Source of the DNA: an uncultured Acidobacteriaceae bacterium
GTDB lineage: Bacteria > Acidobacteriota > Terriglobia > Terriglobales > Acidobacteriaceae
Assembly: GCA_963841095.1 (NCBI GenBank)
Contig: CAWJBE010000002.1
Location: 2,278-66,277 of the forward strand
DNA: 64,000 nucleotides
Reading direction: 5' to 3'
Part shown: positions 1 to 64,000 of the stretch, one piece after another
How the letters are laid out: every line of letters begins with the position of its first letter
How positions within the stretch are numbered: position 1 is the first letter of the stretch
Position numbers and translations under genes: made by a program
The notes under the pieces: model-generated
What the model was told of the DNA's origin: nothing
The model's input: the letters and a program-made list of their open reading frames with translations, nothing else
The model's database searches: none

Positions 1-17
1 GAGACTTCGCGGAAGTC

Positions 18-668
18 TTGAAGGCTCTCACGGGACTTTACCCCAGCTCATTCTTCGATGGGGTCGGAATAACAGAAGGGCAGGAAGCAGCGACTTCTAC
101 GTGGGAGCCAAACAACCTGACCCAAAAGCAAGTCGCGCTGTTCAAGCAGGGCGAAATTAATTATGAGGAACGGCGAGTAGAGCGACTCAAGGCGCTGTGT
201 GCATGGTTCCGGAGGCCGCCAGAGAAGGCTTGTTCAATTCGATGGGTTCCCAAAGGCCCAACGGAGTTGAAAGAGGCTCTGGAGCTTCTCAAAGCGGGTC
301 GCGTGCTTCTAGACGCGGATGCTAGACCGGGATTTGAATTCTCACTTCCCCGAACGGCGTTGATGCCAGTTTTGGTGATTGAGGCGCGGTATTCTCTCCA
401 AGCCATTGCCGCTTCTATCTATGCGGACTACTGGAACGGTGTTGACTACAAGATGTGTCCTGAGTGCGGAACAGTTTTTCGCTTAGGGGCTGGAAAGCGG
501 GTTGGACGATGGCAAGCAAGGGAGCATTGCTCAGACAAATGCAAGCAGGCCGGTGTGAATCGGAACAGGCCAAAGGGAAAGGGCGAGAAATCTCCTAGGC
601 GCGCTCTTGGATTGAAGCCGGGTCATGGATCAGCGGCCGCGCGAAACGGCAGAAAGGTGTCGCAATGA
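18..668 (+). CDS. Hypothetical protein with C-terminal CGNR-like zinc finger (frame is open to the window edge, so possibly 5'-partial)
   Basis: CPECG...HCSDKC Cys cluster followed by a basic tail; no in-frame stop upstream of 18; stop overlaps the integrase start (ATGA, 665-668). Confidence 0.55.
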   Translation: MKALTGLYPSSFFDGVGITEGQEAATSTWEPNNLTQKQVALFKQGEINYEERRVERLKALCAWFRRPPEKACSIRWVPKGPTELKEALELLKAGRVLLDADARPGFEFSLPRTALMPVLVIEARYSLQAIAASIYADYWNGVDYKMCPECGTVFRLGAGKRVGRWQAREHCSDKCKQAGVNRNRPKGKGEKSPRRALGLKPGHGSAAARNGRKVSQ

Positions 669-1807
669 GTCTTTTCAAGCGCGGTGGTAGATGGTTTTAC
701 GAATTCAGTTTTCAGGGCCAGCGCATACGGGAGGCTGCACACACCAGCAGCAAGACGGCCGCAATCCAAATCGAGCGGGAGCGCCGCCGCATGTTGGAGC
801 TTTCGGCTGGCGGAGTTCGCCGGCAGAGAGCCTTGCTTTTCAATGTGGCTGCAAAGGCCTGGCTTGAAGAGAGCGCTCATTGGAGCGATTCGACGCGGGA
901 GATCTACGAGACAAAACTTGAGCATCTAAAACCCACCTTCGGAAAACTGCTCCTGAGTGACATCTCAGCATCCGACATTTCAAAGTTCCAGCGTGCCAGG
1001 CAGAAGCGCGGCGCATCCGGGCGAGAGATCAATATGGAAACCACAGTTCTGCGAATGATCCTTCGCAAGCATCGGCTTTGGTATTTGGTGGAACCGGATT
1101 ACCGGCCGCTGCGCGAACGGCAAGAGGTCGGACGCGCGCTAACCACGACAGAGTTTCAGAAGCTGCTCTCAGCGGCAAAAAGAACCCGAAGCCGCTCTCT
1201 CTATCCCGCTCTCGTGCTTCTGCTCAATACCGGAATGCGCGTGACAGAGCTGCGCATGCTGCAATGGCGGCAGGTGGACCTGCTGGAGCGCTACCTTACG
1301 GTGGGACGATCGAAGACTCCGGGCGGCGAGGGGCGCACGATTCCACTCAATCAAGACGCATTCAATGCGCTGGTGGATTGGCACGCGCAGTTCAACAATC
1401 CTTTGCCGGACCACTTCGTCTTCCCCTCGGAACGATACGGCCTTGACGGCGAAGAGGGCTACAAGAACGGTAAGGTTGCGGTGTGGAACCTTGACCCCGA
1501 CAAGCCGATTGGAAGCTGGAAGGTGGCATGGACCGCATGCCGGAGAATTGCCGGGGTCAAATGCCGCCTTCACGATCTTCGCCACACATTCGTGTCCAGG
1601 CTGGGGGAGGCAAAAGTGGCCGACGCAACGCTGACCGCCCTCTCGGGGTGGATGAGCCGGAAGATGCTGGAGCGGTACTCGCACACCCGGAACGAGGCCA
1701 AGCGCCGCGCGGTGGAGCTGCTGAGTGAGGGCAAGGACAATATTGAAGGAGACTCCCCCCAAAATCACCCCCAGTCAGAATTTCTGAAAAATGAAAATGT
1801 TCAGTAA
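665..1807 (+). CDS. Tyrosine recombinase / phage-type integrase
   Basis: Catalytic motifs TGMR (R), KT (K), HDLRH (H-x-x-R) and MLERYSH (Y); N-terminal arm-binding-like region; ends 17 nt from a tRNA 3' end. Confidence 0.95.
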   Translation: MSLFKRGGRWFYEFSFQGQRIREAAHTSSKTAAIQIERERRRMLELSAGGVRRQRALLFNVAAKAWLEESAHWSDSTREIYETKLEHLKPTFGKLLLSDISASDISKFQRARQKRGASGREINMETTVLRMILRKHRLWYLVEPDYRPLRERQEVGRALTTTEFQKLLSAAKRTRSRSLYPALVLLLNTGMRVTELRMLQWRQVDLLERYLTVGRSKTPGGEGRTIPLNQDAFNALVDWHAQFNNPLPDHFVFPSERYGLDGEEGYKNGKVAVWNLDPDKPIGSWKVAWTACRRIAGVKCRLHDLRHTFVSRLGEAKVADATLTALSGWMSRKMLERYSHTRNEAKRRAVELLSEGKDNIEGDSPQNHPQSEFLKNENVQ

Positions 1808-1823
1808 ACTACTGATTCTAAAG

Positions 1824-1900
1824 TGGTAGGCGAGGCGGGAATCGAACCCACAACCCCCGGCTTAGAAGGCCGGTGCTCTATCCGATTGAGCTACTCGCCC
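1824..1900 (-). tRNA. tRNA-Arg (anticodon TCT)
   Basis: Reverse complement GGGCGAGTAGCTCAATCGGATAGAGCACCGGCCTTCTAAGCCGGGGGTTGTGGGTTCGATTCCCGCCTCGCCTACCA folds as a cloverleaf with CCA end. Confidence 0.97.
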
Positions 1901-1907
1901 ACGTCCT

Positions 1908-2966
1908 TCATTGTAGCTTTGAGGTGGCAATATGGCGCCGCACCCCGTCCGGCTTTGTATCCTCAACGGCAGCCTGAAGGTAGCGGACGATCGTGGCCTC
2001 CGCCCAGTGCACACCATCCGTTGAGCAGTGGCAGAGAAACGCGCAGTGGCCTCCGTAGCGAGCCTCCACAAAGTCGATATGGGGATTGGCGAGGAGCCGC
2101 GCGCGCGTCTCCGGGAACAGCCGAATAAACGGATCGTCCTTCGCCACCAGAATCAGCGTCGGAACTGCGATCTGGTCAACAACGCGAGCGCTGGCGGCGC
2201 GGTAGTAGTAGTCGTCCGCATCGCTGAACCCGCAGTAACGGGCGACGATCTTCTGGTCGAACTCTCGGATCGACCGCACTGGGCCGATTCCGTCAATTTG
2301 ATAGACGCCGGGGAAGAGCTCCGCTTTACGCCGTAGCCGCCGCATCAATCCGCGCAGAAAATTCCATTCGTAAATGCGATTGGCCGGTTCATGCAGGGCA
2401 TCTGCACCCGCCGCTAAATCGATCGCCGGGCAAACCGTAGCCACCGCCACAAGCGGCGCGCGCGCTCCCCACTCGCCGGCAAGTTTCAGCACCAGGTTGC
2501 CGCCCATCGAGTAGCCAACCAGCGCCACTCGCTCCAACGCGAATCGCTCTGTAAAGTGCAGCACCACCGCGCCCACATCCGCGGAGCGGCCGGAGTGATA
2601 GAGCGTCGGTGTCAGCGCATCCGTGTCGCCGCAGTTGCGCATATTCATGCGGACAACGTTCATTCCGGCAGCCCACGCGCGCATGGCGATCCCCTTCATG
2701 TAGCGGGAATCCGACGAGCCTTCAAGGCCGTGCACCTGCACCACGGTCAACCGCGCAGCACGCACTGGTTCCCGCTGCCAATGGCAATGGCACAGGACGC
2801 GGCTACCGTCGGCGGGATCCACTTCGACGGTCTCAGCATGAGTGGGCAGATGAAACGCGGGACGGGGAAGGTAGTTGCCGGCGATGGTTTGAAGATGGCC
2901 GTTCGTAAGCCAGGGATGGGGTTCAAATGGGGTGAGCCATGCCGCAAGTTCCTTTGCTGTATGCAT
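1908..2966 (-). CDS. YheT-family alpha/beta hydrolase
   Basis: NGHLQTI, HGLEGS, GYSMGG nucleophile elbow, DDPF and GGHCAF motifs; start taken at MHTAKE (2966), alternative at 3032. Confidence 0.85.
   Translation of the reverse strand: MHTAKELAAWLTPFEPHPWLTNGHLQTIAGNYLPRPAFHLPTHAETVEVDPADGSRVLCHCHWQREPVRAARLTVVQVHGLEGSSDSRYMKGIAMRAWAAGMNVVRMNMRNCGDTDALTPTLYHSGRSADVGAVVLHFTERFALERVALVGYSMGGNLVLKLAGEWGARAPLVAVATVCPAIDLAAGADALHEPANRIYEWNFLRGLMRRLRRKAELFPGVYQIDGIGPVRSIREFDQKIVARYCGFSDADDYYYRAASARVVDQIAVPTLILVAKDDPFIRLFPETRARLLANPHIDFVEARYGGHCAFLCHCSTDGVHWAEATIVRYLQAAVEDTKPDGVRRHIATSKLQ
1910..1915 (-). promoter_or_regulatory. Putative sigma70 -10 element of tRNA-Arg
   Basis: TACAAT about 10 nt upstream of the tRNA; the same hexamer precedes tRNA-His (28883-28888), tRNA-Pro (29501-29506) and cysS (55452-55457). 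Confidence 0.55.
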
Positions 2967-3049
2967 AGTTAGGCCCGCCGGCGCCGCGCCGTTCGGCCCG
3001 TCCGGTACGGAGGTTAAGCCCTCTCGTTCCATATGCTTAGCAGGGGACA

Positions 3050-3073
3050 TTGGGGCGGCTCGTGACGATTGAA
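3050..3073 (-). repeat. Degenerate direct repeat of the tRNA-His 3' end (putative distal att site)
   Basis: ttggggcggctcgtgacgattgaa (3050-3073) versus ttggggcggctagtggggatcgaa (28793-28816): 20/24 identical, first 11 nt perfect, same orientation. Confidence 0.65.
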
Positions 3074-3193
3074 GGAGAGCCACATTTTGACGCCTCGTAA
3101 GTTACAGAATACACGTTGCTGTAGATGCCATCAACGCCTGGGTTGCTAGTGCCCATCGGCCCATGTTGGCCTACAAACCTGGGTCATCCGCTC

Positions 3194-3276
3194 TGCGGAA
3201 AACGACTCGACGTTCGAACCCGCGACGTCTTCCGTGACGGCAACGCGAAAACGCTCAACTCACTGAAACGAGGCGC
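3194..3276 (-). pseudogene. Possible degenerate tRNA-Asp remnant
   Basis: Minus strand ...ttcagtgagttgag...ccGTCacgg aagac gtcgcgggttcga...ttccgca resembles tRNA-Asp anticodon and T-arm segments; stems do not pair fully. Confidence 0.3.
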
Positions 3277-3363
3277 AACGGATGGCTCCTTAGAGTTCCC
3301 GTCGTTTGGAAAAATCTTGGCGGCTCACGTCCCCTGGTCGATTTCAATCTCAGCATCGGCCGA

Positions 3364-3495
3364 TCACAGCTCCTGATTGTTAACGCTACCGAGGGCAAGC
3401 TCTCTCGCTTCCTTCTCCAGTCTCATGACGGCCTGAACTTCATCGAAACGCCACCGGCGAAAATCGTGCGTGTACACACCGATGTCAATCGACAT
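3364..3495 (-). CDS. Possible 43-aa small protein (MSIDIGVYTHDFRRWRFDEVQAV...)
   Basis: ATG preceded by AAGGT; no family recognised. Confidence 0.25.
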   Translation of the reverse strand: MSIDIGVYTHDFRRWRFDEVQAVMRLEKEARELALGSVNNQEL

Positions 3496-3840
3496 GAACA
3501 CCTTTCTTCCCCAACAATCGCAATTCGCATTCTCCATCCGCCGAAAATTGCGTCCCATTCGCCTGTCTCAGGTTTGAAGTCCACTCCATTGCGGCACCGG
3601 GATTCCGGTCGCTCCTCGGAGAAACGCCCGCTACATATGGTCCCTATTGCTCAGACAGCCGCGATGCCCGCAGATAGATTCAAGAGTGTAAGGGTAAATA
3701 AACGATCGCCCCGATCAAGGAATGGGAATTCATTTACTGACTCAACCCCTTATGTAGGCTGCTGCTGCCGTGTTGATGTTAGCGGCGTCAAAGCATCCCA
3801 CCCTAACCAGGGAACCGCAGACACCTTAAGGGGGTCTTAC

Positions 3841-4401
3841 ATGCGTGGAATCAAAATTCTGATTGGTACAGCAGCGTTGGTGGCCGGTATGACGTTGGCG
3901 CCGGCAGCTCAAGCGCAACTTGTGATTGACATCGGCGTACAACCAAGCTGTGCATATGGCTATTACGGCTATGCGCCATACGCTTGTGCGCCCTATGGCT
4001 ATTATGGGCCGGGGTATTTCTACAACGGCGTCTTCCTGGGCATGGGCCCATGGGGCGGCTGGGGCTACAGCCACGGCTGGGGCAGCCATCGCTTTGTGAG
4101 CGAAGGCGGAGGGAGCTATCACGGCGGACCTGGGCGTGTGTCCTATCGCAGCAGCGGCCCAGCCCGCGGCGGCGGTGCGGCTCAAAGCAGGCCTGCAGTT
4201 TCTCGTTCTAACGGGGCGCGTCCCAACGCAGGTCATGCCACAGTTGCTCGCGCCAGCGCATCGCGCCCAGCCCATGCCGCGGCTCCCCGTGCCACGGCTT
4301 CGCACGCAACAGCATCGCACGCACCGGCTTCGCATTCTGCTCCAAGCGGCGGCGGATCTCGCGGCGGTGGCGGACATGAAGGCGGCGGCGACCGGCACTA
4401 A
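3841..4401 (+). CDS. Secreted Tyr/Gly/Pro-rich hypothetical protein with low-complexity Ala/Ser/His/Gly tail
   Basis: Signal peptide (..AQA), CAYGYYGYAPYACAPYGYYGP core; paralogue at 10225-10608; followed by a hairpin. Confidence 0.75.
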   Translation: MRGIKILIGTAALVAGMTLAPAAQAQLVIDIGVQPSCAYGYYGYAPYACAPYGYYGPGYFYNGVFLGMGPWGGWGYSHGWGSHRFVSEGGGSYHGGPGRVSYRSSGPARGGGAAQSRPAVSRSNGARPNAGHATVARASASRPAHAAAPRATASHATASHAPASHSAPSGGGSRGGGGHEGGGDRH

Positions 4402-4436
4402 ACTGTAGTTGCTGAATACGACAGCAGTTGCACAAC

Positions 4437-4466
4437 AAGCGGCGGAGCATACCTGCTCCGCCGCTT
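4437..4466 (+). terminator. Intrinsic terminator-like hairpin
   Basis: Perfect 13-bp stem aagcggcggagca/tgctccgccgctt with 4-nt loop between convergent genes. Confidence 0.7.
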
Positions 4467-4553
4467 TGCATTTGCTGACACGTTTCCGAGCGCGCCGTGC
4501 TCAGGTGGGCGCAAGGGCGAATTAAATCGCGGCATGTACGAGATGTGCGAATG

Positions 4554-6143
4554 CTAGAAGACCTGGCCGCTTTTCTCCCGGTGCAGAATCTCGCCAGATC
4601 TGGCGGGCTGCCTGGCTGAATCGATTGCCTGCGATAGCTTTTGCGTCATCACCTGAAAGTGATAACCCATGACCGCCAAAGTCATCGCGGCGCCGAAGCA
4701 GCGGCGATATCGCGTCGCCGCCGCGGCAAGAAACTTCCAGTAGCTCCATTGGTGCCGGCCGAAGACTCCCTGGCGAATGATTGAGTGAACCAGCGCACGC
4801 AGGTTGGCCCGCGTCATCCAGGGTTCCGACTGCCGCGGGTGTTTCGTCACCCGCACTCCAGCCGCCGGCTTCGGGTGGGCCCGGTTCAAATAGAGCTTCA
4901 CGCGCTCATAGTAGGCCTCGCAGTCGTAAATCCTTTTCATCACCTCGCGGTAGCCTTCGACCAGCCGCGCAGAGTCCATGCGCGGCATAAAGTTCAGCCG
5001 GTCGCAAAAGGTGTTGTTGCCGCCGCCCGCGTCCACAATTCTGCCTTCCCGCCGTAAGCGCCGGAAGAGCTGCGTGCCCGGCATCGCCTGCAGCAGCCCC
5101 ACCATCGCAATCGGAATCCCGCTCTTCTCGATGAACTCGACCATGCGGTCGAAGATATCTTCCTTATCGGTGTCGAATCCCAGAATGAAGCCGCCCATTA
5201 CCTCTATTCCATAGCTCTGGATCCTGGCCACGCTCTCCAGCAAGCTGCGTCGCGTATTCTGCAGCTTGTTGCTGGCAATTAGGCCCGACTCATCCGGAGT
5301 CTCAATCCCCAGGAAGACGGATTTGAAGCCCGCGTCCTTCATCAATTGCATCAATTCGGTATCGTCGGCCAGGTTCAGCGAGGCTTCTGTAATAAAGTCG
5401 AAGCCGGCTGCCATCCGCGTGCGCCACTCAACGAGCGCTCGCAGCAGTTCCTTTGCCCGCGCCTTGTTGCCGATGAAATTGTCGTCCACGATAAACACCG
5501 ACGCGTGCCAGCCCGCCACACGCAACTGCTCCAGCTCTGCTAACACCTGGGCTACATCCTTGGTGCGCGGCCGCCGCCCGTAGATCTCGATAATGTCGCA
5601 AAATTCGCAGTTGAAGGGGCAGCCGCGCGAGTATTGCACGGTCATCGTCGAGTATCGGTTCATCTTGATCAGGCTCAAATCCGGCAGCGGGCTGGTTGCC
5701 ATCTCCGGCCGTTCTGTCGCCTGGTAGACGTGCCGCGCCGTCTTCTTTTCCAGATCCCGCGCCAGATCGGCAATCAGGCTCTCCGCCTCGCCAATCACCA
5801 CGTGATCCGCCTTTAGTTCAGCCGCGGGCACGCTGCTGGTGATGGGCCCGCCCACCACAGTGCGAAGGCTGCGCGCGCGGCAACGCTTCACAATGGCCAG
5901 CAGGGACTCGCTTTGAATGTGCATCCCGCTCAACAGAACTATGTCAGCCCATGCGAGGTCGCGGTCGCGAAGCCGCTCCACGTTTGTGTCTACGAGCCGC
6001 TTCTTCCAGGTGCCAGGCAGCAGCGCCGCTACCGTCATCAGACCGAGCGGAGGCTGTGCAGCACGTTTGCCCACGAACTTGAGCGCATGCTTAAAGCTCC
6101 AATAAGTCTCTGGGAATTCGGGGTAGATCAATAAGGCGTTCAT
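4554..6143 (-). CDS. B12-binding radical SAM protein (DUF4070 / HpnP-like architecture)
   Basis: PPLGL and VVGGP cobalamin-binding region, CPFNCEFC CxxxCxxC motif; start taken at MNALLIYPEFP (6143). Confidence 0.88.
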   Translation of the reverse strand: MNALLIYPEFPETYWSFKHALKFVGKRAAQPPLGLMTVAALLPGTWKKRLVDTNVERLRDRDLAWADIVLLSGMHIQSESLLAIVKRCRARSLRTVVGGPITSSVPAAELKADHVVIGEAESLIADLARDLEKKTARHVYQATERPEMATSPLPDLSLIKMNRYSTMTVQYSRGCPFNCEFCDIIEIYGRRPRTKDVAQVLAELEQLRVAGWHASVFIVDDNFIGNKARAKELLRALVEWRTRMAAGFDFITEASLNLADDTELMQLMKDAGFKSVFLGIETPDESGLIASNKLQNTRRSLLESVARIQSYGIEVMGGFILGFDTDKEDIFDRMVEFIEKSGIPIAMVGLLQAMPGTQLFRRLRREGRIVDAGGGNNTFCDRLNFMPRMDSARLVEGYREVMKRIYDCEAYYERVKLYLNRAHPKPAAGVRVTKHPRQSEPWMTRANLRALVHSIIRQGVFGRHQWSYWKFLAAAATRYRRCFGAAMTLAVMGYHFQVMTQKLSQAIDSARQPARSGEILHREKSGQVF

Positions 6144-6617
6144 CGGACGCTTCTCCAGGAAGGAGGGCGCCGCGCACACGAATCCGCAGATGGGCTCTGC
6201 AGTTGGTTCCAGCGCATCGCAAACTAGCGCGGCTGCGCTCCGGCGCACTCCCTCGGAGATAGGATCTCCCGCCTGGCTGGCGGAAAACTGTTCAAAAGGG
6301 ATCACTTCCCGGGGAAGGATTGGATTTTCAAGATTGAGGCCTTCTTGAGTGCCAGGGCCCGTCGACACTCTCGAGGCTCAGGCTTATTCACAAAGCGCTG
6401 CGTCGTCCGGAGACCAGGTTGACAACCAGGACGATTAACGCGACCACCAACAGAATGTGGATCAGGCTACCGGCTATGTGAAGGCTGAAGCCCAGAAGCC
6501 ACAGGACCAGGAGAACAACGAAGATTGTCCAAAGCATATACACACCTTCTTTGCATCGCGGAGCGCCTGAGGCCGGAAACCCGGCTCAGACGCACCCAAC
6601 GCATTCACAATGAGCGG

Positions 6618-7310
6618 TTAATTCGAAGCAACGGCTTGCGCCTTTGCGCCTCTGACTGCATCGATAAAGCGATCTGCCGATGCTGGCGTCGCCACTTCGC
6701 CGCGCAGAACGCGGTGTGTCGAGACGTCATGCCCGTAAAAGGCATCCATGGAATCGTCGTCCCGGCGAAGATTTGCCCCCGTCAGGGTAACTCCGGCAAA
6801 CAGGCCCTTGGCCCGCGAGTAAGTGAGGACCTCGGTATTCAGCTTCCAGTCGGTATTGGCGGAAGCATGGCGCCCCACTGGTCCGGCTGCCGCAGAAGCG
6901 TCCGCTCCAAGTTGGAAGTTGCTGGAGATCATCCGCTGCATCCCTTTATCGCCCTGAAAAACCATAACCAGGTCCACGCCTTCGACGCCGATCTGCAATC
7001 CCCAGTTGCCGCCGGTAATGGCAAAGAACGCCGGCGCGCTCCATCCATCTGCAGTCCGGCATGTGGCTACGCCCCTGCCGTTCTCCGCACCAAACACCAA
7101 ACCGCCCTTGATCATGTGCGGCACTACGGCAATGCACCTCGCGTGCTCCAGCACCTCTTGCGGGATACCCCTATCCGGCGCGGCCATGATCTGGTGTAGC
7201 ACCAGCGTTGCGTTGTCGAGCCGGTTCTGCACATCTTCGCGAGTCTCCGCGCAGGCAGTGCTTGCTACTCCTAAACCAATCAATGCCACTAACGTCATAA
7301 ACCTTTTCAT
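6618..7310 (-). CDS. Lipid-binding SYLF/YSC84 domain protein
   Basis: Signal peptide; GG.GV...WSAPAF, G.QIG, YSRAKGLFAG motifs. Confidence 0.9.
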   Translation of the reverse strand: MKRFMTLVALIGLGVASTACAETREDVQNRLDNATLVLHQIMAAPDRGIPQEVLEHARCIAVVPHMIKGGLVFGAENGRGVATCRTADGWSAPAFFAITGGNWGLQIGVEGVDLVMVFQGDKGMQRMISSNFQLGADASAAAGPVGRHASANTDWKLNTEVLTYSRAKGLFAGVTLTGANLRRDDDSMDAFYGHDVSTHRVLRGEVATPASADRFIDAVRGAKAQAVASN

Positions 7311-7633
7311 TTATTTCACCCTTTTTCTACCCATGCGCAGCGTCACTTGCTTCCGCGCACTGAGGCGCACAAGGTATCCTCACTTTAGAGACATTGACCT
7401 GCAGTGTCTGAGCAATAGGGCTCTCTCGATAGAGGCGGCCGATCAATCGATGCCGCGCGAGACGCCCTTGACGCGGACTGCACAATTTCGCAAGGTCGCG
7501 GCGCTCCGGCGAACTCTCCCCAACTCCCTTTTGCGCCAGCCATCGCAGAAAGTTCCTTTGCCCAAAGCTGGAGCTCGTCTTGAGTTCTGCCTGCAAGGTG
7601 CTTTAGTATCAGTGCATCTGGAAAGAGGGCTGA

Positions 7634-8293
7634 ATGGCGGTTGCGCGTGCAATGCCAGCGTTTGACACGGCTGCTTTCCTAGCGAGCGCCGGCTTGGGGC
7701 GAAGAATCGTCCGATTGACGCCCAAGCAGACCTTCTTTACGCAGGGAGAACCGGCCGATTCAGTCTTCTATCTTCAAAAGGGCCGCGCAAAGATTACGGT
7801 CGTGTCGCAGGCCGGCAAAGAAGCCACAATCACGCTCCTCTCCGCGGGTGAATTTGTGGGAGAAGGGTCGCTGGCAGCGATTCCTGGGCTGCGACTTTCG
7901 ACGGCCACGGCTCTTACCGGCTGCATCGCGCTCAAGATTACGCGGGAAGAGATGATACGCATAATGCACGAGGAGCCTGATTTCTCTGACTTGTTTATGA
8001 AGTTTCTGCTGGCTCGCAGCATGCGCATCCAGGCCGATCTTGTCGATCAGCTCTTCAACTCCAGCGAAAAACGGCTTGCGCGGATTCTCCTTCTGATGGC
8101 GGAGTTTGGCCAGCCAGGCAGCCCGGAAACGGCGATTCCCAAAATATCCCAGGAGACCCTGGCGGAGATGGTCGGCACTACCCGCTCCCGGGTAAGCTTC
8201 TTTATGAACCGCTTTCGTAAACTCGGCTTTATTGAATACGACGGCCGCATCCGCGTTCATAAGTCGCTGCTCAATGTGGTTCTTCACGATTGA
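7634..8293 (+). CDS. Crp/Fnr-family transcriptional regulator
   Basis: cNMP-binding-like domain (GEFVGE) and C-terminal HTH SQETLAEMVGTTRSRVSFFM. Confidence 0.93.
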   Translation: MAVARAMPAFDTAAFLASAGLGRRIVRLTPKQTFFTQGEPADSVFYLQKGRAKITVVSQAGKEATITLLSAGEFVGEGSLAAIPGLRLSTATALTGCIALKITREEMIRIMHEEPDFSDLFMKFLLARSMRIQADLVDQLFNSSEKRLARILLLMAEFGQPGSPETAIPKISQETLAEMVGTTRSRVSFFMNRFRKLGFIEYDGRIRVHKSLLNVVLHD

Positions 8294-8586
8294 GCCCTGC
8301 GTAAGTGCCTTCTCCTCAGCTCAACAATTGGTTATGTCGGCCAGTCATTCCACCGGGGACTCCGCGCCCGAGGAGTTCGGCGTGAACCCGTCGGAAAACT
8401 CTCCATTAGAAATCTCTGAGTCGTGTTCAAATCTGCTCATTATCACGGCCAATACATAGGCATACTCACTTTAGACCCTGCAGCAACGATGCAGGTTGGA
8501 GGTGAGGTACGCCTGAAGCCAAAGCAAGCCTTGCCGATGCTAAAAGCAGCGCTGATTCAACCCAAGAGTAAATTGGGGAGGGCGCA

Positions 8587-8694
8587 ATGACGATACTGCA
8601 AATGGTACTGATCCTGTGCATTTTTTACTGGGCCTTGCGTATTCCGCGAGAGCCGGTTCGTGAACGCGAACGCACGCACCGGTCACGGCGATAG
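8587..8694 (+). CDS. Putative 35-aa membrane peptide (MTILQMVLILCIFYWALRIPREPVRERERTHRSRR)
   Basis: GGGGAGG RBS upstream, single hydrophobic helix followed by Arg-rich tail; below the ORF-track length cutoff. Confidence 0.4.
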   Translation: MTILQMVLILCIFYWALRIPREPVRERERTHRSRR

Positions 8695-8798
8695 AGCTGG
8701 CTCCTGAGCAAAATCAGTCAGGATGTGTACGCCGCGCCATGCCCATTCTGCCGAGACCGGTGTGCTTTCGGCCGCGGCGCACGGCAGCAGTGTGATTC

Positions 8799-10079
8799 TT
8801 GCTTATGATGCGTATATTACGTCTACCTTTTGCGCGCGCGGCGTCTGTACTTGCGGTCATGCTGGCGTCCAGCGGAGCTCTATTTGCTTATTCCGTTCTT
8901 ACGCATGAAGAAATTGTCGACTTGGCATGGACGTCCGAGATTCGCCCGCTCCTGTTGCAACGATTTCCAAATCTGACCGACGATCAGATCAAGGACGCCC
9001 ACGCTTACGCCTATGGCGGCTCGGTGATTCAGGACTTGGGCTACTATCCCTTCGGCAGCAAAGACTTCAGCGACCTGGTTCATTACGTTCGCAGTGGGGA
9101 TTTTGTTATCGAGTTGCTTCGCCAAAGCCAGAATGCCAACGAGTATGCCTTCGCCTTGGGAGCGTTATCGCACTATACGGCGGACATTGACGGTCACCCC
9201 GCAGTCAATCAAGCTGTCGCGCTCCGCTATCCAAAGCTGCGAGCCAAATATGGCAATTCGGTTCGCTATGCGCAGGACACCACGGCTCATCTGAAGACCG
9301 AGTTCGGATTCGACACGCTGCAGGTTGCGAAGAATCGATATGCGTCGGACCAGTACCACGATTTCATCGGCTTCAAAGTCGCGCAACCGCTGCTGGAGCG
9401 GACCTTTCCAATCGTATACGGACTGCAACTAAAAGACGTACTCGCGCACGAGGACCTGGCGATCGGATCGTATCGCTTTTCAGTCAGCCGGCTGATTCCG
9501 CAAATGACCAAGGTCGCGCTCCAGACGCACAAGAAGGACCTGATGCGAGAGACGCCCGACTTCGCAAAGCGGAAGTTTCTGTATCGGCTATCGCGCTCCG
9601 ACTACGAGCGGGAGTGGGGAAAGACCTATACGAAGCCGGACTTCGGCACGCGGGTACTATCCGCACTGTTGTGGTTCATTCCCAAGGTCGGCCCTTTCAA
9701 AGGTTTGGGGTTCAATAACCCAACACCGAAGACGGAAGACTTATATATCAAGAGCATCAATGCTACCGTCGACCAGTACCGCGTCTATCTTGAGGAGGTG
9801 CGTGCAGGCACATTGGCCCTGCCCAACTGCGACCTTGATGACGGCAAAGCAACCAAAGCAGCGGAATACACGCTCGCGGACGCGACTTACGCCGGCTTGC
9901 TGGCCAAATTGAAGGCGCAGAAGTTCGATGGCACTTCGCCGCAACTGCGCGATAACATTCTCGATTTCTATTCCGACCTCTCCCTGCCAATCGAGACCAG
10001 GAAAGACCCGGCTCGCTGGCAAAGTGTCTTGACGGATCTTGACGAATTGAAAGCGACGGCCTCTTTGCCGGCTAAGTGA
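8799..10079 (+). CDS. Zinc-dependent phospholipase C family protein
   Basis: Signal peptide then YSVLTHEEIVD; QDLGYYP, HY, SHYTADIDGH and HLKTEFGFD motifs. Confidence 0.8.
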   Translation: MLMMRILRLPFARAASVLAVMLASSGALFAYSVLTHEEIVDLAWTSEIRPLLLQRFPNLTDDQIKDAHAYAYGGSVIQDLGYYPFGSKDFSDLVHYVRSGDFVIELLRQSQNANEYAFALGALSHYTADIDGHPAVNQAVALRYPKLRAKYGNSVRYAQDTTAHLKTEFGFDTLQVAKNRYASDQYHDFIGFKVAQPLLERTFPIVYGLQLKDVLAHEDLAIGSYRFSVSRLIPQMTKVALQTHKKDLMRETPDFAKRKFLYRLSRSDYEREWGKTYTKPDFGTRVLSALLWFIPKVGPFKGLGFNNPTPKTEDLYIKSINATVDQYRVYLEEVRAGTLALPNCDLDDGKATKAAEYTLADATYAGLLAKLKAQKFDGTSPQLRDNILDFYSDLSLPIETRKDPARWQSVLTDLDELKATASLPAK

Positions 10080-10224
10080 GGATGGCGTCTCCCTTGAACC
10101 CCGGACAGCTTCAGCGCGAACACCGCGCCTGATCCAAACTGCTCAGACTCCCATGAGTTAAGCCGTTACGCTCAAAAAAGGTTGAACCAGGCAAATGACT
10201 ATCCAACCACGGTGAGGAAAATTC

Positions 10225-10608
10225 ATGAATAGCATCAAGTTTCTTGCTTTAGCGGCGGTTGCCGCATTCGCCATAGCAGCTGGCGCTCCCAAGGCAGCGG
10301 CACAGGTCACAATCGAAATCGGAGCCGCCCCCGACTGCCCCTATGGTTACTATGACTACGTCCCTTATAACTGCGTTCCTGACGGCTACTATGGTCCGGA
10401 ATGGTTTAACGCTGGAGTCTTCATCGGCACCGGCCCGTGGTTTCATGGGCACGACGACTTTCAGGGCAAGGTCGACAACACCTTCGACCCACAGAACGGA
10501 TATAGCGGCCCGTTGCCCAAAGCCGGCGATAAGCCCGCAGCGCAGCGGAGATCTCCTGAGCAATTCAAGGGAAATGAAGTGCGCGATGGGCGCGGCAACA
10601 AAAAGTGA
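10225..10608 (+). CDS. Secreted Tyr/Gly/Pro-rich hypothetical protein (paralogue of 3841-4401)
   Basis: GAGG RBS, signal peptide, CPYGYYDYVPYNCVPDGYYGP core. Confidence 0.8.
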   Translation: MNSIKFLALAAVAAFAIAAGAPKAAAQVTIEIGAAPDCPYGYYDYVPYNCVPDGYYGPEWFNAGVFIGTGPWFHGHDDFQGKVDNTFDPQNGYSGPLPKAGDKPAAQRRSPEQFKGNEVRDGRGNKK

Positions 10609-10837
10609 AGAAAACCAGGGCAACATAGCGCAAAACAAACCAATCCCAACCCGTGCAAACGGACCAGCGACCGAGTTGTCCAGATGAGCATTAGAGGCGC
10701 CGATTCTCAATCTTACGTCGATCTATTGACGCCTCGTTGAACAGGCAAGAAACCGTATTCTCTTTGATCAAGGCGCCGAAGATGCATTTCGGAGCTTTTA
10801 TCAAAGCCTCACAAGTTGAACCCACGGAGGTGGACCG

Positions 10838-11047
10838 GTGAATCGAGATCGAGTGAAGGGTACTATCGACGAAATGGTGGGAAGCGCCAAGCGAAAGGCG
10901 GGCCAGTTGACTGGCGATACGCCGCTTCAGGTCAAGGGAATCGCACAGCAGGTTAAGGGAAAACTTGAAAATACCCTCGGTAAGACCAAAGATGCAGTTC
11001 GCGGAGCCAACCAGGGAACTAAGTCACGAAATGGCGCGCGCGCCTAA
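10838..11047 (+). CDS. csbD: CsbD-family general stress protein
   Basis: NRDRVKG...GSAKRKAGQLTGD..LQVKG.AQQVKGK pattern; GGAGG RBS with GTG start. Confidence 0.88.
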   Translation: MNRDRVKGTIDEMVGSAKRKAGQLTGDTPLQVKGIAQQVKGKLENTLGKTKDAVRGANQGTKSRNGARA

Positions 11048-11251
11048 CTTGAGTTACTCTGAGTCGAAGGTCGAGTCAAGTTAGCGCGCCTAATTCGTAT
11101 CGCTGCGTCAAGATGAATTCGGCATGAACGGGAGTCGATGGCTTGTGCAGAGATTAGGCGGCTTTGCTTTCTTGACCGACCGGGTGCTCGAGCGATCACA
11201 AACCTGGGCGGACATGCCGCGATAAGCAGTGGGTGCATACTCTAATCTTCT

Positions 11252-12517
11252 TTGCCGACATCCGCCCCATCTCGATGGATTCGATCGCTCCTTAAGGCGC
11301 TCGGGCCCGGAATCATCACCGGTGCTGCGGATGATGATCCATCGGGTATCGCAACATACTCCATTGCCGGCGCACAGCTTGGAACCACGCTACTCTGGAC
11401 GGCATTGCTGACGTGGCCGCTGATGGCCGCGGTGCAAATGATGTGCGCCCGCATTGGCAAGGTGACGGGAAAGGGTTTGGCTGGGAATCTCAAGCAACGA
11501 TTCCCCAGGTGGCTATTGCTCGCGGTCATCACAGCCCTTTTAATCGCCAACACAATCAATATTGCCGCGGACCTGGCAGGCATGGCGGACGCAGCATCCA
11601 TGCTATCGGGAATCAATTCCGTCTGGTATGTCGTGGCCTTCGCGATTCTCATCTCGTGGGCGACCATTCGGCTCCAGTATCTGCAGATCGCAAACGTGCT
11701 CAAGTGGCTGGTGCTTGTGCTCTTCGCATACCCCATTACTGCGTTTGTAGTGGGAGTCGACTGGACCCAGGTGTTGCGCGAGACCCTGATACCTTCAATG
11801 CCTCATACCAGAAATGGATGGGCAACGCTGGTGGCGATACTTGGCACCACCATCAGTCCGTATCTTTTTTTCTGGCAAGCGAGTGAAGAAGTTGAAGAGG
11901 AGAAGTCAGCAGGCCAAAGTTCGCTAGCTCAGCGCAAAGGAGCCACGCAAAAAGAGCTTGGGCTGAGAAATATCGACGTCGGTGTCGGCGCGTTTTTCTC
12001 GAATATGGTCATGTTCTTTATCATCCTGACCACTGCCATCACCCTCAACCGGCACGGCATTACGAATATCGAAACATCCCGGCAAGCGGCCGAAGCACTG
12101 CGCCCGTTCGCCGGAAAATTCGCAACAACTGTGTTTACACTCGGTATTGTCGGAGTTGGCTTTCTTGCGATCCCAACTCTTGCGGGATCGACCTCATACG
12201 CGTTCGCTGAGACTCTAGGGTGGCGCCAGGGCTTGAACAAGAAATTAACGGGCGCGCGTTGGTTTTATGCACTGATTCTTGTCTCTACTGCAGCGGGTGT
12301 TGCGCTAAACCTTCTTGGCATTAACCCTGTAAAGGCGCTCTACTGGACAGCAGTCATCAATGGATTGCTGGCGCCCTTTCTTCTTATTGCAATCCTCATC
12401 GTCGCTGCGGACAAGAAACTGATGCAGGGCCAGCCGAGCTCCCGCCTCGGATGGATTGTGGTGGCGTTTACGACGATAGCCATGTTCGCAGCCGGCATTG
12501 CGATGTTTGCCGTGTAA
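11252..12517 (+). CDS. NRAMP-family divalent metal cation transporter
   Basis: GPGIITGAADDDPSGI (DP motif), GTTISPYLFFWQ, multiple TM helices; exact start uncertain. Confidence 0.9.
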   Translation: MPTSAPSRWIRSLLKALGPGIITGAADDDPSGIATYSIAGAQLGTTLLWTALLTWPLMAAVQMMCARIGKVTGKGLAGNLKQRFPRWLLLAVITALLIANTINIAADLAGMADAASMLSGINSVWYVVAFAILISWATIRLQYLQIANVLKWLVLVLFAYPITAFVVGVDWTQVLRETLIPSMPHTRNGWATLVAILGTTISPYLFFWQASEEVEEEKSAGQSSLAQRKGATQKELGLRNIDVGVGAFFSNMVMFFIILTTAITLNRHGITNIETSRQAAEALRPFAGKFATTVFTLGIVGVGFLAIPTLAGSTSYAFAETLGWRQGLNKKLTGARWFYALILVSTAAGVALNLLGINPVKALYWTAVINGLLAPFLLIAILIVAADKKLMQGQPSSRLGWIVVAFTTIAMFAAGIAMFAV

Positions 12518-12527
12518 GCTCGCAGGG

Positions 12528-13241
12528 TTAGGCGACCTCGCGACTTCTGCCTGCCCGATTTGCCGCTTTACGCAGCGCAAATTTGTCAGCAGCATCGATC
12601 TTGCGCAGGCCGCTCACTTTCCAGATTCCAAAGCAAGCGCCCGCCACCAGCAGGCCCGCGAACATACAAACCAGGGGAGTCGACCACTTCTGGAGCGTCC
12701 CTGCCCAGAGGTGAATAGCGTGGCGCCCATAAACTACGCCAAGCCACGCAATGAGGGAGTAACGGAGGGTTCGAGCCGCACCGTAGACCGCGAGGAAGCG
12801 CAGTCGCGAAACGCCAAGCGCGCCAGCGGCGAGCGCGAACGGCAAAAGTGGAATCGGCGGGGGAAGCACAGCCGGAAGAAACACGGCGAGGACGCGGTGA
12901 TGCTCTACCCATCCGGTAACTCGCCCAAGAAGACGTGCCGGCACATAGCGGCGCAATGCCTCTTCGCCCCCTCTGCGCCCAAGGTCCCATGTGGCATATC
13001 CGCCAAGAAGGCTACCCGCGATCGCGAATGCGGCAAGCAACCATGGATTTCCGCCGTATGCCACCAACCAGAGAAGCAGCAGGTCAGTGCTACCAGGCAG
13101 AGGCAGCGGAATAGGAGAGGAGTCGACGACGGCAACGAAGAAAAGCCCCAGAACTCCCAGGTGCGTGAGCCAACGCGGCATCAGCGAGTGATGTGTAGGG
13201 GACAAAAGGAGCAGTGCCTGTTGCCGAAGAGGAATACTCAT
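12528..13241 (-). CDS. YqaA/VTT (DedA-like) membrane protein
   Basis: Hydrophobic; DSSPIPLP, GSLLGG, LPPPIP...GAL, RTLRY motifs; start may be 13181. Confidence 0.8.
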   Translation of the reverse strand: MSIPLRQQALLLLSPTHHSLMPRWLTHLGVLGLFFVAVVDSSPIPLPLPGSTDLLLLWLVAYGGNPWLLAAFAIAGSLLGGYATWDLGRRGGEEALRRYVPARLLGRVTGWVEHHRVLAVFLPAVLPPPIPLLPFALAAGALGVSRLRFLAVYGAARTLRYSLIAWLGVVYGRHAIHLWAGTLQKWSTPLVCMFAGLLVAGACFGIWKVSGLRKIDAADKFALRKAANRAGRSREVA

Positions 13242-13374
13242 AGAAATGTGGACCAGGTGTTCCGTCTCTGTGCCATTAGATGCGTGCGCTCATCGGATCT
13301 TCCTGAAAGCTCGCACTGTATAGGTAGACGATGGTCTCCTCATTATTTCCCGTTTAAATTGCATTTTCTCAAAA

Positions 13375-13995
13375 TCAGTTCAACGAGGCCTGACTTTGAA
13401 TCTGGCGGGCCTGGACGGTAACTCTGGCAATGTGGAAGCCCGCAAAACTCGTAACGTGTACTGAATCCAACTCGGCCGCATTGAACCGCCCCCTCACATC
13501 AGGAAGAGTCCGAGCCAATGCCCGATGGATCGCGGTTTCTGCGGTTCTACCGAGAGCTTGCGACGAGTATGAATCCGCTAGCCACATAAAGTGCCAGCCA
13601 ACTCCGCGAATTGCGGCATCCAGATCCATTGCTGCGGTGTCCTTTGCCTCCGCCCATCCCTTGGAAAACGGCTCGTGTCGCAGATCGAATCGTTCCGGGA
13701 GGACGCATCCATTGCGCAGGAATACCGTGTGCAGCTTCAAGGTTGCCGGCTTGACGGTGGTTTGAGCAACCGGTTCCGTCCAGAGTCGGATGTAATCGGA
13801 AGTGCGGGGCGAGGGGACGCTCGGAAAAGAATGTACCAGGGCGACATCATCGGCAGAGACTGGAATTACATTCCTCCTAGCGGCGGACTTGATCCGGGCG
13901 GCGCCGGGCTGGCTCGCCGGTCCTGTCCTACCCAGCCTCATGGCTCGCCGCGCTGCGAAATGCTTTTCAACATCGATTTTCTTGATAAGGCTCAT
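13375..13995 (-). CDS. Hypothetical protein
   Basis: GGAG RBS; basic N-terminus plus a globular C-terminal region (GWHFMWL, FNAAE); no family recognised. Confidence 0.55.
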   Translation of the reverse strand: MSLIKKIDVEKHFAARRAMRLGRTGPASQPGAARIKSAARRNVIPVSADDVALVHSFPSVPSPRTSDYIRLWTEPVAQTTVKPATLKLHTVFLRNGCVLPERFDLRHEPFSKGWAEAKDTAAMDLDAAIRGVGWHFMWLADSYSSQALGRTAETAIHRALARTLPDVRGRFNAAELDSVHVTSFAGFHIARVTVQARQIQSQASLN

Positions 13996-14064
13996 GGTGC
14001 TCCAGTTGTTCTATTAAGATCCTCTGCGGCCTCCAGCGAGTCCGCAGAGGATCGAAGGTCGTGC

Positions 14065-15651
14065 TTAGCGCAGGCTTCCAGTGGTTGGGTTGAGCGGGCT
14101 TCCGATTGCTTCGCCCGATACGACCAATTCCACTCTCCGGTTTTGCTGGCCGTCCGGCGGAGTCATCGTTCGAGGCTACCGGCGAACTGTTGCCGAAGCC
14201 CGTTGCGCTGACTGAGTTCGCTACTACGCCTTCTTGCACGAGGTATTCGCGAACCGAGCCCGCGCGGTTTTCCGAGAGCTTCTGATTCATCTCATCGCCA
14301 CCCACATTGTCGGTATATCCGCCGACTGCAATGTTGAGTCCTGGGTATGCAGATCAGAATTCCGGCAACCTTTGCCAGCTTCTCCCGCGCGCCGGCCTTC
14401 AACGAGTATTGCCCGGTGTCGAAAAGAACGTCGGACATGCTGACAATCAGTCCCCGGGCGCTGTCGCGCGTCTCGAGAATCTCATTGAGTCGCACTTCCA
14501 ATTGCGCACGCATCGCCGCCTTTTCGCTGTCCGCCTGCTGCTGTCCCTGCTGTGCTTGCGAGGCGATCAAGCGAGCCTGGTCGGCATCGGCTTGAGCCGC
14601 GTTGATCGCGGCGGCCGATGAGGCCTGGTTGTTAAGCATGTCCGTCTGCGCCTTGGCTGTGGCGGCCTGGGCATTTGCAGCATCCGCTTGGGCGTTTGCC
14701 GCATCGGCTTGGGCCTGATCTTTCTCGGCGAGTAGCGTTATCGGCCTGCGCCTGCGACTGTGCCTGCGCGTCCGCGGAAGCCTGGCGTTCGCTCGCGATG
14801 CGATCTTCCTCAATTCTCTTGACGGCGATCTCACGCGCATCTTCCGCAGTCTGTACGGTCTCGCGCGATTTCGCGATCAGCTGCTTCTTATCCGAATGAC
14901 CTTCCGTGGCGTACGCGTCGGCATTGTTCATCAACTGGACAGCATGTTCATAGCTTTCGCCGGCGTACTTCTCCGCGCCCTCAGACTTCGCAATGCGAAC
15001 CGCATTGCGCGCTTCAAGAAACTCCAATGGCAGCTTGGCATCTAGAACCACCGGGTCGAATTTGTATCCGGTCGGAATATAACCGCCCCGCTCCATCAGT
15101 TCATATTTTGCGTTCATTGCTTCAGGTGTGCCCTTGGTGTCCGCTCGAACAACATTCTCGAGCACAACAACATTGCTTGGCTGACGAACAGCAAAATAGG
15201 GCTCAGCGGTGACGATCAGTGCGAATGCCTGGAGATCGGTGGTGGCAGTCAGCTTGCTCCGATCGTCGCCGCCGATCAACACTTCTCCAAGATTCACTGC
15301 GTGGCCGTCAGGCGAGATCGCCCACAGCACATAGGTCAGATATTCTGTGCCAAAGGTCGTGGGGCTTTGCAAATTCCCAAAGTCCGCTTCGACTTCCATG
15401 GTGCCGCGCTTGCTGCGCACTTTGGCTTTTCCGTCGGCTGATGGCAGCAGAGCAGTTCCAGACATATCCACGTCAGAGGCCCCGCTGCGATGCTGGTAGT
15501 CAACTGCTTCAACTGTGCGACTGGTCTCGTTCACAACATAAGCGGGCATTGTGCCGGAAGGCACGAGAGCGATCGACTCTTGCGGGCCGGCTTGAGCAAA
15601 CGCGCTCACGCTGAGGAAACTTCCGATCACGAACAATAGTGTGTGTTTCAC
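14065..15651 (-). CDS. OmpA-family protein with coiled-coil linker, interrupted by three +1 frameshifts (~14740, ~14351, ~14150)
   Basis: Fragments join to SDVLFDTG...LAKVAGILIAYPGLNIAVGGYTDNVG...NQKLSENRA...GRQQNRRVELVV; GTG start after GGAG. Confidence 0.85.
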
Positions 15652-15739
15652 AATATCTCCTGCAGTCAAAGGGCTGCTGTCTTGCATTGTTGTCCTGGGT
15701 TGGCGGGCGAAGCTATGCAGACTTCGATTTTGTGGCTTG

Positions 15740-15931
15740 TCATCGCCCGACGCGGAATTGATTCAGGTGTTGAAACACCCCGTATAGATTCGCGATCCAC
15801 AAGACTAAGACGATGACAACCAGGCCGTTCAGGATCGATTTGATTTGCCCCTGCATCGGGATGAACCTGTTCACAAGCCACAACAGAAGTCCTGCTGCAA
15901 CAATCGTGATGATGACTGTGGTAAGTGGCAT
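15740..15931 (-). CDS. Small two-helix membrane protein (Thivi_2564-like)
   Basis: 63 aa: TM helix, NRFIPMQGQIKSILN, TM helix; GGAG RBS. Confidence 0.75.
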   Translation of the reverse strand: MPLTTVIITIVAAGLLLWLVNRFIPMQGQIKSILNGLVVIVLVLWIANLYGVFQHLNQFRVGR

Positions 15932-16229
15932 TTCGTGTTCTCCAATCTTTTTCCCGGATGCGATGCCGTCTTAGAACATCGCCGAGAAGTTGCGAGCGTT
16001 CGGCTCAGTCAGTGGGGGAGCCATCAGAAAGGGGAGAACGATTACTCCGCTTCATTCCTATTCTTCCAAGGGGATTCAAAAATAGCTGAGCTACAATGCT
16101 CACTCGGATGAATTAGGAGTCGATATTTGAAGAGATGCGATCCGAGCCCCTACAACGGCAAGTCGAGCGGCTCTAATGCAGGCACCGATTAATGGAATGA
16201 AGCTGGAGGCAAATTTCGCTGAGAACATG

Positions 16230-16468
16230 CGATGATGCGGATGCGCCGCCCGGGCTTGGGTTGCGCCAACCGGCGTCTGCCGCGATCAGCGCTTCAGCCT
16301 CTTTCGGCGCAGCCGCTCCAGGCACCATTCGGAATGGCAACGCCGATCCCTGGAACCCTGACTGCACCGCGCTTCACCATTGCACTGAGTACGGGGGACG
16401 ATCATTTTGCGTGCCAGATCGCCGGTGATACCGATGACAACCAGATCGACCGATTGCGGCTCGGCCAT
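16230..16468 (-). pseudogene. zwf: Truncated, frameshifted glucose-6-phosphate dehydrogenase remnant
   Basis: MAEPQSVDLVVIGITGDLARKMI then (shifted) AMVKRG..VP.IGVA matches the Zwf N-terminal GxTGDLA region; begins 12 nt after gnd; left boundary approximate. Confidence 0.7.
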
Positions 16469-16479
16469 CAGGCGCCTTC

Positions 16480-17496
<1,017 letters not shown>

Positions 17497-17686
17497 TTGA
17501 ACCTCCCGATACGATATTTGATGCAAGCGCGGGAACAATTGCGCCCTATGACAAGATACTGCCGTGCACTCCGCACCAGATGCAGGCAGAGCACAGGCAG
17601 TCTCAGGGAATGCGTAGCATTGTTGTGAGGCAGTACTTCTGCAGAGGCCGCCGAGGCCGGTACAGAAATCATAACTGGTGGGCCGA

Positions 17687-17845
17687 TTACGGTTTCAGGG
17701 CTTTCCCCTGGCAGTCCGAGTGCTGGCATTGGCATACGAGTTCGGTCATGCCTTTTGCGTCGCGGCAGACGTCGCTACAGAACTCATTCCCCTCCGCGGG
17801 AACGCAGTTGCAGGCGGCATGGGCACATTTTGACGTGGTGTTCAT
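17687..17845 (-). CDS. Bacterial metallothionein-like protein, 52 aa (missed by the ORF track)
   Basis: [52 protein letters not shown]; 8 Cys and 2 His; AAAGGAG RBS. Confidence 0.85.
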
Positions 17846-17950
17846 AGAATCTCCTTTGATCAGTTGTGTGGTTTGTTAGAGCCTCATGAGGCGATTACGA
17901 CGGATGACGGTCAGATCAGGGACAGTGAGGCCGATAATCACCGTATCCCC

Positions 17951-19156
17951 TCACTGCGTCGTGGGTGATGACTTTTGAGTTGCCGCGGCACTGACCTGTA
18001 CTGGCCGCTCCGCGTGGGTTGTGGATGAGCTGACTGCCTGCGCCGGTTTGTCTTCCGGGATCTCTGTCCCGGCCGGATAGATGAGAATCTGGATTGAGCC
18101 CCAATCTGCTTCGAGGCTCGCACCCGCCTGCTTGCCCATTCCGAGCGTTTTGAGCTGGCTGTCGTCAAAGCCAAAGTTCTCGACCAGATACTCACGGATA
18201 ATCATCGCCCTGGCCTGGGTGAGCACGAGATCCTTCTGGGTATCGCCATCCATGCCAGTTGAGACCACGACAACCGCAACTCCGAATTGAGTCTGTGCCA
18301 GGAAATCTCCGGCCGACTTGAGGGTCTTCTGGTCTTTCATTTTGGCCGAATCGCGTCCATCGAAAAGCTGCTTGGCTGCGTAGGTGAATGCCTTCTCAGG
18401 CGTAGCCTGCGGCAGCCCGCTGATGCTGTTTGCCGCCAAATCGGAGGAGTCTTCGTATCCCCGCTTCTTGAAATATCCACTCAAGAAGAAGTTGTGTTTC
18501 AATGCTTCCATATTCTCCTGGAAGTCCGTTACGCCGGTCTGCGCCTGCAGCATCGTGTCATGGAGCGTGGCCGTCGTCTTTTCCAGGTTGTTATAGAGTT
18601 GCTTGTCGTTTATGAGTGATCCCACGGTTCCTTGACCCGAATCGATCTTGGCACTCACCGAATTCAGGTGCGCCGTGGCCAGTGTTGCGTTTTGGATAGC
18701 CTGTTGACTGCTATCCAAAATTCCGCTCGTCTTCTTGAGCAAATCCGCCATCAGCAGCGGCGCCTCGCTTTGGATGGTTTCGCCATTGATCACTGCGGCT
18801 TGTCCTGCGGACCCGAACGAAATAGCAACAAACTGATTGCCCAAAACTCCCTCGGTTTCAATTGAAGCTACAGAGTCACGCTTGATGATCTCCTTTGTCG
18901 ATTTGTTGAGATCCATGACGACGATGATCTTATCGCCTGGTTTGTGAGGCAGCGTGATGCTATGCACAGTTCCGCTGTGAACCCCGCCCACTTGCACGTC
19001 GGCGCCCACACTCAGCCCCGCAACATTGTCGAATTGCGTCTTGAGTTGGTAGGTAGACCGAAACAAATACTCCTTGCTCCCGATCACGAAGACGCCGGCG
19101 GCTAGAACTGCCAGCGTCGCGACGATGAATGCTCCCAATCTTGCCAATCTCGACAT
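17951..19156 (-). CDS. mlaD: MlaD/MCE protein with C-terminal OmpA-like domain
   Basis: N-terminal TM, VAGLSVGADVQVGGVHSG MCE motif, TEGVLGNQFV; C-terminal LFD...ARAMIIREYLV...LGMGK. Confidence 0.85.
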   Translation of the reverse strand: MSRLARLGAFIVATLAVLAAGVFVIGSKEYLFRSTYQLKTQFDNVAGLSVGADVQVGGVHSGTVHSITLPHKPGDKIIVVMDLNKSTKEIIKRDSVASIETEGVLGNQFVAISFGSAGQAAVINGETIQSEAPLLMADLLKKTSGILDSSQQAIQNATLATAHLNSVSAKIDSGQGTVGSLINDKQLYNNLEKTTATLHDTMLQAQTGVTDFQENMEALKHNFFLSGYFKKRGYEDSSDLAANSISGLPQATPEKAFTYAAKQLFDGRDSAKMKDQKTLKSAGDFLAQTQFGVAVVVVSTGMDGDTQKDLVLTQARAMIIREYLVENFGFDDSQLKTLGMGKQAGASLEADWGSIQILIYPAGTEIPEDKPAQAVSSSTTHAERPVQVSAAATQKSSPTTQ

Positions 19157-19164
19157 GAGTTCTC

Positions 19165-19953
19165 CTAGAACTGCTTCAAAAACTCGTTCACAAACCCGAT
19201 GCCGCTTTCTTGCAGGTCTTCAAACGTGCCCTCGATCACTACGTCGCCCTCATTCAGGAGGGCGAGTCGCCCGGCAATCGTCTTGGCGCTATGCAGGTCG
19301 TGCGTCACTACGATGGATGCCATGCGGCGTTCCCGCTGGAGCTTGAGAATTAACTCGTCAATTTCGCCGGAACTGATCGGGTCGAGACCGGCTGTGGGCT
19401 CGTCGAGCAGCAGAATCTCCGGCTCCAGTGCCAAGGCGCGCGCAAGGCCAACGCGCTTTTGCATCCCACCCGAAATATCGGAAGGCATCTTTTCGAGATC
19501 GGCCTCCATTCCCACCTCGTCCAGCAATTGCCTCACACGGTCTGATCGCTCGGATCTGGAAATGTCTCTGCGATGGTGCTCGAGGGGAAACGCCACATTT
19601 CCGGCTACAGTGAGCGAATCGTAGAGCGCCGCTTGCTGAAACAGGAAACCCATTTTCTTTCGGATCGCTCCCATGCGGTCGAGAGCCAGGCCGGCGATAT
19701 CCTGGCCATGAATGCAGACCGATCCGGAGTCAGGTGTATCGAGTCCAATGATCAGTCTCAACAAGACGCTTTTCCCTGTGCCGCTGCGCCCGAGCACCGC
19801 CAGCGTTTCTCCCTGGTTCACGCGCAGGCTGATCCCGTTTAGAACTTTGTGGCCCGCGAAGGACTTATACACGTTCTCGACTGTAACGACGGGCACAAGG
19901 CCGTCTTGCCTGCGTCCCGCTTGCTTTGCCGCCATGTCATAAGCTGTGGCCAT
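19165..19953 (-). CDS. mlaF: MlaF-type ABC transporter ATPase
   Basis: GRSGTGKS Walker A, ISGGMQKR signature, LLDEPTAGLDP. Confidence 0.92.
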   Translation of the reverse strand: MATAYDMAAKQAGRRQDGLVPVVTVENVYKSFAGHKVLNGISLRVNQGETLAVLGRSGTGKSVLLRLIIGLDTPDSGSVCIHGQDIAGLALDRMGAIRKKMGFLFQQAALYDSLTVAGNVAFPLEHHRRDISRSERSDRVRQLLDEVGMEADLEKMPSDISGGMQKRVGLARALALEPEILLLDEPTAGLDPISSGEIDELILKLQRERRMASIVVTHDLHSAKTIAGRLALLNEGDVVIEGTFEDLQESGIGFVNEFLKQF

Positions 19954-19982
19954 ATTTGCGTTACGAGCGCTTCAAACAATCG

Positions 19983-20833
19983 TTAAGGAAAGAAAACGAG
20001 AATGAATTTCACGAGAACGACGTCGGCCAGGATAAGAAAAAGCGAGGCCAGCACGACCGAGTTGGTGGCCGCACGGCCCACACCCGCAGCCCCACCGCGC
20101 GTGCGCATTCCCTGGAAACACGCGATGAGCCCGATGATCAGCCCATACACGGCGGTTTTGAATGTCTGTGGTAGGAATGCACTGAAGGTGGCGCCATTAA
20201 AGCCGCTTGCAATGTACTGATGGAACGAGAGCGGCTCAACAAGAGCCTGCGCAAACCAGCCAGTCAGCATGGCGCATGCGTCGGTGGCAAGAGTTAGCAG
20301 CGGCAGCATCAGGATGCAGGCTAGTATGCGTGTCGCGGCCAGAAGCCTGTAGGGGTTGATCGCGGATGCCTCAATGGCGTCGATCTGCTCGGTTACTTTC
20401 ATCGATGCCAGCTCCGCGCCCATGCCGGCGCCCACGCGCCCGCTTACGACCAGGCCGGTAATGACCGGGCCCATGACTTGGACAACGGAGTACACGAGCG
20501 TCGCAGGAAACATCGATTTGGCGCCGAATCGCGTGAGACTGTAGCGGGCTTCCAGCGAAATGACAACGCCAATTGCGGCGCCTGCCATGGCGACCAGCGG
20601 CAGCGACTTCGACCCAACTTCGTCCAGCTGCCGAATCAGCTCACGCCATTCATATGGCGGCGTAGCCGCTGCCCGCAGGACTCGCCAGGAAAAGATTCCC
20701 AATTCCCGAACCACTCGAAAAAACCGTTGAAAAGCTCCATGGCAGAGTTCGCAATTGCGGACGTGGGTGCGCTCCGCCGTACCTGAAGTGGAGGGCTTAT
20801 GTCCGCAACAGATGTAAATCCGCGTTCGCTCAT
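19983..20833 (-). CDS. mlaE: MlaE-type ABC permease with one frameshift near 20706
   Basis: GPVITGLVVSGRVGAGMGAELASM, EQIDAIE, GVGRAAT; N-terminal part (..FFEWFG) lies in another frame and is restored by one extra G. Confidence 0.88.
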
Positions 20834-21666
20834 TGATTTGGGCCTGGGTCCGGTGCGCCGTGCCCGTTGTTCAGGTGCATGCGTGAAATCAAGGCATGGG
20901 GTCCGCTATAGAAAAATTCAAGAGCAATGTTGCCGCCCACATAACTCAACAGGCTGTAATTGCCCATGCGGAACGCGTCCTTTGCGCCGAAGCGGTCCGG
21001 ATACCACCCGTAAACCGCAATCATGGAGCCCGCATACGGCGCCGCAAGCGCGGGAAATGAGAAGACGCGATGGCCATCTTGCCCGCGGCGCGCTGTCAAA
21101 GTGGAGATCACGGCATGGCGCAACCGTGGAAATGTGCCACTGCATTCGCAGCGGTAGTACAAAGTATCTTCCCTAAAGGCTTCCGCAAGCCCGTAGCGCG
21201 TGGTTGTTCCAATCGTCGCAATGGCGAAGTCGGAACCGAACCTCTTACCGAAACCCTCGACGCCCTGACCCCACTCAGGCGGAGAATTGGTCCACTGGTT
21301 GATTCCAGCCGCGAACGCGGCGCCGATGAGTGGATACGGACCGAATGCGTCGAAAGCATAGTTGTTCACCTTCATTTTTTCGGTCGGCCGAACGTAGGTC
21401 AGGTCAAGCTTTCCAGGATTCGTGATTCCTGTAGTTGCCGACGGATCTTCAGAAGAGGCCAGCGCTTGCGATCGCGCCAGTCCTGGCATCGCGGCCATGG
21501 TCGCCGTGACCAACACCAGGAGTTTTGCCAAGTGAACCACCGTGTCTAGAGCCTTTTTGCCCGTTTGGACGACGCGTCCTCCCGCCAGACGGTTCTGGCA
21601 AGCCAACAGGACATGCGACTCCGAGATCCACTCCGATGACCTCATCGTCGCTCCTTTGATTGGCAT
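20830..21666 (-). CDS. Conserved hypothetical, probably exported/outer-membrane protein
   Basis: Stop overlaps the mlaE start; PPEWGQG.EGFGKRFG, DTLYYRC, WYP motifs; true start probably downstream of 21666. Confidence 0.65.
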   Translation of the reverse strand: MPIKGATMRSSEWISESHVLLACQNRLAGGRVVQTGKKALDTVVHLAKLLVLVTATMAAMPGLARSQALASSEDPSATTGITNPGKLDLTYVRPTEKMKVNNYAFDAFGPYPLIGAAFAAGINQWTNSPPEWGQGVEGFGKRFGSDFAIATIGTTTRYGLAEAFREDTLYYRCECSGTFPRLRHAVISTLTARRGQDGHRVFSFPALAAPYAGSMIAVYGWYPDRFGAKDAFRMGNYSLLSYVGGNIALEFFYSGPHALISRMHLNNGHGAPDPGPNQ

Positions 21667-21946
21667 CGCCCATGTCAGTCACAGCATGCGTCAAGATTGA
21701 ACTGCCACATCGTTGGCTACGCCCATAGAGATAGTTGCAGAGTGGAAGCCTCAAAGGATGGTCACATTTGCACGCAATCGCACGTCGTGTGCTTCCGCAC
21801 CGACCTCGCCGGTCAATCAAGGCGGAATCGACCCCCTCGGACCAAGTGGTCTTCGGGCCTGTGTCCAAAAGAGCACAGTTTTGCTCTGGATTTCAGAGGA
21901 TAATTGAAGAAGCCAGTTGTTTTTACTGTTCGCTGAGGAGCCTGCC

Positions 21947-22459
21947 ATGCCTGAAGTTCATGCTTTCCCTTCCATCCCGACAAAGATCCTGTTGCCCATC
22001 GACTTTAGCTCATCTTCTCAAGCGGCTTTGGAGATAGCTGCTGATCTTGCGAAGCACTTTCATGCGGAACTCTTTCTTCTGAATGTTCTCCCTATGTTTC
22101 CCGCCACGACGCTCCCTGACTTTGTTCCCGAAGGCGAATTCCTGCAGAAGGGCAGATCGCTCGCGGAGCGACATTTGGCCAAGTGCCATACAGCTCTTGC
22201 GGCCAGGGGGGTGAAGTCAACTTCCAGTGTCGAGGTTGGAAACGATATCGCCGGGAACATCATGGAAGTTGTGGAGCGAGAGCATATTGATATGGTGGTG
22301 ATCTCCACACACGGCATCTCCGGCTGGCATCCGCTGGTCTTCGGATCAATTGCCGAAAAGGTGACAAAACTCGTGCGATGCCCTCTGTTGCTTCTGCGTT
22401 CTGCCAAGCCCGGCGAAAATGCAAAGACCCAGTCTGAGCATTCTGGAAGATGGTGGTAG
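21947..22459 (+). CDS. Universal stress protein
   Basis: KILLPIDFS, DMVVISTHG...FGSIAEKV...CPLL; GAGGAG RBS. Confidence 0.92.
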   Translation: MPEVHAFPSIPTKILLPIDFSSSSQAALEIAADLAKHFHAELFLLNVLPMFPATTLPDFVPEGEFLQKGRSLAERHLAKCHTALAARGVKSTSSVEVGNDIAGNIMEVVEREHIDMVVISTHGISGWHPLVFGSIAEKVTKLVRCPLLLLRSAKPGENAKTQSEHSGRWW

Positions 22460-22816
22460 GGAAGACTTGTATCCCCTCCTCGTGGCGTTCAAACGTGCCG
22501 GAGTTCCAGCGCATTTCTCAGAGTGAGCAATATAGTACAGACAGCCTTTCTGGAACCGGGCGATGATGGACAGAGATTGATCGTAGTCGCGGTTGATAGT
22601 GGGCCAAACTTCCCCCATTTTTTTGCGCCTGCTTCACGAGTAGCCACCTCGAGATTGCCTTGCCGGCGCGAGCCGGCATGAAATGCCGTTCACTCGACCA
22701 ATTCGCTTGTGGGTTTTGATTCATTTGCCAATCACTGCAAACGCGGCACACCGCGGCGACGCGTGACTGGATACGAAAAAGCCAACCAGGCAAATAGTCC
22801 GCAACGAGGTAGCGTT

Positions 22817-23521
22817 TTGACAAGTAAAAGAGTCACTGGATTCGATTCTGCAACCTTTCTTGCAAACGCAGGGCTCGGCAGAACTATTATCGAGCTCAAG
22901 CCAAAGCAGACATTTTTTGGCCAGGGAGACAAAGCAGATTCTGTTTTCTTTTTACAGAAGGGCCGCGCAAGAGTCACTGTCGTCTCGCAGAGGGGCAAAG
23001 AAGCCACGATCACCCTTCTATCCGCCGGCGACTTTGTCGGAGAGGAATCTCTCGCGGCGATCATCGGACTGCGTTTGGCGACCGCGACCGCCTTGAATAC
23101 CTGCACAGCCCTCAAGATTAGCAGAAACGAAATGATCCGAGTGATGCATGACGAGCCTGCATTTGCCGACATATTCCTTAAGTTTCTGCTGACCCGCAGC
23201 ATGCGAACGCAGGCTGATCTTGTCGATCAACTGTTTAACTCAAGTGAAAAGCGTCTGGCGCGGATTCTCCTGTTAATGGCGGAATTTGGCAAGCCAGGTC
23301 AGCCAGAAACCTTCATCCCGCCGATTACTCAGGAAACTCTCGCCGATATGATCGGCACCACACGGTCTCGCGTCAGCTTCTTTATGAATCGTTTTCGCAA
23401 GCTCGGCTTTATCAGCTATAACGGCCGCATCCAGGTGCATAAGTCACTCTTGAACGTGGTCCTGCTCGATCAATTGCCTGAACGCAACGCGCAGAAACCC
23501 GCCATTCATCCGATCCCATAA
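22817..23521 (+). CDS. Crp/Fnr-family transcriptional regulator (second copy)
   Basis: Very similar to 7634-8293, HTH TQETLADMIGTTRSRVSFFM; TTG start after GAGGT. Confidence 0.92.
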   Translation: MTSKRVTGFDSATFLANAGLGRTIIELKPKQTFFGQGDKADSVFFLQKGRARVTVVSQRGKEATITLLSAGDFVGEESLAAIIGLRLATATALNTCTALKISRNEMIRVMHDEPAFADIFLKFLLTRSMRTQADLVDQLFNSSEKRLARILLLMAEFGKPGQPETFIPPITQETLADMIGTTRSRVSFFMNRFRKLGFISYNGRIQVHKSLLNVVLLDQLPERNAQKPAIHPIP

Positions 23522-23576
23522 GCAACTTCAATTCGAAGAGCAAAAGAACATCGCGGTCTGAATCCGAATCTCGTCA

Positions 23577-24407
23577 TCAGTGCGAGTGCCCTTCCGCACG
23601 TGCCGCGGTCTCTTCCTCGGTGACGACGAAAAAACTGCGCAAGTCAGCCTGTCCAAACGAAGTGGTCATCGCCACATCGGCGGCATCGCGTCCCGTCGCC
23701 ATCAGCACACGGCCAATCCGCGGTTCATTGTTGCGCGCATCGAAGGTCCACCAGCGCCCGCCTAAATAAGCCTCGAACCATGCGCTGAAGTCCATGGGAA
23801 GCCGCGCGGGCACGCCGATGTCACCCAGATACCCAGTCGCATAGCGCGCCGGAATATTCAGCGCGCGGCAGAAAGTGATCGCAAGATGTTGAAAGTCGCG
23901 GCATACGCCGACGCGTTCAGTAAACACATCCAGAGCAGTCTTTGTGGGCCGGGCCTGCTGGTAGTTGAACGCCACTTTAGTGTGCACCCAGTTGCAAATG
24001 GCTTGCACGCGGCCCCAGCCGGGTGCGATCTGTCCAAAGAGTTCCAGCGCAATGGTGGAAAAACGATCCACTTCGCAGTAGCGGCTGTTGAGCAGGAAGC
24101 TGAGCATTTCGTGTGGCAGATCGCCCACAGCCGATTCGCGCGCTGACCAATTGATCTCATCGAGCAATCCGGTGTCGCGAATGAGCGTGGAATTGAAAAG
24201 CCGCAGTTGCCCCTGAGGAGCGACAAACCGCGCACAGCGGTTCCCGAAGCCGTCAACGTAATGGGTGATATCCAGTCGCGGTTCGGTTTGCACCTCGTCC
24301 GGCTCCAGCAGGTCATGCGCGCGCGAAGGATGCACATTGAGAAGCGCCACCATTGCCACGGTGGCCGGAATATCGAATTGAATGTCGTATGCCAGCCGGA
24401 TCAACAT
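23577..24407 (-). CDS. Transglutaminase-family protein
   Basis: SRYC, GVCRDFQHL catalytic Cys, DFSAWFE, WWTFDAR, GRDAADV. Confidence 0.9.
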   Translation of the reverse strand: MLIRLAYDIQFDIPATVAMVALLNVHPSRAHDLLEPDEVQTEPRLDITHYVDGFGNRCARFVAPQGQLRLFNSTLIRDTGLLDEINWSARESAVGDLPHEMLSFLLNSRYCEVDRFSTIALELFGQIAPGWGRVQAICNWVHTKVAFNYQQARPTKTALDVFTERVGVCRDFQHLAITFCRALNIPARYATGYLGDIGVPARLPMDFSAWFEAYLGGRWWTFDARNNEPRIGRVLMATGRDAADVAMTTSFGQADLRSFFVVTEEETAARAEGHSH

Positions 24408-24474
24408 GTAGACACCCCAAAATTGAGAACCAGCGTTGACGGTCTTCGCGGTCGCTGAGTTTCAGAAATCGCAA

Positions 24475-26235
24475 TCACTTGAGCCTTTCAGCCATTAGGT
24501 GGTCCGCTACTCGAATCGCATTCGCGATGATGGTGAGAGAAGGATTGACCGCACTCGCTGAGACGAAACATGAAGCATCGACAACATAAAGATTGTCGAG
24601 TTCGTGCGCCTTGCACTGTGGATCAAGCACGCTGGTTTTCGGATCTGTTCCCATTCGGCAGGTGCCGTTTTGATGGCCGACGCCTTCAAGGGGAATGCGC
24701 TTCTTGAAGTATGCATGAAGCGGAACAGATGTGCTGGCGTGGCCGGCCTTCTTGAGGATGTCGACCCAGCGGTCTTTGAGGCGCTCGAAGGATTCGACAT
24801 TGTTTGACGTGTAAGAGAGCTGAATCCTCCCAGGTGGAGTATTTGTCACGGGCTCGGACTCGTTGCTGCGGCCAGTATCTCCCGAAGGATGGGCTCCGAC
24901 AAGACCTGGTTGATACGCTTCGACCGAGAGCGGAGTAGTGTTGTGCAGGGTGACGCGATTCTCAGGGTCGGGAAGATCTTCCGTGGTGAGCCACCAGGGA
25001 ACAGCGTGGTGTTTCATTCCTTCCAGGACAAGTTCCGGAGTGAATGGTGGAGCGTTGCCCTTCATCATCTCAAAGTGAAAGCTGCCAACCGGTTGCACCT
25101 GTCCTAGCGGAAACGGATAAGCTGGGTCGGTATCTTTGAGGTAGAAATCGTTGGTGCCCCAGGTCTTGGTGTAGCTGTCCTCGTTGCGGTCAGTGCTGAT
25201 TGCGAGCAGTGCGTCGGCTTGATGATACATGAAGTTGCGTCCCACCTGATCGGAGCGGTTGGCGAGACCTTTAGGATGCTTATCGTTGGCTGATGCCAGA
25301 AGAATCACTGCTGAGTTTATTGCCCCCGCGCACACAGCGAAAAGATCGGCCGCGTAGATGGCAGCGTTGCCGTCCTTTGATGCCGGCGGAGCATTCGCCA
25401 CGGCTGGTTCGAGAGCAGACCCATAAGGCACGCCCGCGCCGGAGTGGATCACCTCGACTGAAGTCACAGCGGTGCCGCTGCTGTTCGTGAGGAGGCGTAT
25501 CACGCGCGAATTCGTCATTAAGGTGACATTGGGTAAGTGCATGATCTGCCGAATGCAGTTGATATCCGCATCGGATTTTGCGTGGACCAGACATGGGTAG
25601 CCGTCGCACGTATCGCAGCGTACGCATTTTGAGGCAAGAGGATTTGCCTCGTCGCGCTTGAGACCGAGCGGAATCGGGAAGGTGTTAATCCCAAGCTTCC
25701 GAACATCGTCCTCGATGGACTGCATGCGCGGTTCGTTAGCGAAGGCGGGATAAGGATACTTCTTGGAATGGAACGGCTCGGTGGGATCGAAAGAAGAGCC
25801 AAATCCGCCTGGAACGGATGGGGCGGCGCCAAGATCGCCGTGAACGTGAAAAAGCTCTTCCGCGCGTGTGTAATAGGGTTCCAGATCGGAGTAGGAGATG
25901 GGCCACGCCGGAGAAATGCCGCCCTTATGGTGGATGACTCCGAAGTCTGCGGCACGCATGCGAAACAGGGCCGCGCCGTACACTTTTGTTTGTCCACCTA
26001 CATAATAGGACTGCTGCGGGTGCAGGTCTTTGCCGTCTTTATCCTGCCAGGTTTCCTTGGTGTGATATCGATTATCGAGGAAAACAGCGGAGGTGTCCCA
26101 GTTCAGCTTTTCCTGAGGCATGAACGGGCCCCGCTCCAGGATGAGAATGTTTTTGCCGGCTTGAGCCAGGTGGAAAGCCAGGGTTCCACCGCCCGCGCCG
26201 GTTCCGATAATGATTGCGTCGTATTGAGTCGCCAT
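24475..26235 (-). CDS. GMC-family oxidoreductase
   Basis: IIGTGAGGG FAD motif, GGQTKVYG, CVRCDTCDGYPC, HQNGTCRMG, NPSLT. Confidence 0.92.
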   Translation of the reverse strand: MATQYDAIIIGTGAGGGTLAFHLAQAGKNILILERGPFMPQEKLNWDTSAVFLDNRYHTKETWQDKDGKDLHPQQSYYVGGQTKVYGAALFRMRAADFGVIHHKGGISPAWPISYSDLEPYYTRAEELFHVHGDLGAAPSVPGGFGSSFDPTEPFHSKKYPYPAFANEPRMQSIEDDVRKLGINTFPIPLGLKRDEANPLASKCVRCDTCDGYPCLVHAKSDADINCIRQIMHLPNVTLMTNSRVIRLLTNSSGTAVTSVEVIHSGAGVPYGSALEPAVANAPPASKDGNAAIYAADLFAVCAGAINSAVILLASANDKHPKGLANRSDQVGRNFMYHQADALLAISTDRNEDSYTKTWGTNDFYLKDTDPAYPFPLGQVQPVGSFHFEMMKGNAPPFTPELVLEGMKHHAVPWWLTTEDLPDPENRVTLHNTTPLSVEAYQPGLVGAHPSGDTGRSNESEPVTNTPPGRIQLSYTSNNVESFERLKDRWVDILKKAGHASTSVPLHAYFKKRIPLEGVGHQNGTCRMGTDPKTSVLDPQCKAHELDNLYVVDASCFVSASAVNPSLTIIANAIRVADHLMAERLK

Positions 26236-26325
26236 ATGAATTGAGATGCGAAAAGCAGATTACCTTTTGCTAAGGCCGCCGCCAGATAAGGCATCAATTT
26301 TCGCTTCACTCCTTTCTTGGGGAGA

Positions 26326-27180
26326 TTAAGGGAGATCTGTTTCGACCGAGAGGCCGGCCTGGTGCGAGTGGCGATGCAATGGGAAGTGACAGAGAAAAGG
26401 ACACGGATAGTTCGGATCGGGGTGCAGCTTGGCGCAGAGGACATTCTCTTTGCCGTAGACGCGGATATAAATCTCTGCCGAGGTCATCATGCCGAGGAGC
26501 GGCGCCGCAAAGTAGAGCCAGATCGCGGTCCAAACGTTGGCGAACACCGCCGATCCGGTCGTTCTCGCGGGGTTAATGCTAAAGCCTGAAACGGGCGCGA
26601 AGACTAATACGTAGAACATAATCAGAATGCCAACCAGGTAGCTCGTGTATCGAGCGAGCGGCGGTCGATTCGAGAACCAAAGCACGACCAGCATGAGGAG
26701 AGCGGCCATAAAATACTCCGCGCAAAACGCAGCGGCTGTTCCGCCCCATCGAGGAACCGTAACCGCAGGCACCGTAACCGCGTAGTCCACCGCAGGAACG
26801 GCTAGGCTGCCGCGCAGGCAAAGCGCCGAAAGCCCTACACCGCAGATCCCCCCGATGAATTGCGATAGAACATAGAAACCTGCATCCCATTTGTTGATTT
26901 TGCCGAGCCGGAAATAGGTCAACGTGATGGCAGGGTTGAAGTGAGCGCCGGATCGCCTTCCCATAGGCGAACGAATAATAAGAATAGCTGTCGCGCCCAT
27001 GGACATTCCCATCAATAGTCTTCGCAATGCGCTGCTGGGCAGAAGATGCGGCGCGGGCAGTTTCGGATCAAAAAGCCAAACAGTGAAGAAGCAGGCCGAG
27101 ATCATGAAGATCGCGAGCTCGACACCTTCATCGACATACAGGCGCCAATGGCGCTTAAATGCGGCCCTTAATGGGTGCAT
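26326..27180 (-). CDS. MIP/aquaporin-family channel
   Basis: SGAHFNPA and SINPAR motifs; His/Cys-containing C-terminal tail. Confidence 0.9.
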   Translation of the reverse strand: MHPLRAAFKRHWRLYVDEGVELAIFMISACFFTVWLFDPKLPAPHLLPSSALRRLLMGMSMGATAILIIRSPMGRRSGAHFNPAITLTYFRLGKINKWDAGFYVLSQFIGGICGVGLSALCLRGSLAVPAVDYAVTVPAVTVPRWGGTAAAFCAEYFMAALLMLVVLWFSNRPPLARYTSYLVGILIMFYVLVFAPVSGFSINPARTTGSAVFANVWTAIWLYFAAPLLGMMTSAEIYIRVYGKENVLCAKLHPDPNYPCPFLCHFPLHRHSHQAGLSVETDLP

Positions 27181-27502
27181 CGCAGCCGATGAAGTGAAAC
27201 TGTTTTGCTTTCCGGCCAGACAACTCCCCTTCCCTGTCACTGACGAGCGTAACTCTCCTGCGAAACTCAATCGTCCAAACTCCCGCCAGCTAGCAAACAG
27301 TAACTTCGTAGTTCTGACCCTCGCAGCGAAGGTCTTCCGTCCAAAAAAACGGGAGACGAGGACACTTCCCAGTCTAAGACGTTGATCTCAACAGGAATGA
27401 CCAGTATTGCTCTATCGATCTACGCATCCCGGATGAGTACCTGCACTCAATGGGACAGTGCGTTCTCCGTCGATGAGTTAGCATAACGACTTGAGGTGAA
27501 GT

Positions 27503-28270
27503 ATGCGTTTGCAGGGGAAAACCGCCGTTGTAACGGGCGCAGGAACAGGAATCGGCCAGGCAATTGCAATCGCGTTCGCTCGGGAGGGCGCAGCCGTGGT
27601 CGTAGATTATGTTGGCGACGCGTCCGTCCCGAATGACACAATCACAAAAATCGACGCGATAGGCGGGAAGTCGCTCGCCGTCGATGCGGATATCTCGATT
27701 ACAAATCAGGTGAACGCCTTGATTCAGCAGACGGTTGCCGCTTTTGGCAAGCTTGATATTTTTGTGAACAATGCCGGCATCGAGAAGAAGTTTCCCTTCG
27801 TCGACTACCCACTGGAAGAATGGCAGAAGATTATGGCAGTCAATCTGACTGGGCCGTTTCTATGCTCTCAAGCTGCGGCGAAGCAGATGATAGCGCAAGG
27901 CGGCGGCGGCCGCATCATCAATATTTCTTCAATTCATGAAGATCTTCCCATGCCGACGAACGCTCCTTATTGCGCTTCCAAAGGCGGCCTTCGCATGTTG
28001 ATGCGCACCATCGCTGTCGAACTGGCGCCACATCAAATTACCGTGAACAATATTGGCCCTGGCGCTATCTACACGCCAATTGACAAAGATGTTGAAAGCA
28101 ATGCGAAGCTCAACGATCAGATACTGGCGGAAATTCCTCTGGGGCGATGGGGAAAGCCTGAAGAAGTAGCGCAACTGGCGGTTTATCTTGCATCGGATGA
28201 CGCCGCTTATATTACGGGCAGCACTCACTTCATCGATGGCGGCATGTTGAGAAACTCTGGCAGCTTATAG
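27503..28270 (+). CDS. Glucose 1-dehydrogenase-like SDR
   Basis: TGAGTGIG, NNAGIE, SSIHE, YCASK, PLGRWG. Confidence 0.9.
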   Translation: MRLQGKTAVVTGAGTGIGQAIAIAFAREGAAVVVDYVGDASVPNDTITKIDAIGGKSLAVDADISITNQVNALIQQTVAAFGKLDIFVNNAGIEKKFPFVDYPLEEWQKIMAVNLTGPFLCSQAAAKQMIAQGGGGRIINISSIHEDLPMPTNAPYCASKGGLRMLMRTIAVELAPHQITVNNIGPGAIYTPIDKDVESNAKLNDQILAEIPLGRWGKPEEVAQLAVYLASDDAAYITGSTHFIDGGMLRNSGSL

Positions 28271-28411
28271 GGAGCTACACCCTCTCGCTTGATCTGGGGC
28301 TATCCTACCGCACCATGCGAGCCAGCGGTTTCAGGCTCGAAGCGGAATGCTGCACAGGTGTCATTGGGCAGAATGAGATACCTCGTTGGATGCAAGGATA
28401 ATTGCGATTAT

Positions 28412-28567
28412 GATGCTCGCGCCAAGCTCCTCGCCAACCCACGCGTCAGGCTGGTCGAGCCTCGGCACGGCGGCCACTGCGCTTTTCTGTCGTTCGAGCC
28501 CGGCGACGCAGGCTTCTGGGCGGAGAGAACACTACTCGACTTTCTCGTCGCGACAGTAGAAGGCTAA
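28412..28567 (+). pseudogene. 3' fragment of a YheT-family hydrolase gene
   Basis: ARAKLLANPRVRLVEPRHGGHCAFL...WAERTLLDFL matches the C-terminus of 1908-2966 (RARLLANPHIDFVEARYGGHCAFL...WAEATIVRYL); no N-terminal part present. Confidence 0.8.
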
Positions 28568-28594
28568 CCGTGGCGGCCGACTGGTTGGCTTAGA

Positions 28595-28680
28595 TCAGTT
28601 CAGACTCAGATTGTCGATGACCAGATGGATGGTATCGGCCTCCGGGTAGCTGCCCACCTTTACAGCCTTGACCGTGGCGT
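28595..28680 (-). mobile_element. IS630-family transposase fragment
   Basis: Minus frame reads GSYPEADTIHLVIDNLS, matching the IS630 DDE YP.A..IHLV.DNL motif. Confidence 0.6.
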
Positions 28681-28793
28681 CTGTATCAGGCGAGATGCAC
28701 GGCAAGATTTATACCTTGCTTGACCCATATTGGCAGATCGCCAAATCCAAAATTTGCCAAATCTAACTAATATAAAGAGATAGAGATATAGCT

Positions 28794-28869
28794 TGGGGCG
28801 GCTAGTGGGGATCGAACCCACGACATCCTGAGCCACAGTCAGGCGTTCTGCCGCTGAACTATAGCCGCC
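28794..28869 (-). tRNA. tRNA-His (anticodon GTG)
   Basis: GGCGGCTATAGTTCAGCGGCAGAACGCCTGACTGTGGCTCAGGATGTCGTGGGTTCGATCCCCACTAGCCGCCCCA, with G-1:C73 and CCA. Confidence 0.97.
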
Positions 28870-29039
28870 GTTTACCGTATCGATTGTAGCATCGAAGCAG
28901 ATCTCCCAAGACCTTCCGGAGAGGAGCGAAACTGCCGCAGCGCGAACCAGATGCGACCTCTCCAAGCGCCTCCCCACCTGCCGGCGCCGCAACGGTTGAC
29001 CGTTGGAATCGCGGCGCCTGGCTCTTTCGCGATGAGACG

Positions 29040-29468
29040 TTGCGCAAGCTCGAAGTTTTGCTCGATGAAGCGTTTCGCATTCCAGGCACGCGTATTCGCT
29101 TTGGCCTCGATGGAATCATCGGCCTCGTTCCTGGCCTGGGCGATGCGCTGGCGGGGCTGCTTTCGCTCATCATTCCGCTGGCCGCGTGGATTCGCGGCGT
29201 GCCCTACATCGCCCTCGTTCGCATGGCAGCGAACCTCGGCATCGGCGTGCTCGTCGGCACCATCCCACTGTTCGGCGATGTCTTCGACATTCTATTTAAG
29301 GCCAACCGCCGCAACTATCGCCTGCTCTGCCGCCACCTGGGCGAGCCGCGCCGCCACACCTGGCGCGACTGGTGTTTTCTGCTGTTGCTGGGCGCTGTCA
29401 TGGCGCTCATCTTAGCGTTGCCGGTAGTGCTCGTATTGTGGATACTCGCGTGGCTCCTGCGCCAATAA
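29040..29468 (+). CDS. DUF4112 membrane protein
   Basis: LLDEAFRIPGTRIRFGLDGIIGLVPGLGD, FKANRRN; start uncertain, probably further upstream. Confidence 0.85.
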   Translation: MRKLEVLLDEAFRIPGTRIRFGLDGIIGLVPGLGDALAGLLSLIIPLAAWIRGVPYIALVRMAANLGIGVLVGTIPLFGDVFDILFKANRRNYRLLCRHLGEPRRHTWRDWCFLLLLGAVMALILALPVVLVLWILAWLLRQ

Positions 29469-29519
29469 CTGCACTCAGCCAGGGCCCGCAATAAACGGGT
29501 TACAATCGAAACAGGTTAT

Positions 29520-29596
29520 CGGGGCGTAGCGCAGTCTGGTAGCGCATCTGCTTTGGGAGCAGAGGGTCGGGGGTTCGAATCCCTCCGCCCCGACCA
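29520..29596 (+). tRNA. tRNA-Pro (anticodon TGG)
   Basis: CGGGGCGTAGCGCAGTCTGGTAGCGCATCTGCTTTGGGAGCAGAGGGTCGGGGGTTCGAATCCCTCCGCCCCGACCA. Confidence 0.97.
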
Positions 29597-29607
29597 TTCA
29601 TCAGCGG

Positions 29608-29725
29608 GTCTGACCCGGAGACATGGCTTACAGAACGTACCAGTGACATGGGTGACAGTTTTGGGCCGAACGGATTGTCGAGCGGTTCAAGCACTCTGTT
29701 CTCCAGCCCGAACTCTCCCATTGGC
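29608..29725 (-). mobile_element. IS481-family remnant (transposase C-terminus plus right end)
   Basis: Minus frame LENRVLEPLDNPFGPKLSPMS resembles IS481 transposase C-termini; tandem end motifs gacatggcttaca (29620-29632) and gacatgggtgaca (29645-29657). Confidence 0.7.
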
Positions 29726-29741
29726 CGGGATTTGATCCAGC

Positions 29742-30833
29742 CTATCCCACTACCGTAGCTCCCTGCGCGGTCTCAATCATGGCAAGAATGTTTTCGAGCG
29801 GCGTGCCCGCCTGAACGTTGTGGCAGGAGCAGCAGATATATCCCGTTCCATCGCCGCCCAAAGTGTCAAGGCAATTGCGAACCTCGCGGCGAACATCCTC
29901 CGCCGTTCCTCGCGGCAGCGCAAACTGATTGTCGACTCCACCGTGAAATGTGACGCGATGACCAAATTCGCGCTTCAGCTCCCCCATATCCATTCCTGGG
30001 CACGCGTGCTGAATCGGATTGAGCACGTCTACGCCGCACTCCAGAATCGGCTCGATCAGGCGGCGCGCTGCTCCGTCAGTGTGATAGAAAACCCGCAAGC
30101 CATGCGCGTGGATCAAATCGCACCATCGCTTGAGCCTTGGCTGCAGATACCGCTTCCACATGGCAGGCGACATCAGGAGCGATCTTTGTCCCGCAATATC
30201 GTCGCTGATGAACACCAGGTCGAGTGCCTTGCCGGCGCGCGCAAAAAAGCGCAGCATCATCTCGGTTTGAATCTGCTCTACGCGATCCAGAATCGCATCA
30301 ACAAGTTCCGGAGCCTGCGCAAGATCCATCAGCGACTGCTCCAGGCCGCGCAACTGGCAATAAATTTCGAAGTGCGAAACCCACGGCCCGATCACGGCAA
30401 AGTGCTGCGCCGCCTCCCGCGCCTTCGCCACTGCGGAGTCGTAATCGAAATACTCCACTCTGGGCCACCACGGATAATCGGCGAGCGATTCCGGTGTGTC
30501 ATACCCGGCTAGTGGTGCTGAATCGAATTCAGCGTAATGAGCATCCCCAGCTTGAATCTGCTTCAGCGGCACGCCCCACATCGTGCGTTCGCCGCCCGTC
30601 TCGGCGCCGGCGCCGCTTTGTGCGCCTGCACGGCCGCCGGCAGCAGTCTTGTAATCCATGAACACCCAGACGATCTTGTCCAGGTTGAGCGCTCGGTACA
30701 TCGCAAGATCATCAGCAACGCCGCAATGTTTCCGCAGAACTTCCCCAACTTCGGGCGTGTACCAGAGATCGATCGGCAACCGGCCAACAGGCTCTCGGTT
30801 CAAGACAGCCAGGATGCGTTCTCGCGGAGTCAT
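29742..30833 (-). CDS. Uroporphyrinogen decarboxylase (MtaA/CmuA)-family protein
   Basis: MTPRERILAVL, LRGLEQ.LMDL, SDDIAGQ, YHTDG, DVLNPIQ, FHGGVDNQ, CSCHNVQ. Confidence 0.88.
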   Translation of the reverse strand: MTPRERILAVLNREPVGRLPIDLWYTPEVGEVLRKHCGVADDLAMYRALNLDKIVWVFMDYKTAAGGRAGAQSGAGAETGGERTMWGVPLKQIQAGDAHYAEFDSAPLAGYDTPESLADYPWWPRVEYFDYDSAVAKAREAAQHFAVIGPWVSHFEIYCQLRGLEQSLMDLAQAPELVDAILDRVEQIQTEMMLRFFARAGKALDLVFISDDIAGQRSLLMSPAMWKRYLQPRLKRWCDLIHAHGLRVFYHTDGAARRLIEPILECGVDVLNPIQHACPGMDMGELKREFGHRVTFHGGVDNQFALPRGTAEDVRREVRNCLDTLGGDGTGYICCSCHNVQAGTPLENILAMIETAQGATVVG

Positions 30834-30921
30834 CGTGCCAGACAATCTGCGCACCGCTTTCTCATTTCAGTGCCCGATCCTGAAGCACCACCCTGCCGCT
30901 GCTCGATCCCGTTGCTTTGGT

Positions 30922-33075
30922 TCACGCTTCCATCACAACAGCAGCGCATCGCGCCGGAATCGTCAGCGCACCATCAGTCGGCGCTGCATCAGGCTGATCC
31001 GGAGTCGCCACAACCAGTCTGCCCGCATTGGGCAACTTCACCTTCGCAGTGATTGATGCCTCTGAGCTCGGGTTGACCACGACCACTGCCCGCTTGCCGC
31101 TTTCTGCCAGGAACACTGAGTACGGAACTCCCGAATCAGCGCTTACGTCCGCTCCAAGCGTATCCCGGAACGCACCCGCCCAAAGAAATTCTTTGTATTT
31201 GCGGCGGAGATCGTCGATCTTCTTCCCGTACGCCATGGTCATCGGAAAATCGTGCAGGTGCCCTTTGTAGAGAAACGGCTCGTATTGGATCACGCATCGC
31301 TTCAGCAAAATCATGTTCAACTGTTCGCGATCGTCAAAGCCGCTCACTCCCGCGATCATCAGAGTATTCCTGGTGTCAAGGAACTGGCAGATCGGCGTCG
31401 CGCTCACGCCCGCTTCCGATACCGGAAAATACTGCATCAGCCAATCCTCCGGCCCTTCCCCGGCGAAGAGGAATTCCGGGCTCACCTTGTCGGCGTCGGC
31501 GCGCAACTGCGCAGACAGCGGCAGGTCACCGCCATAAATGTATCCCGGCGGAACGTATCCGTGCCCCGGCGCAAAGTTGTAAAGCGCGTTCGAGTGATGA
31601 CAAATCTCGTCCCACAACCAGCCCGTAGAGCCTAGCGCCAGAATTTTTTGAAATTCCTTCGCTGCAATCTCGCGATACGTCGGATCCTGAAAATCCATCA
31701 CCGCGCGCCGGCGCGTGTTAATGCCCGCCAATTGCGTCGGTGTCTCATAGTTGTAGCCACCCTGTTCATAGCGGATGCCATAAGGATCCTTGGCTTCGTA
31801 TTTGTACAGTTCGTCCTTGTACCACTGCGAAGTCAAATCGGCCCAGTTCAATTTGCCAAACAAAATGACGTTCACGCCCAGCGACTGCACCTTGGCGATC
31901 GAGTCATGAAACTCCTGCCACGTTCCCAGGTTCGGATCGGTGTCCTGCGAAGGATCGTCGCGATCCTGCCCGCCAATATTCCATCCGATCAGTTGCACCG
32001 CCTTCACTCCGTACTTGGCATACTCCTCTCCGTACTCAACAAACTTCTTGTACGAAATCGTGTAGTCTTCTTCCGGTGTGTTCATCCGCAGCATCGTCCA
32101 GGAGTGAACTTCCTTCGCCCATTCCGGCAACTGCGGAGTCTTGAACCACGTATTGCGCCATTCTTTGTAAACATCGGCGCCGGCATGCCAGTCGCCCTGG
32201 TAACCACGCATCACAATGGGTGCCAGCTTCTTTGTCGAATTGGGCTCGGCAAAAACAAAATGGCAGGTGCGGAACTCCAGATGCACCGGCCATCCCGAAA
32301 TCTCATCGGTCTTCGGAACAACGGCTCCGTGAACCACGCCGGGATGCTGCTCAAATGTGAATTCCAAATAATACGGCAGCGAGGGATCCGACATTTCAAC
32401 ATAGAGACCCTCACTCGGCGCCTGGATCAGGCAAAACATGCTCCGATTGGTTCCGAATGTCTTGATGGGAAAATCAACGCCCCAGTAGCCCTTTTCATTT
32501 CCAAAATTTGGGTGGATCTCGTCATTACCGAGGTTGCCGTACCACATAGTCCTTGCGGCCATCGACGCGTTCGGCAACGGTGGATTGAGATCGCCGAAGT
32601 AGGGATAGTCGATGGTCTCCACCGGCAACGCAGACTTGTTGTCGAGCACGCCGTCGAAAGTCAGCTTGCCGTTCGTCAAGGTCACAGTCCCGGTAAAGGT
32701 GATGGGCAGCACTCCACCGTGCTCGCTGAGCAGGTCCTTCCACACAATCCGCACCTGGTTGTCTCTGATCTTTTCAACGCTCGCTGCCTTTTGCTTTTGT
32801 CCCAGCACAAAGTTGGTCCTGCGTTTCGGCATTGGCGCGAGCATGCGGAACGACGCTCCAAGCGCAGGCCGCCGCTCAACAATCCAATGCGTTGGCTTGT
32901 GCTCCATCCGCGTGAGCGCGCCACTCGCGCGATCGAATGCGACCAGGAAATCGTTATCCTGCAGGACAACCTCTCCCGCCATCTCCGCCGCTTGCGCCGA
33001 GCTCAATTCCACGTCCGCGGTCAATGCGCCCATCGCGGCAAGTCCCGCCAGTTTATTGAATGTTCTCCGATTCAT
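30922..33075 (-). CDS. Tat-exported putative glycoside hydrolase (DUF6259-like)
   Basis: NRRTFNK Tat motif; barrel-like core with GWNIGGQD, WLWDE, FAGEG. Confidence 0.65.
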   Translation of the reverse strand: MNRRTFNKLAGLAAMGALTADVELSSAQAAEMAGEVVLQDNDFLVAFDRASGALTRMEHKPTHWIVERRPALGASFRMLAPMPKRRTNFVLGQKQKAASVEKIRDNQVRIVWKDLLSEHGGVLPITFTGTVTLTNGKLTFDGVLDNKSALPVETIDYPYFGDLNPPLPNASMAARTMWYGNLGNDEIHPNFGNEKGYWGVDFPIKTFGTNRSMFCLIQAPSEGLYVEMSDPSLPYYLEFTFEQHPGVVHGAVVPKTDEISGWPVHLEFRTCHFVFAEPNSTKKLAPIVMRGYQGDWHAGADVYKEWRNTWFKTPQLPEWAKEVHSWTMLRMNTPEEDYTISYKKFVEYGEEYAKYGVKAVQLIGWNIGGQDRDDPSQDTDPNLGTWQEFHDSIAKVQSLGVNVILFGKLNWADLTSQWYKDELYKYEAKDPYGIRYEQGGYNYETPTQLAGINTRRRAVMDFQDPTYREIAAKEFQKILALGSTGWLWDEICHHSNALYNFAPGHGYVPPGYIYGGDLPLSAQLRADADKVSPEFLFAGEGPEDWLMQYFPVSEAGVSATPICQFLDTRNTLMIAGVSGFDDREQLNMILLKRCVIQYEPFLYKGHLHDFPMTMAYGKKIDDLRRKYKEFLWAGAFRDTLGADVSADSGVPYSVFLAESGKRAVVVVNPSSEASITAKVKLPNAGRLVVATPDQPDAAPTDGALTIPARCAAVVMEA

Positions 33076-33165
33076 CGCTCTCTCGATTCTCCTCGTTCGA
33101 TGCGTCCAAACAATTCCTGCACATCGCGGCTGCCGTCGTGGAAGGCTCTGCTCCGAGCCATCAAA

Positions 33166-34779
33166 TTATTTCTTCGCCGCGCGAATTCTCACCACCGCCG
33201 CCGTCGTGCTTTGAACGTTCACCGCAATCGCGCCGGCTTTCACGTGGCCCACTGGCGTCCATTTGCCGCTCCACGGCGCATCATTTGTAATGCCGGCCCC
33301 GCCCAGGGTCCCCCTCATCAGCGCCGCATTTCCCGGCTCGCCATCCGTCAGCACCATCTGATCCACGATCGCCTTGTCGAAACCAGGCGCCTCAATCACA
33401 ACGTGCGCATCCGTCGCATCGTGCGTTGACGAGTGCGTTTTGTTGATGATCGTCACGAACAATTCCTTATCCGTGCCCACCGCGTAAGCCGTCAGGTTGA
33501 TCTTCTTCGCGCCGGCAACCGTCACCGGTTTCATATCGCCGTCGCTGCCCAGCGAGAACGCCTTCATCCCAAGCGCTTTCGCTGTCGCCTGATAGTTTCC
33601 GCAGCCTGAATCGCCGCACGGATTTGGATCGGGCACAATCGTGTCGGTTGGGATCCACGGGTTGTTGTGAAAATTCACACCGGCCATATGGTGCGCGGCC
33701 CACCAATGCATGTAGTCCAGCGCCCACAGCGCCGACGCAAACCCATTGCTTGCCCCCGGAACCCCGTGCAGGCAATCGTTCGCTTCGGTCATGCGATAGG
33801 GCACACCCATCGATACCAGCGGCGCGAGAACTGTGTTGTACACATATGGGTACGGGTGAAACTTTGCTGTCCCGCCGTTGAACGCGGCCTGTGTGCCGAT
33901 CGTCATATCGTCGTCCCATGCGCTCGAAAGCATGTCGTCGATGGCTTCTTGCGCGGTCGTGTCCCCCGGCCCTCCCCATACATAATGATGCTGAAGCACC
34001 TCGGCCAGCATTCCCGTGCCTTCCAGGTCCCGAGCAAACTGGACCGTCCAGGAAACACCGTCCTGCGGATTCGGCGTAAAGCTGCTCGTTGAGGAAACCG
34101 CCGTGTCGGGACCTGAAAACTTCGCGTCCGGCACAGCCTTGCGAATCACCTCCGCAAAGCGCCGCCAGTCGGCGAAGTAAGAAGGATACGCCGATCCCGG
34201 AACCCCAGGTGTCGTCTCATAGATCGCCGGGTCCAGCGTTGCGCCCGGGCGGGAGTGGTATTGGCTCACGTCGGGCTCATTGCCGATGGAAAAGCTGTCC
34301 AGGTTCGCCCGGTACTTGCTCCATATATATTGAACAATCTTGGCATCGTCCTCGGCGAGATTTGGATTTGCGCAGGAGCCCAGGTTCTCCAGCCGAACAG
34401 AATAAATCACCTTGATGTCGGCGGCACGCGCGAATTCGAATAGATTGTCGATATCTTTGAACGTCGGCGTTGGCGTAACGCAGTGTTCGCTGCGCCCGGA
34501 GCCATCAACCGTGCCGCCGCCCACTCGAATTTCCTTGATCCCGATATTGCGAAACAGCGTGATGAGCTGCGTATTCTCCGGGGAGAAGAAATTGCCCCGC
34601 ACTCCGTAGGCATTCGCCACTGCACTCTTGGTTTCAAAGCCCAGCCCAACATAATCGGCCGGAATCGCATACCCGCGTGCCGAAGTATCGACGGCTACCT
34701 TCACGGGAACTTGCGCGAGTGCGCCCCCCATCAAAGAAAAACAAAAAACAATCGCACCTACTGCCCTTGGGAACACCAT
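33166..34779 (-). CDS. GH79-like beta-glucuronidase
   Basis: Signal peptide; IRVGG, SIGNEPD (acid/base), RMTEAN (nucleophile), GASN.FASALWALDY, GVNFH. Confidence 0.8.
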   Translation of the reverse strand: MVFPRAVGAIVFCFSLMGGALAQVPVKVAVDTSARGYAIPADYVGLGFETKSAVANAYGVRGNFFSPENTQLITLFRNIGIKEIRVGGGTVDGSGRSEHCVTPTPTFKDIDNLFEFARAADIKVIYSVRLENLGSCANPNLAEDDAKIVQYIWSKYRANLDSFSIGNEPDVSQYHSRPGATLDPAIYETTPGVPGSAYPSYFADWRRFAEVIRKAVPDAKFSGPDTAVSSTSSFTPNPQDGVSWTVQFARDLEGTGMLAEVLQHHYVWGGPGDTTAQEAIDDMLSSAWDDDMTIGTQAAFNGGTAKFHPYPYVYNTVLAPLVSMGVPYRMTEANDCLHGVPGASNGFASALWALDYMHWWAAHHMAGVNFHNNPWIPTDTIVPDPNPCGDSGCGNYQATAKALGMKAFSLGSDGDMKPVTVAGAKKINLTAYAVGTDKELFVTIINKTHSSTHDATDAHVVIEAPGFDKAIVDQMVLTDGEPGNAALMRGTLGGAGITNDAPWSGKWTPVGHVKAGAIAVNVQSTTAAVVRIRAAKK

Positions 34780-34903
34780 TGCCGCCTTTCAATACTTGCC
34801 ATCTCCAATTTACGCCCGCGCCGCGGTCGACCGCTTCCTTGCGATTTTGCTGAAATGGCGCTTCAATCGATCGCCGTAAACTCTCGCTTGTTAATTGCCA
34901 CGC

Positions 34904-35584
34904 TTATTCGCGTGGATTCAGCACCCATTTAGGCACAAAACCACTTGTTGCAGCTTGCTCCGCGATTACCCTGCGAGCCTCCTCCACATGCCGGCGCGCA
35001 AGCTTCTCGGCCTTATCCGGCAAGTTCTTCTGGATGGCCTCCACGATCTGCAGGTGCTCTTCGTGAACAGTGCGCGGATCGCGTGAAGCTCGTACAGCCA
35101 TGCCGAGCACGCGATAGCCCTCGGCCAGACGGATCAAAATCTCGTTGCCCGACAAACTCACAATTCGGAGATGAAATGCCCGATCCGCGGCGCCCATCTC
35201 TTCAACCTTGTCTTGGTTTGAAAGCTCCAGGATCTCGTTCGCAATGCTCTTGAGCTCGTTCACATCGGCCTGTGATGCGTGGCCGCAGGCGCGGCGCGCG
35301 GCCAGCCCCTCAAGAAACTCCCGCACCTCGTATGCTTCGCAAAGACGCGCGGCGTCGATATTGCCTACAAACACGCCCAGGCGATCTACCGTGTCGACCA
35401 GGCCCAGAAATTGCAGCTCAACCAGAGCTTCTCGTACGCTTCCCTGCCCCACTCCCAGCTCTTTGGCCAAACTCTGCTGCGCCACGCGTTCGCCCGGCCG
35501 GCTCTCGCCAGATAAGATTCGGCGCTGAATCTCTTCTCGAACGTAGCGCCTAACAGTGGGCGACTGAATCCCTGGCTGTCGCAT
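34904..35584 (-). CDS. GntR/FCD-family regulator
   Basis: wHTH (QQSLAKELGV..GSVREAL) plus FCD (VREFLEG, DRAFH, EEH); start taken at MRQPG. Confidence 0.9.
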   Translation of the reverse strand: MRQPGIQSPTVRRYVREEIQRRILSGESRPGERVAQQSLAKELGVGQGSVREALVELQFLGLVDTVDRLGVFVGNIDAARLCEAYEVREFLEGLAARRACGHASQADVNELKSIANEILELSNQDKVEEMGAADRAFHLRIVSLSGNEILIRLAEGYRVLGMAVRASRDPRTVHEEHLQIVEAIQKNLPDKAEKLARRHVEEARRVIAEQAATSGFVPKWVLNPRE

Positions 35585-35785
35585 AGGCGTGCGCTCACCC
35601 ACCTTGTCTCTCCCATCGAATCTCTGAGTCTGAATGCGGTAGCGGCGCTGGCCCGCGCGCCATGAAACGATCGGAGTCTCTAAACTTTGAAGCCGCTTTA
35701 GGATTCCGCAGCGGTGAAGACCGTCTCCGATCTTCACCGCTGCGTCTGTGTTCAATTCGAGCTTCAGCACCTGCCGTGAGAGTTC

Positions 35786-38700
35786 TTAGAAGAAGAACTT
35801 CCCGGCAAACTGGAGGATGCGCCCCGAACCGTTATTCGACGTATCCCCGGTGATGGTGCCGAAGCCGCCAGTAAGCGTCTCGGCGGGTTTGGTGTAGCTG
35901 CTCGTTCCCGGATTGTTGAGGTGCACATGGTTGAAGGCGTTTGTCGCCGTCGCTTCAATCTCAAGCTTCGTAGCCTCGGTAACCTTGAACTCCTTGTGCA
36001 GCGCAAGGTCCACGTCGTACCAGCCGGGGCCGTAAATCTGGTTTCCTCTCACGCCCCACGGTGTGAAGTCCTGCTGGCCAACCGATGCCACACCAACCGC
36101 AGGCGCGGTAAATGCCGCCGAGTTCCAGTAGCCGTTGACCTTGCTGCGTGGGAGGTCCGCCGGACCCGCTTTGTACGGATTTACGCCCGAAACAAGGGGC
36201 GCATTGCAGGACCACGCCGTACCGCTGGTTTGGAACCATGGACCGGTGAAACCGGCATTGGTTGCGTTTCCTCCGATGGTGCCCTGGCAGCTGATGTTGG
36301 ACAGGACGCCGCTGGAGGAAATCCAGATGGGATCGAGCTTCCAGCCACCGATAATGGCATCCTCCAAAGCATTGGCATTGCCCCCTACAAGTGTCCCTTT
36401 GCCAAACGGCAAGCTATATTCGCCCGATAGTTTGAAGACGTGCGCTGCGAGGTTGCTGCACCGGTCGTAGTCTGCACGGTATCCGCCGAAACCTACAATC
36501 CAGGGTGCGCGGCCGTTGCCCGGCCCGCCTTCGTTCTGCTGGCCGGCTTGCGAGTCTGCCCAGCAACGGGCAAACACGTAGTTAGCGTCCATGTTGAAGC
36601 CGCCGGCGAACTGGTGTTGATACTCCACCTCGCCCGACTCGTAGTTGCTCACCTGTTCCGTGTTCTCCATCGGTCCCTCATTTGCCGCCAGGTTCGGGAA
36701 CGGGATGGTTGTCGTGCCGTCCGGCATGAACGGAGAGTTTTCACAATAGGGATTGGCGGCAAGTTGCGTTGCAGTGCATGGCGTGACAATGGCTGTGCTT
36801 GTTGGCAGCGCTTGTCTTGGAGAGTTGTGATATGGGTTGGCGCTTTCCAGTTGCCTGCCCAGGTTGCCCACATACCGAGCCTCGATCGAGTCGTGGTTGG
36901 TGAACTGCCATTGCACCGCGGTGTCGAGTGTTTCCGTATACGGTATATGGAAGTTATACGGCTTGCCGTAAAGAACCACTGAGCCAAGCGGCTGGTATGC
37001 GTTCAGCGCGCTGGTCATGTCGACGATACCAAAGGTGTTTTCCATCGTCGCCGTCGTCGCACCGGTCGTGCTGTTGCTCACCAGTTGCGGCCTGTAGGAG
37101 TATTGTGGCCCTTGCTGAACCGAGACGCGGAAGGGATAGTTAGTGCCCAGCGTGCCACCGTACCCGACCGAGTCGAACGCTCCATATTGAACGCCGGCAC
37201 CCGCGCGTACCACAATCCTGGGCGTGACGCGATAAGCAAAGCTGAGCCGCGGCGCCCAGTTGAATTGAGGTGTCTTGTTCACTGCGTTGTTTGATTGGCA
37301 GATGATCGGGATGTTGTCATAGGCCAACAGCGACTTAAAGGAAGCGGACATCGTAGTGGCGCACCCGGCATGGTTAATGTAATAAGCGCTGCCGCTCGCC
37401 TGGTTGCCGTCGCCGCCCATCCAGAAGTTGCCCTCGCCTTCCGTGCCTCCGGCTGAGTAGTACGGGCCAAAATAGTCGTCCCGGATTCCCAGCGTCACTG
37501 TCAGTGCGGGCGTTACTTTCCAGGAGTCCACAGCATAGATGGCAATGTACGGTGCGTGATAGACAGACTTGTTCCAGTTGTCGCCGTTATAGCCGTTCAC
37601 GCCGCCTAGCGGAGCGGCCGCGGTGCTCACGCCGCCTGCAGCCAGGTAGGTGCTGTTTCCGGCAGTAGGCGTCAATAGAAAGTCTGCCATGCTCGGACCG
37701 CCATCGCCCGAGGCCGGCACGTTCGAGTACTGGCCCCAGCTGAAATTGCCTCTCGAATACGGCAGTTGCGCAATGTTGCCGTATGTCCACCAATACTCGG
37801 CCCCGAACTTCCATTCATGCTTCCCGGAAATCTTGGTCAGGTTGTCGGAGAACTGCCAGGCGCCAACCTTCTGCCAGGTGACATTGACGCGGGAGCCGAA
37901 AGCGGAAATGCTGCTGCCGATGCCAAAGACTGGCAAGCCGCCGTTATTCTTGGTTTGCGGAATGCCTTGAATCCCATATTGCGCGGGAATCCCGAAGGTA
38001 TTGTCGATGTTGCCGGCGTCCATGCGCGTATTCCAGTTGTGCTCGTCCGACATTCTGTATTCGTTGATCAGGTTGGGATTGAAGACGTGAGTCTCGGTCA
38101 CAACCACCATGTAGGTCGGGTTGGTCGACCAGAACGGGGCGCTGCCGCCGCCCTCGAGAGGGCCGGCGAATGGAGGGGCTTGCTGGTTAATGTTGTTGTA
38201 TTTGCTCCACGTTCCGAACATGGAATCCTTGTCGCTGAACGTGTGGTCAATTCGCACATCGTATTGCTTGGTGTTGATGGGCTGAGCCAAAAGCTCGTAG
38301 AAGTTGCTGCCGTAACTGTGCGTTCCAGCGGTATTCAATCCAGTGTTCGGATCGATTCCGACGTTGTTGTACGGATACGGCTTGAAGAGTTGAAGCAGCT
38401 TCACGGCATTTGGATCGAGACGTCCGGCCGGAAGCTTGTTGAAACACGCGGCAGGAACCGGTCCGCCATTGTAACTCGTATTCCAATTCGTAGTTCCCGC
38501 CAGGCTCGGGCACCCCGCGGGCTGTCCCAGTTCCTGGAAGTATGGATCGCGAACAATCGCGCTCTTCGCACCGCTGTTGATCAGAGAGTCTGTAATCACT
38601 CCGACTGTACCGGATGCGCAGCTCGCCAAAAGTCCGGTAATGGGATCGTATGATCCGCAGGGAATCGCGCGTGTCGTGGCCGGGTCCAGCATCGTGCCCT

Positions 38701-39832
38701 GCTGAAACGTGCGGCCAAGCCCGTCGATCTTCGTTGTGTTGCTTAAGGTAAGCGTGTCCACCAGGTTCGTAAAATTGCTGCTCTGCATGGTGGCCGTCGG
38801 CAACGTCCCGGTATAACTCGGCGAGGCAGTGTAATAGGTGTACTGGAAGTCTGCTGTAAAGAAAGTCTTGTTGTGGCCGTTATATCCCGGCAGGATCACC
38901 GGCCCGCCGAAGATGCCTCCAAACGAGTTCTCCTTGAACCGTCCCGGCCGGTTCGGCAACGGTGTCGGGGTGTGCAGCAGTTCGTTCCGCTTGTTGAAGT
39001 AGTCGTTGGCGTTGAACATATCGTTCTCGTTGTATTCCCACACTTCGCCCTGGAACTTGTTCGTACCCTGCTTGGTGACAACGTTCACCACCGCGCCGTA
39101 AGAATGCCCGAGTTCCGTGGGGTCGTTGCCAGTCTGCAGCTTCATCTCCTGGATGGTGTCGGGAATCGGCGGAATAGTGATGCCGCCGAAAACCTCGGCG
39201 TTATCGTCCGCGCCGTTCACACGCACGTCGACTGCGCCGCTCTGCGTCCCGTGAACAAGAAAGGTTCCCGTGCTCGAGTTGCTGCCCGTAAACTGGACAC
39301 CGGCCGCAGTGGTGATCAGGGTCATAAAGCTCCGGCCGCCGCTGCCGCCAAAGATCGGCAGTTGCGTCGCCGCCGTGCTGTCGATCGTCGTGCCCAGTGA
39401 AGCGTCCTGCGCCTGCAGAAGTGGCGCCGCTGAGGTCACCGTCACCGAGACACTCGCCGAGCCTACCTGCAACAGAACATCTTGCGTCACAGTGTTCCCC
39501 AGGTGCACAACGATGCCGCTCACGTCATAATCCTTGAATCCGGACGCCACGACTTTCATGGAATAGGTTCCTACCGCAACGATAGGAAAGGAGTAGTCGC
39601 CGCTCGATGTGGATACGGCTATCTGGGTGACACCCGTATTCATATTGGTGAGCGTGCACTTTGCCTTCGGCACCAGGGCGCCGGTTGGGTCCTTCACCGT
39701 ACCGGTAATGCTGCCCATGTCGATTCCTGCCTGGGCGAACACCTGGCCGCAGAATATGAGCATGACTGCTGCGCAGATCGCTGTCACCAGGGTTCCCAAT
39801 TTCGGAAATGCCGATTCCTTGTGGTTCATCAC
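35786..39832 (-). CDS. TonB-dependent receptor (Oar-like, N-terminal carboxypeptidase-regulatory-like domain)
   Basis: 1348 aa; GSITGTVKDPTGA, VTVTSAAPLLQ, YDVRIDH, WAPRLSFAY, C-terminal RILQFAGKFFF. Confidence 0.93.
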   Translation of the reverse strand: MMNHKESAFPKLGTLVTAICAAVMLIFCGQVFAQAGIDMGSITGTVKDPTGALVPKAKCTLTNMNTGVTQIAVSTSSGDYSFPIVAVGTYSMKVVASGFKDYDVSGIVVHLGNTVTQDVLLQVGSASVSVTVTSAAPLLQAQDASLGTTIDSTAATQLPIFGGSGGRSFMTLITTAAGVQFTGSNSSTGTFLVHGTQSGAVDVRVNGADDNAEVFGGITIPPIPDTIQEMKLQTGNDPTELGHSYGAVVNVVTKQGTNKFQGEVWEYNENDMFNANDYFNKRNELLHTPTPLPNRPGRFKENSFGGIFGGPVILPGYNGHNKTFFTADFQYTYYTASPSYTGTLPTATMQSSNFTNLVDTLTLSNTTKIDGLGRTFQQGTMLDPATTRAIPCGSYDPITGLLASCASGTVGVITDSLINSGAKSAIVRDPYFQELGQPAGCPSLAGTTNWNTSYNGGPVPAACFNKLPAGRLDPNAVKLLQLFKPYPYNNVGIDPNTGLNTAGTHSYGSNFYELLAQPINTKQYDVRIDHTFSDKDSMFGTWSKYNNINQQAPPFAGPLEGGGSAPFWSTNPTYMVVVTETHVFNPNLINEYRMSDEHNWNTRMDAGNIDNTFGIPAQYGIQGIPQTKNNGGLPVFGIGSSISAFGSRVNVTWQKVGAWQFSDNLTKISGKHEWKFGAEYWWTYGNIAQLPYSRGNFSWGQYSNVPASGDGGPSMADFLLTPTAGNSTYLAAGGVSTAAAPLGGVNGYNGDNWNKSVYHAPYIAIYAVDSWKVTPALTVTLGIRDDYFGPYYSAGGTEGEGNFWMGGDGNQASGSAYYINHAGCATTMSASFKSLLAYDNIPIICQSNNAVNKTPQFNWAPRLSFAYRVTPRIVVRAGAGVQYGAFDSVGYGGTLGTNYPFRVSVQQGPQYSYRPQLVSNSTTGATTATMENTFGIVDMTSALNAYQPLGSVVLYGKPYNFHIPYTETLDTAVQWQFTNHDSIEARYVGNLGRQLESANPYHNSPRQALPTSTAIVTPCTATQLAANPYCENSPFMPDGTTTIPFPNLAANEGPMENTEQVSNYESGEVEYQHQFAGGFNMDANYVFARCWADSQAGQQNEGGPGNGRAPWIVGFGGYRADYDRCSNLAAHVFKLSGEYSLPFGKGTLVGGNANALEDAIIGGWKLDPIWISSSGVLSNISCQGTIGGNATNAGFTGPWFQTSGTAWSCNAPLVSGVNPYKAGPADLPRSKVNGYWNSAAFTAPAVGVASVGQQDFTPWGVRGNQIYGPGWYDVDLALHKEFKVTEATKLEIEATATNAFNHVHLNNPGTSSYTKPAETLTGGFGTITGDTSNNGSGRILQFAGKFFF

Positions 39833-40576
39833 GTATGCCTCCTAAAAGCACCATTTCAATGGTTCGGTCTCAGTTGTGAAGCTCCCATGTGAAGGTGAAA
39901 CTGTGGAAGTCGCTGACGATTGGCAACTTGGGCTGAAGTGCGACGCTCTCCTTGAATGCCTCACAGCGCAAACAGTTCGGCCCAGCCATAGCGCTGTGCT
40001 CGTTCTACTCGCTACTCCTGGTCCAGACAAAACCAATACAAATCTCCTGTGCATTGTCCGCCGACAAGACTCGTCCCTGCGACCAGTGTTTGTGAAGTGA
40101 ACTAACGGTAAATTAAAAGATTGCAGTCGCTCAATCGGCAATTCCGCCCGCTCAGCGAATTCCAGAGACCGCTCTCCAGAGTCAAAACTCCATTCCAAAA
40201 AGTGTAGTAATCGCCTCTGCTTTCTATAGTTAACGGTATGCCAGACCTTCGGCAGCGTTGGAGCGGTCTTCACCACTGATGATCGATATCGCCCAGTTCG
40301 AGGTACTGGTTGCTGACAGGATGGCTCGTAACCCTCATTTCAAACGAGAATCCGCTCAAATCGGTCTTTCCCCGGGTGCCCGTCAGCGCGGCCAAAGACT
40401 GGCCTCGCTGAGCGACTCGTCAAAGGCGAACCCGGCTCCAGGAAGCGTGGAAGAGTACCATAGTACTCGTAAAGACATATTCCATTCGAAGATTCCGCTC
40501 TCGGCAGACACGCTGCCGGCAATCCCGCATCAATAGGCTTTGCAAGCGTTAAGACTTTACCGTAAAATGGCTCTCC

Positions 40577-41935
40577 GTGCAGGAAATTGCTCCACTTCCG
40601 GTTGTTCGAGGGCAGGAGAAGGCCCCTTCCATCTCCGCCGACCAGAAGCGTGCCCTGGTCCAAAGAGTCGTCTCCAGCCAGGGGTTTTGTCGCGCTCCGG
40701 CCATGTGCGCCTTCCTTCTCTACATCACGGACCACGCCATCTCGGGTCAGGCCGAGAAGCTCAAGGAGCAGGCGATCGGCGCGGAGGTGCTGGGACGCAA
40801 GCCTAATTACGATCCCGCTGACGACAACATTGTCCGCGTTCGCGCTCATGAGCTCAGAGGCCGGCTCGAGAAATACTTCTCCACTGAAGGCATTGAAGAG
40901 CCGGTCATCATCACCATCCCGCGGGGTGCCTATGCTCCCGAGTTCGTGTTCCGGGAAACCGTTCCCTCTGGCGCCCCGGTTGCTTCCAGAGTCGCAGAAA
41001 TCGCGCCCAAAGCAGCAGTTGAGGAGCGGCCAAAACTGTCGCGCTGGTTCGTCTACGCCGCAATTCTCCTCGTCGCTGTTGCGGCGTCAATCTTTCTCAC
41101 CAGGGTTGTCGTATTAAGAAGCGAAAACCGAGCCGTCGCTGCCGGGCCCGGCGGCGCAGTTCAAGACTTCTGGGGACAGTTCTTCGCCAGGCCGAATGAA
41201 GAGCTCAAAGTAATCTATTCTGATCCGAGTTTTGCTTTGTGGCAGGACCTCAGCGGCAAGAGCCTGAACCTCGGCGAGTATCTCAATCACAAATATCTGA
41301 ACGTCAGCAACGACAAGTTCTTCAACGTTGCGGCGCGCCTTGTTACCGCCCCTGCCGATCTTGCAATCAGCACGCACATCGGAACGTTGGCGGGAGAATT
41401 CGGCGGTCAGGTCAGCCCGCGCTTTGCTCGAAATACCAGCGCCGAGGTTCTCCGATATGGCGATGCTGTCCTTATCGGCAGCCACCGCTCCAATCCCTGG
41501 GTGGAGATCTATGAGCCGGGTTTGAACTTCGAATTGGCGCAGGACCCGCACTCCGGAGCTCCCGCCTTCCAGAACCGCTCCCCGCGCCCGGGCGAGGCCA
41601 AAATTTACAGCATTCCCGCCATGTTCGATACCCAGCGCACCGAGGAAAAAGAATTCACGAGCTATGGGGTCATCGCGCTCCTCAAGGGTTGCGGTGACCG
41701 CGGCCTCACCGTGATTTTGGAAGGGTTGAACATGCAGGCCACCCAGGCAGTCGGGGATCTGGTCACCGATCCGCAGCGCCTTGATACCCTTCTCAAGAGC
41801 ATCGGTCATAAACCCGGCACTACCGTGGCGCCATTTGAGGCTCTTATTCAAATCAATTCTTTGCCCGCCGAGTATGACAACCCCAGGGTCGTAGCCTATC
41901 GTCTTCGCGATTCCGAACCCTGCGTCGGCAATTGA
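40577..41935 (+). CDS. Putative membrane-anchored one-component transcriptional regulator
   Basis: N-terminal LKEQAIGAEVLGRKPNYDPADDNIVRV....LRGRLEKYF...IPRGAYAP wHTH-like domain, single TM helix, extracytoplasmic C-terminal domain; divergent from the TBDR. Confidence 0.65.
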   Translation: MQEIAPLPVVRGQEKAPSISADQKRALVQRVVSSQGFCRAPAMCAFLLYITDHAISGQAEKLKEQAIGAEVLGRKPNYDPADDNIVRVRAHELRGRLEKYFSTEGIEEPVIITIPRGAYAPEFVFRETVPSGAPVASRVAEIAPKAAVEERPKLSRWFVYAAILLVAVAASIFLTRVVVLRSENRAVAAGPGGAVQDFWGQFFARPNEELKVIYSDPSFALWQDLSGKSLNLGEYLNHKYLNVSNDKFFNVAARLVTAPADLAISTHIGTLAGEFGGQVSPRFARNTSAEVLRYGDAVLIGSHRSNPWVEIYEPGLNFELAQDPHSGAPAFQNRSPRPGEAKIYSIPAMFDTQRTEEKEFTSYGVIALLKGCGDRGLTVILEGLNMQATQAVGDLVTDPQRLDTLLKSIGHKPGTTVAPFEALIQINSLPAEYDNPRVVAYRLRDSEPCVGN

Positions 41936-42076
41936 CGCCGATCTCTGCCCGCGCCTTCGATACACTCCACTCTTCGCCGAAATTTCCGTGCCACTCTGAA
42001 AATGAGGGTCTATCATCACCTCCAGCGGAGAAATCCGCTCTAATTCCTTTTCTAAATGAGGCAATAGCCCGCCCGC

Positions 42077-45019
42077 ATGAAGCAGAATCGTAGAACCTTC
42101 CTTCGCAATACAGCCTTGGCCGGAGGAGCAGTCACCCTCCGGAATGTCGCCGCTAGCACACCGCTTCCCTCACCATCCGGATTCGCTTCGGCAACCGCGC
42201 AAGCCCCAAGCGCCACCGGCTCCTCGGTTCGCGAGCAATTTCAATCGCCGCCGAAGAAGTACCGGCCCATCGCGCGGTGGTGGTGGCCTGGCAACGACGT
42301 CACTGACGCAGAACTGCGTCGCGAAGTCGACGTGCTCGACAAAGCGGGCTTTGGCGGCGCCGAAATCCAGGCCTTCAACAAGGGACTGCCGGCTAAATAC
42401 GTTTCTCCGGCGGAGCTCCAGCGGATCAATAGTTTCGCTACTCCATCTTTTTTCCGCCACGTTGCGGTCGCGGTGGAAGAGGCCCGTAATCGCGGCTTGT
42501 TCATCGACTACACCTTTGGCTCCGGTTGGCCCTTCGGAGGTGGCGACGCCATTACGCCGGAACTCACTACGATCGAATTGCGCTCAACGCATCTCTCCGT
42601 TGCCGGCCCCGCCACGCTCCATCAGAAGCTGCAAATCCCCTCAGTTACCGACGGCGACCCGCTCACTGGCTCTGACATCCTGAAGGGATTGCCCGATGGC
42701 TGGGCAGACCGCGTCAAGCAGCGCACGAAAGTCGTTGCTGTAGTGGCAGTGCGCGGCGAAGATGCGGAGTGGGACTTCCACGCCCTAGGTGGACCGAGAC
42801 AAACCGTCGTCAAGCCAGGCCAATTGCAAAGAGATTCATCGGTCGATCTCACTGCGCGCCTTCAGCCTGACGGCATATTGCAATGGGACGTTCCCGACGG
42901 AACCTGGCAGCTCTTCGTCTTTTGCTCCGTACCGAGGATGCAGAGAGTAAACGGAGCCGCAGGTGAAGGTCCCCAGCTTGTAATGGACCATCTGAGCACC
43001 GCGGCCTTCGCAGCCCACGCCAAACGCGTTGGCGACGACGCGGTTCCGTACATCGGCAAATTCTTCGGCAACGGATTGCGTGCAATCTTCTGTGACAGCC
43101 TTGAAGTGGCCGCGAATCTCTTCTGGAGTGATGATTTTCTTGCTGAATTCCGGCGCCGCCGCGGTTATTCTCTGCTCCCCTATCTTCCCATCATCCAGAT
43201 GCAGGGCCACGCGGAGCCCTTCGGAAAATTTGCCGATCTCCCCGTCTTCGAAATCGCGGAGGTAGGCGATCAGGTCCGCCACGACTATCGTCAAACCGTC
43301 TCTGACCTGATGATCGAGCGGTTTTACAGTCAGTTCAACAAATGGGCCCACGATCACAACCTGCTCTCCCGCACTCAGGCACACGGTTCTCCTGCCGACG
43401 TACTGCGAGTCTACGGAGAGGCCGACATCCCCGAAACCGAAGACCTCTACGACAATGGCTGCTACGACTTTCTCAAGATGGCCGCTTCGTCCGCGCACGT
43501 CTACGGCCGCGCCATCGTTGGCAGCGAATCATTTGTCTGGCCAACCGGCGCCTATCAAACAACGCCCGAGAAAGTGAAGCTCGCGGCCGACGAACTGCTG
43601 ACCGCCGGCGTCAACGCCATCGTCTATCACGGCTTTCCCTACATCGTTCCTGAGGTTCCTCCGCCCGGCTGGCACCCGTTCAACGGGATATGGCGAGGGC
43701 AACTACTCCTCGCAGTTCAATGAGCTCAATCCCTTCTGGCCCTACTTTGCCGCAGCTCAACAGCTACATCACGCGAGTGCAGTACATCTCGCAAGTTGGA
43801 ACAAATGTCGCCGCGGTCGCGCTCTATCGGAACGACCTCTCCACGGCGCTGACCGATGTGCCGCCTTCGCCAAAGTTGAACCAGGCCATCATGGATGCCG
43901 GTTACAACTACGATCACATCAATGCCGATTCACTCCTGCACTGTACCGTCCGCGAACAGATGTTGGTCACAACCGGCGGAGCGCACTACCGCGCTTTTGT
44001 TTTGCCTCCACTCGACGCCATCGGCGCGGCAGTGGCTGAAAAGCTTCAGGGCTTCGCCGCCGCCGGGCTTCCCGATTCTCTTTGCCGGCCAGGCCCCATC
44101 GCAAACCGACAGCCTCTCCGGAGAACTCCGACGCAACGCAAAGCGTGCAGACTGCGATGCGCAACCTTCACGACCACCGCAACGTCTGCTTCTGCACCAG
44201 CACCAGCGATGCAATCTCGAAACTCGGTGGCCTGGCGAATCCGAATATCAGGTTCCACAGCGAAACCTCTTTCCTTCATCCAGAAACAGATTGGCCGCTT
44301 GACCATGTACTTCCTCCGCAACGATTCGGATGCATCGCAACACCTCAATGCCGAGTTCGAAGCGGAGGGCATGCCTGAGCTTTGGGATCCGTGGACCGGC
44401 GAGATCGCATCCATCGCCGCCTCCCGCCGCAACGGCAATTGGGTTAAGCTCGAGCTCGATCTCCAGCCGCTTGCTTCCGCCTTGATCGTCTTCGATCCCG
44501 ATAGCAGCGCCGCTTCTGCGCCGGCCATCCAACCCATCCGAAAGTTAAAACGCGCGGAGCCCATCGGCACCGGCGGCTGGAGACTCACTGCTACCGGCCT
44601 CGTACCGACCGGAAAAACGGCCACGATCCAGTCGTGATTTGCCGGTGTTGATTGACTGGTCGCTCGACAGCGAACTCCGCGGTTTGTCAGGATGCGGCAC
44701 TTACACAACCACATTTACAGCTTCCGCAGCGGATGCCGGAAGTCGGCTCGTTCTCGATCTCGGCAACGTGAAAGATGTTGCCGAGGTTACGGTTAATGGC
44801 AAGCACGCCGCCTCGCTGCTCCTGCGCCCATACCAGGCCGACATCACCGATTTCGTTCGTCCGGGAGAAAATCAGTTGGAGGTCGCAGTCACAAACTGCC
44901 TCTTCAACAGCCTGGTCCTTCGCGATCCGCAGCCCTTTCACCCCGGTCCGACGGAGAATCCTTCCGGATTCACGTCCGCCGGCCTCATCGGTCCGGTCCA
45001 GATCAAGGAGATGGTCTGA
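42077..45019 (+). CDS. Tat-exported GH106-like (alpha-L-rhamnosidase-type) glycoside hydrolase with about six single-base frameshifts (43688-44635)
   Basis: NRRTFL Tat motif; RPIARWWWPG, GFGGAEI, DYTFGSGWPFGG, FCDSLE, PETE, GSESF, LDLGNV; fragments rejoin when single bases are removed. Confidence 0.78.
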
Positions 45020-45148
45020 ATTGCCGTTGCTGAACCGCCGGCCGCGCTCGAGCATGCGCGGACGCCTACCATTTTCAAGGCTTTATTCTTGTCCTCTCGT
45101 GCCGCAGCCGTTGAACTTATCTCGGAACAGGATTATAATGTTAACTGC

Positions 45149-45415
45149 ATGATTCCCAGCAACTTACAGGCTCTTTTCTGGGACACGAACCTCGACGCCT
45201 TCGCGCCGGAGGCCCATCCCGACTACACCATCTTCCGGGTGCTGGAGTTGGGCGACGAGGCAGCGGTGAGCTGGCTGCGGCAGACATTTGCCGAGTCGGA
45301 GATATGCCGCGTGCTCAAGAGCGAACGCCGCCTTTCCGAGAAATCTGCCAATTTCTGGGCACTCGTGTACAAGGTTCCGCCACGCGAAGTTGCGGCCCTG
45401 AGCCGCATCTGCTAA
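45149..45415 (+). CDS. DUF6922-like protein, putative antitoxin
   Basis: LFWDTN...IFRVLELGD...W...F motif; directly upstream of the AbiEii-like gene. Confidence 0.7.
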   Translation: MIPSNLQALFWDTNLDAFAPEAHPDYTIFRVLELGDEAAVSWLRQTFAESEICRVLKSERRLSEKSANFWALVYKVPPREVAALSRIC

Positions 45416-45438
45416 CCGCGCAGCCGAAGGAAACCGCC

Positions 45439-46077
45439 ATGACCGATCATGAGAATGGGGCGTGGCACCACGAGGTAATTCCTGCCTCAACCGAAACAAC
45501 CCTGTTTGCTCTGCGGGATGCAAACCTGTTGAACAACGCCTACCTCGCCGGCGGGACGGGGCTTGCGCTCCGGTTTGGACACCGGCTTTCCCTGGATCTG
45601 GACTTCTTTTTGCCCGAACAATTCGATGAAGATGCGCTGCTCCAACAGCTGCATAAGCTCAAAACGTTCTCCCTACTTGCAAAGGCCCCGTACACTCTCC
45701 ACGCGACTATCGAGAATACAAAAGTGAGTTTTCTCGGCTATACCTATCCGGTTCTCTACCCATCAACGCCGCTTCTCGGTGTCGCAATCGCTGATCCGCG
45801 CGATATTGCTTGCATGAAAATCAGCGCCATTGCGAGCCGTGGCACCAGGCGCGATTTCGTTGACCTCTACGTTTGCGCAAATCGATTTGGCCTTAATGAA
45901 ATTCTCAGAATGTTTGAAATCAAGTACGCTCAGATGCAATTCAGCAAACCTCACATCCTCAAGTCCCTTTCCTTCTTTGCAGACGCGGAAAAAGACCCCA
46001 TGCCTCATATGCTTGAAGAAATCGGTTGGGACAAGGTGAAGCAGTTCTTCCTCTACGAAGTTCCGCGACTCATCTGA
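45439..46077 (+). CDS. Nucleotidyltransferase AbiEii/AbiGii-family toxin
   Basis: YLAGGTGLAL.FGHRLSLDLDF, MKISAI..RG..RDFVDLY. Confidence 0.88.
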   Translation: MTDHENGAWHHEVIPASTETTLFALRDANLLNNAYLAGGTGLALRFGHRLSLDLDFFLPEQFDEDALLQQLHKLKTFSLLAKAPYTLHATIENTKVSFLGYTYPVLYPSTPLLGVAIADPRDIACMKISAIASRGTRRDFVDLYVCANRFGLNEILRMFEIKYAQMQFSKPHILKSLSFFADAEKDPMPHMLEEIGWDKVKQFFLYEVPRLI

Positions 46078-46193
46078 TCGGAACACTCCGGATCGAAAGG
46101 CGGATTTTCGGAATGCCCCGACCCGGCTCCGCTCAGGCAGGATCCATGCGCGGCCCTGCGTGATTTGAGCGCCGCGATCTGAATCGAGCAACC

Positions 46194-48944
46194 TTACTTC
46201 ACCGTCAGCTGCGCCGTTACCGAATGAGTCAGCGATCCCGAAGCCGCCGTCACGGTGAACGAAAAGTTCTGCGATCCAAATCCCGCCTTGCCGCAGCCCG
46301 TGAATCCCACTGCCAATGCCGCGCTGATTGCTGCCAGCACCACCAGTTTCGTCAGGCGAGCGCGTCCTTTGCGCAGCCTGCCAGCAAACGGCAGCAGGAT
46401 CAGCCCCAACGCCACCGGCAGCGCACCTCCGCCAAACGGGCTGCGCGGCCGTTCCAGCGTCGCGCTGGCCGGCAACTTCATCTGCAGCGTCACTGTGGTC
46501 GTTCCGGAACTTGCCGCGATCGTCGCCGGTGAAAAACTCGCCGTCGATCCCAGCGGAGTCGCCGTCGCGCTCAGATTTACGCTTGCCGGCAGCGTCGTCC
46601 CGCCCACCGGAGTAATCACCAGCGTATAGGCCGCTTGTCCGCCGGCCGCCACGGTTGCCGAGCTCGACGCTGCACTTGCAAATGCCAGCGTAAAGTCCTG
46701 CACCGTCTCCGTCATCGCGCCGCTCGTCCCCGGCCCATAATTGCTGTCGCCGGAGTAGGCCGCTGTAATCGAGTGAATTCCCGCCGCCAGCGCCGTCGTG
46801 GTGAATGTGCCCGACCCGCCCGCAACCGTAGCCGTACCGATCTGCGTTGTTCCGTCGTAGAAAGTCATGGTGCCCGTTTGGGTCGAAGCATAAGAAGGCA
46901 GGCTCGCCGTGAACGACACCGCGTAGGTCATGAATACAGGATTGGCAGAAGTTGTCAGCGTCACCACCGGAGTGCCGGGAATCACTTGCAGGGTTACGGT
47001 CGCTGTCGACGTTGTGTAATCGGTGCTATCGGTCGGTGTGAACGTCGCCTGCAGCGTTTGTGGTCCCACGTTCAGAACGGTTCCCGCTGCCGGCGAATAT
47101 GTGAAGCTTCCCGCCACCGGCGAGCTGGCGTCCAGTTGGATCGCACTCAACGCAGTCCCGTACACGATCGGCAGCGGCGTCGCCCATGTAATGACAGGCG
47201 CCTGCTGGTAGACCACGTTATCCGATGCCGTTACGTTCGTTGAAAACGACACGCTGGAAACCGTTGCAGTCAGTTTTCCGGCATAACTCGCCAAAGTTGT
47301 GTAGGTCCCCACGCTCAGCGTCAGCGTTACGGAATCGGTAGTGCTCGACGGCAGGCTGCTGTTGCGCGTGCACGTTGCAGTGCTCGCCGTGCAAACCCAT
47401 CCGCCGGTCGAGTCGTTCATCGCTGTCACCGTCACGAGCGGCGGCAGCGTGAAGGTCAAAATCGCGGAGCTGTCCGTCTGAGTCGTCGTGCTGGTGTTGG
47501 TTACACTCACCGTCACCTGGTCGGTCGTGTCGCCCGACTTCACAACCAGCGGGCTCGGATTCAACGCGATCGAAAGTGTCGGTACCACCACCGGCTGCAC
47601 AAACGTCGACAGATCGAAGAGCGCGTATTCCAGCATCTTCTCCTGCGCGCTCATCGCATACGAGGGAGCGGTGTAGCTGGGGCACTCCTTGGGGTAAATG
47701 TTATTGGTATTGTTCACGCTGACGTTGATCACGTGATAGTCGTTGAACATCACGCGTCCGCACTGGTTAGCCGCCGGAGCACCCACTGGCGTGTTGAAGG
47801 TCATCTGCATTACGGGGTTGCCCGTTTGGCCGTTGTACGCGCCGCTGTTCAGTGTCACCCAGGACTGCGTCGGCGGAATGACCGTGCCCACGTCGGTACG
47901 CAGCGTACCGATGTTAATCTGGTTCGCTGTACCCGCCACGGTTGCGCCAGAGTTCTCTAGCCATTGCGCCAGCGTCGCCCCGTCGCTGAAGTTTGTGGCC
48001 ACCGTTCCGACCCCTGTGTTGCTCTGCGCCTCCGCAGTTGTCGTCCAATTCGCCACCGCTGGAAACTGTGCATTCATCGGCGCGTTGGGATCGATATACA
48101 CATAGCTGTAGTGCGTCGTGAAGAGGCGTCCACCCGCGTTCGCGTAATTCAGAATGTCCTGCAAAGCCGTGCTCGATTGATCATATTGCCCGCCCTGGCA
48201 TGGGAACATCACCATGTCGTAACCGCTCATGGCCGTTGCATTATTTGTCAGCGTCGACTCCAACGGAGTCGACGTACTGATCTCCGCTCCTCCCGATCCT
48301 GCACTTCCGTCGCCCCTGTAAAGATGGATATGCCCCGCGGGATTGACCGAGCCGGTATCGTCGGTAAATTCCGTATCGGCGATCCCCATATCGCGCAGCA
48401 CGCACTCCACGCCATCCACTGATCCCGTCACAATCGCGATCATCGGAATGTCGCCCTCCGTGTGGTCCGCAGGCATGTTCAGCGAAAGCCCCGTCAGCGG
48501 CGTTGTCGCCACCGCCTGATTCGGAAACTGTCTCCGCCACTTGCCCGCCTGGATCACGATCGTGTAGCTCGCATTCTCAGGAATATTGGCCAGCGTGAAC
48601 GTGCCGTCGGTTGCCGTATAGGCATAACTCACCACTCCGGTCGGCGCCTGGTACGTCAGGCATTGCACTTGGTTTGGGACCGGGAACGGCGCCACCGGCG
48701 CAGTCGTCGCATACACCAACACATTCGGCAGCGGCAGCCCGCTGGTCCCGCGCGGATCGTAGACTGTGCCGCTGATTGTGGTCGTTGCAGGAGTCTGCGC
48801 AATTGCAATACCGCACACGGCCGGCAGCAGCCACACCAGCGCCGCAATCGCGCTTATGCTTTGTTTCAAAAGGTTGCTGGTGGAGTCGGAATGCGATGCA
48901 GTAATGCGGAACCATGAAGTCATGGCGGTGGACCTTTTCCACAC
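46194..48944 (-). CDS. Secreted Ig-like repeat surface protein
   Basis: Signal peptide, prealbumin-like domain, Cys-containing core, Thr/Ser-rich Ig repeats (ITWATP.PI.YG, TFYDG, Y.GDSNY), hydrophobic tail with FTGC; start may be slightly downstream. Confidence 0.85.
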   Translation of the reverse strand: MWKRSTAMTSWFRITASHSDSTSNLLKQSISAIAALVWLLPAVCGIAIAQTPATTTISGTVYDPRGTSGLPLPNVLVYATTAPVAPFPVPNQVQCLTYQAPTGVVSYAYTATDGTFTLANIPENASYTIVIQAGKWRRQFPNQAVATTPLTGLSLNMPADHTEGDIPMIAIVTGSVDGVECVLRDMGIADTEFTDDTGSVNPAGHIHLYRGDGSAGSGGAEISTSTPLESTLTNNATAMSGYDMVMFPCQGGQYDQSSTALQDILNYANAGGRLFTTHYSYVYIDPNAPMNAQFPAVANWTTTAEAQSNTGVGTVATNFSDGATLAQWLENSGATVAGTANQINIGTLRTDVGTVIPPTQSWVTLNSGAYNGQTGNPVMQMTFNTPVGAPAANQCGRVMFNDYHVINVSVNNTNNIYPKECPSYTAPSYAMSAQEKMLEYALFDLSTFVQPVVVPTLSIALNPSPLVVKSGDTTDQVTVSVTNTSTTTQTDSSAILTFTLPPLVTVTAMNDSTGGWVCTASTATCTRNSSLPSSTTDSVTLTLSVGTYTTLASYAGKLTATVSSVSFSTNVTASDNVVYQQAPVITWATPLPIVYGTALSAIQLDASSPVAGSFTYSPAAGTVLNVGPQTLQATFTPTDSTDYTTSTATVTLQVIPGTPVVTLTTSANPVFMTYAVSFTASLPSYASTQTGTMTFYDGTTQIGTATVAGGSGTFTTTALAAGIHSITAAYSGDSNYGPGTSGAMTETVQDFTLAFASAASSSATVAAGGQAAYTLVITPVGGTTLPASVNLSATATPLGSTASFSPATIAASSGTTTVTLQMKLPASATLERPRSPFGGGALPVALGLILLPFAGRLRKGRARLTKLVVLAAISAALAVGFTGCGKAGFGSQNFSFTVTAASGSLTHSVTAQLTVK

Positions 48945-49204
48945 ACTTCTGTCTCATCCCTTGAAGGCTAACTCCGGCGCTGCCATTTTCCCCAGGTGCC
49001 GGTCGCAACGCAAGACCCCAAGGCGGCCAATCCTCAATCAGGCAATCTCAAAATCGCCCTTTGTCGAAGCAGAGACGTAAAAATGCGCTTCACAAATCTG
49101 GTACTCATCATACACATCAAAACGTGCCCGCAGTCGAAATAACCCGGCTTCTTCCAGCCTCGCTTTTCCGGCCCGCTACGCCTCTCCCATCCGTCCCATT
49201 GCAC

Positions 49205-49876
49205 TCATTCCGGTGCATCCGCTACCCACTTGGGAGCGAACTCATGCTTCGCTGCTTGTTCCTCGATCATCCGCCTCGCTTCTGCAACGTGGCGGCGCAT
49301 CAGCTTCTCCGCCTCGTCGGGTGTGTTCTGGTCAATCGCCTCAATAATCCGCAGATGTTCGTCATGCACATCGCGCGGGTCGCGCGACGCTCTCACCGCC
49401 ATCCCCAGCACGCGATACCCTTCCGCAAGCCGCAGCAGGACCTTGTTCCGCGAGAGATTCATAATCTTCAAATGAAACGCACGGTCGGCAGCGCCCATCT
49501 CTTCTTCTTTCTTCTCCTTCGACAGCTCCCAGATATGATCCGCTATCTTCCGCAGCGAAGCGACATCGGCGCGCGAAGCGTGTTCGCACGCAAGCCGCGC
49601 GGCCAGGCCCTCGAGAAACTCCCGCACCTGGTACGCCTCTGAAAGATGAGCCGCGTCCAGCTTCTGCACAAACACGCCCAGCCGGTCCACTGACTCCACC
49701 AGCCCAAGCCACTGCAACTCCAGCAGGGACTCCCTCACCGTTCCCTGGGCGACTCCCAGTTCCTTCGCCAGACTTTGTTGCGTAAGCCGTTCACCCGGCT
49801 GGCTCTCGCCACTTAGAATGCGGCGTTGAATCTCTTCTCGAACCTGGTGCCTTCCAACAGGCGCCTGCATCACCAT
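49205..49876 (-). CDS. GntR/FCD-family regulator (paralogue of 34904-35584)
   Basis: Shares long identical blocks such as VREEIQRRILSGES and RLAEGYRVLGMAVRASRDPR. Confidence 0.9.
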   Translation of the reverse strand: MVMQAPVGRHQVREEIQRRILSGESQPGERLTQQSLAKELGVAQGTVRESLLELQWLGLVESVDRLGVFVQKLDAAHLSEAYQVREFLEGLAARLACEHASRADVASLRKIADHIWELSKEKKEEEMGAADRAFHLKIMNLSRNKVLLRLAEGYRVLGMAVRASRDPRDVHDEHLRIIEAIDQNTPDEAEKLMRRHVAEARRMIEEQAAKHEFAPKWVADAPE

Positions 49877-49937
49877 AGCTTGCCAACCCTCCAGCGCATG
49901 GCACAGCTTCTTTCTATGCGCTCCACCTTTAACCTAG

Positions 49938-49955
49938 AATCTATCAGAATAGATT
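49938..49955. promoter_or_regulatory. Palindromic putative operator upstream of gntR
   Basis: AATCTAT-caga-ATAGATT perfect inverted repeat about 60 nt upstream of the start. Confidence 0.5.
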
Positions 49956-49984
49956 GTCGGCGAGAATCTTGCCAGTCAGATGCA

Positions 49985-50467
49985 TCACTTCCGCCTGTGT
50001 TCGCCCCACGCAAATGCGTTTTCAAAATGCGTGAACTCGTTCCGTTCACCGGGCACAAGATACACGCTGATCACGTCAAAACGCGACTGGGGAACGCCAT
50101 CATGGCTTAGTTGGCGCACGTACTGGCGGGCCAGCCGGCGCAGAATGCTGCGCTTGTGCGCATCAACCGCGGTTTCGGCCGGTGTCAAATCGTGCGCGGT
50201 CCGCGTCTTCACCTCGATGAAGCACAGCACTGGTCCCTGCCACGCAATCAGGTCCACGTCGCCGGGAACATTGCCGGCCGACCACCGCCGCGCCACCACC
50301 GTGTAGCCCTTGCGCAGCAGGTAGAAGTAAACGGCTTCCTCGCCTTCAATGCCTGTGGCTAAATGCGGCGGCAGTTTCTGAGCTCGGCCGCGTCGCGCCG
50401 CCACCACGTCCAGCCCTTTCACCACGCGTTCCAGCATTCCAACCCGCGTCCCCGCCGCAAATTTCAT
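49985..50467 (-). CDS. YraN-family protein
   Basis: GIEGEEA...L...GY.VVARRW, GDVDLIAW, FIEVKTR, SRFDV. Confidence 0.9.
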   Translation of the reverse strand: MKFAAGTRVGMLERVVKGLDVVAARRGRAQKLPPHLATGIEGEEAVYFYLLRKGYTVVARRWSAGNVPGDVDLIAWQGPVLCFIEVKTRTAHDLTPAETAVDAHKRSILRRLARQYVRQLSHDGVPQSRFDVISVYLVPGERNEFTHFENAFAWGEHRRK

Positions 50468-50659
50468 CGCCCACCATTGTCGGCCCTTCTGCGCGATCAA
50501 CGCAAATGCCGCGCCCACTCGAACGAATCTCGATGTCGTCCCAAAATGGTTCGCGCATGTCCCATTCTGAAACCGCATCTCGCCCTGCCTTCGCGCGGCC
50601 CTGATGTCCGCAGCCCCGTTGCCCGAAACTGAAACCATACCGTGAAGGAGAATCCAGCC

Positions 50660-51769
50660 ATGTCTCATGGTCTGTTCTCGGGTCTTTTTGCCTCGCGCGG
50701 CCCCGCTGCGCCGCTTGCCGTGCCCGCGCCTGCTAATGGACAAGACCCCTTCGCCGAGCCGGACGCGTTCGCGTCCTTTGCATCTGCCGGCCGGCAGCCA
50801 GCGGACCGCAGCTTCGAGTTTGCCCTTGATGCCCTGCCCTGTAACGCAATGTTCTGCGACCGAGAGCTCATTTTGCGTTACATCAATCGCTCGTCGCGCA
50901 AAACTCTGCTCACTCTCCAGCAATATCTGCCCATGCCTGTAGACCAGATCGTTGGCAACTCGATCCACATCTTCCATCGCTCGCCCGAGCATGTCGATCG
51001 CCTTCTCGGCGCAAAGCAGCATCACGGCAGCCATCGTCTTCCGCACAAGGCTGTCATCGAATTGGGGCCGGTGAAACTCGACCAGGAAATCGCCCCCATG
51101 ATCGACGAGCATGGCGAATATATCGGCGCGGTCGTGCTTTGGGGCGTCAGCACCCAGAAGACGGTCGACGCGCTCAGAAAAGCTCAGGAAACACAGCGCA
51201 GCGACATCGAGCACTTGAACGGTAATTTGCAGATGGTGGCCACGGCCACGCATGAAATCGAATCCAGCATCGCGGAGTTTGCCAAAAACGCCTCTGACCT
51301 GGCTCAGGCAGCCGAAAAATCGCGCTCCGCGAGCGACGAAAGCAAGACTTCGATCCTGAGCCTGCAAACCTCCTCGAGCGGCGTCGCCAAGGTTGCGGAA
51401 CTCATCGCTTCCATCGCCACGCAAACCAGCGTCCTGGCCCTGAACGCAAACATCGAGGCCGCGCGCGCGGGCGTGCATGGCAAGGGATTTGCCGTTGTGG
51501 CCAGCGAAGTGCGCAAGTTGGCCGAGCAAACTGCCGCTGCCACGGCGGAAATTCAGGCCAAGGTCACCGCCATCGGCGCAGACATCTCCACCGCCATCGC
51601 TGCAATCAATCGCATCGCCGGACAAACCGACGATCTATCCGGGCTTTCGCATCAAATGGCCGCCGCCGCAGAGGAGCAGCACCTCGCCACGCAGGAGATG
51701 GCCCATAACCTGGAGCGCGCCGCGCAACGTACTGAAGAAATCGCCAGCATGCGCATCGAAGAGCAGTGA
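50660..51769 (+). CDS. Soluble PAS-domain methyl-accepting chemotaxis protein
   Basis: PAS (NAMFCD...YIN...IFHRSPEH...VVLW); MA domain [32 protein letters not shown]; no TM. Confidence 0.9.
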
Positions 51770-51861
51770 AACCGAACCTGCTAGCGTCAGCCGCGAGCCC
51801 TCACTCTCGTCAACCATCCGCCACGGTTCCCGAAAGAAAAGGCTGGTAGCTGGTAGCTGGA

Positions 51862-51986
51862 ACTGGTTGCATAAATCCGGCTTTGAAAGGGCACGGCTTC
51901 AGCCGTGCCGTGAAAAGCCCATATACAGTGGGCTTCAGTCCCTGAGGGACGCTCCTCAACCGGTTTCGAGCATTTATGCAACCAGT
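51862..51986. repeat. MITE/REP-like element with 15-bp terminal inverted repeats
   Basis: actggttgcataaat (51862-51876) and atttatgcaaccagt (51972-51986); internal palindrome ggcacggc-ttca-gccgtgcc; non-coding, between convergent genes. Confidence 0.7.
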
Positions 51987-52001
51987 ACTAGTCGCTGCCT
52001 C

Positions 52002-53393
52002 CTACGCCGTCGCCGTCGCTACCGCGCTCGCTTCGTGTTCCTTCTCGGCCGCCGTCAGCGCCTCTTCCAGAATGTCGAGCGCAACGGTGGCTTCTTCCTT
52101 GCTCACAATCAGCGGCGGCGACAGCCGCAGCGAAGTTTCGCCACAGCCCAGCACAATCAGCCCGCGCTCAAAGGCCAGCGTCTCCACGCGGTTGCGCAGG
52201 TCCACCGCAGGCTCGCGCGTGGCCTTGTCCTTCACCAGCTCGATGCCGATCATCAGACCACGCCCGCGCACGTCGCCCACCGCGGCGTGGGTCTGCTTCC
52301 ATCCGCGCACGCGCTCCAGCATAAACTCGCCCACTTCCGCGGCGTTCCCAATTCCCTCGCGCTGCAATATGTCCATGGTCGCCAGCGCCGCTGCAATTGA
52401 CACCGGGTTTCCGCCGAATGTCGATGCGTGCGAGCCTGGCGCCCAGTCCATAATTGCCGCGCGTGTCATGCAGATGCCCAGCGGCATGCCGCTTGCAATC
52501 CCCTTTGCCATGCAAACAATATCCGGCTCCACGCCTGAGTGTTCGATGGCCCACCACTTGCCCGTGCGCCCGCATCCGCACTGCACCTCATCCACTACCA
52601 GCAAAATGCCGTGCCGGTCGCAAATACGCCGCAGTTCGCGCAGAAAATTGTTCGGCGCTACAACAAACCCGCCCTCGCCCTGGATCGGCTCAACGAAGAT
52701 CGCCGCCACTTCTTCAGGCGGAAGAATCGTCTTGAAAAGTTTCTCCTCGATGTACCGCGCGCAGCCCAGGCTGAATGCCTCTTCCTCTTGCGGCCCGCCC
52801 GTGCATCCGCGATAGACGTAGGGATAGCGCACATGCGTCACGCCCGGCACCAGTGGCGAAAAGCGCCGCTTCTGCTGCGGTTTTGAGCCGGTCAGTGACA
52901 GCGCGCCCATGGTGCGACCGTGGAATGCGCCGAAAAACGAGATGATCTGCTGGCGTCCGGTGTGGTACCGCGCCACCTTCAGCGCGCACTCAATAGCCTC
53001 GGCGCCGGAGTTGCCATAGAAGAACCGGTGCGGGCCGGGCATCGGCGCTACGGCCGAGAGCTTCTCCGCCAGATCGGTCAGCCCTTCGTAATAGAAATCC
53101 GTACCCGATATATGGATCAGTTCCGCCGCCTGCTTCTGAATCGCGGCTACAACCTCAGGATGGCAATGGCCGGTTGAAACCACCGCGATGCCCGCAGCGA
53201 AATCGAGGAACTCGTTGCCGTCCGGATCTTCTACGCGCACGCCGCGTCCGCGCTTGGCCACCAGTGGATACGAGCGCGTGTAGCTCGGCGAAATCAGTCG
53301 CCTGTCGGCCTCAACGGCGGCTTTGGCCTTTTGCCCCGGAAGCTTGCTAACCAGTTTCGGTCCGTACTGTGCATGCAACTCTTGCTTTGTCAT
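52002..53393 (-). CDS. Class III PLP aminotransferase (4-aminobutyrate/acetylornithine-type)
   Basis: FLDFAAGIAV, NSGAEAIE, FHGRT, EPIQGEGG, DEVQCG.GRTG, AKGIASG. Confidence 0.92.
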   Translation of the reverse strand: MTKQELHAQYGPKLVSKLPGQKAKAAVEADRRLISPSYTRSYPLVAKRGRGVRVEDPDGNEFLDFAAGIAVVSTGHCHPEVVAAIQKQAAELIHISGTDFYYEGLTDLAEKLSAVAPMPGPHRFFYGNSGAEAIECALKVARYHTGRQQIISFFGAFHGRTMGALSLTGSKPQQKRRFSPLVPGVTHVRYPYVYRGCTGGPQEEEAFSLGCARYIEEKLFKTILPPEEVAAIFVEPIQGEGGFVVAPNNFLRELRRICDRHGILLVVDEVQCGCGRTGKWWAIEHSGVEPDIVCMAKGIASGMPLGICMTRAAIMDWAPGSHASTFGGNPVSIAAALATMDILQREGIGNAAEVGEFMLERVRGWKQTHAAVGDVRGRGLMIGIELVKDKATREPAVDLRNRVETLAFERGLIVLGCGETSLRLSPPLIVSKEEATVALDILEEALTAAEKEHEASAVATATA

Positions 53394-53651
53394 CGAATAT
53401 TCTCCTCGGCAATCTTGTTTCAAGTGGCGCAGCGCAAAACCGCTCCGTGTACGGATGGGTAGATGGAACGCGGCCACCGATCCCGGCGCGCGGGATCATT
53501 CACTTCTGCGGACCCATGCAGAGTCCATCAAAAGCAGCTTCGGAAACGTTGCGCTTGCAGGCGATTCAAGCCTCAGCGGATCACAGGGATCGAAAACCCT
53601 GGCGAGCGCTTTGACTTTGCGGTGTTTCCGGAACTGCTCGAAAGGCGAGGA

Positions 53652-53685
53652 TCTTCGGCGGTGTGATGCTAGTCGCCGCCGAAGA
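53652..53685. terminator. Hairpin downstream of cysS
   Basis: Perfect 10-bp inverted repeat tcttcggcgg/ccgccgaaga; no clear U-tract. Confidence 0.35.
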
Positions 53686-53883
53686 GGCTAGGTCGTGTGC
53701 GGGTGGGGAGCACGCGCAGGTGCCGCCGCAAGCAAATGCCACGCGCGCGCGGCCGCGACCAGCGTTTGGTGGCTGGCGCAAGCTGCAATCTCCAAATGGC
53801 GCGCGTATGCATCAAAATCCTCTTCACTTCGAGCATAGCACGCGGCCTGGCCGCCTCGCCACGCTGACACTAGAAGCGCCTTG

Positions 53884-55363
53884 TCACTTCCGCTTCCAGC
53901 GCACGCCGTCCTTCGAGTCCTCCAGCACCACGCCCTTCTCCGCCAGCTCGTTGCGAATCTGGTCGGCGCGCGCAAAATTGCGCTGCTTCTTGGCCTGCGT
54001 GCGCTCCGCCACCAGCGCCTCTATCGCCGCATCCGTCAATGACTGCCGGGCAATCAACTCGGGAGCCACCTCGTCCATGCGGCCCGCCTGCTCCGCCCAC
54101 TTCAGCGCGCGGCGTGTCGGCTCTGCGTCGCGATCTTCCAGCACGTCAAACACAGCATCGAAATCCTTCAGCACCGGCAGAATCGCATCGCGGTCGGCAG
54201 CGAAAAACTGCCCCTGGTCGATAGCCGTGTTCGCAGCGCGCACCAGCTCAAAAATCGGCGCGCGCGCTTCAGCGGTATTCAAATCGTTCGCCAGCGCCTC
54301 CATGTACTCAGCCTGCGCCTTCTTCGCGGCCTCCTGCAGCGCGGAGTTTTCGCCCGCCGCAAAAGTCCCCGTCGTCAGCCGCTCATAAAACGTGCGCAGC
54401 CGCTCAATGGCGCTCGTCGCCTCCGTCAGCCCGTCGAAAGTGAAGTTGAACTGATGCCTGTACGGCACTGAAACCAGCGCCAGCCGGATCGCCGAAGCCT
54501 TGTACCCCTTCAGCAGCAGATCGCGAAGAGTATAGAAATTGCCTTCGCTCTTTGACATCTTGCGCCCGTCCACCAGCAGAAACCGCACGTGCATCCAATG
54601 CCGCGCAAACTGCTTGTGCGTCGCTGTCTCGCTCTGCGCAATTTCATTCTCGTGATGCGGAAACATCAGGTCTTCGCCGCCCGCATGCAAATCGAAGCTC
54701 TCGCCCAGGTACTCCATCGCCATCGCCGAACACTCGATGTGCCATCCCGGCCGCCCGCGTCCAATCGCCGTCTCCCACGAAGTCTCGCCGGGTTTGGCAG
54801 CCTTCCACAAGCGCAAAGTCGCGCGCCGAATCCTTCTCGTACTCGTCCACGTCCACGCGCGCGCCGTCTTCCATGCCGCTCAAATCCTTCTTGCTCAGTT
54901 TCCCGTACTCTGGAAATGCCGCCAGCCTGAAGTACCACGAACCATCCTCGGTCTTGTACGCCGCTCCTTCCGCGGCCAGCTTCTCCACCAGCGTCACCAT
55001 CTGCTTGATGTGCTCCGTGGCACGCGCAATCTGCTCCGGCCGCTCGATGCGCAGCGCCTCCAGATCCTCAAAGAACGCCTCGACATACGGCTCCGTGTAT
55101 TCGCCGATGGCAACGCCCTTCTCCGCCGCGTTGCGAATAATCTTGTCGTCCACGTCCGTAATGTTCATCACATGGCGCACCGGCGTACCGGCCAGCCGCA
55201 AGGCGCGCCGCAAAATATCGATCTGCAGAAATGTGCGGAAGTTGCCGATGTGCCCGTAGTCGTAGACCGTCGGCCCGCACGCATACATGCGCAGCGCCTT
55301 GCCATCGGCAGGCACCAGCGCATCCAGTTGTCCCGTGAGGGTATTAAACAAACGGAGGGTCAT
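53884..55363 (-). CDS. cysS: Cysteine--tRNA ligase with one +1 frameshift near 54812
   Basis: CGPTVYDYGHIGN (HIGH), NITDVDDKII, DFALWK (restored by deleting one T), GRPGWHIECSAM, KMSKS. Confidence 0.95.
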
Positions 55364-55582
55364 CGCTCAAGCGGCTCGTGCATCGCCCGGCTTCTGTCAT
55401 GCCCGGCCCGCTCATCGCGCCAGTGCAATTTGCCGGTTCGTGGCCTACTCGATTGTAGCAGCGCAGATCCACTCCTGCGGCTTGGCGCCTTCCCAGCTGT
55501 GATTGCCTATTCGTCCAATCGACAGATCCAGACAGGTCACCAGATAGGATAAAAAATATCCTATCTGTGCTATGCTCAATTC

Positions 55583-55909
55583 ATGGCCGGGTCGAGAAAG
55601 GCAGCCGGTAAGCTGGTCAAGGTGACAGACGAAGCCACCGTCATTCGCTGCGCCGCTGGGGAAGGGTTGATTCGCGAAGAAGTGTCGACGGACGCGTCTG
55701 GCAAAGTTATCCGTTGGAACCTCGCACTCATCAATTTCGGTTTGTTCTCGAAAGACAATGGACGGGTTCTTGGTTACGACACAGCGCACAGACGACTGCA
55801 TCGCCATTTCGCAGGAGCCGTCACAACTATCGAAGCAGCGCCTTACAACGAGGCATTTGACCGATTCATCGCAGAAGTGGATGAACTAAAAAAACGGGAG
55901 GAGTTATGA
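55583..55909 (+). CDS. DUF6516/TumE-like putative toxin
   Basis: DNGRVLGYDTAH...HRH motif; overlaps the next gene (ATGA). Confidence 0.7.
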   Translation: MAGSRKAAGKLVKVTDEATVIRCAAGEGLIREEVSTDASGKVIRWNLALINFGLFSKDNGRVLGYDTAHRRLHRHFAGAVTTIEAAPYNEAFDRFIAEVDELKKREEL

Positions 55910-56277
55910 AGACAACGATCTACACTGACGGCTTTGAAGGCTGGGCGAAGCGGGCCAGGACGCGCGCCAAGGCCATCACCGAAGGCCGTGATTTCCCTCC
56001 CTCGCGAGGCATCACCTTTGAGAGCGCGGCGGATATGGTCCGTCTCCTCACCCCTTCGCGCCTTGACCTGGTCGAGACAATCAAAAAGAAGAAACGGACC
56101 GTCTCGATTCAGCAGCTCGCAGCCGCGTTGGGCCGTGACGTGAGCGCGGTGCGCCGCGACGTCACGGCGCTGGAAAAATTCGGCATCGTCTCATCCCGGC
56201 ACGTCGTCAACCCGGGGCACGGACGCGTGCGCGTGATCTCGGCACCAGCAAGGATCTCCATCTCGGCCGAACTGTAG
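55906..56277 (+). CDS. HTH DNA-binding protein (HVO_A0114-like), putative antitoxin
   Basis: FESAADMVRLLTPSRLDL...SIQQLAAALGRDVSAVRRDV..LE..GIV, NPGHG. Confidence 0.8.
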   Translation: MKTTIYTDGFEGWAKRARTRAKAITEGRDFPPSRGITFESAADMVRLLTPSRLDLVETIKKKKRTVSIQQLAAALGRDVSAVRRDVTALEKFGIVSSRHVVNPGHGRVRVISAPARISISAEL

Positions 56278-56293
56278 CCGTTCAACACCGGTC

Positions 56294-57061
56294 TCACCCC
56301 ATCGCCGCGGCCCAGCCCACGCCGATCAGCACGAACAGCGCCCACCAGCCAAACACGGCCATGTAACCCGAGCTCCGTTTCGTCCCCGCCACAATCGCCG
56401 TTCCCATTCCAATAAGCACCAGCGACCAGATGGTGAGTACGTCCACCGAGGTCGCAAGCGTATACAGCCAGGGGGTGGTATCCGGCGGGAGAAACGCGCC
56501 AATATTTGTTGGCGCAAAATTCTTGATGTTGAACGACTCCGGTGCCATCCCCGCAAAAATCACAACCGTCCCCAGCAGCGCCTTGATCGACATCGGCAGC
56601 CACGCATAATAGAAAACCGCAAAAATGCTCCCGTACTTTGCCTTGCCGCCAAAAATAAAGTTGATGGTGCCCATAAGCCCCAATGCGAGGATCAGCACAG
56701 ACACAATCCCAATCACCGGCCCGGCCAGAAACGCTCCTTCCGTAATCCCGACCGCGATCTTCTCGCCAACCGCGCGCTGCTCCGGCGTCGCATTCGCCAT
56801 CCGCTCCTGCGATTTGGGATTGAGCCGAATCTGGTTGTCCACCACCTGCTGGATCCCGATCTTCTGCATCACAACGCCAAACAGCATGTAGGAAAATAGC
56901 GCGCCAATGATCAGCGGCAGCCACCAGCTCCGGTTGCCGCGCTTGATGTCTTCAAACGTCTTCGACGGCGCGGTGAACGTGTCCGCTACGCGCTGCCACT
57001 GGGAAAGCCCGGCGCCTCCAGGTGCTGCATCGGCCATCGGCTGAACTCCCATATCGCTCAT
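56294..57061 (-). CDS. YIP1-family membrane protein
   Basis: TFTAPSKTF, five hydrophobic segments. Confidence 0.8.
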   Translation of the reverse strand: MSDMGVQPMADAAPGGAGLSQWQRVADTFTAPSKTFEDIKRGNRSWWLPLIIGALFSYMLFGVVMQKIGIQQVVDNQIRLNPKSQERMANATPEQRAVGEKIAVGITEGAFLAGPVIGIVSVLILALGLMGTINFIFGGKAKYGSIFAVFYYAWLPMSIKALLGTVVIFAGMAPESFNIKNFAPTNIGAFLPPDTTPWLYTLATSVDVLTIWSLVLIGMGTAIVAGTKRSSGYMAVFGWWALFVLIGVGWAAAMG

Positions 57062-57285
57062 GGTTTCGCCTTTCAAGGTGCGGTTACTGGATTCGCGCAC
57101 AGCGTCCCAATATCCCATGCAGGCGCATTTGCGGGTATCCACTGCCAACTCGCAAATCCGCCTGGCACAGAAAATCTGTTTCGCCTGCGCCCTGCACTTT
57201 GCATTTGCCCGCGATTGTACTCTCGCTGAGCCCTTGAAATCGAATGAATTTTCCGGATGTGAAGGCGCCGGCTTCGCGCCCGCGT

Positions 57286-58722
57286 CTACAGCCCGTCCGC
57301 CGCAACCTGGGCGCCCGCATCGGGAGCGGAGTGGCTCCCGGGACCGCGCGTCGACCGCCGTGTTGGTGACGTAGCCGGCGACGCCCGGCGCGTCCTTCTC
57401 GGCGGCGCATAAGTTTCGTACACGGTAATGTGGAAGCAGGCCTGCTGGAACTCTTCCTCCACATCGATCTTTCCCTCATCTTGCAGCGCCAGCAGCCGCC
57501 GCCGCATCCATGCAATCTCCGCCCGGCTCAGCCCCTGCTTGGCAATGTCCACCGTGGCTCCGGTCACGTGCGGACTCACAATGTCACCTTCGGCCGGCGC
57601 CGCATTCCCATTGATCTCCATCAGTCGCTTCTGGTACTCCACGGTCCTCACCGCGGAGTTCACCTGTAGCGGTCGATGAAACAACGCCGCATGGGCCCGC
57701 GCCAGGTCTGCAAGAAAACGCGCCGTCCACGGCCGGCAATATCGGTGGTTCACCGGCAAATTCGCATTCACCGTCAGCGCGCTCGATGCCGGCACAGGCA
57801 CCAGCAGCTTATCGGCGATGCGCGACTGCAGATCGTCTTCATCCTCAATTCGCTCCAGGCCCTCTGCATCCAGCCGCTCGTTCTGCCGCTCCAGCGACGC
57901 AAGCGATCCGCGCAGCGGCGCCGGCATCCCTCCACGTAAAATCTGCAGTGAAGCTTCTTCGGTCGGCGCATCCGGGCTCGCCGTCCGGCCCGCGCGCGGC
58001 AAATCGTCTGTTTGGCTTGTGCCGTCGTCCGCTGTGTCACTTCCCTTCAATGAAGCCCAATCGTCATCCGGCTCACGCGCGTCGTCCGTAGCCGCCGGCT
58101 GCACATCTTTCGCTGTCGCTTCCGCGGGGCTTTCTTCCGCCTCCGCCATTCGCGGTGTCGCTTGCCCACGCGTTCGTACCGGATCCGTGTCAGCCCGCGC
58201 CGGTTGCGCCTCGCGCTGCGGCTCCGCAATCCGCGATTCGGCGTTCACCGCTTCCGCAGTCTCTGGCGGCCGGGCTATCGGAACGCGAGCAGCCGTTCTC
58301 ACCTCAACGCGATCTGCAGTTCGGATATGCTCGGAACTTTGGGAATCAGGGGGAGGGCTGTATCGAGTGGCTTCAGCGCGAAGGCGCGCGCGAGATCTCT
58401 CTGCGCGAAGCGCCGTATCACGGCGCGAAGCTTCTCGTTGATCGAGCCGCTGCCGGATCGCAAGTCCCGCCGCGCGCCCTACCTCGTCCGGAGTCGGCTT
58501 ATCGCCTTCGCGCGCCTTGACCCGCGCGGCCGCTGCGGTCGTTCTTGTGCGCGTCGCGGCAATGTGATGCGCTCTGTAAGTGATCGCCCGGCGATGCCTC
58601 GCGTGCGAGCCGGCCGCTACCGGAGTTCTCCGATGCCTCTTCGCCGCCGAATCTTGCGCAGCGTGGGCGTCGGCAAATGTCAGAGCCGCCAGCGCAACCA
58701 GTAGAATCGCAGCACGGCGCAT
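57286..58722 (-). CDS. DUF5715 protein (peptidase M15-like C-terminal domain)
   Basis: Signal peptide, long disordered linker, SAVRT...SPH.TG.TVDI...EEE.Q.CFH. Confidence 0.75.
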   Translation of the reverse strand: MRRAAILLVALAALTFADAHAAQDSAAKRHRRTPVAAGSHARHRRAITYRAHHIAATRTRTTAAAARVKAREGDKPTPDEVGRAAGLAIRQRLDQREASRRDTALRAERSRARLRAEATRYSPPPDSQSSEHIRTADRVEVRTAARVPIARPPETAEAVNAESRIAEPQREAQPARADTDPVRTRGQATPRMAEAEESPAEATAKDVQPAATDDAREPDDDWASLKGSDTADDGTSQTDDLPRAGRTASPDAPTEEASLQILRGGMPAPLRGSLASLERQNERLDAEGLERIEDEDDLQSRIADKLLVPVPASSALTVNANLPVNHRYCRPWTARFLADLARAHAALFHRPLQVNSAVRTVEYQKRLMEINGNAAPAEGDIVSPHVTGATVDIAKQGLSRAEIAWMRRRLLALQDEGKIDVEEEFQQACFHITVYETYAPPRRTRRASPATSPTRRSTRGPGSHSAPDAGAQVAADGL

Positions 58723-58863
58723 GGGGGAGTGTGCGGACAATCGAGAGCATCTCCAGTCTACGTCGATCCGCCACGTCCTCAAAGTGCCTTTGCGGATGCG
58801 GTCTTGTCTGATAATTGGACGCGCGTTACCGAGATTCGGTTTTGTCCAGTCATCGAGCTGAGC

Positions 58864-59616
58864 CTAGCTCGTCGTCGCTGGCGCAGCGTCCGCCCCAGCC
58901 GCCGGAACCACCGGCCTTGCCGGCGGCGTCAAAACAAAGCCCTTGCGGACAAGCGCAAACCCCGCCTGCGGCAACTCCGCCTGCAGCAGCTGATTTTCCG
59001 GCCCGGAAAATAAATCTGTATTCGCGCCGGCAATCGTGGCCACCAGGTGATGAACCGTGATCGGCTTGCCGTCGAGCGTCCCCGCCTGATCGGGATATGT
59101 GGCCAGTTGCACCGGCTCAATCGAGCCCGCATTCTTAGGCAAAATGGCCCAAAGATCGCGGTTATTCTGCTGAACCGCCAGCGCAAGCAATGTCTCCAGC
59201 GCGCCAGGATCGAAGTCCGGCATAAACACTGCTCCGGGGTGAGCAGTCAGGCGCGTAGTCGAGCTTTTTCCGTTCGCTGAAATGTTCAGCAGCAACTGCG
59301 CCGAGTCCGGCTCCGCGATTACATTCACCGCCTCGCCGTTTACCGTCGCGCTCAGCAGCACGTGTTGCAGTTGGTTGGCTTGCGAAAGCCGCTCCGTCTT
59401 CGACAGCGCATAGTCCAACCCCTGCATCGCGACCTTCACCAGCGAACTCGAATCGTAGCCCTCGGGCTTGGCCGTAAATTCAAAGCTGGCCGTGCCCACG
59501 GCATGGCCATTCTCTGCGATCTCAAAACTGCCGGCCTGCGCGCGCACGGCAACCGGCATAGCCGTCGCAATCAAGGCAAAAAATCCCGCAACCGGGAAAT
59601 GGCGCAAACTACGCAT
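58864..59616 (-). CDS. Secreted hypothetical protein
   Basis: Signal peptide (..VRA), beta-rich body; no family recognised. Confidence 0.75.
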   Translation of the reverse strand: MRSLRHFPVAGFFALIATAMPVAVRAQAGSFEIAENGHAVGTASFEFTAKPEGYDSSSLVKVAMQGLDYALSKTERLSQANQLQHVLLSATVNGEAVNVIAEPDSAQLLLNISANGKSSTTRLTAHPGAVFMPDFDPGALETLLALAVQQNNRDLWAILPKNAGSIEPVQLATYPDQAGTLDGKPITVHHLVATIAGANTDLFSGPENQLLQAELPQAGFALVRKGFVLTPPARPVVPAAGADAAPATTS

Positions 59617-59800
59617 AGGGTTCTCGAAACCCCTCTACCCATTTAGACACCAATCGCAGCAAAGGGTTGCGGCACTGCAGAGAGTAAGCACTTGGGAGTA
59701 GGGAGTAGTCGATTCCGCGCGTTTACTTAGCCCTTCGATTCCGGCATATGAGTGGCCAATCCATCAACCGCGGTCTCAAAAGATCTCCCACGTAAATCCG

Positions 59801-59865
59801 CCTGTTCCCTGTTCTCTGTTCTCTCTTTTCTCTGTTCTCTGTTCTCTAAGTCCCTAGTCCCTAGC
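59801..59865. repeat. Imperfect heptamer tandem repeat (ctgttct, then ccctagt)
   Basis: cctgttc cctgttc tctgttc ... tctgttc tctgttc tctaagt ccctagt ccctagc, directly downstream of gnd. Confidence 0.7.
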
Positions 59866-60766
59866 TCTTCTTCACTCCATGCCCGCCGAACTCATTGCGC
59901 ATAATGGCCAGCATGCGGTCGGTAAAGTTGTTCTCTTCGCGCGATCGGATGCGGCGAATCACCGACTCTGTGATCACCGGCGCGGACACATTCAAATCAA
60001 TCGCCTCGAAGACAGTCCACCGCCCCTCGCCAGAATCCACAACATACGCCTGCAATCCATCCAGCGTGGGATTGCCGGCCAGTGCGTCGGCAGTCAAGTC
60101 CAAAAGCCAGCTTCGAATCACGCTGCCATAGCGCCATATCTGCGCGATCTGCGGCAGGTTCAGGTGCATCTCCTGCTTCTTTTCCAGCACGGTGAATCCT
60201 TCGGCATAGGCCTGCATAATTCCGTATTCAATTCCGTTGTGCACCATCTTCACAAAGTGCCCTGCACCCGCCGGACCCACGTGCCCCCATCCTTTATCGG
60301 CCGCCGGCGCAAGCGCCTCGAAGATCGGCCGCAGATACTCCACCGGGTCGGCGTCGCCGCCCACCATCATGCTGTAGCCTTCCTTCAAGCCCCACACGCC
60401 GCCCGAAGTCCCCACATCCACAAACTGAAATCCTTTTGCGGTCACCTCCTTGTAGTGCCGCATCGAATCCTTGTACATCGAGTTGCCGCCATCGATCAGA
60501 ATGTCGCCAGGGTTCAGCAGCGGCTCCAGTTTCGCAATCGTCTCATCCACCGCCTTGCCCTGCGGCACCATGATCCATATCGCCTTGCGCCCCTTCAGGT
60601 TCTTTGCCAGGTCCTCGAGCGACGAAACACCCACACTCCCCGCCTTCGTCAGCTTCGCCACGGCATCGGCATTAAAGTCGAAGCCCACCACCTGGTGCCC
60701 CGCCAGCTTCAGCCGTTCCGCCATGTTCCCGCCCATCTTGCCCAGGCCAATCATTCCTAGTTGCAT
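59861..60766 (-). CDS. gnd: Decarboxylating 6-phosphogluconate dehydrogenase (core copy)
   Basis: [34 protein letters not shown]; in a tkt-rpiB-HAD-gnd cluster. Confidence 0.95.
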   Translation of the reverse strand: MQLGMIGLGKMGGNMAERLKLAGHQVVGFDFNADAVAKLTKAGSVGVSSLEDLAKNLKGRKAIWIMVPQGKAVDETIAKLEPLLNPGDILIDGGNSMYKDSMRHYKEVTAKGFQFVDVGTSGGVWGLKEGYSMMVGGDADPVEYLRPIFEALAPAADKGWGHVGPAGAGHFVKMVHNGIEYGIMQAYAEGFTVLEKKQEMHLNLPQIAQIWRYGSVIRSWLLDLTADALAGNPTLDGLQAYVVDSGEGRWTVFEAIDLNVSAPVITESVIRRIRSREENNFTDRMLAIMRNEFGGHGVKKS

Positions 60767-60844
60767 AATTCCTCCATCACTGGTTGCCCCAGTTCCCGTC
60801 CACCGCGGCGGATGAGCCCCTGCGCTTAACTCCGCTGACCGTCT

Positions 60845-61166
60845 GGGTGCCCCACCCTCGCCGCGTCTTTGTCTTTGCGGCCAGGGTGGGTTTTCTCGCT
60901 GACTCACCCACTTTTTTGGGTGCCCCATTCTAGCCGCGCTCTTTGCGGCTAGGGTGGGTTTTCTCGCTGACTCGCTCACTTTTTTGGGTGCCCCATTCTA
61001 GCCGCGCTCTTTGCGGCCAGGGTGGGTTTTCTCGCTGACTCACCCACTTTTTTGGGTGCCCCATTCTAGCCGCGCTCTTTGCGGCTAGGGTGGGGTATCT
61101 CGCCGACTCACTAACTTTCTGGGTGCCCCACCCTCGCCGCGTCTTTGTCTTTGCGGCCAGGGTGGG
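60845..61166. repeat. Array of five REP-like palindromic units
   Basis: GGGTGCCCCA starts at 60845, 60918, 60986, 61054, 61121 (periods 73, 68, 68, 67); each unit has a ccgc...gcgg hairpin ending in AGGGTGGG; linkers nearly identical. Confidence 0.9.
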
Positions 61167-61195
61167 GGCCGGGCTAACAGCCAAAAGCTGTCTTC

Positions 61196-61807
61196 CTAAA
61201 GAACTCCCACGCTCTCCAGTTCCCTCCGCAGCGACTCGGCTCCCGTAAACCGGATCGCCCTGATCCCCACAGCCAACGCGCCGGCCACATTCTCTTCCCG
61301 GTCGTCGATAAACAGCGTCCGGTACGGCTTGCTGCCTAGAATGTCCAGCGCCCGCCGGTACATCGCCGGCTCCGGCTTGCGCAAACCTACATAACACGAG
61401 CTCAACGCGACCCTTAAATAGCGCCGCAGTTCAAACTTGCCAAGGCGAAAATCGTTTGTCTCCCGCGCCTCGTTGTTCAGCGCGCCCAGCATATAGTGCT
61501 TCGATGCCGAAAGCGTCGCAACAATTTTGAGTGCTCCATCCGGCAGCACTTGCGACTGAGCCAGCATGAAGTCAAAGAATTCGTCGCGCGTAAAACTGCG
61601 TGGTTCATAAAACACGGCTGCCTGCAGGTACTGGTCGCGATCGATCTCTCCTCGTTCCCATGCCTCCATCACTGCCGCGTGCCTGGTCTCGAGCTCCTGC
61701 GCGTCCAGTTGAAAGTGCTCCGCTGCAGCCGCTCGCTCCAGGCGGTCCCATCCGTTCGTCAACAGGACTCCGCCTACATCAAACAGGATCACGTCGAAGG
61801 GGGACAT
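61196..61807 (-). CDS. HAD-family phosphatase
   Basis: FDVGGVL motif I, LNNE, KP, FIDD. Confidence 0.92.
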   Translation of the reverse strand: MSPFDVILFDVGGVLLTNGWDRLERAAAAEHFQLDAQELETRHAAVMEAWERGEIDRDQYLQAAVFYEPRSFTRDEFFDFMLAQSQVLPDGALKIVATLSASKHYMLGALNNEARETNDFRLGKFELRRYLRVALSSCYVGLRKPEPAMYRRALDILGSKPYRTLFIDDREENVAGALAVGIRAIRFTGAESLRRELESVGVL

Positions 61808-62000
61808 CGGCGTCTCTTTCCCGCGCAGTGCGCGTTCGGTCTCAAAGAATCAACAGGGATAACCAATGGCAGCACGGCACGTGCGGGGGTTCGGAGATTC
61901 GCCGGCTCAGAAACGTCGAAAATTCAATTCACACTTCACGGAAATGCATCTGGATTTCAAGCTGATGAAAACGCAAAATCATCGGGCCGGAGCCGTCCTG

Positions 62001-62483
62001 CTACGCCGGTTTCGCTCCGCCATCTCCGCCCATATACCTGGCTTCGATCGCCCGCACCTTTTTGAACCGCCGCTCAAACCGGCCCTCTTGCGCCTGAAAC
62101 TTCGCCCCGATAAACGCATGCGCCAGCTCGAAGGCCAGCGCCGAGCCGATGATCCGCGCCCCCAGCACCAGAACGTTCATGTCGTCGTGCTCCACGCCCT
62201 GGTGTGCCGAGTAGGTATCGTGGCAGATCCCCGCGCGAATTCCGGGGATCTTGTTTGCCGCCACGCATACGCCAACGCCAGAGCCGCAAATTAGAATTCC
62301 GCGCGGCGCAACGCCCGCCTTGATGGCCTCGCCCACCTTTTCGGCGAAGTCGGGATAGTCGTCCTCAGGTTCGTACGTGCACGCCCCCAGATCGACGACC
62401 TCATGACCCGCCGCAGCCAGGTTCGCGCGCATCTCTTCCTTCAGCGCAAACCCCGCATGATCCGAACTGATAACGAGCTTCAA
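62001..62483 (-). CDS. rpiB: Ribose-5-phosphate isomerase B
   Basis: SDHAGF, DDYPD, ICGSGVG...ANK, EHDDMNVL. Confidence 0.93.
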   Translation of the reverse strand: MKLVISSDHAGFALKEEMRANLAAAGHEVVDLGACTYEPEDDYPDFAEKVGEAIKAGVAPRGILICGSGVGVCVAANKIPGIRAGICHDTYSAHQGVEHDDMNVLVLGARIIGSALAFELAHAFIGAKFQAQEGRFERRFKKVRAIEARYMGGDGGAKPA

Positions 62484-62504
62484 CGACGTGTTCCTTTCAG
62501 AACA

Positions 62505-62615
62505 GTGGTCCGTGATCAGATGTCAGTGGTCAATTTCCATAGCGAGTGAGCTTTGGGGCCCAAGACTCCAGCTCACTAAAAAACTGATCACTGAGCACTG
62601 CCCACTGATCACTGC
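62505..62615. repeat. Intergenic nested inverted repeats with cactgat-type heptamers
   Basis: gtgatcag/ctgatcac and agtgagct/agctcact arm pairs between tkt and rpiB. Confidence 0.45.
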
Positions 62616-64000
62616 TTCATCAGCTTCTTCGCCCTTCCCGCCACATTCTCAGCCGTAAATCCCAGCTCCGACATCGCGATCTTTCCCGGAGCCGACGCAC
62701 CAAATCGATCCAGCCCGATCACATCGCCGCCCGTGCCCACATACTTCCACCAGCCCAGCGTCGCCCCCGCTTCAACCGCCAGCTTGGGAACCCCTGCCGG
62801 CAGCACGCTCGTCTTATACTCGGCCGATTGCTCCTCAAACAGCTTCCAGCTCGGCATGCTCACCACGCGCGCGCGAATTCCCTCGCCGGCCAGCAGCTTC
62901 GCCGCATCACGGATCAGCGGAACCTCCGATCCCGTCCCGATCAGCACCACCTGCGGATTCGCCGCGTCGTCCAGCACGTACGCGCCCTTGCCCACGCTCG
63001 CATAAAAGTCGCGCGAGTTCGGGTCGATCACCGGCACATCCTGCCGCGTCAGCGCGAAAAAGCACGGACCCTTGCGCTCCAGCGCCAGCCGCCACGCCGC
63101 CGCCGTTTCGTTCGCATCCGCCGGACGGAAATCCGTCATATGCGGAACTGCGCGCAGCGCCATCAGATGCTCAATTGGCTCGTGCGTCGGTCCATCCTCG
63201 CCAACGCCAATCGAGTCGTGCGTAAAAACAAATGTAGACGGCGATTCCATCAGCGCCGCAATGCGCAGCGCCGGCTTCGCGTAGTCCGAAAACACAAAGA
63301 ACGTTGACCCGAATGGCCTCAATCCTCCGTGCACCGCCATTCCGTTTACCGCGGCACACATTCCCAGCTCGCGCACGCCAAAGAAAACATTGCGTCCCGC
63401 GGGATCGTCCGCAAAATGCGCGCTCGCCTTGAAGATCGTCTTCGTCGACGCCGTCAAATCCGCTGCGCCGCCAAAAAGCTCCGGCACAGCGTCGTAGATC
63501 GCGTTCATCACCGTCTGCCCTGCATTGCGCGTGGCCACCGGCTTTTCCATCGGGAAACTGGGAATCGCCTTCTCCCATCCCGCCTTCAAGTTGCCCGCCT
63601 GCGTGCGCTCAAACTCCGCCGCCAGCTCGGGAAACGCCGCCTTGTATCCCGCGAACAGCTTGTTCCAATCCGCTTCCTGGCCTGCGCCGAGCTTCACCGC
63701 CTCGCGCCAGTTCGCCAGTGCATCCTCCGGCACATAAAAGCTCTGGTCCTCCGGGAATCCAAAGAACTTCTTCGTCGCCGCCGTATTTTCTGCACTCATC
63801 GCCTCGCCGTGCACCTTATTGGTGCCGGCAAGCGGGCTGCCGTATCCAATCACTGTGCGCACCGCGATCAGCGACGGCTTGTCCGTCACTTTTTGCGCAT
63901 TCGCAATGGCCGCTTCAATCCCGTCCAGGTCGTTGCCGTCCATCACCCGCTGCACATGCCAGTGGTAGGCTTCAAAGCGCTCGTACACATTCTCCGTAAA
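62609..64000 (-). CDS. tkt: Transketolase (5'-partial, continues beyond window)
   Basis: HGEAM, ATRNAG, ADLTAS, FGVRE, FFVFSDY, THDSIGVGEDGPTH, FGASAP. Confidence 0.97.
   Translation of the reverse strand, partial: FTENVYERFEAYHWHVQRVMDGNDLDGIEAAIANAQKVTDKPSLIAVRTVIGYGSPLAGTNKVHGEAMSAENTAATKKFFGFPEDQSFYVPEDALANWREAVKLGAGQEADWNKLFAGYKAAFPELAAEFERTQAGNLKAGWEKAIPSFPMEKPVATRNAGQTVMNAIYDAVPELFGGAADLTASTKTIFKASAHFADDPAGRNVFFGVRELGMCAAVNGMAVHGGLRPFGSTFFVFSDYAKPALRIAALMESPSTFVFTHDSIGVGEDGPTHEPIEHLMALRAVPHMTDFRPADANETAAAWRLALERKGPCFFALTRQDVPVIDPNSRDFYASVGKGAYVLDDAANPQVVLIGTGSEVPLIRDAAKLLAGEGIRARVVSMPSWKLFEEQSAEYKTSVLPAGVPKLAVEAGATLGWWKYVGTGGDVIGLDRFGASAPGKIAMSELGFTAENVAGRAKKLMKQ

Follow-up and report, generated by a model that had tools for sequence, protein, structure and literature searches.

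Islands linked to tRNA genes in Proteobacteria sit at tRNA 3'-end hotspots, repeat part of the tRNA at their other border, vary in content and hold integrase pseudogenes. The interval described here lies between a yheT-like gene and tRNA-His, spaced about 25.7 kb apart, in a 64-kb window (the whole stretch of DNA analysed, to which coordinates refer) of a 5.05-Mb, 91%-complete assembly, G000. It shares these four features; however, its cargo is not of the virulence or resistance kind, and sister species have much of this cargo at other places in their chromosomes.

Cis-mobilizable elements (CIMEs) are decayed integrative conjugative elements (ICEs) or integrative mobilizable elements (IMEs) that retain attL and attR, and were first described beside ICESt1/ICESt3 in Streptococcus thermophilus (PMC5704250). 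Like a CIME, the interval is bounded by two att scars of a site-specific element, related live elements integrate at the same site, and a relative (G017) shows tandem accretion there. It differs in its far att core, which is degenerate (20/24) and of doubtful recombination competence, in its host (a soil acidobacterial-type MAG) and target (tRNA-His), and in that most of the cargo is native-looking DNA of the genus.

NBU1 of Bacteroides, an IME with a Mob relaxase, integrates at tRNA-Leu by means of a tyrosine integrase (PMC5704250, Table 1). Two relatives, G057 and G116, have complete elements that resemble it: a tyrosine integrase is encoded by the tRNA 3' end, that end is directly repeated, the relaxase comes with an accessory protein, and genes for type IV secretion are missing. 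They are larger, at 35-56 kb including much metabolic cargo, where NBU1 measures about 10 kb, and their integrase has a distinctive Cys-rich N-terminus. The G000 interval, in contrast to NBU1, has none of the integrase, relaxase or accessory genes.

The tRNA-His site in this genome and across the genus

The interval and its surroundings in G000 are bordered by the following features.

665-1807, plus strand: intact tyrosine integrase (PF00589, 78 bits; SAM-like domains also present), its end 17 nt away from the tRNA-Arg 3' end
1824-1900, minus strand: tRNA-Arg(tct) (ARAGORN), a conserved core neighbour found beside yheT in all relatives examined
1908-3083, minus strand: yheT-like alpha/beta hydrolase (Pfam Abhydrolase_1/6), the core gene flanking the insertion site
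28794-28868, minus strand: tRNA-His(gtg) (ARAGORN), 3' end toward the island
29520-29596: tRNA-Pro (ARAGORN)

The comparison set consisted of different species of one very large genus, probably of the Acidobacteriaceae, with yheT about 70-76% identical. Among the 328 genus genomes with a match to tRNA-His, most had an identical sequence (100%), and the last 23-24 nt of the gene (28793/4-28816) form the attachment-site core. Orthologues of yheT were present in 37 of 41 relatives at 64-76% identity; most alignments began around residue 41-50, and M40, at 2966, is the probable true start.

The gene order tRNA-Arg, yheT, tRNA-His, orf154, tRNA-Pro is conserved in the genus, and excising the interval restores it in G000, in agreement with an earlier note on this DNA, which had claimed that removal would bring tRNA-His, yheT and tRNA-Arg together. 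The empty locus that the note proposed to look for by synteny was seen in at least 43 genus genomes, with tRNA-His 38-376 nt from yheT. At least 18 genomes, including G000, carried differing inserts of 2.7-141 kb at this point, and the hotspot was occupied in roughly one quarter to one third of scoreable species.

Intact integrases of 415-428 aa were located 55-150 nt from tRNA-His in at least eight relatives (G389, G191, G173, G116, G057, G072, G302 and G379), and integrase remnants were found at tRNA-His in G377, G369, G145, G305, G017, G002, G001, G005 and G021. Intact elements of this family are common, occurring in about 10% of 400 species. In G017 an old integrase remnant at tRNA-His is followed by a second, frameshifted integrase gene, and the insert in G021 carries a contractile injection system. 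The integrases of the family share a Cys-rich N-terminus (LYRRHxKxCK...W.RC.CP).

tRNA-Arg is a second integration hotspot. The N-terminus of the integrase beside it (MSLFKRGGRWFY) is unlike that of the tRNA-His family, and the gene belongs not to the tRNA-His island but to a separate one at tRNA-Arg, which extends leftward beyond the contig end.

Attachment-site scars and the integrase remnant

Both ends of the interval retained recognizable traces of an integrated element.

3050-3073: far attachment-site scar, where the final 24 nt of tRNA-His recur as a displaced copy
3074-3180: far arm, about 100 nt, conserved within the element family and aligning with the far arms of G057, G116, G017 and G021
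3195-3250, minus strand: decayed fragment resembling tRNA-Asp from the anticodon arm through the T arm; 30/35 positions agree with tRNA-Asp and tRNA-Val genes
28412-28606, plus strand: 3' fragment of a yheT paralog, about 65 codons with one stop, 48% aa identity to yheT residues 325-387
28604-28652, minus strand: internal fragment of an IS630-family transposase, 49 nt (SYPEADTIHLVIDNLS), 90% nt identity to G000:C13:207247-207295
28656-28700, minus strand: 5' remnant of an integrase gene, 15 codons (VHLA*YRRHGQGCKG, six-frame reading), ATG now GTG, in-frame TGA at 28686-28688
28701-28793, minus strand: near arm, with the leader of the integrase gene that was lost; it shares 84% identity with the G017 arm and aligns upstream of the intact G057 integrase

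The far scar matches 28793-28816 at 20 of 24 positions in direct orientation. The 24-nt repeat proposed earlier is real, and it passed the check on chance frequency: a search of both strands of the 5.05-Mb assembly (10 Mb) found only one other 20/24 site. The scar lies about 111 nt from the conserved yheT 5' block, which is the position of the tRNA-His 3' end in empty-site relatives, and alignments with empty-site genomes terminate exactly at 3073. Far repeats in G017 (24/24), G021 (23/24), G116 (24/24) and G057 (23-24/24) end at the same nucleotide; the far core has 4 mismatches in G000 compared with 0-1 in complete elements, and attL and attR are both recognizable. The adjoining far arm was matched as well in G073, G113, G181, G302, G069 and G263, and the tRNA-Asp-like stretch was present in G069 at 85%. 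Together, the repeat, the arms and the empty-site alignments uphold site-specific insertion at the tRNA-His 3' end with a degenerate repeat as boundary.

On the tRNA-His side, the 95 nt past the tRNA and the 15 codons align with the 5' part of an integrase gene that is intact in relatives. The remnant was aligned codon by codon with the intact G057 and G116 integrases, and tblastn with residues 1-45 of the G057 integrase agreed. The 'gccaaat' repeats and AT-rich patch (28740-28790), which had been read as an att-flanking region, align with intact copies in G057 and G017, and this alignment refines the reading: they form the conserved leader of an integrase gene now lost. The IS630 fragment is located at the point of truncation, and the yheT paralog fragment comes next. 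The former's counterpart on contig C13 falls in an IS630-type transposase reading frame (SYPEADTIHLVMDNLSSHN); the latter is 79% nt identical to the paralog on G011:C87, whose surroundings are ordinary chromosome and show synteny with G000 contig C26.

The island can therefore no longer be called simply integrase-less: it once had its own integrase, whose 5' end survives by the tRNA and is truncated by the IS630 fragment. The related statement that no recombinase lies inside holds for intact genes, by Pfam scans of ORFs, but not for the 15-codon and 49-nt fragments.

Complete relatives and the nature of the interval

The complete elements of G057 (35 kb) and G116 (56 kb) share the integrase, NikA and MobA-type relaxase backbone, the same 24-nt repeat and the same far arm of about 100 nt. 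In G057 the integrase is followed by a NikA-like protein, a MobA/VirD2 relaxase and then metabolic cargo (30-50 kb in complete members); no type IV secretion genes were seen. From this gene content, both are predicted IMEs. In G017, the NikA/relaxase backbone sits at tRNA-Asp.

The G000 interval lacks an intact integrase of its own and a relaxase, and its ends, near and far arms alike, are homologous to those of G057 and G116. No match to the G057 NikA or relaxase was found in the window or anywhere in G000, and no homologue of the tRNA-His-family integrase or relaxase was found elsewhere in this 91%-complete assembly. An ICE or prophage was considered and rejected: the Pfam-scanned ORFs of the interval include no type IV secretion, virion or packaging genes.

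The interval is very probably the decayed remnant of an IME of a family that targets the tRNA-His 3' end in this genus, which places it close to a CIME. The hotspot, both att scars, both arms, the integrase remnant and the complete relatives are established parts of this account; the order of the decay events we infer. A live member would carry a tyrosine integrase gene of about 420 aa directly by the tRNA and read away from it, and the integrase would recombine the 24-nt core identical to the tRNA 3' end. Judging by domain content, a helper conjugation system could then transfer the excised circle with the aid of the NikA-like protein and the MobA/VirD2-type relaxase. In G000 the integrase gene is reduced to its leader and 15 codons with a stop, cut off by the IS630 fragment; the NikA/relaxase backbone is missing and the far repeat has drifted to 20/24. 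These three marks suggest an element fixed in place, in line with the earlier view of it as old and now immobile.

Cargo and mobility

Genes of the cargo were assigned with Pfam, except the Cys-rich ORF, which had no Pfam match; the extent of the main block was set by Pfam and colinearity with relatives.

3638-23530: genus-resident accessory block
7634-8293 and 22709-23521: two Crp/Fnr regulators
10838-11047: CsbD
11252-12517: Nramp
12528-13241, minus strand: VTT/DedA
13967-14305: OmpA-like ORF
17687-17845, minus strand: Cys-rich ORF, 52 aa
17951-20714: MlaD-OmpA, MlaF, MlaE
21917-22459: Usp
23577-24407, minus strand: transglutaminase-like protein, 94% identical in G011:C2
24475-28270: cluster of GMC oxidoreductase (24475-26235), MIP channel (aquaporin family, 26326-27270) and SDR

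The cargo list given earlier was confirmed for CsbD, Usp, both Crp/Fnr regulators, Nramp, MIP, VTT/DedA, Mla and OmpA-like genes. Its metallothionein corresponds to a Cys-rich ORF that is present, but that name gains no backing from Pfam. The main block runs from a secreted Gly/Tyr-rich protein, a B12-radical-SAM enzyme, Ysc84, the first Crp, a Zn-phospholipase C, CsbD and Nramp to DedA/VTT, the OmpA-like ORF, a 6PGD-like dehydrogenase, the Cys-rich ORF, the Mla genes, Usp and the second Crp.

This block is colinear (78-85% nt) with G020:C8:125334-146621 and partly with G017:C6:170629-177743, and sub-blocks occur in G009, G011 and G014. No integrase, relaxase, att repeat or tRNA-His adjoins the G020 and G017 copies, and both are as similar to the G000 block as ordinary flanking orthologues are. 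The earlier picture of an island delivering a whole general-stress module finds no support here. In G011:C2 the transglutaminase-like gene directly adjoins the 6PGD-like gene. The GMC-MIP-SDR cluster had no DNA match in 24 sampled genus relatives; homologues at 82-92% aa, MIP and SDR often alongside, were found in MAGs labelled Acidobacteriaceae, Terracidiphilus, Granulicella or Edaphobacter. GC content was 56.3% in the interval versus 59.4% in the genome (7.6th percentile), and tetranucleotide distance fell in the top 16% of windows. With composition this mild and core-like identity in the main block, most of the interval does not pass a naive 'foreign island' test; the main block appears native to the genus.

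How the block of about 20 kb came to lie inside the shell can be read in two ways: it was carried by the element, or it moved in later by IS-mediated or homologous recombination, and we lean slightly toward the latter. It is plausible but somewhat disfavored that the element brought in all 25.7 kb at once as cargo; the blocks in G020, G017, G011, G009 and G014 would then be additional copies, distributed by elements of this kind that have since lost their shells. Complete members do carry chromosome-like metabolic cargo of 30-50 kb, or the injection system of G021; the block is patchy (MlaD in 8 of 24 relatives), has a different neighborhood in every genome examined, and belongs to an island 3 GC points under the genome mean. 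However, it matches G017 at 77-90% aa, the same level as unrelated flanking orthologues and the one that vertical descent predicts, and the shell-less state of the G020 and G017 copies also counts against arrival in one piece. So do the IS630 fragment and truncated native paralog between integrase remnant and cargo, and about 460 nt of unmatched DNA that, with the tRNA-Asp-like fragment, separates the far arm from the block; all of these look like rearrangement scars.

An improbable alternative is that the interval still functions as a CIME, an incoming element of the same family supplying integrase and, after tandem integration, relaxase, and so excising and transferring the stress module. 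The concept is established (PMC5704250), both att scars and both arms are kept, intact family elements are frequent in the genus, and G017 documents accretion at the same site. Against this, the far core is degenerate, the cognate integrase and relaxase are absent from G000, which has no co-resident element, and no oriT region was identified, the NikA/relaxase region being deleted. Spanning contigs from four soil metagenomes, which can hide rare variants, contained no excised form and no empty-site variant at the left junction; showing only the occupied junction, they give no direct sign that the segment has ever moved in this lineage, a point that also counts against the main reading. Self-mobilization, or the trans-mobilization from within G000 that the earlier note had allowed for, is unlikely with no family integrase or relaxase in the assembly and four mismatches in the far repeat; a cognate integrase could sit in the missing 9%.

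That there was no insertion at all, the interval being ancestral and lost by deletion in relatives and the 20/24 match a coincidence, is highly improbable: the cargo is genus-typical and compositionally near-normal, but the tight tRNA-His/yheT junction, the unrelated inserts at the exact point in at least 18 genomes, the rarity of the match, and the homology of repeat, arms and integrase remnant to complete elements all oppose it.

As a decayed IME remnant, the puzzling 'integrase-less island' becomes an ordinary documented case, in which the scar of the lost integrase can be read and live relatives exist. This is of some use for soil Acidobacteriaceae-type genomes, in which mobile elements are poorly described: the integrase family is recognizable, and the 24-nt core and the pair of conserved arms could help in annotating elements of this kind in hundreds of MAGs. 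It also calls for caution in island-calling, as an att-bounded interval may hold mostly genus-native DNA. It is conceivable, if rather unlikely, that one IME family (integrase, NikA, MobA relaxase) serves as a general shuttle for ordinary chromosomal blocks of 20-50 kb in the genus. Examples would be the stress and membrane genes of G000, inositol-type catabolism in G057 and the contractile injection system in G021. Integrase modules for tRNA-His and tRNA-Asp would be exchanged within such a family, and the shells of its dead members would leave blocks fixed at new positions. If so, the window holds a core-like stress module caught in transit, which would help explain the scrambled gene order of genomes in this genus.

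Borders of the interval and the tRNA-His site in the genus

The interval of about 25.7 kb lies between a yheT-like hydrolase gene (1908-3083, minus strand) and tRNA-His. Three tRNAs at or near its borders were located with ARAGORN:

1824-1900, minus strand: tRNA-Arg(tct)
28794-28868, minus strand: tRNA-His(gtg)
29520-29596: tRNA-Pro

The 24-mer TTGGGGCGGCTCGTGACGATTGAA at 3050-3073 matched the 3' end of tRNA-His (28793-28816, hereafter the core) at 20 of 24 positions in direct orientation. The earlier note was correct on this repeat, which is well above chance: when the complete 5.05 Mb assembly was scanned on either strand, a single further site reached 20/24 or better. The arrangement is consistent with a tRNA-targeting element: tRNA-His points its 3' end toward the interval, and at the opposite end the partial copy sits 84 nt upstream of what is probably the start of the hydrolase (M40, 2966).

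The site was compared across the genus (more than 400 species representatives; handles such as G009 denote its other species). The gene order tRNA-Arg, yheT, tRNA-His, orf154, tRNA-Pro was conserved, and the gap from tRNA-His to yheT was 38-223 nt in G009, G011, G012, G014, G016 and G024. When coordinates of tRNA-His and the yheT 5' end were combined, at least 43 genomes among the matches listed had the two less than 400 nt apart, so that the empty tRNA-His/yheT/tRNA-Arg locus envisaged in the earlier note does exist in relatives. At least 18 genomes among the matches listed, including the genome under study, had 2.7-141 kb between the two on a single contig.

Alignments of empty-site genomes to positions 2700-3700 ended precisely at 3073, where the 24-nt core ends, and the chromosomal side of the far repeat was similar to their tRNA-His flank. 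Far repeats adjoining yheT were also seen in G017 and G116 (24/24), G021 (23/24) and G057 (23-24/24), with an end nucleotide identical to that of the genome under study. On the island side, the far arm of about 100 nt (3074-3180) was conserved with these four genomes and was also matched in G073, G113, G181, G302, G069 and G263. A second tRNA-His match was present in about 45 of the 328 genomes having a match; those inspected in G017, G021, G057 and G116 were partial far-end copies, and that in G145 was a second full-length copy. Insert content varied between genomes, and the cargo described here was absent from the inserts of other genomes at tRNA-His.

In the region 665-1900, an intact tyrosine integrase ends 17 nt from the tRNA-Arg(tct) 3' end. 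It marks a second, apparently live island, which continues left off contig C2 and occupies a hotspot just 1.2 kb away from the one at tRNA-His. In relatives, this hotspot held an integrase in G017 and a remnant in G019. In G009, a homologue of the island's phospholipase C was found just beyond tRNA-Arg.

Integrase remnant and putatively mobilizable relatives

The earlier note's statement that no recombinase lies inside the interval needs qualification, as remnants of both an integrase and a transposase are present beside tRNA-His, together with a gene fragment:

28700 down to 28656, reading away from the tRNA: integrase 5' remnant VHLA*YRRHGQGCKG, TGA at 28686-28688
28604-28652: IS630-type transposase fragment, 49 nt, with 90% identity to an internal stretch of such a gene on contig C13 (SYPEADTIHLV[I/M]DNLS)
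28412-28606, plus strand: 3' fragment of a yheT paralog, beyond the IS630 fragment as seen from the tRNA

The first of these represents the N-terminal end shared by a family of tyrosine integrases. G017, G021, G001 and G005 carry M-G/A-L-x-L-Y-R/G-R-H-x-K/R-x-C at the same position, and the family member in G057 is a protein of 426 aa with PF00589 that starts MPLALYRRHRRECKG. The 95 nt from tRNA-His to the integrase start could be aligned among the genome under study, G017 and G057, and the 'gccaaat'/AT-rich patch is the leader of the lost integrase gene. Intact integrases (open frames of 415-428 aa) lay 55-150 nt from tRNA-His in G389, G191, G173, G116, G057, G072, G302 and G379, and truncated or frameshifted copies lay beside it in G377, G369, G145, G305, G017 and G002. 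The frame in the genome under study stops after codon 15.

Imprecise-excision capture of the yheT-like fragment from another host's tRNA-His/yheT site was rejected, because capture would take the att-facing 5' end of yheT, at the element's far end, and the fragment is a 3' end. Its tRNA-proximal position also speaks against capture, as does its closest relative, a paralog in unlinked chromosomal context (G011:C87, 79% nucleotide identity, in a region syntenic with contig C26 of the genome under study).

A complete element of 35.2 kb was found in G057 (L119/L120, G057:C16:21013-56250). From tRNA-His it carries the integrase, then a 173-aa ORF that may encode an excisionase, a NikA-like protein, a MobA/VirD2-type relaxase of 709 aa whose middle domain is TraI-like, metabolic genes over about 30 kb, and the far repeat and arm adjoining yheT. 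The metabolic genes encode GFO/IDH/MocA oxidoreductases, a TIM-barrel isomerase-like protein, a TPP enzyme, an aldehyde dehydrogenase and a PfkB kinase, with a LacI regulator, TonB-dependent receptors and an MFS transporter. This cargo, with its TonB-dependent receptors, resembles a catabolic cluster of the inositol/phytate type, and the G057 element showed no type IV secretion genes. G116 shares its backbone (integrase 70%, NikA 89%, relaxase 91%). By gene content, the G057-type element is a putative integrative mobilizable element (IME), the make-up found in both elements being that of an IME as defined in PMC5704250.

The G021 insert (L011/L012, G021:C1:1232017-1263797) spans 31.8 kb with a 23/24 far repeat and an integrase stub only; its cargo encodes a contractile injection system resembling a phage tail, with sheath, baseplate J, AAA ATPase and eCIS core domain. 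G017 showed accretion at tRNA-His, where an old integrase stub, sharing 84% identity with that of the genome under study, is followed by a second full-length, frameshifted integrase gene. The same NikA/relaxase backbone lies beside a different integrase at a tRNA-Asp in G017, and a decayed tRNA-Asp-like fragment (~3195-3250, minus strand) lies just inside the far arm of the genome under study and also in G069, suggesting that integrase modules may have been swapped within one element family.

Cargo of the interval and its origin

Pfam searches mostly confirmed the cargo list of the earlier note, with the exception of its 'metallothionein', a 52-aa Cys-rich ORF (17687-17845, minus strand) that matched no Pfam family. 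This ORF lies between a 6PGD-like gene and mlaD, within a stretch 83% conserved with G020.

The block at 3638-23530 was colinear with G020:C8:125334-146621 at 78-85% nucleotide identity, apart from small insertions and deletions, and its ends (3638-8290 and 22806-23507) were colinear with G017:C6:170629-177743. No tRNA-His, att repeat, integrase or relaxase lay beside either copy; around the G020 block, where a tRNA-Ser lies 8 kb off, an integrase or relaxase was looked for and none was found. Block proteins were 77-90% identical to those of G017, the level of unrelated neighbouring orthologues (72-90%). Sub-blocks occurred in G009, G011 and G014, each in other neighbourhoods, and the MlaD-OmpA fusion was present in only 8 of 24 relatives, so the block belongs to the accessory DNA of the genus and changes place within it. 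The cargo is not foreign to the genus, and the stress module that the earlier note saw as delivered is largely genus-native DNA. The genome under study holds no second copy of the block, and no clean donor empty site was found in it because flanks differ in every relative.

The 6PGD-like dehydrogenase (16480-17538) and transglutaminase-like (23577-24407) genes are adjacent in G011:C2 (92-94% amino acid identity) and separated here by the Mla-Usp-Crp2 segment, showing that the block has been reshuffled internally.

The GMC-MIP-SDR cluster (24475-28270) had no DNA match in 24 relatives. Its proteins were 82-92% identical to clusters in MAGs titled Acidobacteriaceae, Terracidiphilus, Granulicella or Edaphobacter, frequently linked there to Crp, Ysc84 or 6PGD-like genes.

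Island GC was 56.3% (7.6th percentile), compared with an average of 59.4% for the genome, and by tetranucleotide distance the island ranked among the top 16% of windows. Composition deviated most strongly in contig C24:1-64000 (GC 65-70% versus 59%), which could be MAG contamination or a foreign element.

The two Crp/Fnr-type regulators (7634-8293 and 22709-23521) are paralogs with 67% nucleotide identity over 300 nt. Relatives have at least seven copies of this family per genome, often adjoining Usp, Ysc84 or CsbD genes. Canonical FNR (TTGAT-N4-ATCAA) and CRP (TGTGA-N6-TCACA) boxes, sought as a sign of a co-regulated module, were not found and showed no enrichment, and a repeat scan of 1-30000 gave no shared intergenic motif.

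Present state of the element

Two att scars, two arms and the integrase stub allow the shell to be assigned securely as a decayed member of the tRNA-His IME family; the earlier note's old, immobilised island was right in outline. The shell matches the published notion of a cis-mobilizable element (CIME), differing in the degenerate far core. NikA, relaxase and integrase of the family were absent from the whole assembly (91% complete), making the suggested trans-mobilisation unlikely. A trans-acting integrase elsewhere in the genome was also rejected: the G017 island integrase had its best match, at 37%, in an Xer-like pair on C20. Four soil metagenomes holding the organism supplied contigs that were placed on 1500-5500; all crossed the left junction, none ended at 3050-3073 and none showed an empty site, a weak test of an empty site or circle because contigs drop rare variants. 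Given also the genes that are lost and the four mismatches in the core, the element is most likely fixed in place.

The present contents could have reached the shell by two routes. By one, the element carried them in; this is favoured by the complete family members, which bring along sizeable stretches of chromosome-like genes, and by the differing location of the block in every genome examined. By the other, they replaced the element's interior via IS630-mediated or homologous recombination. Several features favour replacement: the integrase stub is bordered, exactly at its inner edge, by the IS630 fragment and the truncated native paralog; the far arm is set apart from the block by unmatched DNA of about 460 nt that includes the tRNA-Asp-like fragment; and the block matches sister species at the level of orthologues. 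The interest of the locus is modest and lies mainly in the IME family uncovered in a poorly studied soil lineage.

Follow-up and report, generated by a model that had tools for sequence, protein, structure and literature searches.

The closest described relatives of the protein considered here are metallothioneins of the BmtA type, represented by SmtA of Synechococcus elongatus PCC 7942 and other cyanobacterial BmtAs (PF02069; PDB 1JJD) and by PflQ2 MT of Pseudomonas fluorescens Q2-87 (PDB 6GV6, 6GV7, and 6GRV). The zinc-finger site A of SmtA, made up of C9, C14, C32, and C36, is the fully conserved core of the BmtAs; Y31 is also conserved and, together with A37, constitutes a conserved packing pair between the hairpin and the helix (PMC3323870). 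SmtA carries four zinc ions, whereas PflQ2 MT carries three (PMC10612145). In Pseudomonas, induction of the metallothionein is confined to stationary phase; the protein aids survival of long starvation, whereas metal resistance does not depend on it (PMC7387436). PflQ2 MT resembles the gene described below in having no adjoining metal sensor, and differs from its product in keeping equivalents of Cys11, His40, and Cys54 and in being retrieved when SmtA is the query of an ordinary sequence search.

The gene studied here lies in a 64,000-nucleotide stretch of DNA from an uncultured Acidobacteriaceae bacterium (hereafter the window), where an SmtA-like Cys8His2 coding sequence runs from 17687 to 17845 on the reverse strand. 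From its ATG start it specifies a product of 52 aa, with eight Cys (C7, C12, C14, C23, C27, C38, C40, and C45) and two His (H9 and H42) that together represent the predicted metal ligands. Cys accounts for 15% of the residues and F22 is the single aromatic, so that the general traits of a metallothionein, namely small size, a high Cys content, and few aromatics, are found in the protein. A preliminary description of this DNA had reported the ORF with its eight Cys and two His, and it is present exactly so, including quoted strings such as CQCQHSDC. That description had also called the gene missed by the ORF track, from which it is absent because ORFs under 60 aa fall below the default length floor of the track; it is, however, called in public annotation, and the annotations of the gene and its relatives mostly read "hypothetical protein."

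A Shine-Dalgarno sequence, AGGAG, is found at 17851..17855 (reverse strand), 5 nt before the ATG, and the surrounding CGATCAAAGGAGAT is kept in the closest orthologues, as seen in a DNA alignment and a listing of upstream sequences. Homologues of about 80% identity share both the frame and the length of the ORF. When the DNA was aligned with eight orthologous loci, substitutions fell mostly at third codon positions and the leader and Shine-Dalgarno sequence were kept, and dN/dS between the window copy and 25 orthologues equal to it in length was 0.09–0.22 (Nei-Gojobori, where dS was unsaturated). The 52-codon ORF is a genuine gene under strong purifying selection, and a chance ORF is ruled out by these dN/dS values together with conservation across the phylum.

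An HMM search with Pfam Metallothio_Pro (PF02069), which the preliminary description had proposed as a check, gave the window protein 13.9 bits (E 0.062), below the gathering cut-off of 33 bits. This sub-threshold match runs end to end (protein 3–46, profile 3–50 of 51 positions), and PF02069 was the only recurrent Pfam match among 84 aligned family members (29 of them at E ≤ 1, best 0.0047, none above the cut-off); a six-frame search of the source genome with the same profile gave 10.8–11.4 bits. NCBIfam yielded no match for the window protein. Its phmmer search against PDB sequences returned chance matches only, with no metallothionein or BmtA-type chain among them, and the family profile reached SmtA (1jjd) in PDB only at E 2.8. 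BLASTP of the window protein against SmtA (in a sequence identical to 1jjd) produced two short fragments with E 0.007–0.011 in a single comparison, unconvincing alone. When the family profile was aligned by hhalign with an SmtA-family alignment of 12 sequences, the match extended end to end over 47 columns with a probability of 95.4%, an E of 1.9e-8, and a score of 42.9. Column shuffling served as the control for an artefact of Cys composition: 200 shuffles gave a mean score of 10.8 (sd 2.5, maximum 19.6), and the reversed alignment scored 14.4. Judged by this profile-profile comparison, the family is a remote homologue of SmtA/BmtA. The earlier proposal of an acidobacterial metallothionein thus holds for the acidobacterial origin of the gene and, at the profile level, for its remote SmtA/BmtA homology, but the Metallothio_Pro threshold is missed and the ligand set is partly different, so that the protein is better regarded as a divergent relative than as a canonical BmtA.

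The hhalign alignment shows where the two proteins agree and where they part. C7, C12, C23, and C27 occupy the places of SmtA C9, C14, C32, and C36, such that all four Cys equivalents of zinc-finger site A are present in the window protein, and these four are also invariant in the family alignment, which had been pre-filtered for the motif. F22 corresponds to the conserved aromatic Y31, and C14, C40, H42, and C45 correspond to the further cluster ligands C16, C47, H49, and C52. The likeness to SmtA and the cyanobacterial BmtAs extends to a length of about 55 aa, the K-C-A with which the Cys pattern opens, the aromatic-C-S-x-x-C helix motif, and the C-x-H-x-x-C end. In contrast to SmtA, the window protein has His (H9) in place of Cys11 and an additional Cys, C38, which has no SmtA equivalent and lies two residues before the Cys47 equivalent. 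The SmtA ligands H40 and C54 have no counterpart, standing opposite K31 and G47, and the full Cys9His2 set of the four-metal cluster is therefore not matched. The conserved SmtA residue A37 is replaced by R28, at a position that is variable in the family, and between C14 and C23 the hairpin has seven residues fewer than that of SmtA. The SmtA/BmtA motif given in the preliminary description errs in one detail, its C-x-C-x-H-x-x-C end; since this end reads C-x-H-x-x-C in SmtA and in the Pseudomonas protein alike, the longer form is a feature of the acidobacterial family.

The family alignment comprises 84 members chosen by length and by a Cys-pattern regular expression, so that the invariance of C7, C12, C14, C23, C27, C38, C40, H42, and C45 within it is partly circular; all the same, 105 short matches passed the expression. 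Its consensus reads KCAHPACxC-x4-G-x-KYCSxYCxDA-x3-TE-x2-CxCGHxxC. Across a larger set of 266 members the spacing between C14 and C23 is 8 in 247, that between C27 and C38 is 10 in 246, and a Tyr or Phe, matching SmtA Y31, directly precedes C23 in 260. Of these 266 sequences, 223 have His9. Among the 43 that do not have it, 27 have His at position 26, vs. 15 of the 223 with His9, and the two residues are strongly anticorrelated (15/208/27/16; Fisher p 1e-15, a statistic that ignores shared ancestry). The appearance of His26 where His9 is missing fits a required His ligand, and the pattern is suggestive of a metal ligand that may have been relocated. The cluster representatives P0004, P0011, and P0014 are each short of a conserved Cys (the changes being C38R, C7F, and a missing C40 region), which may reflect errors in sequencing or natural variation of the ligands.

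The AlphaFold2 model derived from the family alignment (pLDDT 78.3) contains a helix at residues 25–30. Foldseek comparison of this model with PDB found nothing at E ≤ 0.001; Pseudomonas metallothionein (6gv6) ranked second with E 5.3 and TM 0.40, a non-significant match for a model built without metal, and the FCS zinc finger 2w0t ranked third with a likewise non-significant E of 7.5. Metal-dependent folds are poorly modelled when the metal is absent. The FCS/TRASH treble-clef fingers, such as the FCS finger of L3MBTL2 (PDB 2W0T), share with the window protein an N-terminal C-x4-C ... [FY]-C-S-x-x-C signature whose third Cys is followed by a short helix. These likenesses raise the alternative that the protein is a structural mini zinc finger with two zinc ions, engaged in binding protein or nucleic acid and storing no metal, for example as a stress-responsive regulator or as a partner of the pentose-phosphate enzymes of adjoining genes; its Cys and His would then do no more than maintain the fold. 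Its Cys spacing is very rigid and its helix is defined, unlike in flexible metallothioneins, and eight Cys with one or two His could form two independent sites without a cluster. Rigidity does not discriminate between the two readings, however, because BmtAs are themselves rigid and contain a zinc finger (PMC3323870, PMC10612145). FCS/TRASH fingers bind one zinc, whereas the window protein has five or six more conserved ligands downstream, and its ligands outside site A align with the cluster ligands of SmtA. With nine to ten ligands, the stretch of 39 residues also has more than two isolated sites need, and neither zf-FCS, YHS, and TRASH nor any other Pfam zinc-finger family was matched at E ≤ 1 among the 84 members. 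Taken as a whole, the evidence makes a two-zinc finger unlikely.

Eight Cys in 52 aa might instead suggest an iron-sulfur or rubredoxin-like electron carrier, and the family profile gave a sub-threshold match to a CDGSH iron-sulfur protein (E 0.89). Neither CxxCxxCxxxCP nor the CxxC...CxxC pattern of rubredoxins is present, however, His42 is invariant (in the pre-filtered alignment), and the order of the ligands is that of SmtA. That the ORF encodes such a carrier, or is a chance ORF of no function, is hardly credible. The reading to which we give most weight, and which is reasonably likely, is that the window protein is a divergent Zn/Cd-thiolate protein of the BmtA type.

The gene belongs to a sizeable family. 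An exhaustive phmmer search of 1.84 billion cluster representatives recovered at least 236 family clusters at 50% identity (E ≤ 1e-3), nearly all of 46–70 aa, and a profile search of 90%-identity clusters recovered 424 at E ≤ 1e-5. The preliminary description had made its case depend on conservation of the ORF, and the ORF is conserved in Acidobacteriota: with even sampling across the phylum, the family was detected in 31 of 201 genomes (∼15%) and 20 of 134 genera, often in several copies, and it is carried by 22 of 41 close relatives of the source genome. Canonical PF02069 proteins above the cut-off were found in none of the 201 sampled genomes, although the Synechococcus control was recovered. 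When genomes representing each species were scanned for KCAHPACN, 149 loci were confirmed, almost all in Acidobacteriota, with Terracidiphilus, Acidobacteriaceae, and Bryobacterales among the taxa. The nearest loci belong to Terracidiphilus sp. and Acidobacteriaceae MAGs, peat Terracidiphilus MAGs being at 79–83% identity. The related loci discussed below were gathered with a sub-alignment containing KCAHPACN and are biased towards members that have this motif; the full 84-sequence family alignment contains no conserved stretch of 7–10 columns. Judged from sequence comparison, the best explanation of the family is a large, mainly acidobacterial lineage distantly related to the BmtA/SmtA metallothioneins.

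Two further copies, 42–44% identical to the window copy, are found in tandem in the source genome on another contig (contig C7, ∼211656–211805 and 212130–212282; L003 1495–1650 and 1966–2124), flanked by a large glycosidase-like ORF on one side and dnaE on the other. At position 9 the two carry Asn in place of His, and one of them has His at position 26. Among the 120 best family clusters, 9 bear the JGI/IMG name "metallothionein," including proteins 60–63% identical to the window protein, and on account of this naming the idea of a metallothionein is already present in one automated pipeline. In the literature searched, no paper describes the family and no full text contains the KCAHPAC motif, and a search for metallothionein in acidobacterial taxa found no relevant paper.

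Within the window, the upstream neighbor is an MlaD-OmpA gene (17951..19156, reverse strand; Pfam), the last gene of an MlaE/ABC ATPase/MlaD operon whose other members lie at 19165–19953 and 19983–20714 on the same strand (Pfam). Its stop at 17951 leaves a gap of 105 nt to the 52-aa gene. The order of mla genes followed by the small ORF is common to L001, L018–L021, and L061, the closest relatives only. About 190 nt downstream, with a stem-loop between, lies a short gene resembling 6-phosphogluconate dehydrogenase (6PGD) at 16480..17538 (reverse strand; Pfam NAD_binding_2 and 6PGD), the likely start of which is the ATG at 17496. A 6PGD-like gene also comes next after the small ORF in L019, L021, L028, and L033.

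Several sequence features are found around the gene on the same strand. The hairpin CAGTGAGG-N18-CCTCACTG (17923..17956, reverse strand) overlaps the MlaD-OmpA stop codon and has no U-tract; it may represent a 3′ end structure of the mla operon. Folding of the whole upstream intergenic stretch was not stronger than that of shuffles (z 0.17). The 12-bp palindrome GCCTCATGAGGC (17881..17892, reverse strand), 36 nt upstream of the ATG, is partly kept (ATGAGG) in the closest orthologues. The downstream stem-loop (17635..17669, reverse strand), about 18 nt after the stop codon and also without a U-tract, is in a region with z -1.94 and may act as a 3′ end or as a stabilizer separating the small gene from the 6PGD-like one. 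A scan for consensus sigma-70 promoters and terminators around the 52-aa gene detected nothing relevant, and an Rfam search of window positions 9000–25000 gave no match at E ≤ 0.1, so that no riboswitch is indicated there.

The preliminary description had noted that no SmtB-like repressor is adjacent, which is borne out: no ArsR/SmtB gene is found on the contig of the window (C2) or on the contig of the paralogues (C7), the 13 HTH_5 (PF01022) matches of the genome all lying elsewhere. Its association of the gene with an NRAMP transporter did not hold up. The NRAMP gene (11252–12517) lies 5.2 kb away on the opposite strand, and no homologue was detected in the flanks of 81 related loci, which cover ∼4 kb and thus less than the distance in the window; the linkage was rejected on this count. 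The region is flanked by genes for a universal stress protein (Usp) and for two regulators of the Crp/FNR type (7634–8293, 21917–22459, and 22709–23521, all on the forward strand). Elsewhere in the window, a B12-binding radical SAM protein with a C-terminal DUF4070 domain is encoded at 4554–6368 (reverse strand). Five sizeable ORFs in the vicinity of the 52-aa gene have no Pfam match at E ≤ 0.001, namely 12498–13421 (forward strand) and 13375–13995, 14292–14840, 14632–15687, and 20830–21666 (all reverse strand); some of these overlap each other and hence not all are genes.

Clustering of the neighbors at 80 related loci revealed no universal partner, and among the recurrent neighbors there were no metal-homeostasis genes and no ArsR/SmtB; nor did any of 81 loci show linkage to a metal-related gene, which counts against a metallothionein. 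Those that do recur encode glucose-6-phosphate dehydrogenase (G6PD), 6PGD-like proteins, transketolase, and RpiB, as well as Usp, Crp-type regulators, a Zn-dependent alcohol dehydrogenase, RsbR/STAS proteins with HATPase_c_2 kinases, DUF892, and DUF4136. Crp homologues are near the small gene in 6 of 81 related loci and Usp in 4 of 81. At 17 of the 80 loci, mainly those of closer orthologues, the small gene immediately precedes pentose-phosphate genes of the same orientation. At least four arrangements are represented: tkt-rpiB-gnd-zwf follows the small gene in L028, L042, and L048, rpiB comes first in L036, L040, and L043, zwf comes first in L024 and L044, and gnd-zwf follows in L019 and L021. 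The gaps, measured from longest-ORF starts, are often only 30–100 nt. In Acidobacteriaceae relatives the unit of small gene and pentose-phosphate genes is often divergent from a Usp gene, and in Bryobacterales DUF892 and DUF4136 genes precede the family gene and RsbR/STAS and HATPase_c_2 genes follow it. This context of pentose-phosphate and stress genes in place of metal homeostasis, with no adjoining smtB, is a further difference from SmtA. The persistence of a place immediately before tkt, rpiB, gnd, or zwf across several gene orders, and the lack of linkage to metal-homeostasis genes, speak on the side of the two-zinc finger considered above.

A motif of the ECF-sigma type, [AG]GAAAC-N15-18-CGTC, is found upstream of the family gene at 14–15 of 78 loci vs. 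0.3 expected (L056, L058, L059, L064–L067, L070, L072, L076, L079, L084, L085, and L091). It is located 25–65 nt upstream of the gene in two lineages other than that of the window, and none of its ten other occurrences in the same loci is at a gene start. The motif is absent upstream of the window copy. The preliminary description had placed the gene under the control of a general-stress island, for which the relatives offer circumstantial support in their Usp and stressosome-like genes, pentose-phosphate operons, and ECF-type motif; at the window copy itself no promoter or operator was found that would support it.

The same context could be read as that of a thiol/zinc redox buffer or switch, in which oxidants would oxidize the eight thiolates and release zinc, NADPH from the pentose-phosphate pathway would pay for re-reduction, and storage would be secondary. 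It is consistent with this that genes for G6PD, 6PGD-like proteins, transketolase, and RpiB are linked to the small gene repeatedly and in more than one order, that Usp, DUF892, and RsbR/STAS are among the neighbors, and that the ECF-type motif is so far in excess of expectation. This support is purely contextual, however, and the synteny is partly inherited within one bacterial family; the window copy has no ECF-like motif, and the ∼190 nt with hairpins stand between it and the 6PGD-like gene. The Pseudomonas metallothionein, moreover, is not required for the response to oxidative or nitrosative stress (PMC7387436). A redox function of this kind is thus very unlikely to be the main one.

Under the preferred reading of a divergent BmtA-type protein, the gene product would be a small cytosolic metal-thiolate protein. 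C7, C12, C23, and C27, with F22 and the short helix at 25–30, would form the treble-clef zinc finger of site A and nucleate the SmtA fold, and H9, C14, C38, C40, H42, and C45 would provide further tetrahedral Zn(II)/Cd(II) sites that share bridging thiolates from site A. The outcome would be a compact cluster, most likely with three metals. By analogy, a load of three is probably the right prediction, because two SmtA ligands are lost and because PflQ2 MT holds three zinc ions compared with four for SmtA (PMC10612145).

The protein may serve in zinc buffering or storage and in the capture of cadmium during stress or stationary phase and not in dedicated metal resistance. Zinc buffering under such conditions appears the more likely role than metal resistance, since no metal sensor or efflux gene is nearby and the neighbors in relatives are pentose-phosphate, Usp, and stressosome-like genes. 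PflQ2 MT offers the best functional analogy, and a buffering role fits the Pseudomonas metallothionein in its stationary-phase induction, its part in starvation survival, and its dispensability for resistance (PMC7387436). A bolder proposal would be that the "KCAH" proteins are the principal, unrecognized metallothionein lineage of Acidobacteriota, serving as a stress-induced Zn-thiolate redox and zinc buffer that is coupled to the NADPH-producing pentose-phosphate pathway and is not a means of detoxification. It is prompted by the position of the gene at the head of tkt-rpiB-gnd-zwf operons and by the ECF-type promoter motif beside stressosome-like genes in other lineages, and we give it little credence.

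Acidobacteriota are among the most abundant bacteria of soil, and to our knowledge their handling of zinc and cadmium is essentially undescribed. The present analysis contributes a quantified homology control, the prevalence of the family in the phylum set against the absence of canonical BmtA, the His9/His26 pattern, the pentose-phosphate and stress context, and the ECF-like promoter motif in sister lineages. The family is captured by neither Pfam nor NCBIfam, and if metal is bound as predicted it would provide a model for annotation pipelines that could be applied to hundreds of "hypothetical proteins." It would also widen the sequence space of zinc-finger-type metallothioneins and supply a natural variant, with Cys replaced by His and a ligand relocated, that would help to explain how the affinity of the cluster is tuned. 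That the gene recurrently heads pentose-phosphate operons provides a concrete, testable lead, and the family, given the predicted metal binding, would be a test case for the idea, derived from the work on Pseudomonas, that bacterial metallothioneins act in survival of starvation and stress rather than in metal resistance.

What the first reader, a model, noticed from the sequence alone, without database searches (positions are those of the whole stretch)
29742..45019. PUL-like glycan locus with an orphan URO-D/MtaA-family enzyme
Seen: TBDR, GntR, GH79-like, Tat-exported uncharacterised hydrolase and URO-D-family genes form one minus-strand run, with a divergent membrane regulator and a GH106-like gene. 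The URO-D protein keeps H-x-D and a C-terminal Cys (candidate Zn ligands), and no corrinoid protein or heme genes are adjacent. Established: GH79 includes beta-glucuronidases acting on (4-O-methyl)glucuronic acid, and GH106 includes alpha-L-rhamnosidases. Inference: the locus targets rhamnose/uronic-acid side chains such as arabinogalactan-protein, and the URO-D-like protein performs an undescribed step on a released (possibly methylated) sugar acid.
Basis: partly seen in the sequence, partly recalled or inferred. Interest (0 to 1): 0.72.

Follow-up and report, generated by a model that had tools for sequence, protein, structure and literature searches.

The report
Glycan operon with B12-linked methyltransferase
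A soil acidobacterium's sugar-chain degradation operon ends in an enzyme that is not a heme enzyme; it looks like a stray part of a vitamin-B12 methyl-transfer system encoded elsewhere in the genome, and it probably strips methyl groups from sugars that the neighbouring hydrolases release.

Summary
The gene run is real: TonB-dependent receptor, GntR/FCD regulator, GH79, Tat-exported DUF6259 protein and a URO-D-fold protein on the minus strand. A conserved membrane regulator and a GH106 gene lie divergently. GH79 keeps both catalytic Glu. DUF6259 folds like GH36/GH129 alpha-glycosidases. The GH106 frame is broken in the window but intact (978 aa) in near-identical soil contigs.

The URO-D protein is not HemE; a true hemE lies on another contig. 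It belongs to a tight clade, 54-90% identical across Acidobacteriota, Verrucomicrobiota, Lentisphaerota, Planctomycetota and Bacteroidota. Its closest solved relative is the methanogen enzyme MtaA, with H-x-D...C at MtaA's zinc positions.

It is orphan only locally. Within 10 kb of the orthologue, 7 of 80 loci have a corrinoid protein, some also with MtaB-like, DUF1638 and RACo genes. The own genome holds two such clusters on other contigs. RACo is present in 36 of 40 carrier genomes, against 8 of 120 other genera of the family.

Best reading: a dispersed, probably substrate-specific, component of a B12 methyl-transfer system placed in glycan operons, likely demethylating O-methyl sugars such as 4-O-methyl-glucuronate. 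The donor-side versus acceptor-side role and the substrate are inferred, not shown.

The parts
29520..29596 (+). tRNA-Pro (TGG). It marks the downstream boundary of the operon, 145 nt after the URO-D stop codon.
   Evidence: ARAGORN.
29742..30854 (-). Cytoplasmic URO-D/MtaA-fold protein ('URO-D_win', 370 aa). The likely true start is Met8, at window 30833. It is the candidate zinc methyltransferase of a corrinoid-dependent system.
   Evidence: - Family scores: PF01208 E 1.5e-27; NCBIfam MtaA/CmuA 71-74 bits against cut-offs of 235-244, and hemE 19.8 bits against 303.
- Conservation: invariant M8, H258-x-D260, SDD, NPxQH, FHGG and ICCSCHN in 27 orthologues.
- Zinc positions: H258, D260 and C344 align to MtaA's zinc ligands.
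- Structure: AF2 pLDDT 89.7; best Foldseek hits are MtaA 4ay8/4ay7, E 1e-14.
- No signal peptide.
30922..33075 (-). Tat-exported DUF6259 protein (717 aa): N-terminal beta-sandwich, (beta/alpha)8 barrel and C-terminal beta-sandwich. It is a likely retaining alpha-glycosidase of an unclassified family.
   Evidence: - PF19773 E 1.4e-10; RR leader MNRRTFNKLAG.
- AF2 pLDDT 71.9.
- Foldseek hits: GH129 5opq E 1e-24, GH36 galactosaminidase 9ayu TM 0.62-0.67, GH36 and GH101.
- Invariant D489 (WLWDE) and E540 (AGEG).
- Five paralogues in the genome.
33166..34779 (-). Secreted GH79-type glycosidase (537 aa), a homologue of beta-glucuronidases.
   Evidence: - PDB phmmer: AcGlcA79A 5g0m/3vny E 2.6e-28; Burkholderia GH79 5bwi 9e-16.
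- GNEPD and TEAN align with the catalytic Glu173 and Glu287 regions.
- Sec-type leader. No Pfam hit.
34904..35770 (-). GntR/FCD transcription regulator. The real start is probably about 60 codons downstream of the ORF start.
   Evidence: PF00392 + PF07729. The domain begins at residue 77. Orthologues of 228 aligned residues occur in L017 and L018.
35786..39832 (-). Acidobacterial-type TonB-dependent outer-membrane receptor (1348 aa).
   Evidence: PF13620 + PF25183, E 2.9e-139. It is syntenic in L014-L018.
40577..41935 (+). Divergent single-pass membrane protein (452 aa), a candidate transmembrane regulator. It matches no family model.
   Evidence: - No Pfam or NCBIfam hit.
- Conserved at 67-77% identity, divergent from the receptor, in L014, L015, L017 and L018.
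- At least 8 paralogues in the genome.
- A hydrophobic stretch, WFVYAAILLVAVAASIFL, is visible in the sequence.
42077..45019 (+). GH106 alpha-L-rhamnosidase-family gene, frame-broken in the window (frames 1, 3, 1).
   Evidence: - PF17132 matches two ORFs and Glyco_hydro_2_N the third.
- Colinear with the 979-aa L023 GH106 in three frames.
- Four soil-metagenome runs show 8 one-base indels between 43688 and 44632.
- Applying them gives one 978-aa ORF with a continuous PF17132 match of 265.7 bits.

Best explanation
The region is a receptor-linked glycan-utilisation operon of an Acidobacteriaceae soil bacterium.

**Periplasmic steps.** An outer-membrane TonB-dependent receptor takes up oligosaccharide. 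A secreted GH79 (beta-glucuronidase type), a Tat-exported DUF6259 enzyme (GH36/GH129-like fold) and a nearby GH106 rhamnosidase trim it.

**Cytoplasmic step.** The last gene encodes a zinc-site URO-D/MtaA-fold methyltransferase. It works with a corrinoid (B12) carrier protein, a second MtaA-like methyltransferase, DUF1638 and the ATP-dependent reductive activator RACo. In this genome these partners lie on another contig (C10:217293-221338); a second set is on C17/C23.

**Most likely role.** It is the substrate-specific, donor-side enzyme (MT I). Its His/Asp/Cys-bound zinc polarises the methyl-ether oxygen of an O-methylated sugar released by the hydrolases. 4-O-methyl-glucuronate is the best candidate here. 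Co(I) of the carrier takes the methyl group, which is then passed to a thiol or folate acceptor.

**Shown.**
- The gene content and the fold.
- The residues at the zinc positions.
- The genomic linkage and co-occurrence with corrinoid machinery.
- That the protein is not HemE.

**Inferred.**
- Methyl transfer itself.
- Its direction.
- The MT I role.
- The substrate.
For: **1. Direct linkage to corrinoid genes in orthologues.**
- L001/L002 (Verrucomicrobia, 83% identical): corrinoid protein - MtaB-like - URO-D_win, with DUF1638, RACo, an S-methyltransferase and PurU next door, flanked by GH27-like and GH78 genes.
- L005: URO-D_win beside a second URO-D and a corrinoid protein, next to GH78.
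- L023/L099 (Acidobacteriaceae, 79%): URO-D_win - corrinoid protein - URO-D(HxC) - MtaB (PF12176, E 2.6e-154) - DUF1638 - RACo - GH106.
- L043, L051, L089 and L092 also have a corrinoid protein within 10 kb.
- In total 7 of 80 loci, against about 0.6 expected; binomial p about 4e-6 under a rough assumed rate of two corrinoid-protein genes per 5 Mb.

**2. Co-occurrence with the activator.**
- RACo (PF14574) is present in 36 of 40 genomes carrying URO-D_win, including 11 of 11 Acidobacteriaceae.
- It is present in 8 of 120 other genera of the same family. Fisher p about 1e-11.
- RACo rings in only 1 of 14 control genomes.

**3. The own genome has the partners.**
- Two corrinoid proteins of 214 aa with URO-D paralogues, DUF1638 and RACo.
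- An S-methyltransferase.
- A cobalamin riboswitch.

**4. Structure and active site.**
- The closest solved relative by sequence profile and by fold is MtaA.
- The zinc-ligand positions are occupied by invariant H, D and C.

**5. Placement in glycan loci.**
- The gene sits in varied glycan loci: GH78 or GH106 in 16 of 80 loci, sulfatases in 13, GH79 in 5. The carrier and activator usually lie elsewhere.
- This fits the rule that MT I is substrate-specific while the carrier and MT II are shared (PMC13391211).
- In L021 it is in one operon with an S-methyltransferase, two URO-D paralogues and a Na+/solute symporter.

**6. A second GH79 link.** A second GH79-family gene lies about 2 kb from the C10 corrinoid cluster, and this is conserved in L095-L097.

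**7. Not HemE.** A true hemE (406 bits) is on C26. The tree separates URO-D_win from it with 100/100 support.
Against: - No corrinoid gene lies within the window, and 73 of 80 orthologous loci have none within 10 kb. Many of those contigs are short.
- No partner methyltransferase is universal: MtaB-like in 15 of 41 carrier genomes, the HxC-type URO-D in 17 of 41, and neither in 16.
- The arrangement corrinoid protein - MtaB - URO-D_win (L001, L024) mirrors mtaCBA. That would make URO-D_win the acceptor-side MT II instead.
- High conservation (54-90% across phyla) and a single copy per genome would also suit a shared MT II.
- The zinc motif is H-x-D...C, not the canonical H-x-C...C.
- All NCBIfam methyltransferase scores are far below their cut-offs.
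- The Acidobacteriaceae carriers are related, so the co-occurrence counts are not independent events.
- No expression data could be found.
- No paper describes B12-dependent demethylation of sugars.
- The GH79's glucuronate specificity is not established. The loop that binds the carboxylate in AcGlcA79A aligns with a one-residue gap.
Confidence: 0.5

Rival explanations
1. URO-D_win belongs to the corrinoid system but is the acceptor-side enzyme (MT II, like MtaA). It would take the methyl group from the methyl-Co(III) carrier and put it on a conserved acceptor, either a thiol such as homocysteine or tetrahydrofolate. The MtaB-like protein and other URO-D paralogues would be the donor-side enzymes.
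For: - The mtaCBA-like order corrinoid protein - MtaB - URO-D_win in L001 and L024.
- Very high conservation across phyla and usually one copy per genome.
- The closest solved relative, MtaA, is itself an MT II.
- Three invariant Cys plus His could form a thiol-activating zinc site.
- PurU and an S-methyltransferase next to the L001 cluster point to one-carbon flow.
- Like methanogen mtaA, the gene is usually unlinked from the carrier gene.
Against: - A shared MT II has no obvious reason to be the terminal gene of substrate-specific glycan operons (GH79, GH78, GH106, sulfatase) in several phyla.
- The paralogue that keeps the exact thiol-type H-x-C...C motif is the C10 type, which is fixed beside the carrier.
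- An S-methyltransferase (PF02574) is available as the acceptor-side enzyme in the own genome, L001 and L021.
- 16 of 41 carrier genomes have neither MtaB nor the C10-type partner.
Confidence: 0.25
2. URO-D_win is a corrinoid-independent cytoplasmic enzyme of sugar-acid catabolism that merely shares the URO-D/MetE TIM-barrel fold. It could be a decarboxylase or a zinc-dependent transferase or hydrolase acting on a uronate-derived product.
For: - No corrinoid gene in the window and none within 10 kb in 73 of 80 loci.
- Only the C-terminal half matches PF01208, and every methyltransferase model scores far below its cut-off.
- URO-D proper is a cofactor-free decarboxylase of carboxymethyl groups.
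- An FCD-type GntR regulator typical of sugar-acid operons is in the operon.
Against: - RACo co-occurrence is 36/40 against 8/120.
- Adjacency to carrier proteins is about tenfold above expectation.
- The residues at MtaA's zinc positions are invariant.
- It is in an operon with an S-methyltransferase in L021.
- MtaA ranks above all URO-D decarboxylases by fold and by profile.
Confidence: 0.15
3. URO-D_win is a second uroporphyrinogen decarboxylase (HemE isoenzyme) that happens to lie next to glycan genes.
For: Only the Pfam URO-D match and source annotations reading 'uroporphyrinogen decarboxylase'.
Against: - The hemE model scores 19.8-20.7 bits against a cut-off of 303.
- A genuine hemE (406 bits) lies on C26.
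- The tree separates the two with 100/100 support.
- There is no heme gene context.
- Present in only 1 of 121 genus-level genomes of the family, which is not the pattern of a housekeeping gene.
Confidence: 0.01

Closest known systems
MtaA, methylcobalamin:coenzyme M methyltransferase of Methanosarcina mazei (PDB 4ay7/4ay8)
   Same: - Best sequence-profile hit (E 1.2e-6) and best fold hit (E 1e-14, TM 0.67-0.72).
- Same URO-D-type TIM barrel.
- The His and the C-terminal Cys of its zinc site are kept at aligned positions.
- Works with a separate corrinoid protein, and its gene is often unlinked from it.
   Different: - Only about 18% identical.
- The middle zinc ligand is Asp, not Cys, and there is an extra invariant CC-x-C-H cluster.
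- Scores far below the MtaA/MtbA/CmuA model cut-offs.
- The host bacteria are not methanogens and are not expected to make coenzyme M (general knowledge; not tested here).
- The gene sits in glycan-degradation operons.
Corrinoid-dependent O-demethylase systems of acetogens and Desulfitobacterium (MT I / corrinoid protein / MT II / activating enzyme, e.g. MtvABC, Odm/Vdm)
   Same: - Four-part logic: a substrate-specific URO-D-superfamily MT I, a small B12 carrier, MT II and a RACo-type activator.
- MT I genes are dispersed while the carrier and MT II are shared (PMC13391211; PMC10418091).
   Different: - The known substrates are aromatic methyl ethers in strict anaerobes (PMC13391211, PMC10418091; general knowledge). 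Here the context is carbohydrate-active enzymes in Acidobacteriaceae and PVC-group bacteria.
- No sequence-level membership could be shown, because no reference sequences were available in the tools.
- Aliphatic sugar methyl ethers are chemically harder leaving groups.
MtgBCD glycine-betaine demethylation / split methionine synthase with RamA-like activator and DUF1638 in aerobic Roseobacters (PMC12478193, PMC5764234)
   Same: - Precedent for corrinoid methyl-transfer networks in oxygen-respiring bacteria.
- Same accessory pair, a RACo/RamA-like activator plus DUF1638.
- A homocysteine S-methyltransferase domain serves as a methyl sink.
   Different: - The donor-side enzyme there is of the MttB family, not the URO-D family.
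- The substrate there is a quaternary amine.
- There is no link to glycoside hydrolases.
Type 1 mlp gene clusters (MtaA-like proteins with corrinoid protein and Ram/RACE; Kountz & Balskus, PMC10418091)
   Same: Uncharacterised MtaA-like URO-D-superfamily proteins clustered with a corrinoid protein and an activator, outside methanogens, and lacking a folate methyltransferase.
   Different: - The mlp clusters are reported only from obligate anaerobes, mostly Firmicutes, and are tied to methyl-sulfur or methyl-selenium chemistry.
- They have no glycan context.
- URO-D_win is usually separated from its carrier.
Cytochrome P450 6-O-methyl-D-galactose demethylase of marine Bacteroidota (porphyran utilisation; from my own knowledge, not checked here)
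   Same: A functional analogue: an enzyme encoded in a polysaccharide-utilisation locus that removes a methyl ether from a released sugar so that it can enter central metabolism.
   Different: Completely different chemistry (oxidative, O2- and redox-partner-dependent, releasing formaldehyde) and a different fold. No B12 carrier is involved.

Membership tests
HemE (uroporphyrinogen decarboxylase, TIGR01464) | Scores above the curated equivalog cut-off (302.95 bits) | tested here: not met
   19.8 bits; 20.7 bits in the genome scan.
HemE (uroporphyrinogen decarboxylase, TIGR01464) | Is the genome's heme-pathway decarboxylase (no other copy; housekeeping distribution) | tested here: not met
   A genuine hemE is at G000:C26:116865-117863, 406 bits. 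URO-D_win is found in 1 of 121 genus-level genomes of the family. The tree split has 100/100 support.
MtaA/MtbA/CmuA methylcobamide methyltransferases (TIGR01463, NF040654, NF041608) | Scores above the family or equivalog cut-offs | tested here: not met
   70.9 against 235.4, 57 against 400, and 32.2 against 600 bits.
MtaA/MtbA/CmuA methylcobamide methyltransferases (TIGR01463, NF040654, NF041608) | URO-D-type TIM-barrel fold closest to MtaA | tested here: met
   AF2 pLDDT 89.7. The Foldseek top hits are 4ay8/4ay7, E 1e-14 to 1e-13, ahead of all UROD structures.
MtaA/MtbA/CmuA methylcobamide methyltransferases (TIGR01463, NF040654, NF041608) | Zinc motif H-x-C-x(n)-C | tested here: not met
   The aligned positions are H258, D260 and C344, i.e. 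H-x-D...C, invariant in 27 orthologues. Zinc binding itself cannot be tested here.
Corrinoid-dependent methyltransferase system (MT I / carrier / MT II / activator) | A small B12-binding carrier protein and a RACo-type activator in the same genome | tested here: met
   Two 214-aa proteins with B12-binding_2 + B12-binding domains, and two RACo genes, on C10 and C17/C23. A cobalamin riboswitch is present.
Corrinoid-dependent methyltransferase system (MT I / carrier / MT II / activator) | Genomic linkage or co-occurrence of the candidate enzyme with the carrier and activator across genomes | tested here: met
   - A carrier lies within 10 kb in 7 of 80 loci, p about 4e-6.
- Complete clusters occur in L001 and in L023/L099.
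- RACo is present in 36 of 40 carriers against 8 of 120 background genomes.
Corrinoid-dependent methyltransferase system (MT I / carrier / MT II / activator) | Catalysis of methyl transfer to or from Co of the carrier | not testable with these tools
   This needs anaerobic enzyme assays.
GH79 (beta-glucuronidase / heparanase family) | Sequence similarity to characterised GH79 enzymes, with both catalytic glutamates | tested here: met
   5g0m/3vny E 2.6e-28; 5bwi 9e-16 over residues 28-530. GNEPD and TEAN align. There is no Pfam hit for the N-terminal catalytic domain.
GH79 (beta-glucuronidase / heparanase family) | Activity on beta-GlcA or 4-O-methyl-GlcA | not testable with these tools
   Specificity was not determined. 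The region aligned to the carboxylate-binding loop carries a one-residue gap.
GH106 (alpha-L-rhamnosidase, PF17132) | Match to the family model over its length in one open frame | tested here: inconclusive
   In the window the gene is split over three frames. With the 8 indels seen in four metagenome runs it becomes one 978-aa ORF scoring 265.7 bits.
Clan GH-D-like alpha-glycosidases (GH36 / GH129 / GH101 / GH27 / GH31), considered for DUF6259 | Three-domain fold: beta-sandwich, (beta/alpha)8 barrel, beta-sandwich | tested here: met
   Foldseek hits: 5opq (GH129) E 1e-24; 9ayu/9awt (GH36) TM 0.61-0.67; GH36 AgaA; GH101. The model is of moderate quality, pLDDT 71.9.
Clan GH-D-like alpha-glycosidases (GH36 / GH129 / GH101 / GH27 / GH31), considered for DUF6259 | Sequence membership of a CAZy family and identified catalytic Asp pair | tested here: inconclusive
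   Only DUF6259 is matched, and the profile has no significant PDB hit. Invariant D489 and E540/D544 are candidates only. No dbCAN tool was available.
Bacteroidota-type polysaccharide utilisation locus (SusC/SusD pair) | A SusD-like lipoprotein gene next to the TonB-dependent transporter | tested here: not met
   None of the main ORFs between 29742 and 45019 matches a SusD family. The transporter is the acidobacterial CarboxypepD_reg + OMP_b-brl_4 type. 'PUL-like' is an analogy only.

The most novel reading that the evidence does not exclude
URO-D_win defines a widespread, uncharacterised family of B12-dependent O-demethylases for methyl-ether sugars, such as 4-O-methyl-glucuronate from arabinogalactan-proteins or xylans, or O-methyl-rhamnose or -fucose from moss, algal and cyanobacterial glycans. 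These would be used by aerobic or facultative polysaccharide degraders of soils, peat, lakes and guts. The removed methyl groups would feed into methionine or folate one-carbon pools. This route would differ from the only described sugar demethylation route (oxidative, by P450), and it would make degradation of methylated glycans depend on B12.
Probability: 0.35. Interest if true: 0.85.

Novelty: new variant of a known kind. Interest (0 to 1): 0.64.

Why it matters
O-methylated sugars are abundant in plant, moss and algal cell walls; 4-O-methyl-glucuronic acid in xylan and arabinogalactan-proteins is one example. To my knowledge, apart from one P450 system for 6-O-methyl-galactose, the fate of their methyl groups in bacteria is essentially unknown.

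If this family is a B12-dependent sugar demethylase, three things follow.
- It would explain why corrinoid methyltransferase genes, usually read as markers of anaerobic methylotrophy, are common in Acidobacteriota and Verrucomicrobiota genomes.
- It would tie glycan turnover in soils and peat to B12 availability and to methionine and one-carbon metabolism.
- It would supply an oxygen-independent ether-cleaving catalyst for carbohydrate chemistry.

The case is directly testable, because culturable carriers and all the partner genes are identified here. As a by-product, DUF6259 is placed structurally among GH36/GH129-like glycosidases, which flags a probable new glycoside hydrolase family.

Tried and rejected
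- **HemE reading:** rejected on model scores, a true hemE elsewhere and the tree.
- **A single conserved operon partner:** an unbiased all-against-all clustering of ORFs within 10 kb in 80 loci, and Pfam tallies of 149 near neighbours, found none. The context is heterogeneous: rhamnosidases, sulfatases, URO-D paralogues, AraC regulators.
- **Family-level co-occurrence with the URO-D protein itself:** uninformative, because only 1 of 121 genus representatives carries it. I switched to the genomes behind the loci.
- **MtaB-like or the HxC-type URO-D as obligatory partner:** neither is (15/41 and 17/41).
- **RNA evidence for co-induction:** no RNA run holds the stretch.
- **Literature:** nothing on DUF6259 and nothing on B12-dependent demethylation of 4-O-methyl-glucuronate or methyl sugars. 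Acetogen MtaA is a 29.7-kDa protein, smaller than the ~40-kDa URO-D-fold proteins here, so it may not be a useful analogue for the MT II reading; its family was not checked.
- **Profile search of DUF6259 against PDB sequences:** nothing significant. Only the fold comparison worked.
- **Pfam at E up to 1 for the membrane regulator and the GH79:** nothing.
- **Zinc-site geometry:** could not be measured, because model coordinates are not exposed to scripts.
- **Promoter and terminator scans:** at background level and not used.

Full report
**What is in the window.**
Five genes run head-to-tail on the minus strand from 39832 to 29742, with intergenic gaps of 15-124 nt.

| Window coordinates | Product | Evidence |
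|---|---|---|
| 35786-39832 | Outer-membrane receptor of the acidobacterial type, 1348 aa (CarboxypepD_reg + OMP_b-brl_4, E 2.9e-139) | |
| 34904-35770 | GntR/FCD regulator | |
| 33166-34779 | Secreted protein, 537 aa, GH79 type | |
| 30922-33075 | Tat-leader protein, 717 aa, carrying DUF6259 | |
| 29742-30854 | URO-D-family protein, 370 aa, no signal peptide | |

The run ends 145 nt before a tRNA-Pro gene.

The 537-aa protein has no Pfam hit. It matches the solved GH79 beta-glucuronidases of Acidobacterium capsulatum (5g0m/3vny, E 2.6e-28) and a Burkholderia GH79 over its whole length. Its GNEPD and TEAN motifs align with the catalytic acid/base and nucleophile.

Divergently, a 452-aa single-pass membrane protein (40577-41935) matches no family model. 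It is conserved at 67-77% identity in the same divergent position in four related genomes, and it has at least eight paralogues in this genome.

It is followed by a GH106-family gene (42077-45019).

The same order (regulator, receptor, GntR in two of them, GH79, DUF6259 in two of them, URO-D) recurs in Acidobacteriaceae genomes L014, L015, L017 and L018.

**The GH106 gene.**
In the window the gene is split over frames 1, 3 and 1. It is colinear with an intact 979-aa homologue in L023.

Contigs from four soil-metagenome runs of three studies are otherwise near-identical to the window. For example, there are 3 differences and no gap over 2751 bases across the URO-D and DUF6259 genes.

Between 43688 and 44632 they carry eight single-base indels, together with a raised substitution density. 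Applying these indels gives one 978-aa frame with a continuous PF17132 match of 265.7 bits.

The window's copy is therefore either locally mis-assembled or a strain-specific pseudogene. An intact form exists in the population.

**The DUF6259 protein.**
An AlphaFold model built on 14 sequences (pLDDT 71.9) shows a beta-sandwich, a (beta/alpha)8 barrel and a C-terminal beta-sandwich.

Foldseek places it next to the following:
- the GH129 3,6-anhydro-D-galactosidase (5opq, E 1e-24);
- GH36 alpha-galactosidases and galactosaminidases (TM up to 0.67);
- GH101.

A sequence profile finds nothing in the PDB. No paper mentions the domain.

It is best described as a periplasmic, probably retaining, alpha-glycosidase of an unclassified family. 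Invariant D489 (in WLWDE) and E540 (in AGEG) are candidate catalytic residues. The genome has five paralogues.

**The URO-D-family protein is not HemE.**
- The hemE model gives 20 bits against a cut-off of 303.
- MtaA/CmuA-type models give 57-74 bits against cut-offs of 235-400.
- A genuine hemE (406 bits) lies on contig C26.
- In a tree with the genome's own paralogues and hemE, the window protein and its orthologues fall on the far side of a 100/100 split from hemE.
- Only 1 of 121 genus-level genomes of the family carries the gene, which is the pattern of an accessory gene.

The family is nonetheless large and strikingly conserved. There are more than 2000 database proteins. Identity is 54-90% across Acidobacteriaceae, Verrucomicrobiota, Lentisphaerota, Planctomycetota, Bacteroidales and others.

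Twenty-seven orthologues share invariant H258-x-D260-G, SDD, NPxQH, FHGG and I-C-C-S-C-H-N motifs.

The only solved relative found by profile is MtaA, the methylcobalamin:coenzyme M methyltransferase of Methanosarcina (4ay7). In that alignment H258 and D260 fall on MtaA's His-x-Cys, and C344 falls on its third zinc ligand.

A confident model (pLDDT 89.7) has MtaA as its best structural match. URO-D decarboxylases and MetE follow.

**It is orphan only locally.**
Orthologues lie directly beside corrinoid machinery in several genomes.
- **L001/L002** (Verrucomicrobia, 83% identity): B12-binding carrier, MtaB-like protein, then the URO-D orthologue. DUF1638, RACo, an S-methyltransferase (PF02574) and PurU are adjacent, and GH27-like and GH78 genes flank the cluster.
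- **L005:** GH78, the orthologue, a second URO-D and a carrier.
- **L023/L099** (Acidobacteriaceae, 79% identity): the orthologue, a carrier, an HxC-type URO-D, MtaB (PF12176, E 2.6e-154), DUF1638, RACo and then a GH106 that is 57% identical to the window's.

Seven of 80 loci have a carrier within 10 kb, against about 0.6 expected by chance (that expectation assumes about two carrier genes per 5-Mb genome).

The window's own genome encodes two carrier clusters elsewhere.
- **C10:217293-221338:** RACo, DUF1638, an HxC-type URO-D and a carrier.
- **C17/C23 junction:** a URO-D, a carrier and RACo, followed by an S-methyltransferase.

The genome also has a cobalamin riboswitch.

The C10 cluster is syntenic across eight related genomes. 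In four of them, including this one, a second GH79-family gene lies about 2 kb away.

**Co-occurrence.**
RACo, the ATP-dependent reductive activator of corrinoid proteins, rings in only 1 of 14 control genomes.
- It is present in 36 of 40 genomes that carry the URO-D orthologue, including all 11 Acidobacteriaceae.
- It is present in 8 of 120 other genera of the same family.
- Fisher p is about 1e-11.

The carriers are related to each other, so these are not independent events. The association does, however, hold across five phyla.

By contrast, MtaB-like genes (15/41) and the HxC-type paralogue (17/41) are facultative partners.

**How it most likely works.**
Corrinoid methyltransferase systems consist of four parts:
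- a substrate-specific donor-side enzyme (MT I);
- a small carrier protein;
- an acceptor-side enzyme (MT II);
- an activator.

The carrier and MT II are commonly shared among several MT I enzymes (PMC13391211; PMC10418091). RamA/RACo plus DUF1638 serve B12 reactivation even in aerobic Roseobacters (PMC5764234; PMC12478193).

The window-type enzyme is scattered through substrate-specific glycan loci.
- GH78 or GH106 rhamnosidases occur in 16 of 80 loci.
- Sulfatases occur in 13 and GH79 in 5.
- In L021 it shares an operon with an S-methyltransferase, two URO-D paralogues and a Na+/solute symporter.

The carrier and activator usually lie elsewhere. This is the expected footprint of an MT I.

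I therefore propose the following. After periplasmic trimming by GH79, DUF6259 and GH106, an O-methylated monosaccharide enters the cytoplasm. Zinc bound by His, Asp and Cys activates its methyl-ether oxygen. Co(I) of the carrier abstracts the methyl group, and the group passes on to homocysteine or folate.

4-O-methyl-glucuronate is the most economical candidate in this locus. This rests on two points of established knowledge, not tested here:
- GH79 enzymes release GlcA and 4-O-methyl-GlcA from arabinogalactan-proteins.
- In those glycans, O-4 of GlcA carries either rhamnose or a methyl group.

That would also explain the recurrent rhamnosidase neighbours.

Methyl transfer, its direction and the substrate are inferences. 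I give the corrinoid-system membership about 0.75, and the full MT I / methyl-sugar reading about 0.5 or a little less.

**Rivals.**
- **MT II rival (0.25).** It rests on the mtaCBA-like order in L001 and L024, on the high conservation and single copy, and on MtaA itself being an MT II.
- **Corrinoid-independent sugar-acid enzyme (0.15).** It fits the lack of local partners and the weak model scores, but it does not explain the RACo association or the invariant zinc-position residues.
- **HemE.** Excluded.

**Novelty.**
I found no paper on DUF6259, on URO-D-family genes in glycan loci, or on B12-dependent demethylation of methyl sugars.

The parts are of known kinds. The combination is new in two respects:
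- an uncharacterised, phylum-spanning MtaA-like clade with an H-x-D / CCxCH site;
- its embedding in carbohydrate-active enzyme operons of Acidobacteriaceae and PVC-group bacteria, at a distance from its carrier.

It is not independent evidence, but I reproduced its gene architecture in L021.

Noticed in passing
window 43333-44906: Relative to four soil-metagenome runs, this stretch carries 8 one-base indels and 16-20 substitutions per about 1.4 kb. The rest of the locus is about 99.9% identical with no indels. This is either local mis-assembly or a decaying GH106 copy.
   Followed up: yes
window 38031-38909 (inside the TonB-dependent receptor gene): A patch of about 40 substitutions plus two compensated indel pairs (38158/38167 and 38472/38475) against the same metagenome contigs. 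It looks like a strain-variable, frame-preserving region, possibly a surface loop of the receptor.
   Followed up: no
G000 contigs C17:559-1398 and C23:428-2086: Both contig ends begin with the same RACo N-terminal sequence (MAVTLTINGQSIQ...). The assembly probably breaks inside one RACo gene, and C17 and C23 probably abut. Joined, they would give URO-D paralogue - corrinoid protein - RACo - 445-aa unknown - S-methyltransferase.
   Followed up: partly
G000:C10:213916-215475: A second, Tat-leader GH79-family gene (Glyco_hydro_79C) lies about 2 kb from the RACo-DUF1638-URO-D-corrinoid protein cluster. The neighbourhood is conserved in L095, L096 and L097.
   Followed up: partly
G000: C21:60056-62209, C12:159171-161363, C13:80367-82430, C11:19515-21542, C17:204873-206936: Five further DUF6259 paralogues (58%, 56%, 40%, 25% and 23% identical), several with RR leaders. 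This is an expanded family of unclassified GH36/GH129-like proteins in this genome.
   Followed up: partly
window 45304-46077 (+): An AbiEii-type nucleotidyltransferase toxin (type IV toxin-antitoxin, PF08843, E 2.5e-18) lies directly after the GH106 gene.
   Followed up: no
window 46194-48944 (-) and 49205-49876 (-): A 916-aa protein with a Big_3_5 Ig-like domain and a weak CarboxypepD_reg match, followed by a second GntR/FCD regulator.
   Followed up: no
window 27503-28270 (+): A short-chain dehydrogenase whose good NCBIfam matches include L-rhamnose 1-dehydrogenase Lra1 (239 bits, below the 400 cut-off) and glucose 1-dehydrogenase. It lies beyond the two tRNA genes from the operon. A possible sugar-oxidation link was not pursued.
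   Followed up: no
G000:C17:79693-81039: A further URO-D-fold paralogue (448 aa, H-S-C-G and FNSIHNVQ motifs) groups in the tree nearer to the window type than to HemE. It has orthologue-like relatives in Tannerella (L087) and Akkermansiaceae (L072).
   Followed up: partly
L051 (Opitutaceae bacterium D2-102, record not labelled as a MAG): A genome that appears to be from a cultured isolate carries the URO-D orthologue directly next to an HxC-type URO-D, a corrinoid protein, an AraC regulator and DUF1638. It is a practical organism for experiments.
   Followed up: no

What the first reader, a model, noticed from the sequence alone, without database searches (positions are those of the whole stretch)
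46194..46710. Split Ig domain with an internal lipoprotein-like signal: possible undescribed surface-anchoring mechanism
Seen: the last Ig-like domain (DFTL...YTLVITP...VNLS...SFSP...VTLQMK) appears to stop short. It is followed by a hydrophobic segment (GGALPVALGLILLPFAG), a basic patch (RLRKGRARLTK), a second hydrophobic segment ending in a lipobox-like FTG-C (Cys codon 46293-46295), and then FSFTVTAASGSLTHSVTAQLTVK, which looks like the missing beta-strands. Established: n-h-lipobox is the SPase II signal, normally N-terminal, and donor-strand complementation is known from pili. Inference: the tail is cleaved and lipidated, and the resulting short lipopeptide tethers the large exported protein by completing its Ig fold.
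Basis: inference. Interest (0 to 1): 0.75.

Follow-up and report, generated by a model that had tools for sequence, protein, structure and literature searches.

The report
Lipobox membrane hairpin splitting Ig domain
The odd tail of this 916-residue exported soil-acidobacterial protein is real: two membrane helices and a lipoprotein-type cysteine sit inside a loop of its last Ig-like domain, but NCBI already catalogues this tail as a putative, never-tested "lipo-invert" anchor, so this is a divergent new member and not a new system.

Summary
The ORF at 46194-48944 (-) ends in five or six Ig strands, an 18-residue hydrophobic helix, the basic loop RLRKGRARLTK, a second helix ending FTG-C (Cys884, codon 46293-46295), an 8-residue linker and two beta-strands.

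The tail matches NCBIfam NF058595, "lipo-invert putative C-terminal anchoring domain", over the whole profile. E is 2.8e-7, but the 30.9 bits fall below the 37-bit cut-off.

- **Copies:** ten ORFs in this genome carry the same tail, and so did every sampled genome of the same family.
- **Cysteine:** it is kept in 120 of 121 orthologues and is the only invariant column across 38 diverse tails. Position -1 is always G, S or A.
- **Split domain:** with the insert removed in silico, the domain aligns end to end with 553 ordinary uninterrupted Ig domains.
- **Fold:** AlphaFold2 models the last two strands at pLDDT 95-96. Foldseek alignments to single Ig domains span the whole model, which implies these strands lie in the sandwich; coordinates could not be inspected.

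The split-Ig reading is therefore supported. Lipidation, signal peptidase II cleavage and tethering by the lipopeptide remain inference. That model is also incomplete, because after the cut the large fragment still carries both helices. I found no paper describing the tail. It is a new, sub-threshold member of a known, untested kind.

The parts
46194..48944 (-). Whole ORF, 916 aa (P0001), stop codon at 46194-46196. The real start is probably the ATG at 48923 (residue 8, MTSWF...), as in the orthologues.
48795..48923 (-). N-terminal Sec-type signal peptide (residues 8-50), ending in the well conserved A-x-A|Q site. It exports the bulk of the protein.
   Evidence: Ala at the -1 position of the cleavage site, Ala49, the tool's +3 column counted from Cys45, in 92 of 99 orthologues
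46476..46697 (-). N-terminal part of the last Ig-like domain (residues 750-823), forming the strands that precede the insert, up to the last one (here called E).
   Evidence: AlphaFold2 strands with pLDDT 90-96; aligns to the first three quarters of uninterrupted Ig domains
46434..46475 (-). Linker LPASATLERPRSPF (residues 824-837) between the last strand before the insert and the first helix.
46380..46433 (-). TM1, GGGALPVALGLILLPFAG (residues 838-855), inferred stop-transfer helix. It is the most conserved tail segment among 99 orthologues.
   Evidence: helix in the AlphaFold2 model; mean column entropy 0.85 bits against 1.25 for TM2
46347..46379 (-). Basic loop RLRKGRARLTK (residues 856-866), inferred to be cytoplasmic. 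It doubles as the n-region of the internal lipoprotein signal.
   Evidence: net charge of +3 to +6 over 10 residues in all tails
46296..46346 (-). TM2, the h-region plus the lipobox residues F-T-G (residues 867-883), 17 uncharged residues.
   Evidence: helix in the AlphaFold2 model
46293..46295 (-). Cys884 codon (TGC), the putative diacylglyceryl acceptor and the +1 residue of the signal peptidase II site.
46269..46292 (-). Post-Cys linker GKAGFGSQ (residues 885-892). It is unusually short: P0001 has 32 residues after the Cys, against a family median of 43-44.
46197..46268 (-). The last two strands (F and G) of the split Ig domain, NFSFTVTAASGSLTHSVTAQLTVK (residues 893-916).
   Evidence: pLDDT 95-96; Foldseek alignments to single Ig domains span the whole model; nearly identical to the F-G hairpin of uninterrupted domains, for example NYNFTVTGVSGSLTHSVSATLTV in P0248

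Best explanation
The tail is a divergent, sub-threshold member of the NCBIfam 'lipo-invert' C-terminal anchoring module. That module is a 60-70-residue cassette inserted into the loop before the last two strands (E-F loop) of the final Ig-like domain. The cassette is helix, basic loop, then helix ending in a lipobox.

Proposed working, all inferred from topology rules and the known lipoprotein pathway:
1. The N-terminal Sec signal exports the roughly 800-residue body.
2. TM1 stops transfer, and the basic loop stays in the cytoplasm.
3. TM2 re-inserts N-in/C-out exactly as a lipoprotein signal peptide does, putting F-T-G-C884 at the outer face of the inner membrane.
4. The last two strands fold back into the Ig sandwich, so the domain sits on the membrane.
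5. Lgt then most likely adds diacylglycerol to Cys884, and signal peptidase II probably cuts G883|C884.

The result would be a nicked Ig domain whose last two strands are a 33-residue lipopeptide. That gives the protein a lipid anchor near its C-terminal end, in addition to the two-helix hairpin that stays on the large fragment.

Shown here: the architecture, its conservation, the split domain, and the predicted fold. Inferred: the topology, lipidation, cleavage, and continued association after cleavage.
For: - **Family match:** NF058595 matches over profile positions 2-113 of 113 with E = 2.8e-7. All 38 aligned tails match it.
- **Paralogues:** ten ORFs in the same genome end in the same architecture, and eight score over the cut-off.
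- **Cysteine:** kept in 120 of 121 orthologues, and the only invariant column in 38 diverse tails.
- **Lipobox:** the lipobox core pattern is met in 104 of 117 orthologues, 9 of 10 paralogues and 20 of 22 relatives. The h-region median is 17-18 residues and the n-region carries +3 to +6. Position -1 is G/S/A in 30 of 30 tails.
- **Split domain:** the spliced domain aligns contiguously with 553 unsplit Ig domains. In a 1598-aa paralogue the split domain aligns with its own preceding unsplit tandem copy.
- **Fold:** AlphaFold2 gives pLDDT 84.6 and pTM 0.67 overall, with the last two strands at 95-96 and two helices between. Foldseek hits to single Ig domains span 168-176 columns with TMq 0.42-0.46. 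The 74-residue N-part alone could not reach that.
- **Enzymes:** Lgt is present in this genome. Signal peptidase II is present in 28 of 31 genomes of the family and in all three of the same genus.
Against: - The score (30.9 bits on the excised tail, 33.5 on the genome) is under the curated 37-bit cut-off.
- No signal peptidase II gene was found in this assembly. The assembly is only 91% complete, so this is probably a gap.
- No experiment or paper on this tail was found.
- I know of no demonstrated case of an internal lipoprotein signal being processed (own knowledge).
- Model coordinates could not be inspected, so strand packing rests on pLDDT and on Foldseek alignment spans.
- After cleavage the large fragment would still keep two membrane helices, so the benefit of nicking is unexplained.
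Confidence: 0.62

Rival explanations
1. The tail is a plain two-helix membrane anchor. The hairpin alone holds the protein in the inner membrane. The Cys may be lipidated or may serve another role, signal peptidase II never cuts, and the Ig domain stays one chain.
For: Two hydrophobic helices flanking a strongly basic loop are sufficient as an anchor. No signal peptidase II gene is present in this assembly. No processing data exist.
Against: A plain hairpin would not need an invariant Cys with G/S/A at -1, small or hydrophobic residues at -2 and -3, and a small residue at +2 across distant paralogues. Signal peptidase II is present in same-genus genomes.
Confidence: 0.22
2. There are two signals and two cuts. 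TM1 plus the basic loop is a C-terminal sorting signal of the GlyGly-CTERM type and is cut by a rhomboid-type or other intramembrane protease. TM2 is cut by signal peptidase II. The protein then hangs only on the lipopeptide that completes its Ig domain, and it may move to the outer membrane or the cell surface.
For: TM1 begins with GGG and contains Pro. It gives a weak GlyGly-CTERM hit of 11.4 bits at E = 0.43. TM1 is the most conserved tail segment among orthologues. Two rhomboid-family genes are present.
Against: The GlyGly-CTERM score is below its 15.5-bit cut-off and only 2 of 38 tails hit that model. No rhombosortase scores over its cut-off: 45 bits against 84. There is no conserved motif before TM1 across the family. 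No recurrent neighbouring enzyme is found at the ten loci in this genome.
Confidence: 0.13
3. The tail is an artefact. Either a frameshift or misassembly fused a sorted protein to a small lipoprotein gene, or an internal start makes the tail a separate small lipoprotein.
For: Many orthologues have a Met in the basic loop (GRMRK), which would look like a lipoprotein precursor start.
Against: The same single-ORF arrangement occurs in more than 170 orthologues and in paralogues on nine other loci. In P0001 that position is Leu, read by eye as CTG. The wider family has RRRSWR with no Met.
Confidence: 0.02

Closest known systems
NCBIfam NF058595 invert_tail (lipo-invert putative C-terminal anchoring domain)
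   Same: The order of parts is the same over the whole 113-position profile: end of an Ig domain, helix, basic cluster, helix ending in a lipobox Cys, linker, two strands, stop. The lineage is the same (Acidobacteriaceae), and the tail is multi-copy per genome.
   Different: P0001 scores 30.9-33.5 bits against the 37-bit cut-off. Its post-Cys linker is only 8 residues, giving 32 residues after the Cys against a family median of 43-44. The N-part lacks the C...C pair seen in most members. Named orthologues are labelled only 'Ig-like domain repeat protein'. The family itself is a database entry with 'putative' in its name, and I found no publication.
Classical bacterial lipoprotein signal peptides (Lgt, signal peptidase II, Lnt pathway)
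   Same: A positive n-region, a 17-residue uncharged h-region, the lipobox F-T-G-C with a small +2 residue, and an inferred N-in/C-out orientation. The A2 profile's weak PDB hits to this segment are the N-termini of lipoproteins (LpqE, MtrC/OmcA, Mce, a solute-binding protein), at a non-significant E of 0.25-0.9.
   Different: The signal lies at residues 856-884 of 916, after the passenger, not at the N-terminus. The 'mature' product would be a 33-residue peptide.
C-terminal sorting signals (GlyGly-CTERM/rhombosortase, PEP-CTERM/exosortase, LPXTG/sortase)
   Same: TM1 plus the basic cluster looks like the helix-plus-arginines end of such signals. There are weak hits to the GlyGly-CTERM, PVV-CTERM, PTPA-CTERM and LPXTG models.
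   Different: It is not at the extreme C-terminus, since 61 residues follow it. It is below every cut-off. There is no conserved signature motif, and no rhombosortase is present.
Donor-strand complementation in chaperone-usher pili
   Same: An Ig-like fold that is incomplete on its own is finished by strands supplied from elsewhere. One Foldseek hit is a pilin subunit complex.
   Different: Here two strands are supplied, not one, and they come from the same precursor chain. The domain can fold before any cleavage, and no chaperone or usher is involved.
Nicked-domain tethers of eukaryotes: GAIN domain of adhesion GPCRs and SEA domain of mucins (own knowledge)
   Same: A large extracellular fragment is held on a membrane-anchored fragment only by beta-strand bonding across a cleaved loop. 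This is the best analogy for how the tail would work.
   Different: Those domains cut themselves and are anchored by protein helices. Here a membrane peptidase would make the cut and the anchor would be a lipid. There is no homology.
DAG-RiPPs: short peptides lipidated by the lipoprotein pathway (bioRxiv 10.1101/2025.10.31.685832)
   Same: They show that the lipoprotein pathway accepts substrates whose mature part is a short peptide.
   Different: Their signal is N-terminal, the peptides are natural products, and they are not part of a split domain.

Membership tests
NCBIfam NF058595 invert_tail | Profile match at or above the curated 37-bit cut-off | tested here: inconclusive
   30.9 bits on the excised tail and 33.5 bits in the genome search. 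E is 2.8e-7 and 1.9e-7 with profile coverage 2-113 of 113. The match is significant and full-length but under NCBI's operational cut-off.
NCBIfam NF058595 invert_tail | Module lies at the extreme C-terminus of an exported protein | tested here: met
   The match ends at the stop codon. An N-terminal signal peptide is present.
NCBIfam NF058595 invert_tail | Helix, basic cluster, then a second helix | tested here: met
   GGGALPVALGLILLPFAG / RLRKGRARLTK / LVVLAAISAALAVGFTG. AlphaFold2 models helices at positions 96-110 and 118-134 of the tail model.
NCBIfam NF058595 invert_tail | Invariant lipobox cysteine at the end of the second helix | tested here: met
   Cys884 aligns with the only invariant column of alignment A2 and is kept in 120 of 121 orthologues.
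NCBIfam NF058595 invert_tail | Short beta-strand tail after the cysteine that belongs to the preceding Ig-like domain | tested here: met
Bacterial lipoprotein signal peptide (signal peptidase II substrate; PROSITE PS51257 rule recalled from memory) | Positive n-region, uncharged h-region, [LVI][ASTVI][GAS]C lipobox | tested here: met
   Net charge of the n-region is +3 to +6 across orthologues (P0001's RLRKGRARLTK has six K/R and no D/E), the h-region is 17 residues, and the core pattern is matched.
Bacterial lipoprotein signal peptide (signal peptidase II substrate; PROSITE PS51257 rule recalled from memory) | Located at the N-terminus (Cys within about the first 40 residues) | tested here: not met
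   The Cys is residue 884 of 916. The tail therefore works like a lipoprotein signal but is not a classical one.
Bacterial lipoprotein signal peptide (signal peptidase II substrate; PROSITE PS51257 rule recalled from memory) | Lipid modification by Lgt and cleavage by signal peptidase II | not testable with these tools
   Lgt is present. Signal peptidase II is absent from this 91%-complete assembly but present in relatives.
GlyGly-CTERM / rhombosortase system | TIGR03501 match over its cut-off, at the extreme C-terminus | tested here: not met
   11.4 bits against 15.5, E = 0.43, and 61 residues follow the match.
GlyGly-CTERM / rhombosortase system | Partner rhombosortase (TIGR03902) in the genome | tested here: not met
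   The best hit is 45.1 bits against a cut-off of 84, which indicates only generic rhomboids.
Donor-strand complementation (chaperone-usher type) | Ig fold lacking its last strand, completed by a strand from a different polypeptide | not testable with these tools
   The fold is completed by strands of the same precursor. Whether they become a separate polypeptide depends on cleavage, which is untested.

The most novel reading that the evidence does not exclude
Internal signal peptidase II processing produces a nicked Ig domain, and a second intramembrane cut removes the TM1-TM2 hairpin. The 880-residue protein would then be held on the envelope only by beta-strand bonding to its own 33-residue triacylated peptide. 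This would be a sortase-free route to C-terminal lipid anchoring in a diderm bacterium, and possibly a route to surface display or regulated shedding. It would be used by up to a dozen or more large proteins per Acidobacteriaceae genome.
Probability: 0.2. Interest if true: 0.75.

Novelty: new member of a known kind. Interest (0 to 1): 0.35.

Why it matters
If the inferred processing is real, it would be the first case I know of where a lipoprotein signal works from inside a protein. It would also be a bacterial counterpart of the nicked-domain tethers of animal adhesion receptors. It would explain how abundant soil Acidobacteriaceae hold many very large Ig-repeat enzymes and adhesins on their envelope.

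For this window the practical points are smaller:
- The tail belongs to an already catalogued family.
- A whole orthologous group of roughly 900-residue proteins probably goes unlabelled. P0001 sits just under the family's score cut-off, and the named orthologues are annotated only as 'Ig-like domain repeat protein'. The orthologues' own scores against the cut-off were not listed.
- The split-domain nature of the module can be shown from sequence alone, by comparison with thousands of uninterrupted copies of the same Ig domain.

Tried and rejected
- **Pfam on the spliced domain:** only non-significant Ig-like hits at E of about 0.1, so Pfam cannot name the domain.
- **Full-length AlphaFold2 model against PDB:** only generic multi-Ig chains, nothing about the N-terminal alpha/beta domain.
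- **Pfam, NCBIfam and PDB sequence searches of residues 140-455:** nothing found.
- **Exhaustive profile search with alignment A2 to count carriers:** the Ig part of the profile dominated, giving 36,907 hits at E <= 0.001. These are mostly unsplit tandem Ig repeats, so the number is not a carrier count. The search was still useful because it supplied the unsplit domains. Of the top 150, 23 end in the tail.
- **Dedicated sorting enzyme:** no rhombosortase. No recurrent neighbour at the ten loci in this genome other than large receptor-like proteins and glycoside hydrolases.
- **Choice-of-anchor test:** among 64 further homologues of the N-terminal domain, 58 have the same tail and 6 are truncated or frameshifted, so no alternative anchors were seen.
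- **Internal start codon for a separate small lipoprotein:** rejected. P0001 has Leu there (CTG, read by eye), and the wider family has no Met.
- **Literature:** four searches found no description of the tail. One 'C-terminal lipoprotein signal' hit was a wording slip about an N-terminal signal.
- **Cluster look-up for organism names:** returned none.
Full report
**1. The observation**

The finding lies on the minus strand. The ORF at 46194-48944 (-) encodes 916 residues.

...TTTVTLQMK / LPASATLERPRSPF / GGGALPVALGLILLPFAG / RLRKGRARLTK / LVVLAAISAALAVGFTG-C / GKAGFGSQ / NFSFTVTAASGSLTHSVTAQLTVK-stop

Cys884 is encoded at 46293-46295. Orthologues start at the Met that is residue 8 here. They carry an N-terminal signal peptide ending in a conserved A-x-A|Q site, so the body of the protein is exported. 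Pfam sees only a CarboxypepD_reg-like sandwich (weak) and one Big_3_5 Ig domain at residues 663-749.

**2. It is a catalogued module**

NCBIfam NF058595, 'invert_tail', described as 'lipo-invert putative C-terminal anchoring domain-containing protein', matches the tail over profile positions 2-113 of 113. E is 2.8e-7 at 30.9 bits, which is under the curated 37-bit cut-off. The genome-wide search gives 33.5 bits.

- The window's own genome (5.05 Mb, 27 contigs, 91% complete) holds eight hits over the cut-off plus this one and one more full-length sub-threshold hit.
- All ten ORFs end in the same order of parts.
- All 38 members of my diverse alignment match NF058595.
- Four literature searches found no paper that describes it.
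- Earlier notes of this scan reached the same identification in other genomes, and one reports a similar module in a Binataceae genome. I re-derived every point used here myself.

**3. Distribution**

In 301 genomes sampled across the phylum, 36 have a hit at E <= 1e-5 and 28 have one over the cut-off.

- All 22 sampled genomes of the same family have hits.
- Two of four other sampled genomes of the same class have hits.
- Elsewhere in the phylum there are only single weak hits.
- None of 14 control genomes from other phyla scores over the cut-off.
- Named orthologues are 'Ig-like domain repeat protein [Terracidiphilus sp.]', which places them in Acidobacteriaceae, Terriglobales.

**4. The cysteine and its context**

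- Among 121 proteins found with the tail (53-85% identical to it), 120 keep the Cys. The exception has an aberrant, apparently frameshifted C-terminus.
- Across 38 diverse tails (orthologues, own paralogues and relatives, 24-85% identical to P0001's tail) the Cys is the only invariant column.
- A lipobox core pattern, recalled from PROSITE PS51257, is met in 104 of 117 orthologues, 9 of 10 own paralogues and 20 of 22 relatives. The misses differ by one residue, for example GLNGC.
- The uncharged stretch before the Cys has a median of 17-18 residues. The ten residues before it carry a net +3 to +6.
- Parsing did not constrain positions -3 to -1, yet -1 is G/S/A in 30 of 30 tails, -2 is mostly T/S/A/I/V, and +2 is G/A/S/T/N. 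The same holds for 23 further tails from an independent library.

So the second helix has every sequence feature of a lipoprotein signal peptide except its place in the protein.

**5. The Ig domain really is split**

Three independent lines support this.

(a) Sequence, for P0001 itself. With residues 830-889 removed in silico, the domain aligns from query position 9 to 106 of 107 with 553 uninterrupted domains of 87-98 residues in 119 proteins. The best is P0248 residues 774-866, whose hairpin NYNFTVTGVSGSLTHSVSATLTV nearly equals NFSFTVTAASGSLTHSVTAQLTV.

(b) Sequence, within this genome. In the 1598-residue paralogue, the split terminal domain aligns across the junction with the uninterrupted tandem copy just before it (residues 1299-1406, i-E 3.4e-11). 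The insert therefore replaces a short loop, STATTTAG.

(c) Structure. AlphaFold2 on the last 170 residues, with the 38-row alignment, gives mean pLDDT 84.6 and pTM 0.67.
- Six strands before the insert have pLDDT 90-96.
- Two helices sit at the two hydrophobic segments, with pLDDT 65-80.
- Two 11-residue strands at the very end have pLDDT 95-96.
- In the full-length model the same two strands reach about 80, while the 60 residues before them are below 50.

Foldseek's best PDB matches are single Ig-like domains: the sialidase linker domain, SbsC domains, titin Z1 and NBR1. The alignments span 168-176 columns, which is the whole query, with TMq 0.42-0.46. The 74-residue N-part alone could give that value only with near-perfect superposition, which the 3-5 Å rmsd rules out. 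So the last strands must be part of the aligned sandwich. I could not read the coordinates, so direct contacts were not checked.

**6. What could be learned about the machinery**

- Lgt is present, with one clear copy and one partial-profile paralogue.
- No signal peptidase II gene is found in this assembly. However, 28 of 31 genomes of the family and all three of the same genus have one, so an assembly gap is the likely reason.
- No rhombosortase is present, only two generic rhomboids.
- The ten loci in this genome share no recurrent candidate enzyme.
- The immediate neighbours are a GH106 rhamnosidase, an AbiEii toxin and a GntR regulator.

**7. Mechanism**

The arrangement obeys the positive-inside rule. 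The passenger is outside, TM1 runs out-to-in, the basic loop is inside, and TM2 runs in-to-out. TM2 therefore has the orientation of a signal peptide, with its lipobox at the outer face. Both ends of the insert leave the Ig domain at the same loop. The domain can therefore fold on the membrane surface before any cut.

The most likely sequel is Lgt lipidation of Cys884 and a signal peptidase II cut at G883|C884. This would nick the loop and leave a 33-residue lipopeptide as the domain's last two strands. I put about 0.6 on this.

The large fragment would keep TM1, the loop and TM2, so the lipopeptide would not be its only tether unless a second cut occurs.
- In favour of a second cut: TM1 is the most conserved tail segment among 99 orthologues (entropy 0.85 bits against 1.25 for TM2). 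It starts with GGG and gives a weak GlyGly-CTERM hit.
- Against it: only 2 of 38 tails hit that model, no motif before TM1 is conserved across the family, and no partner enzyme was found.

**8. Comparison and verdict**

The tail works like a lipoprotein signal placed after its passenger. After cleavage it would work like the nicked GAIN or SEA tethers of animals, and less like pilus donor-strand exchange. By architecture and significant full-length homology it belongs to NF058595. It is a short-linker subfamily scoring just under the curated cut-off. P0001 has 32 residues after the Cys against a family median of 43-44, and orthologues are annotated only as Ig-like repeat proteins.

The split-Ig inference is supported. 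'Undescribed' is not supported. The biochemical steps remain untested. Interest is moderate to low for this instance, because the family is already catalogued and this scan has flagged it in many genomes.

Noticed in passing
window 47580-48470 (-), residues about 160-455 of P0001: A confidently folded alpha/beta domain (pLDDT about 90) has invariant Cys and His residues: C181, H207, C249 in FPCQGG, H404 and C395-G-R invariant, and H278 in THYSY nearly invariant (at least 90%). It has no Pfam, NCBIfam or PDB sequence match. It is conserved in more than 800 metagenomic proteins, and the 120 best-scoring hits that were listed carry the lipo-invert tail apart from a few truncated or frameshifted ones. 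Its function is unknown.
   Followed up: partly
window 42077-43723 (+) and 43690-44637 (+): A GH106 alpha-L-rhamnosidase is split over two overlapping ORFs in different frames (profile positions 214-484 and 519-739). This is either a frameshifted pseudogene or a sequencing error.
   Followed up: partly
window 48810-48812 (-), Cys45 in the N-terminal signal: The N-terminal signal peptide has a semi-conserved Cys (80 of 99 orthologues) in a lipobox-like context (LLxAC-G). In P0001, Val at -1 breaks the pattern. The downstream A-x-A|Q site is better conserved, so signal peptidase I cleavage seems more likely. Some orthologues might be lipidated at both ends.
   Followed up: partly
genome contigs C6:44-4837 and C19:1821-6614 (outside the window): Two copies of a 1598-aa lipo-invert protein, with identical C-terminal 190 residues and first 110 residues, lie near contig ends. 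This is either a recent duplication or an assembly duplicate. The protein carries an unsplit tandem copy of the split Ig domain.
   Followed up: partly
whole genome G000: No signal peptidase II (Peptidase_A8) gene is present in the 91%-complete assembly, although all three same-genus genomes have one. A second, partial-profile Lgt paralogue lies at C11:16295-16777.
   Followed up: partly
window 45304-46077 (+): An AbiEii-type nucleotidyltransferase toxin gene lies directly downstream, convergent with the tail gene. The small ORF at 44775-45152 upstream has no family match.
   Followed up: no
window 49985-51625 (-): A 546-aa ORF in which only residues 428-521 match UPF0102 (YraN). The listed TTG start probably over-extends a much shorter gene.
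   Followed up: no
TM1, window 46380-46433 (-), and family alignment A2: Most tails have a Pro 1-4 residues before the basic cluster (LLPFAGR, GIPARRR, FLPARRRR). By eye, about 40% start TM1 with a GG/GGG motif. Among orthologues TM1 is more conserved than TM2. No explanation was tested.
   Followed up: partly
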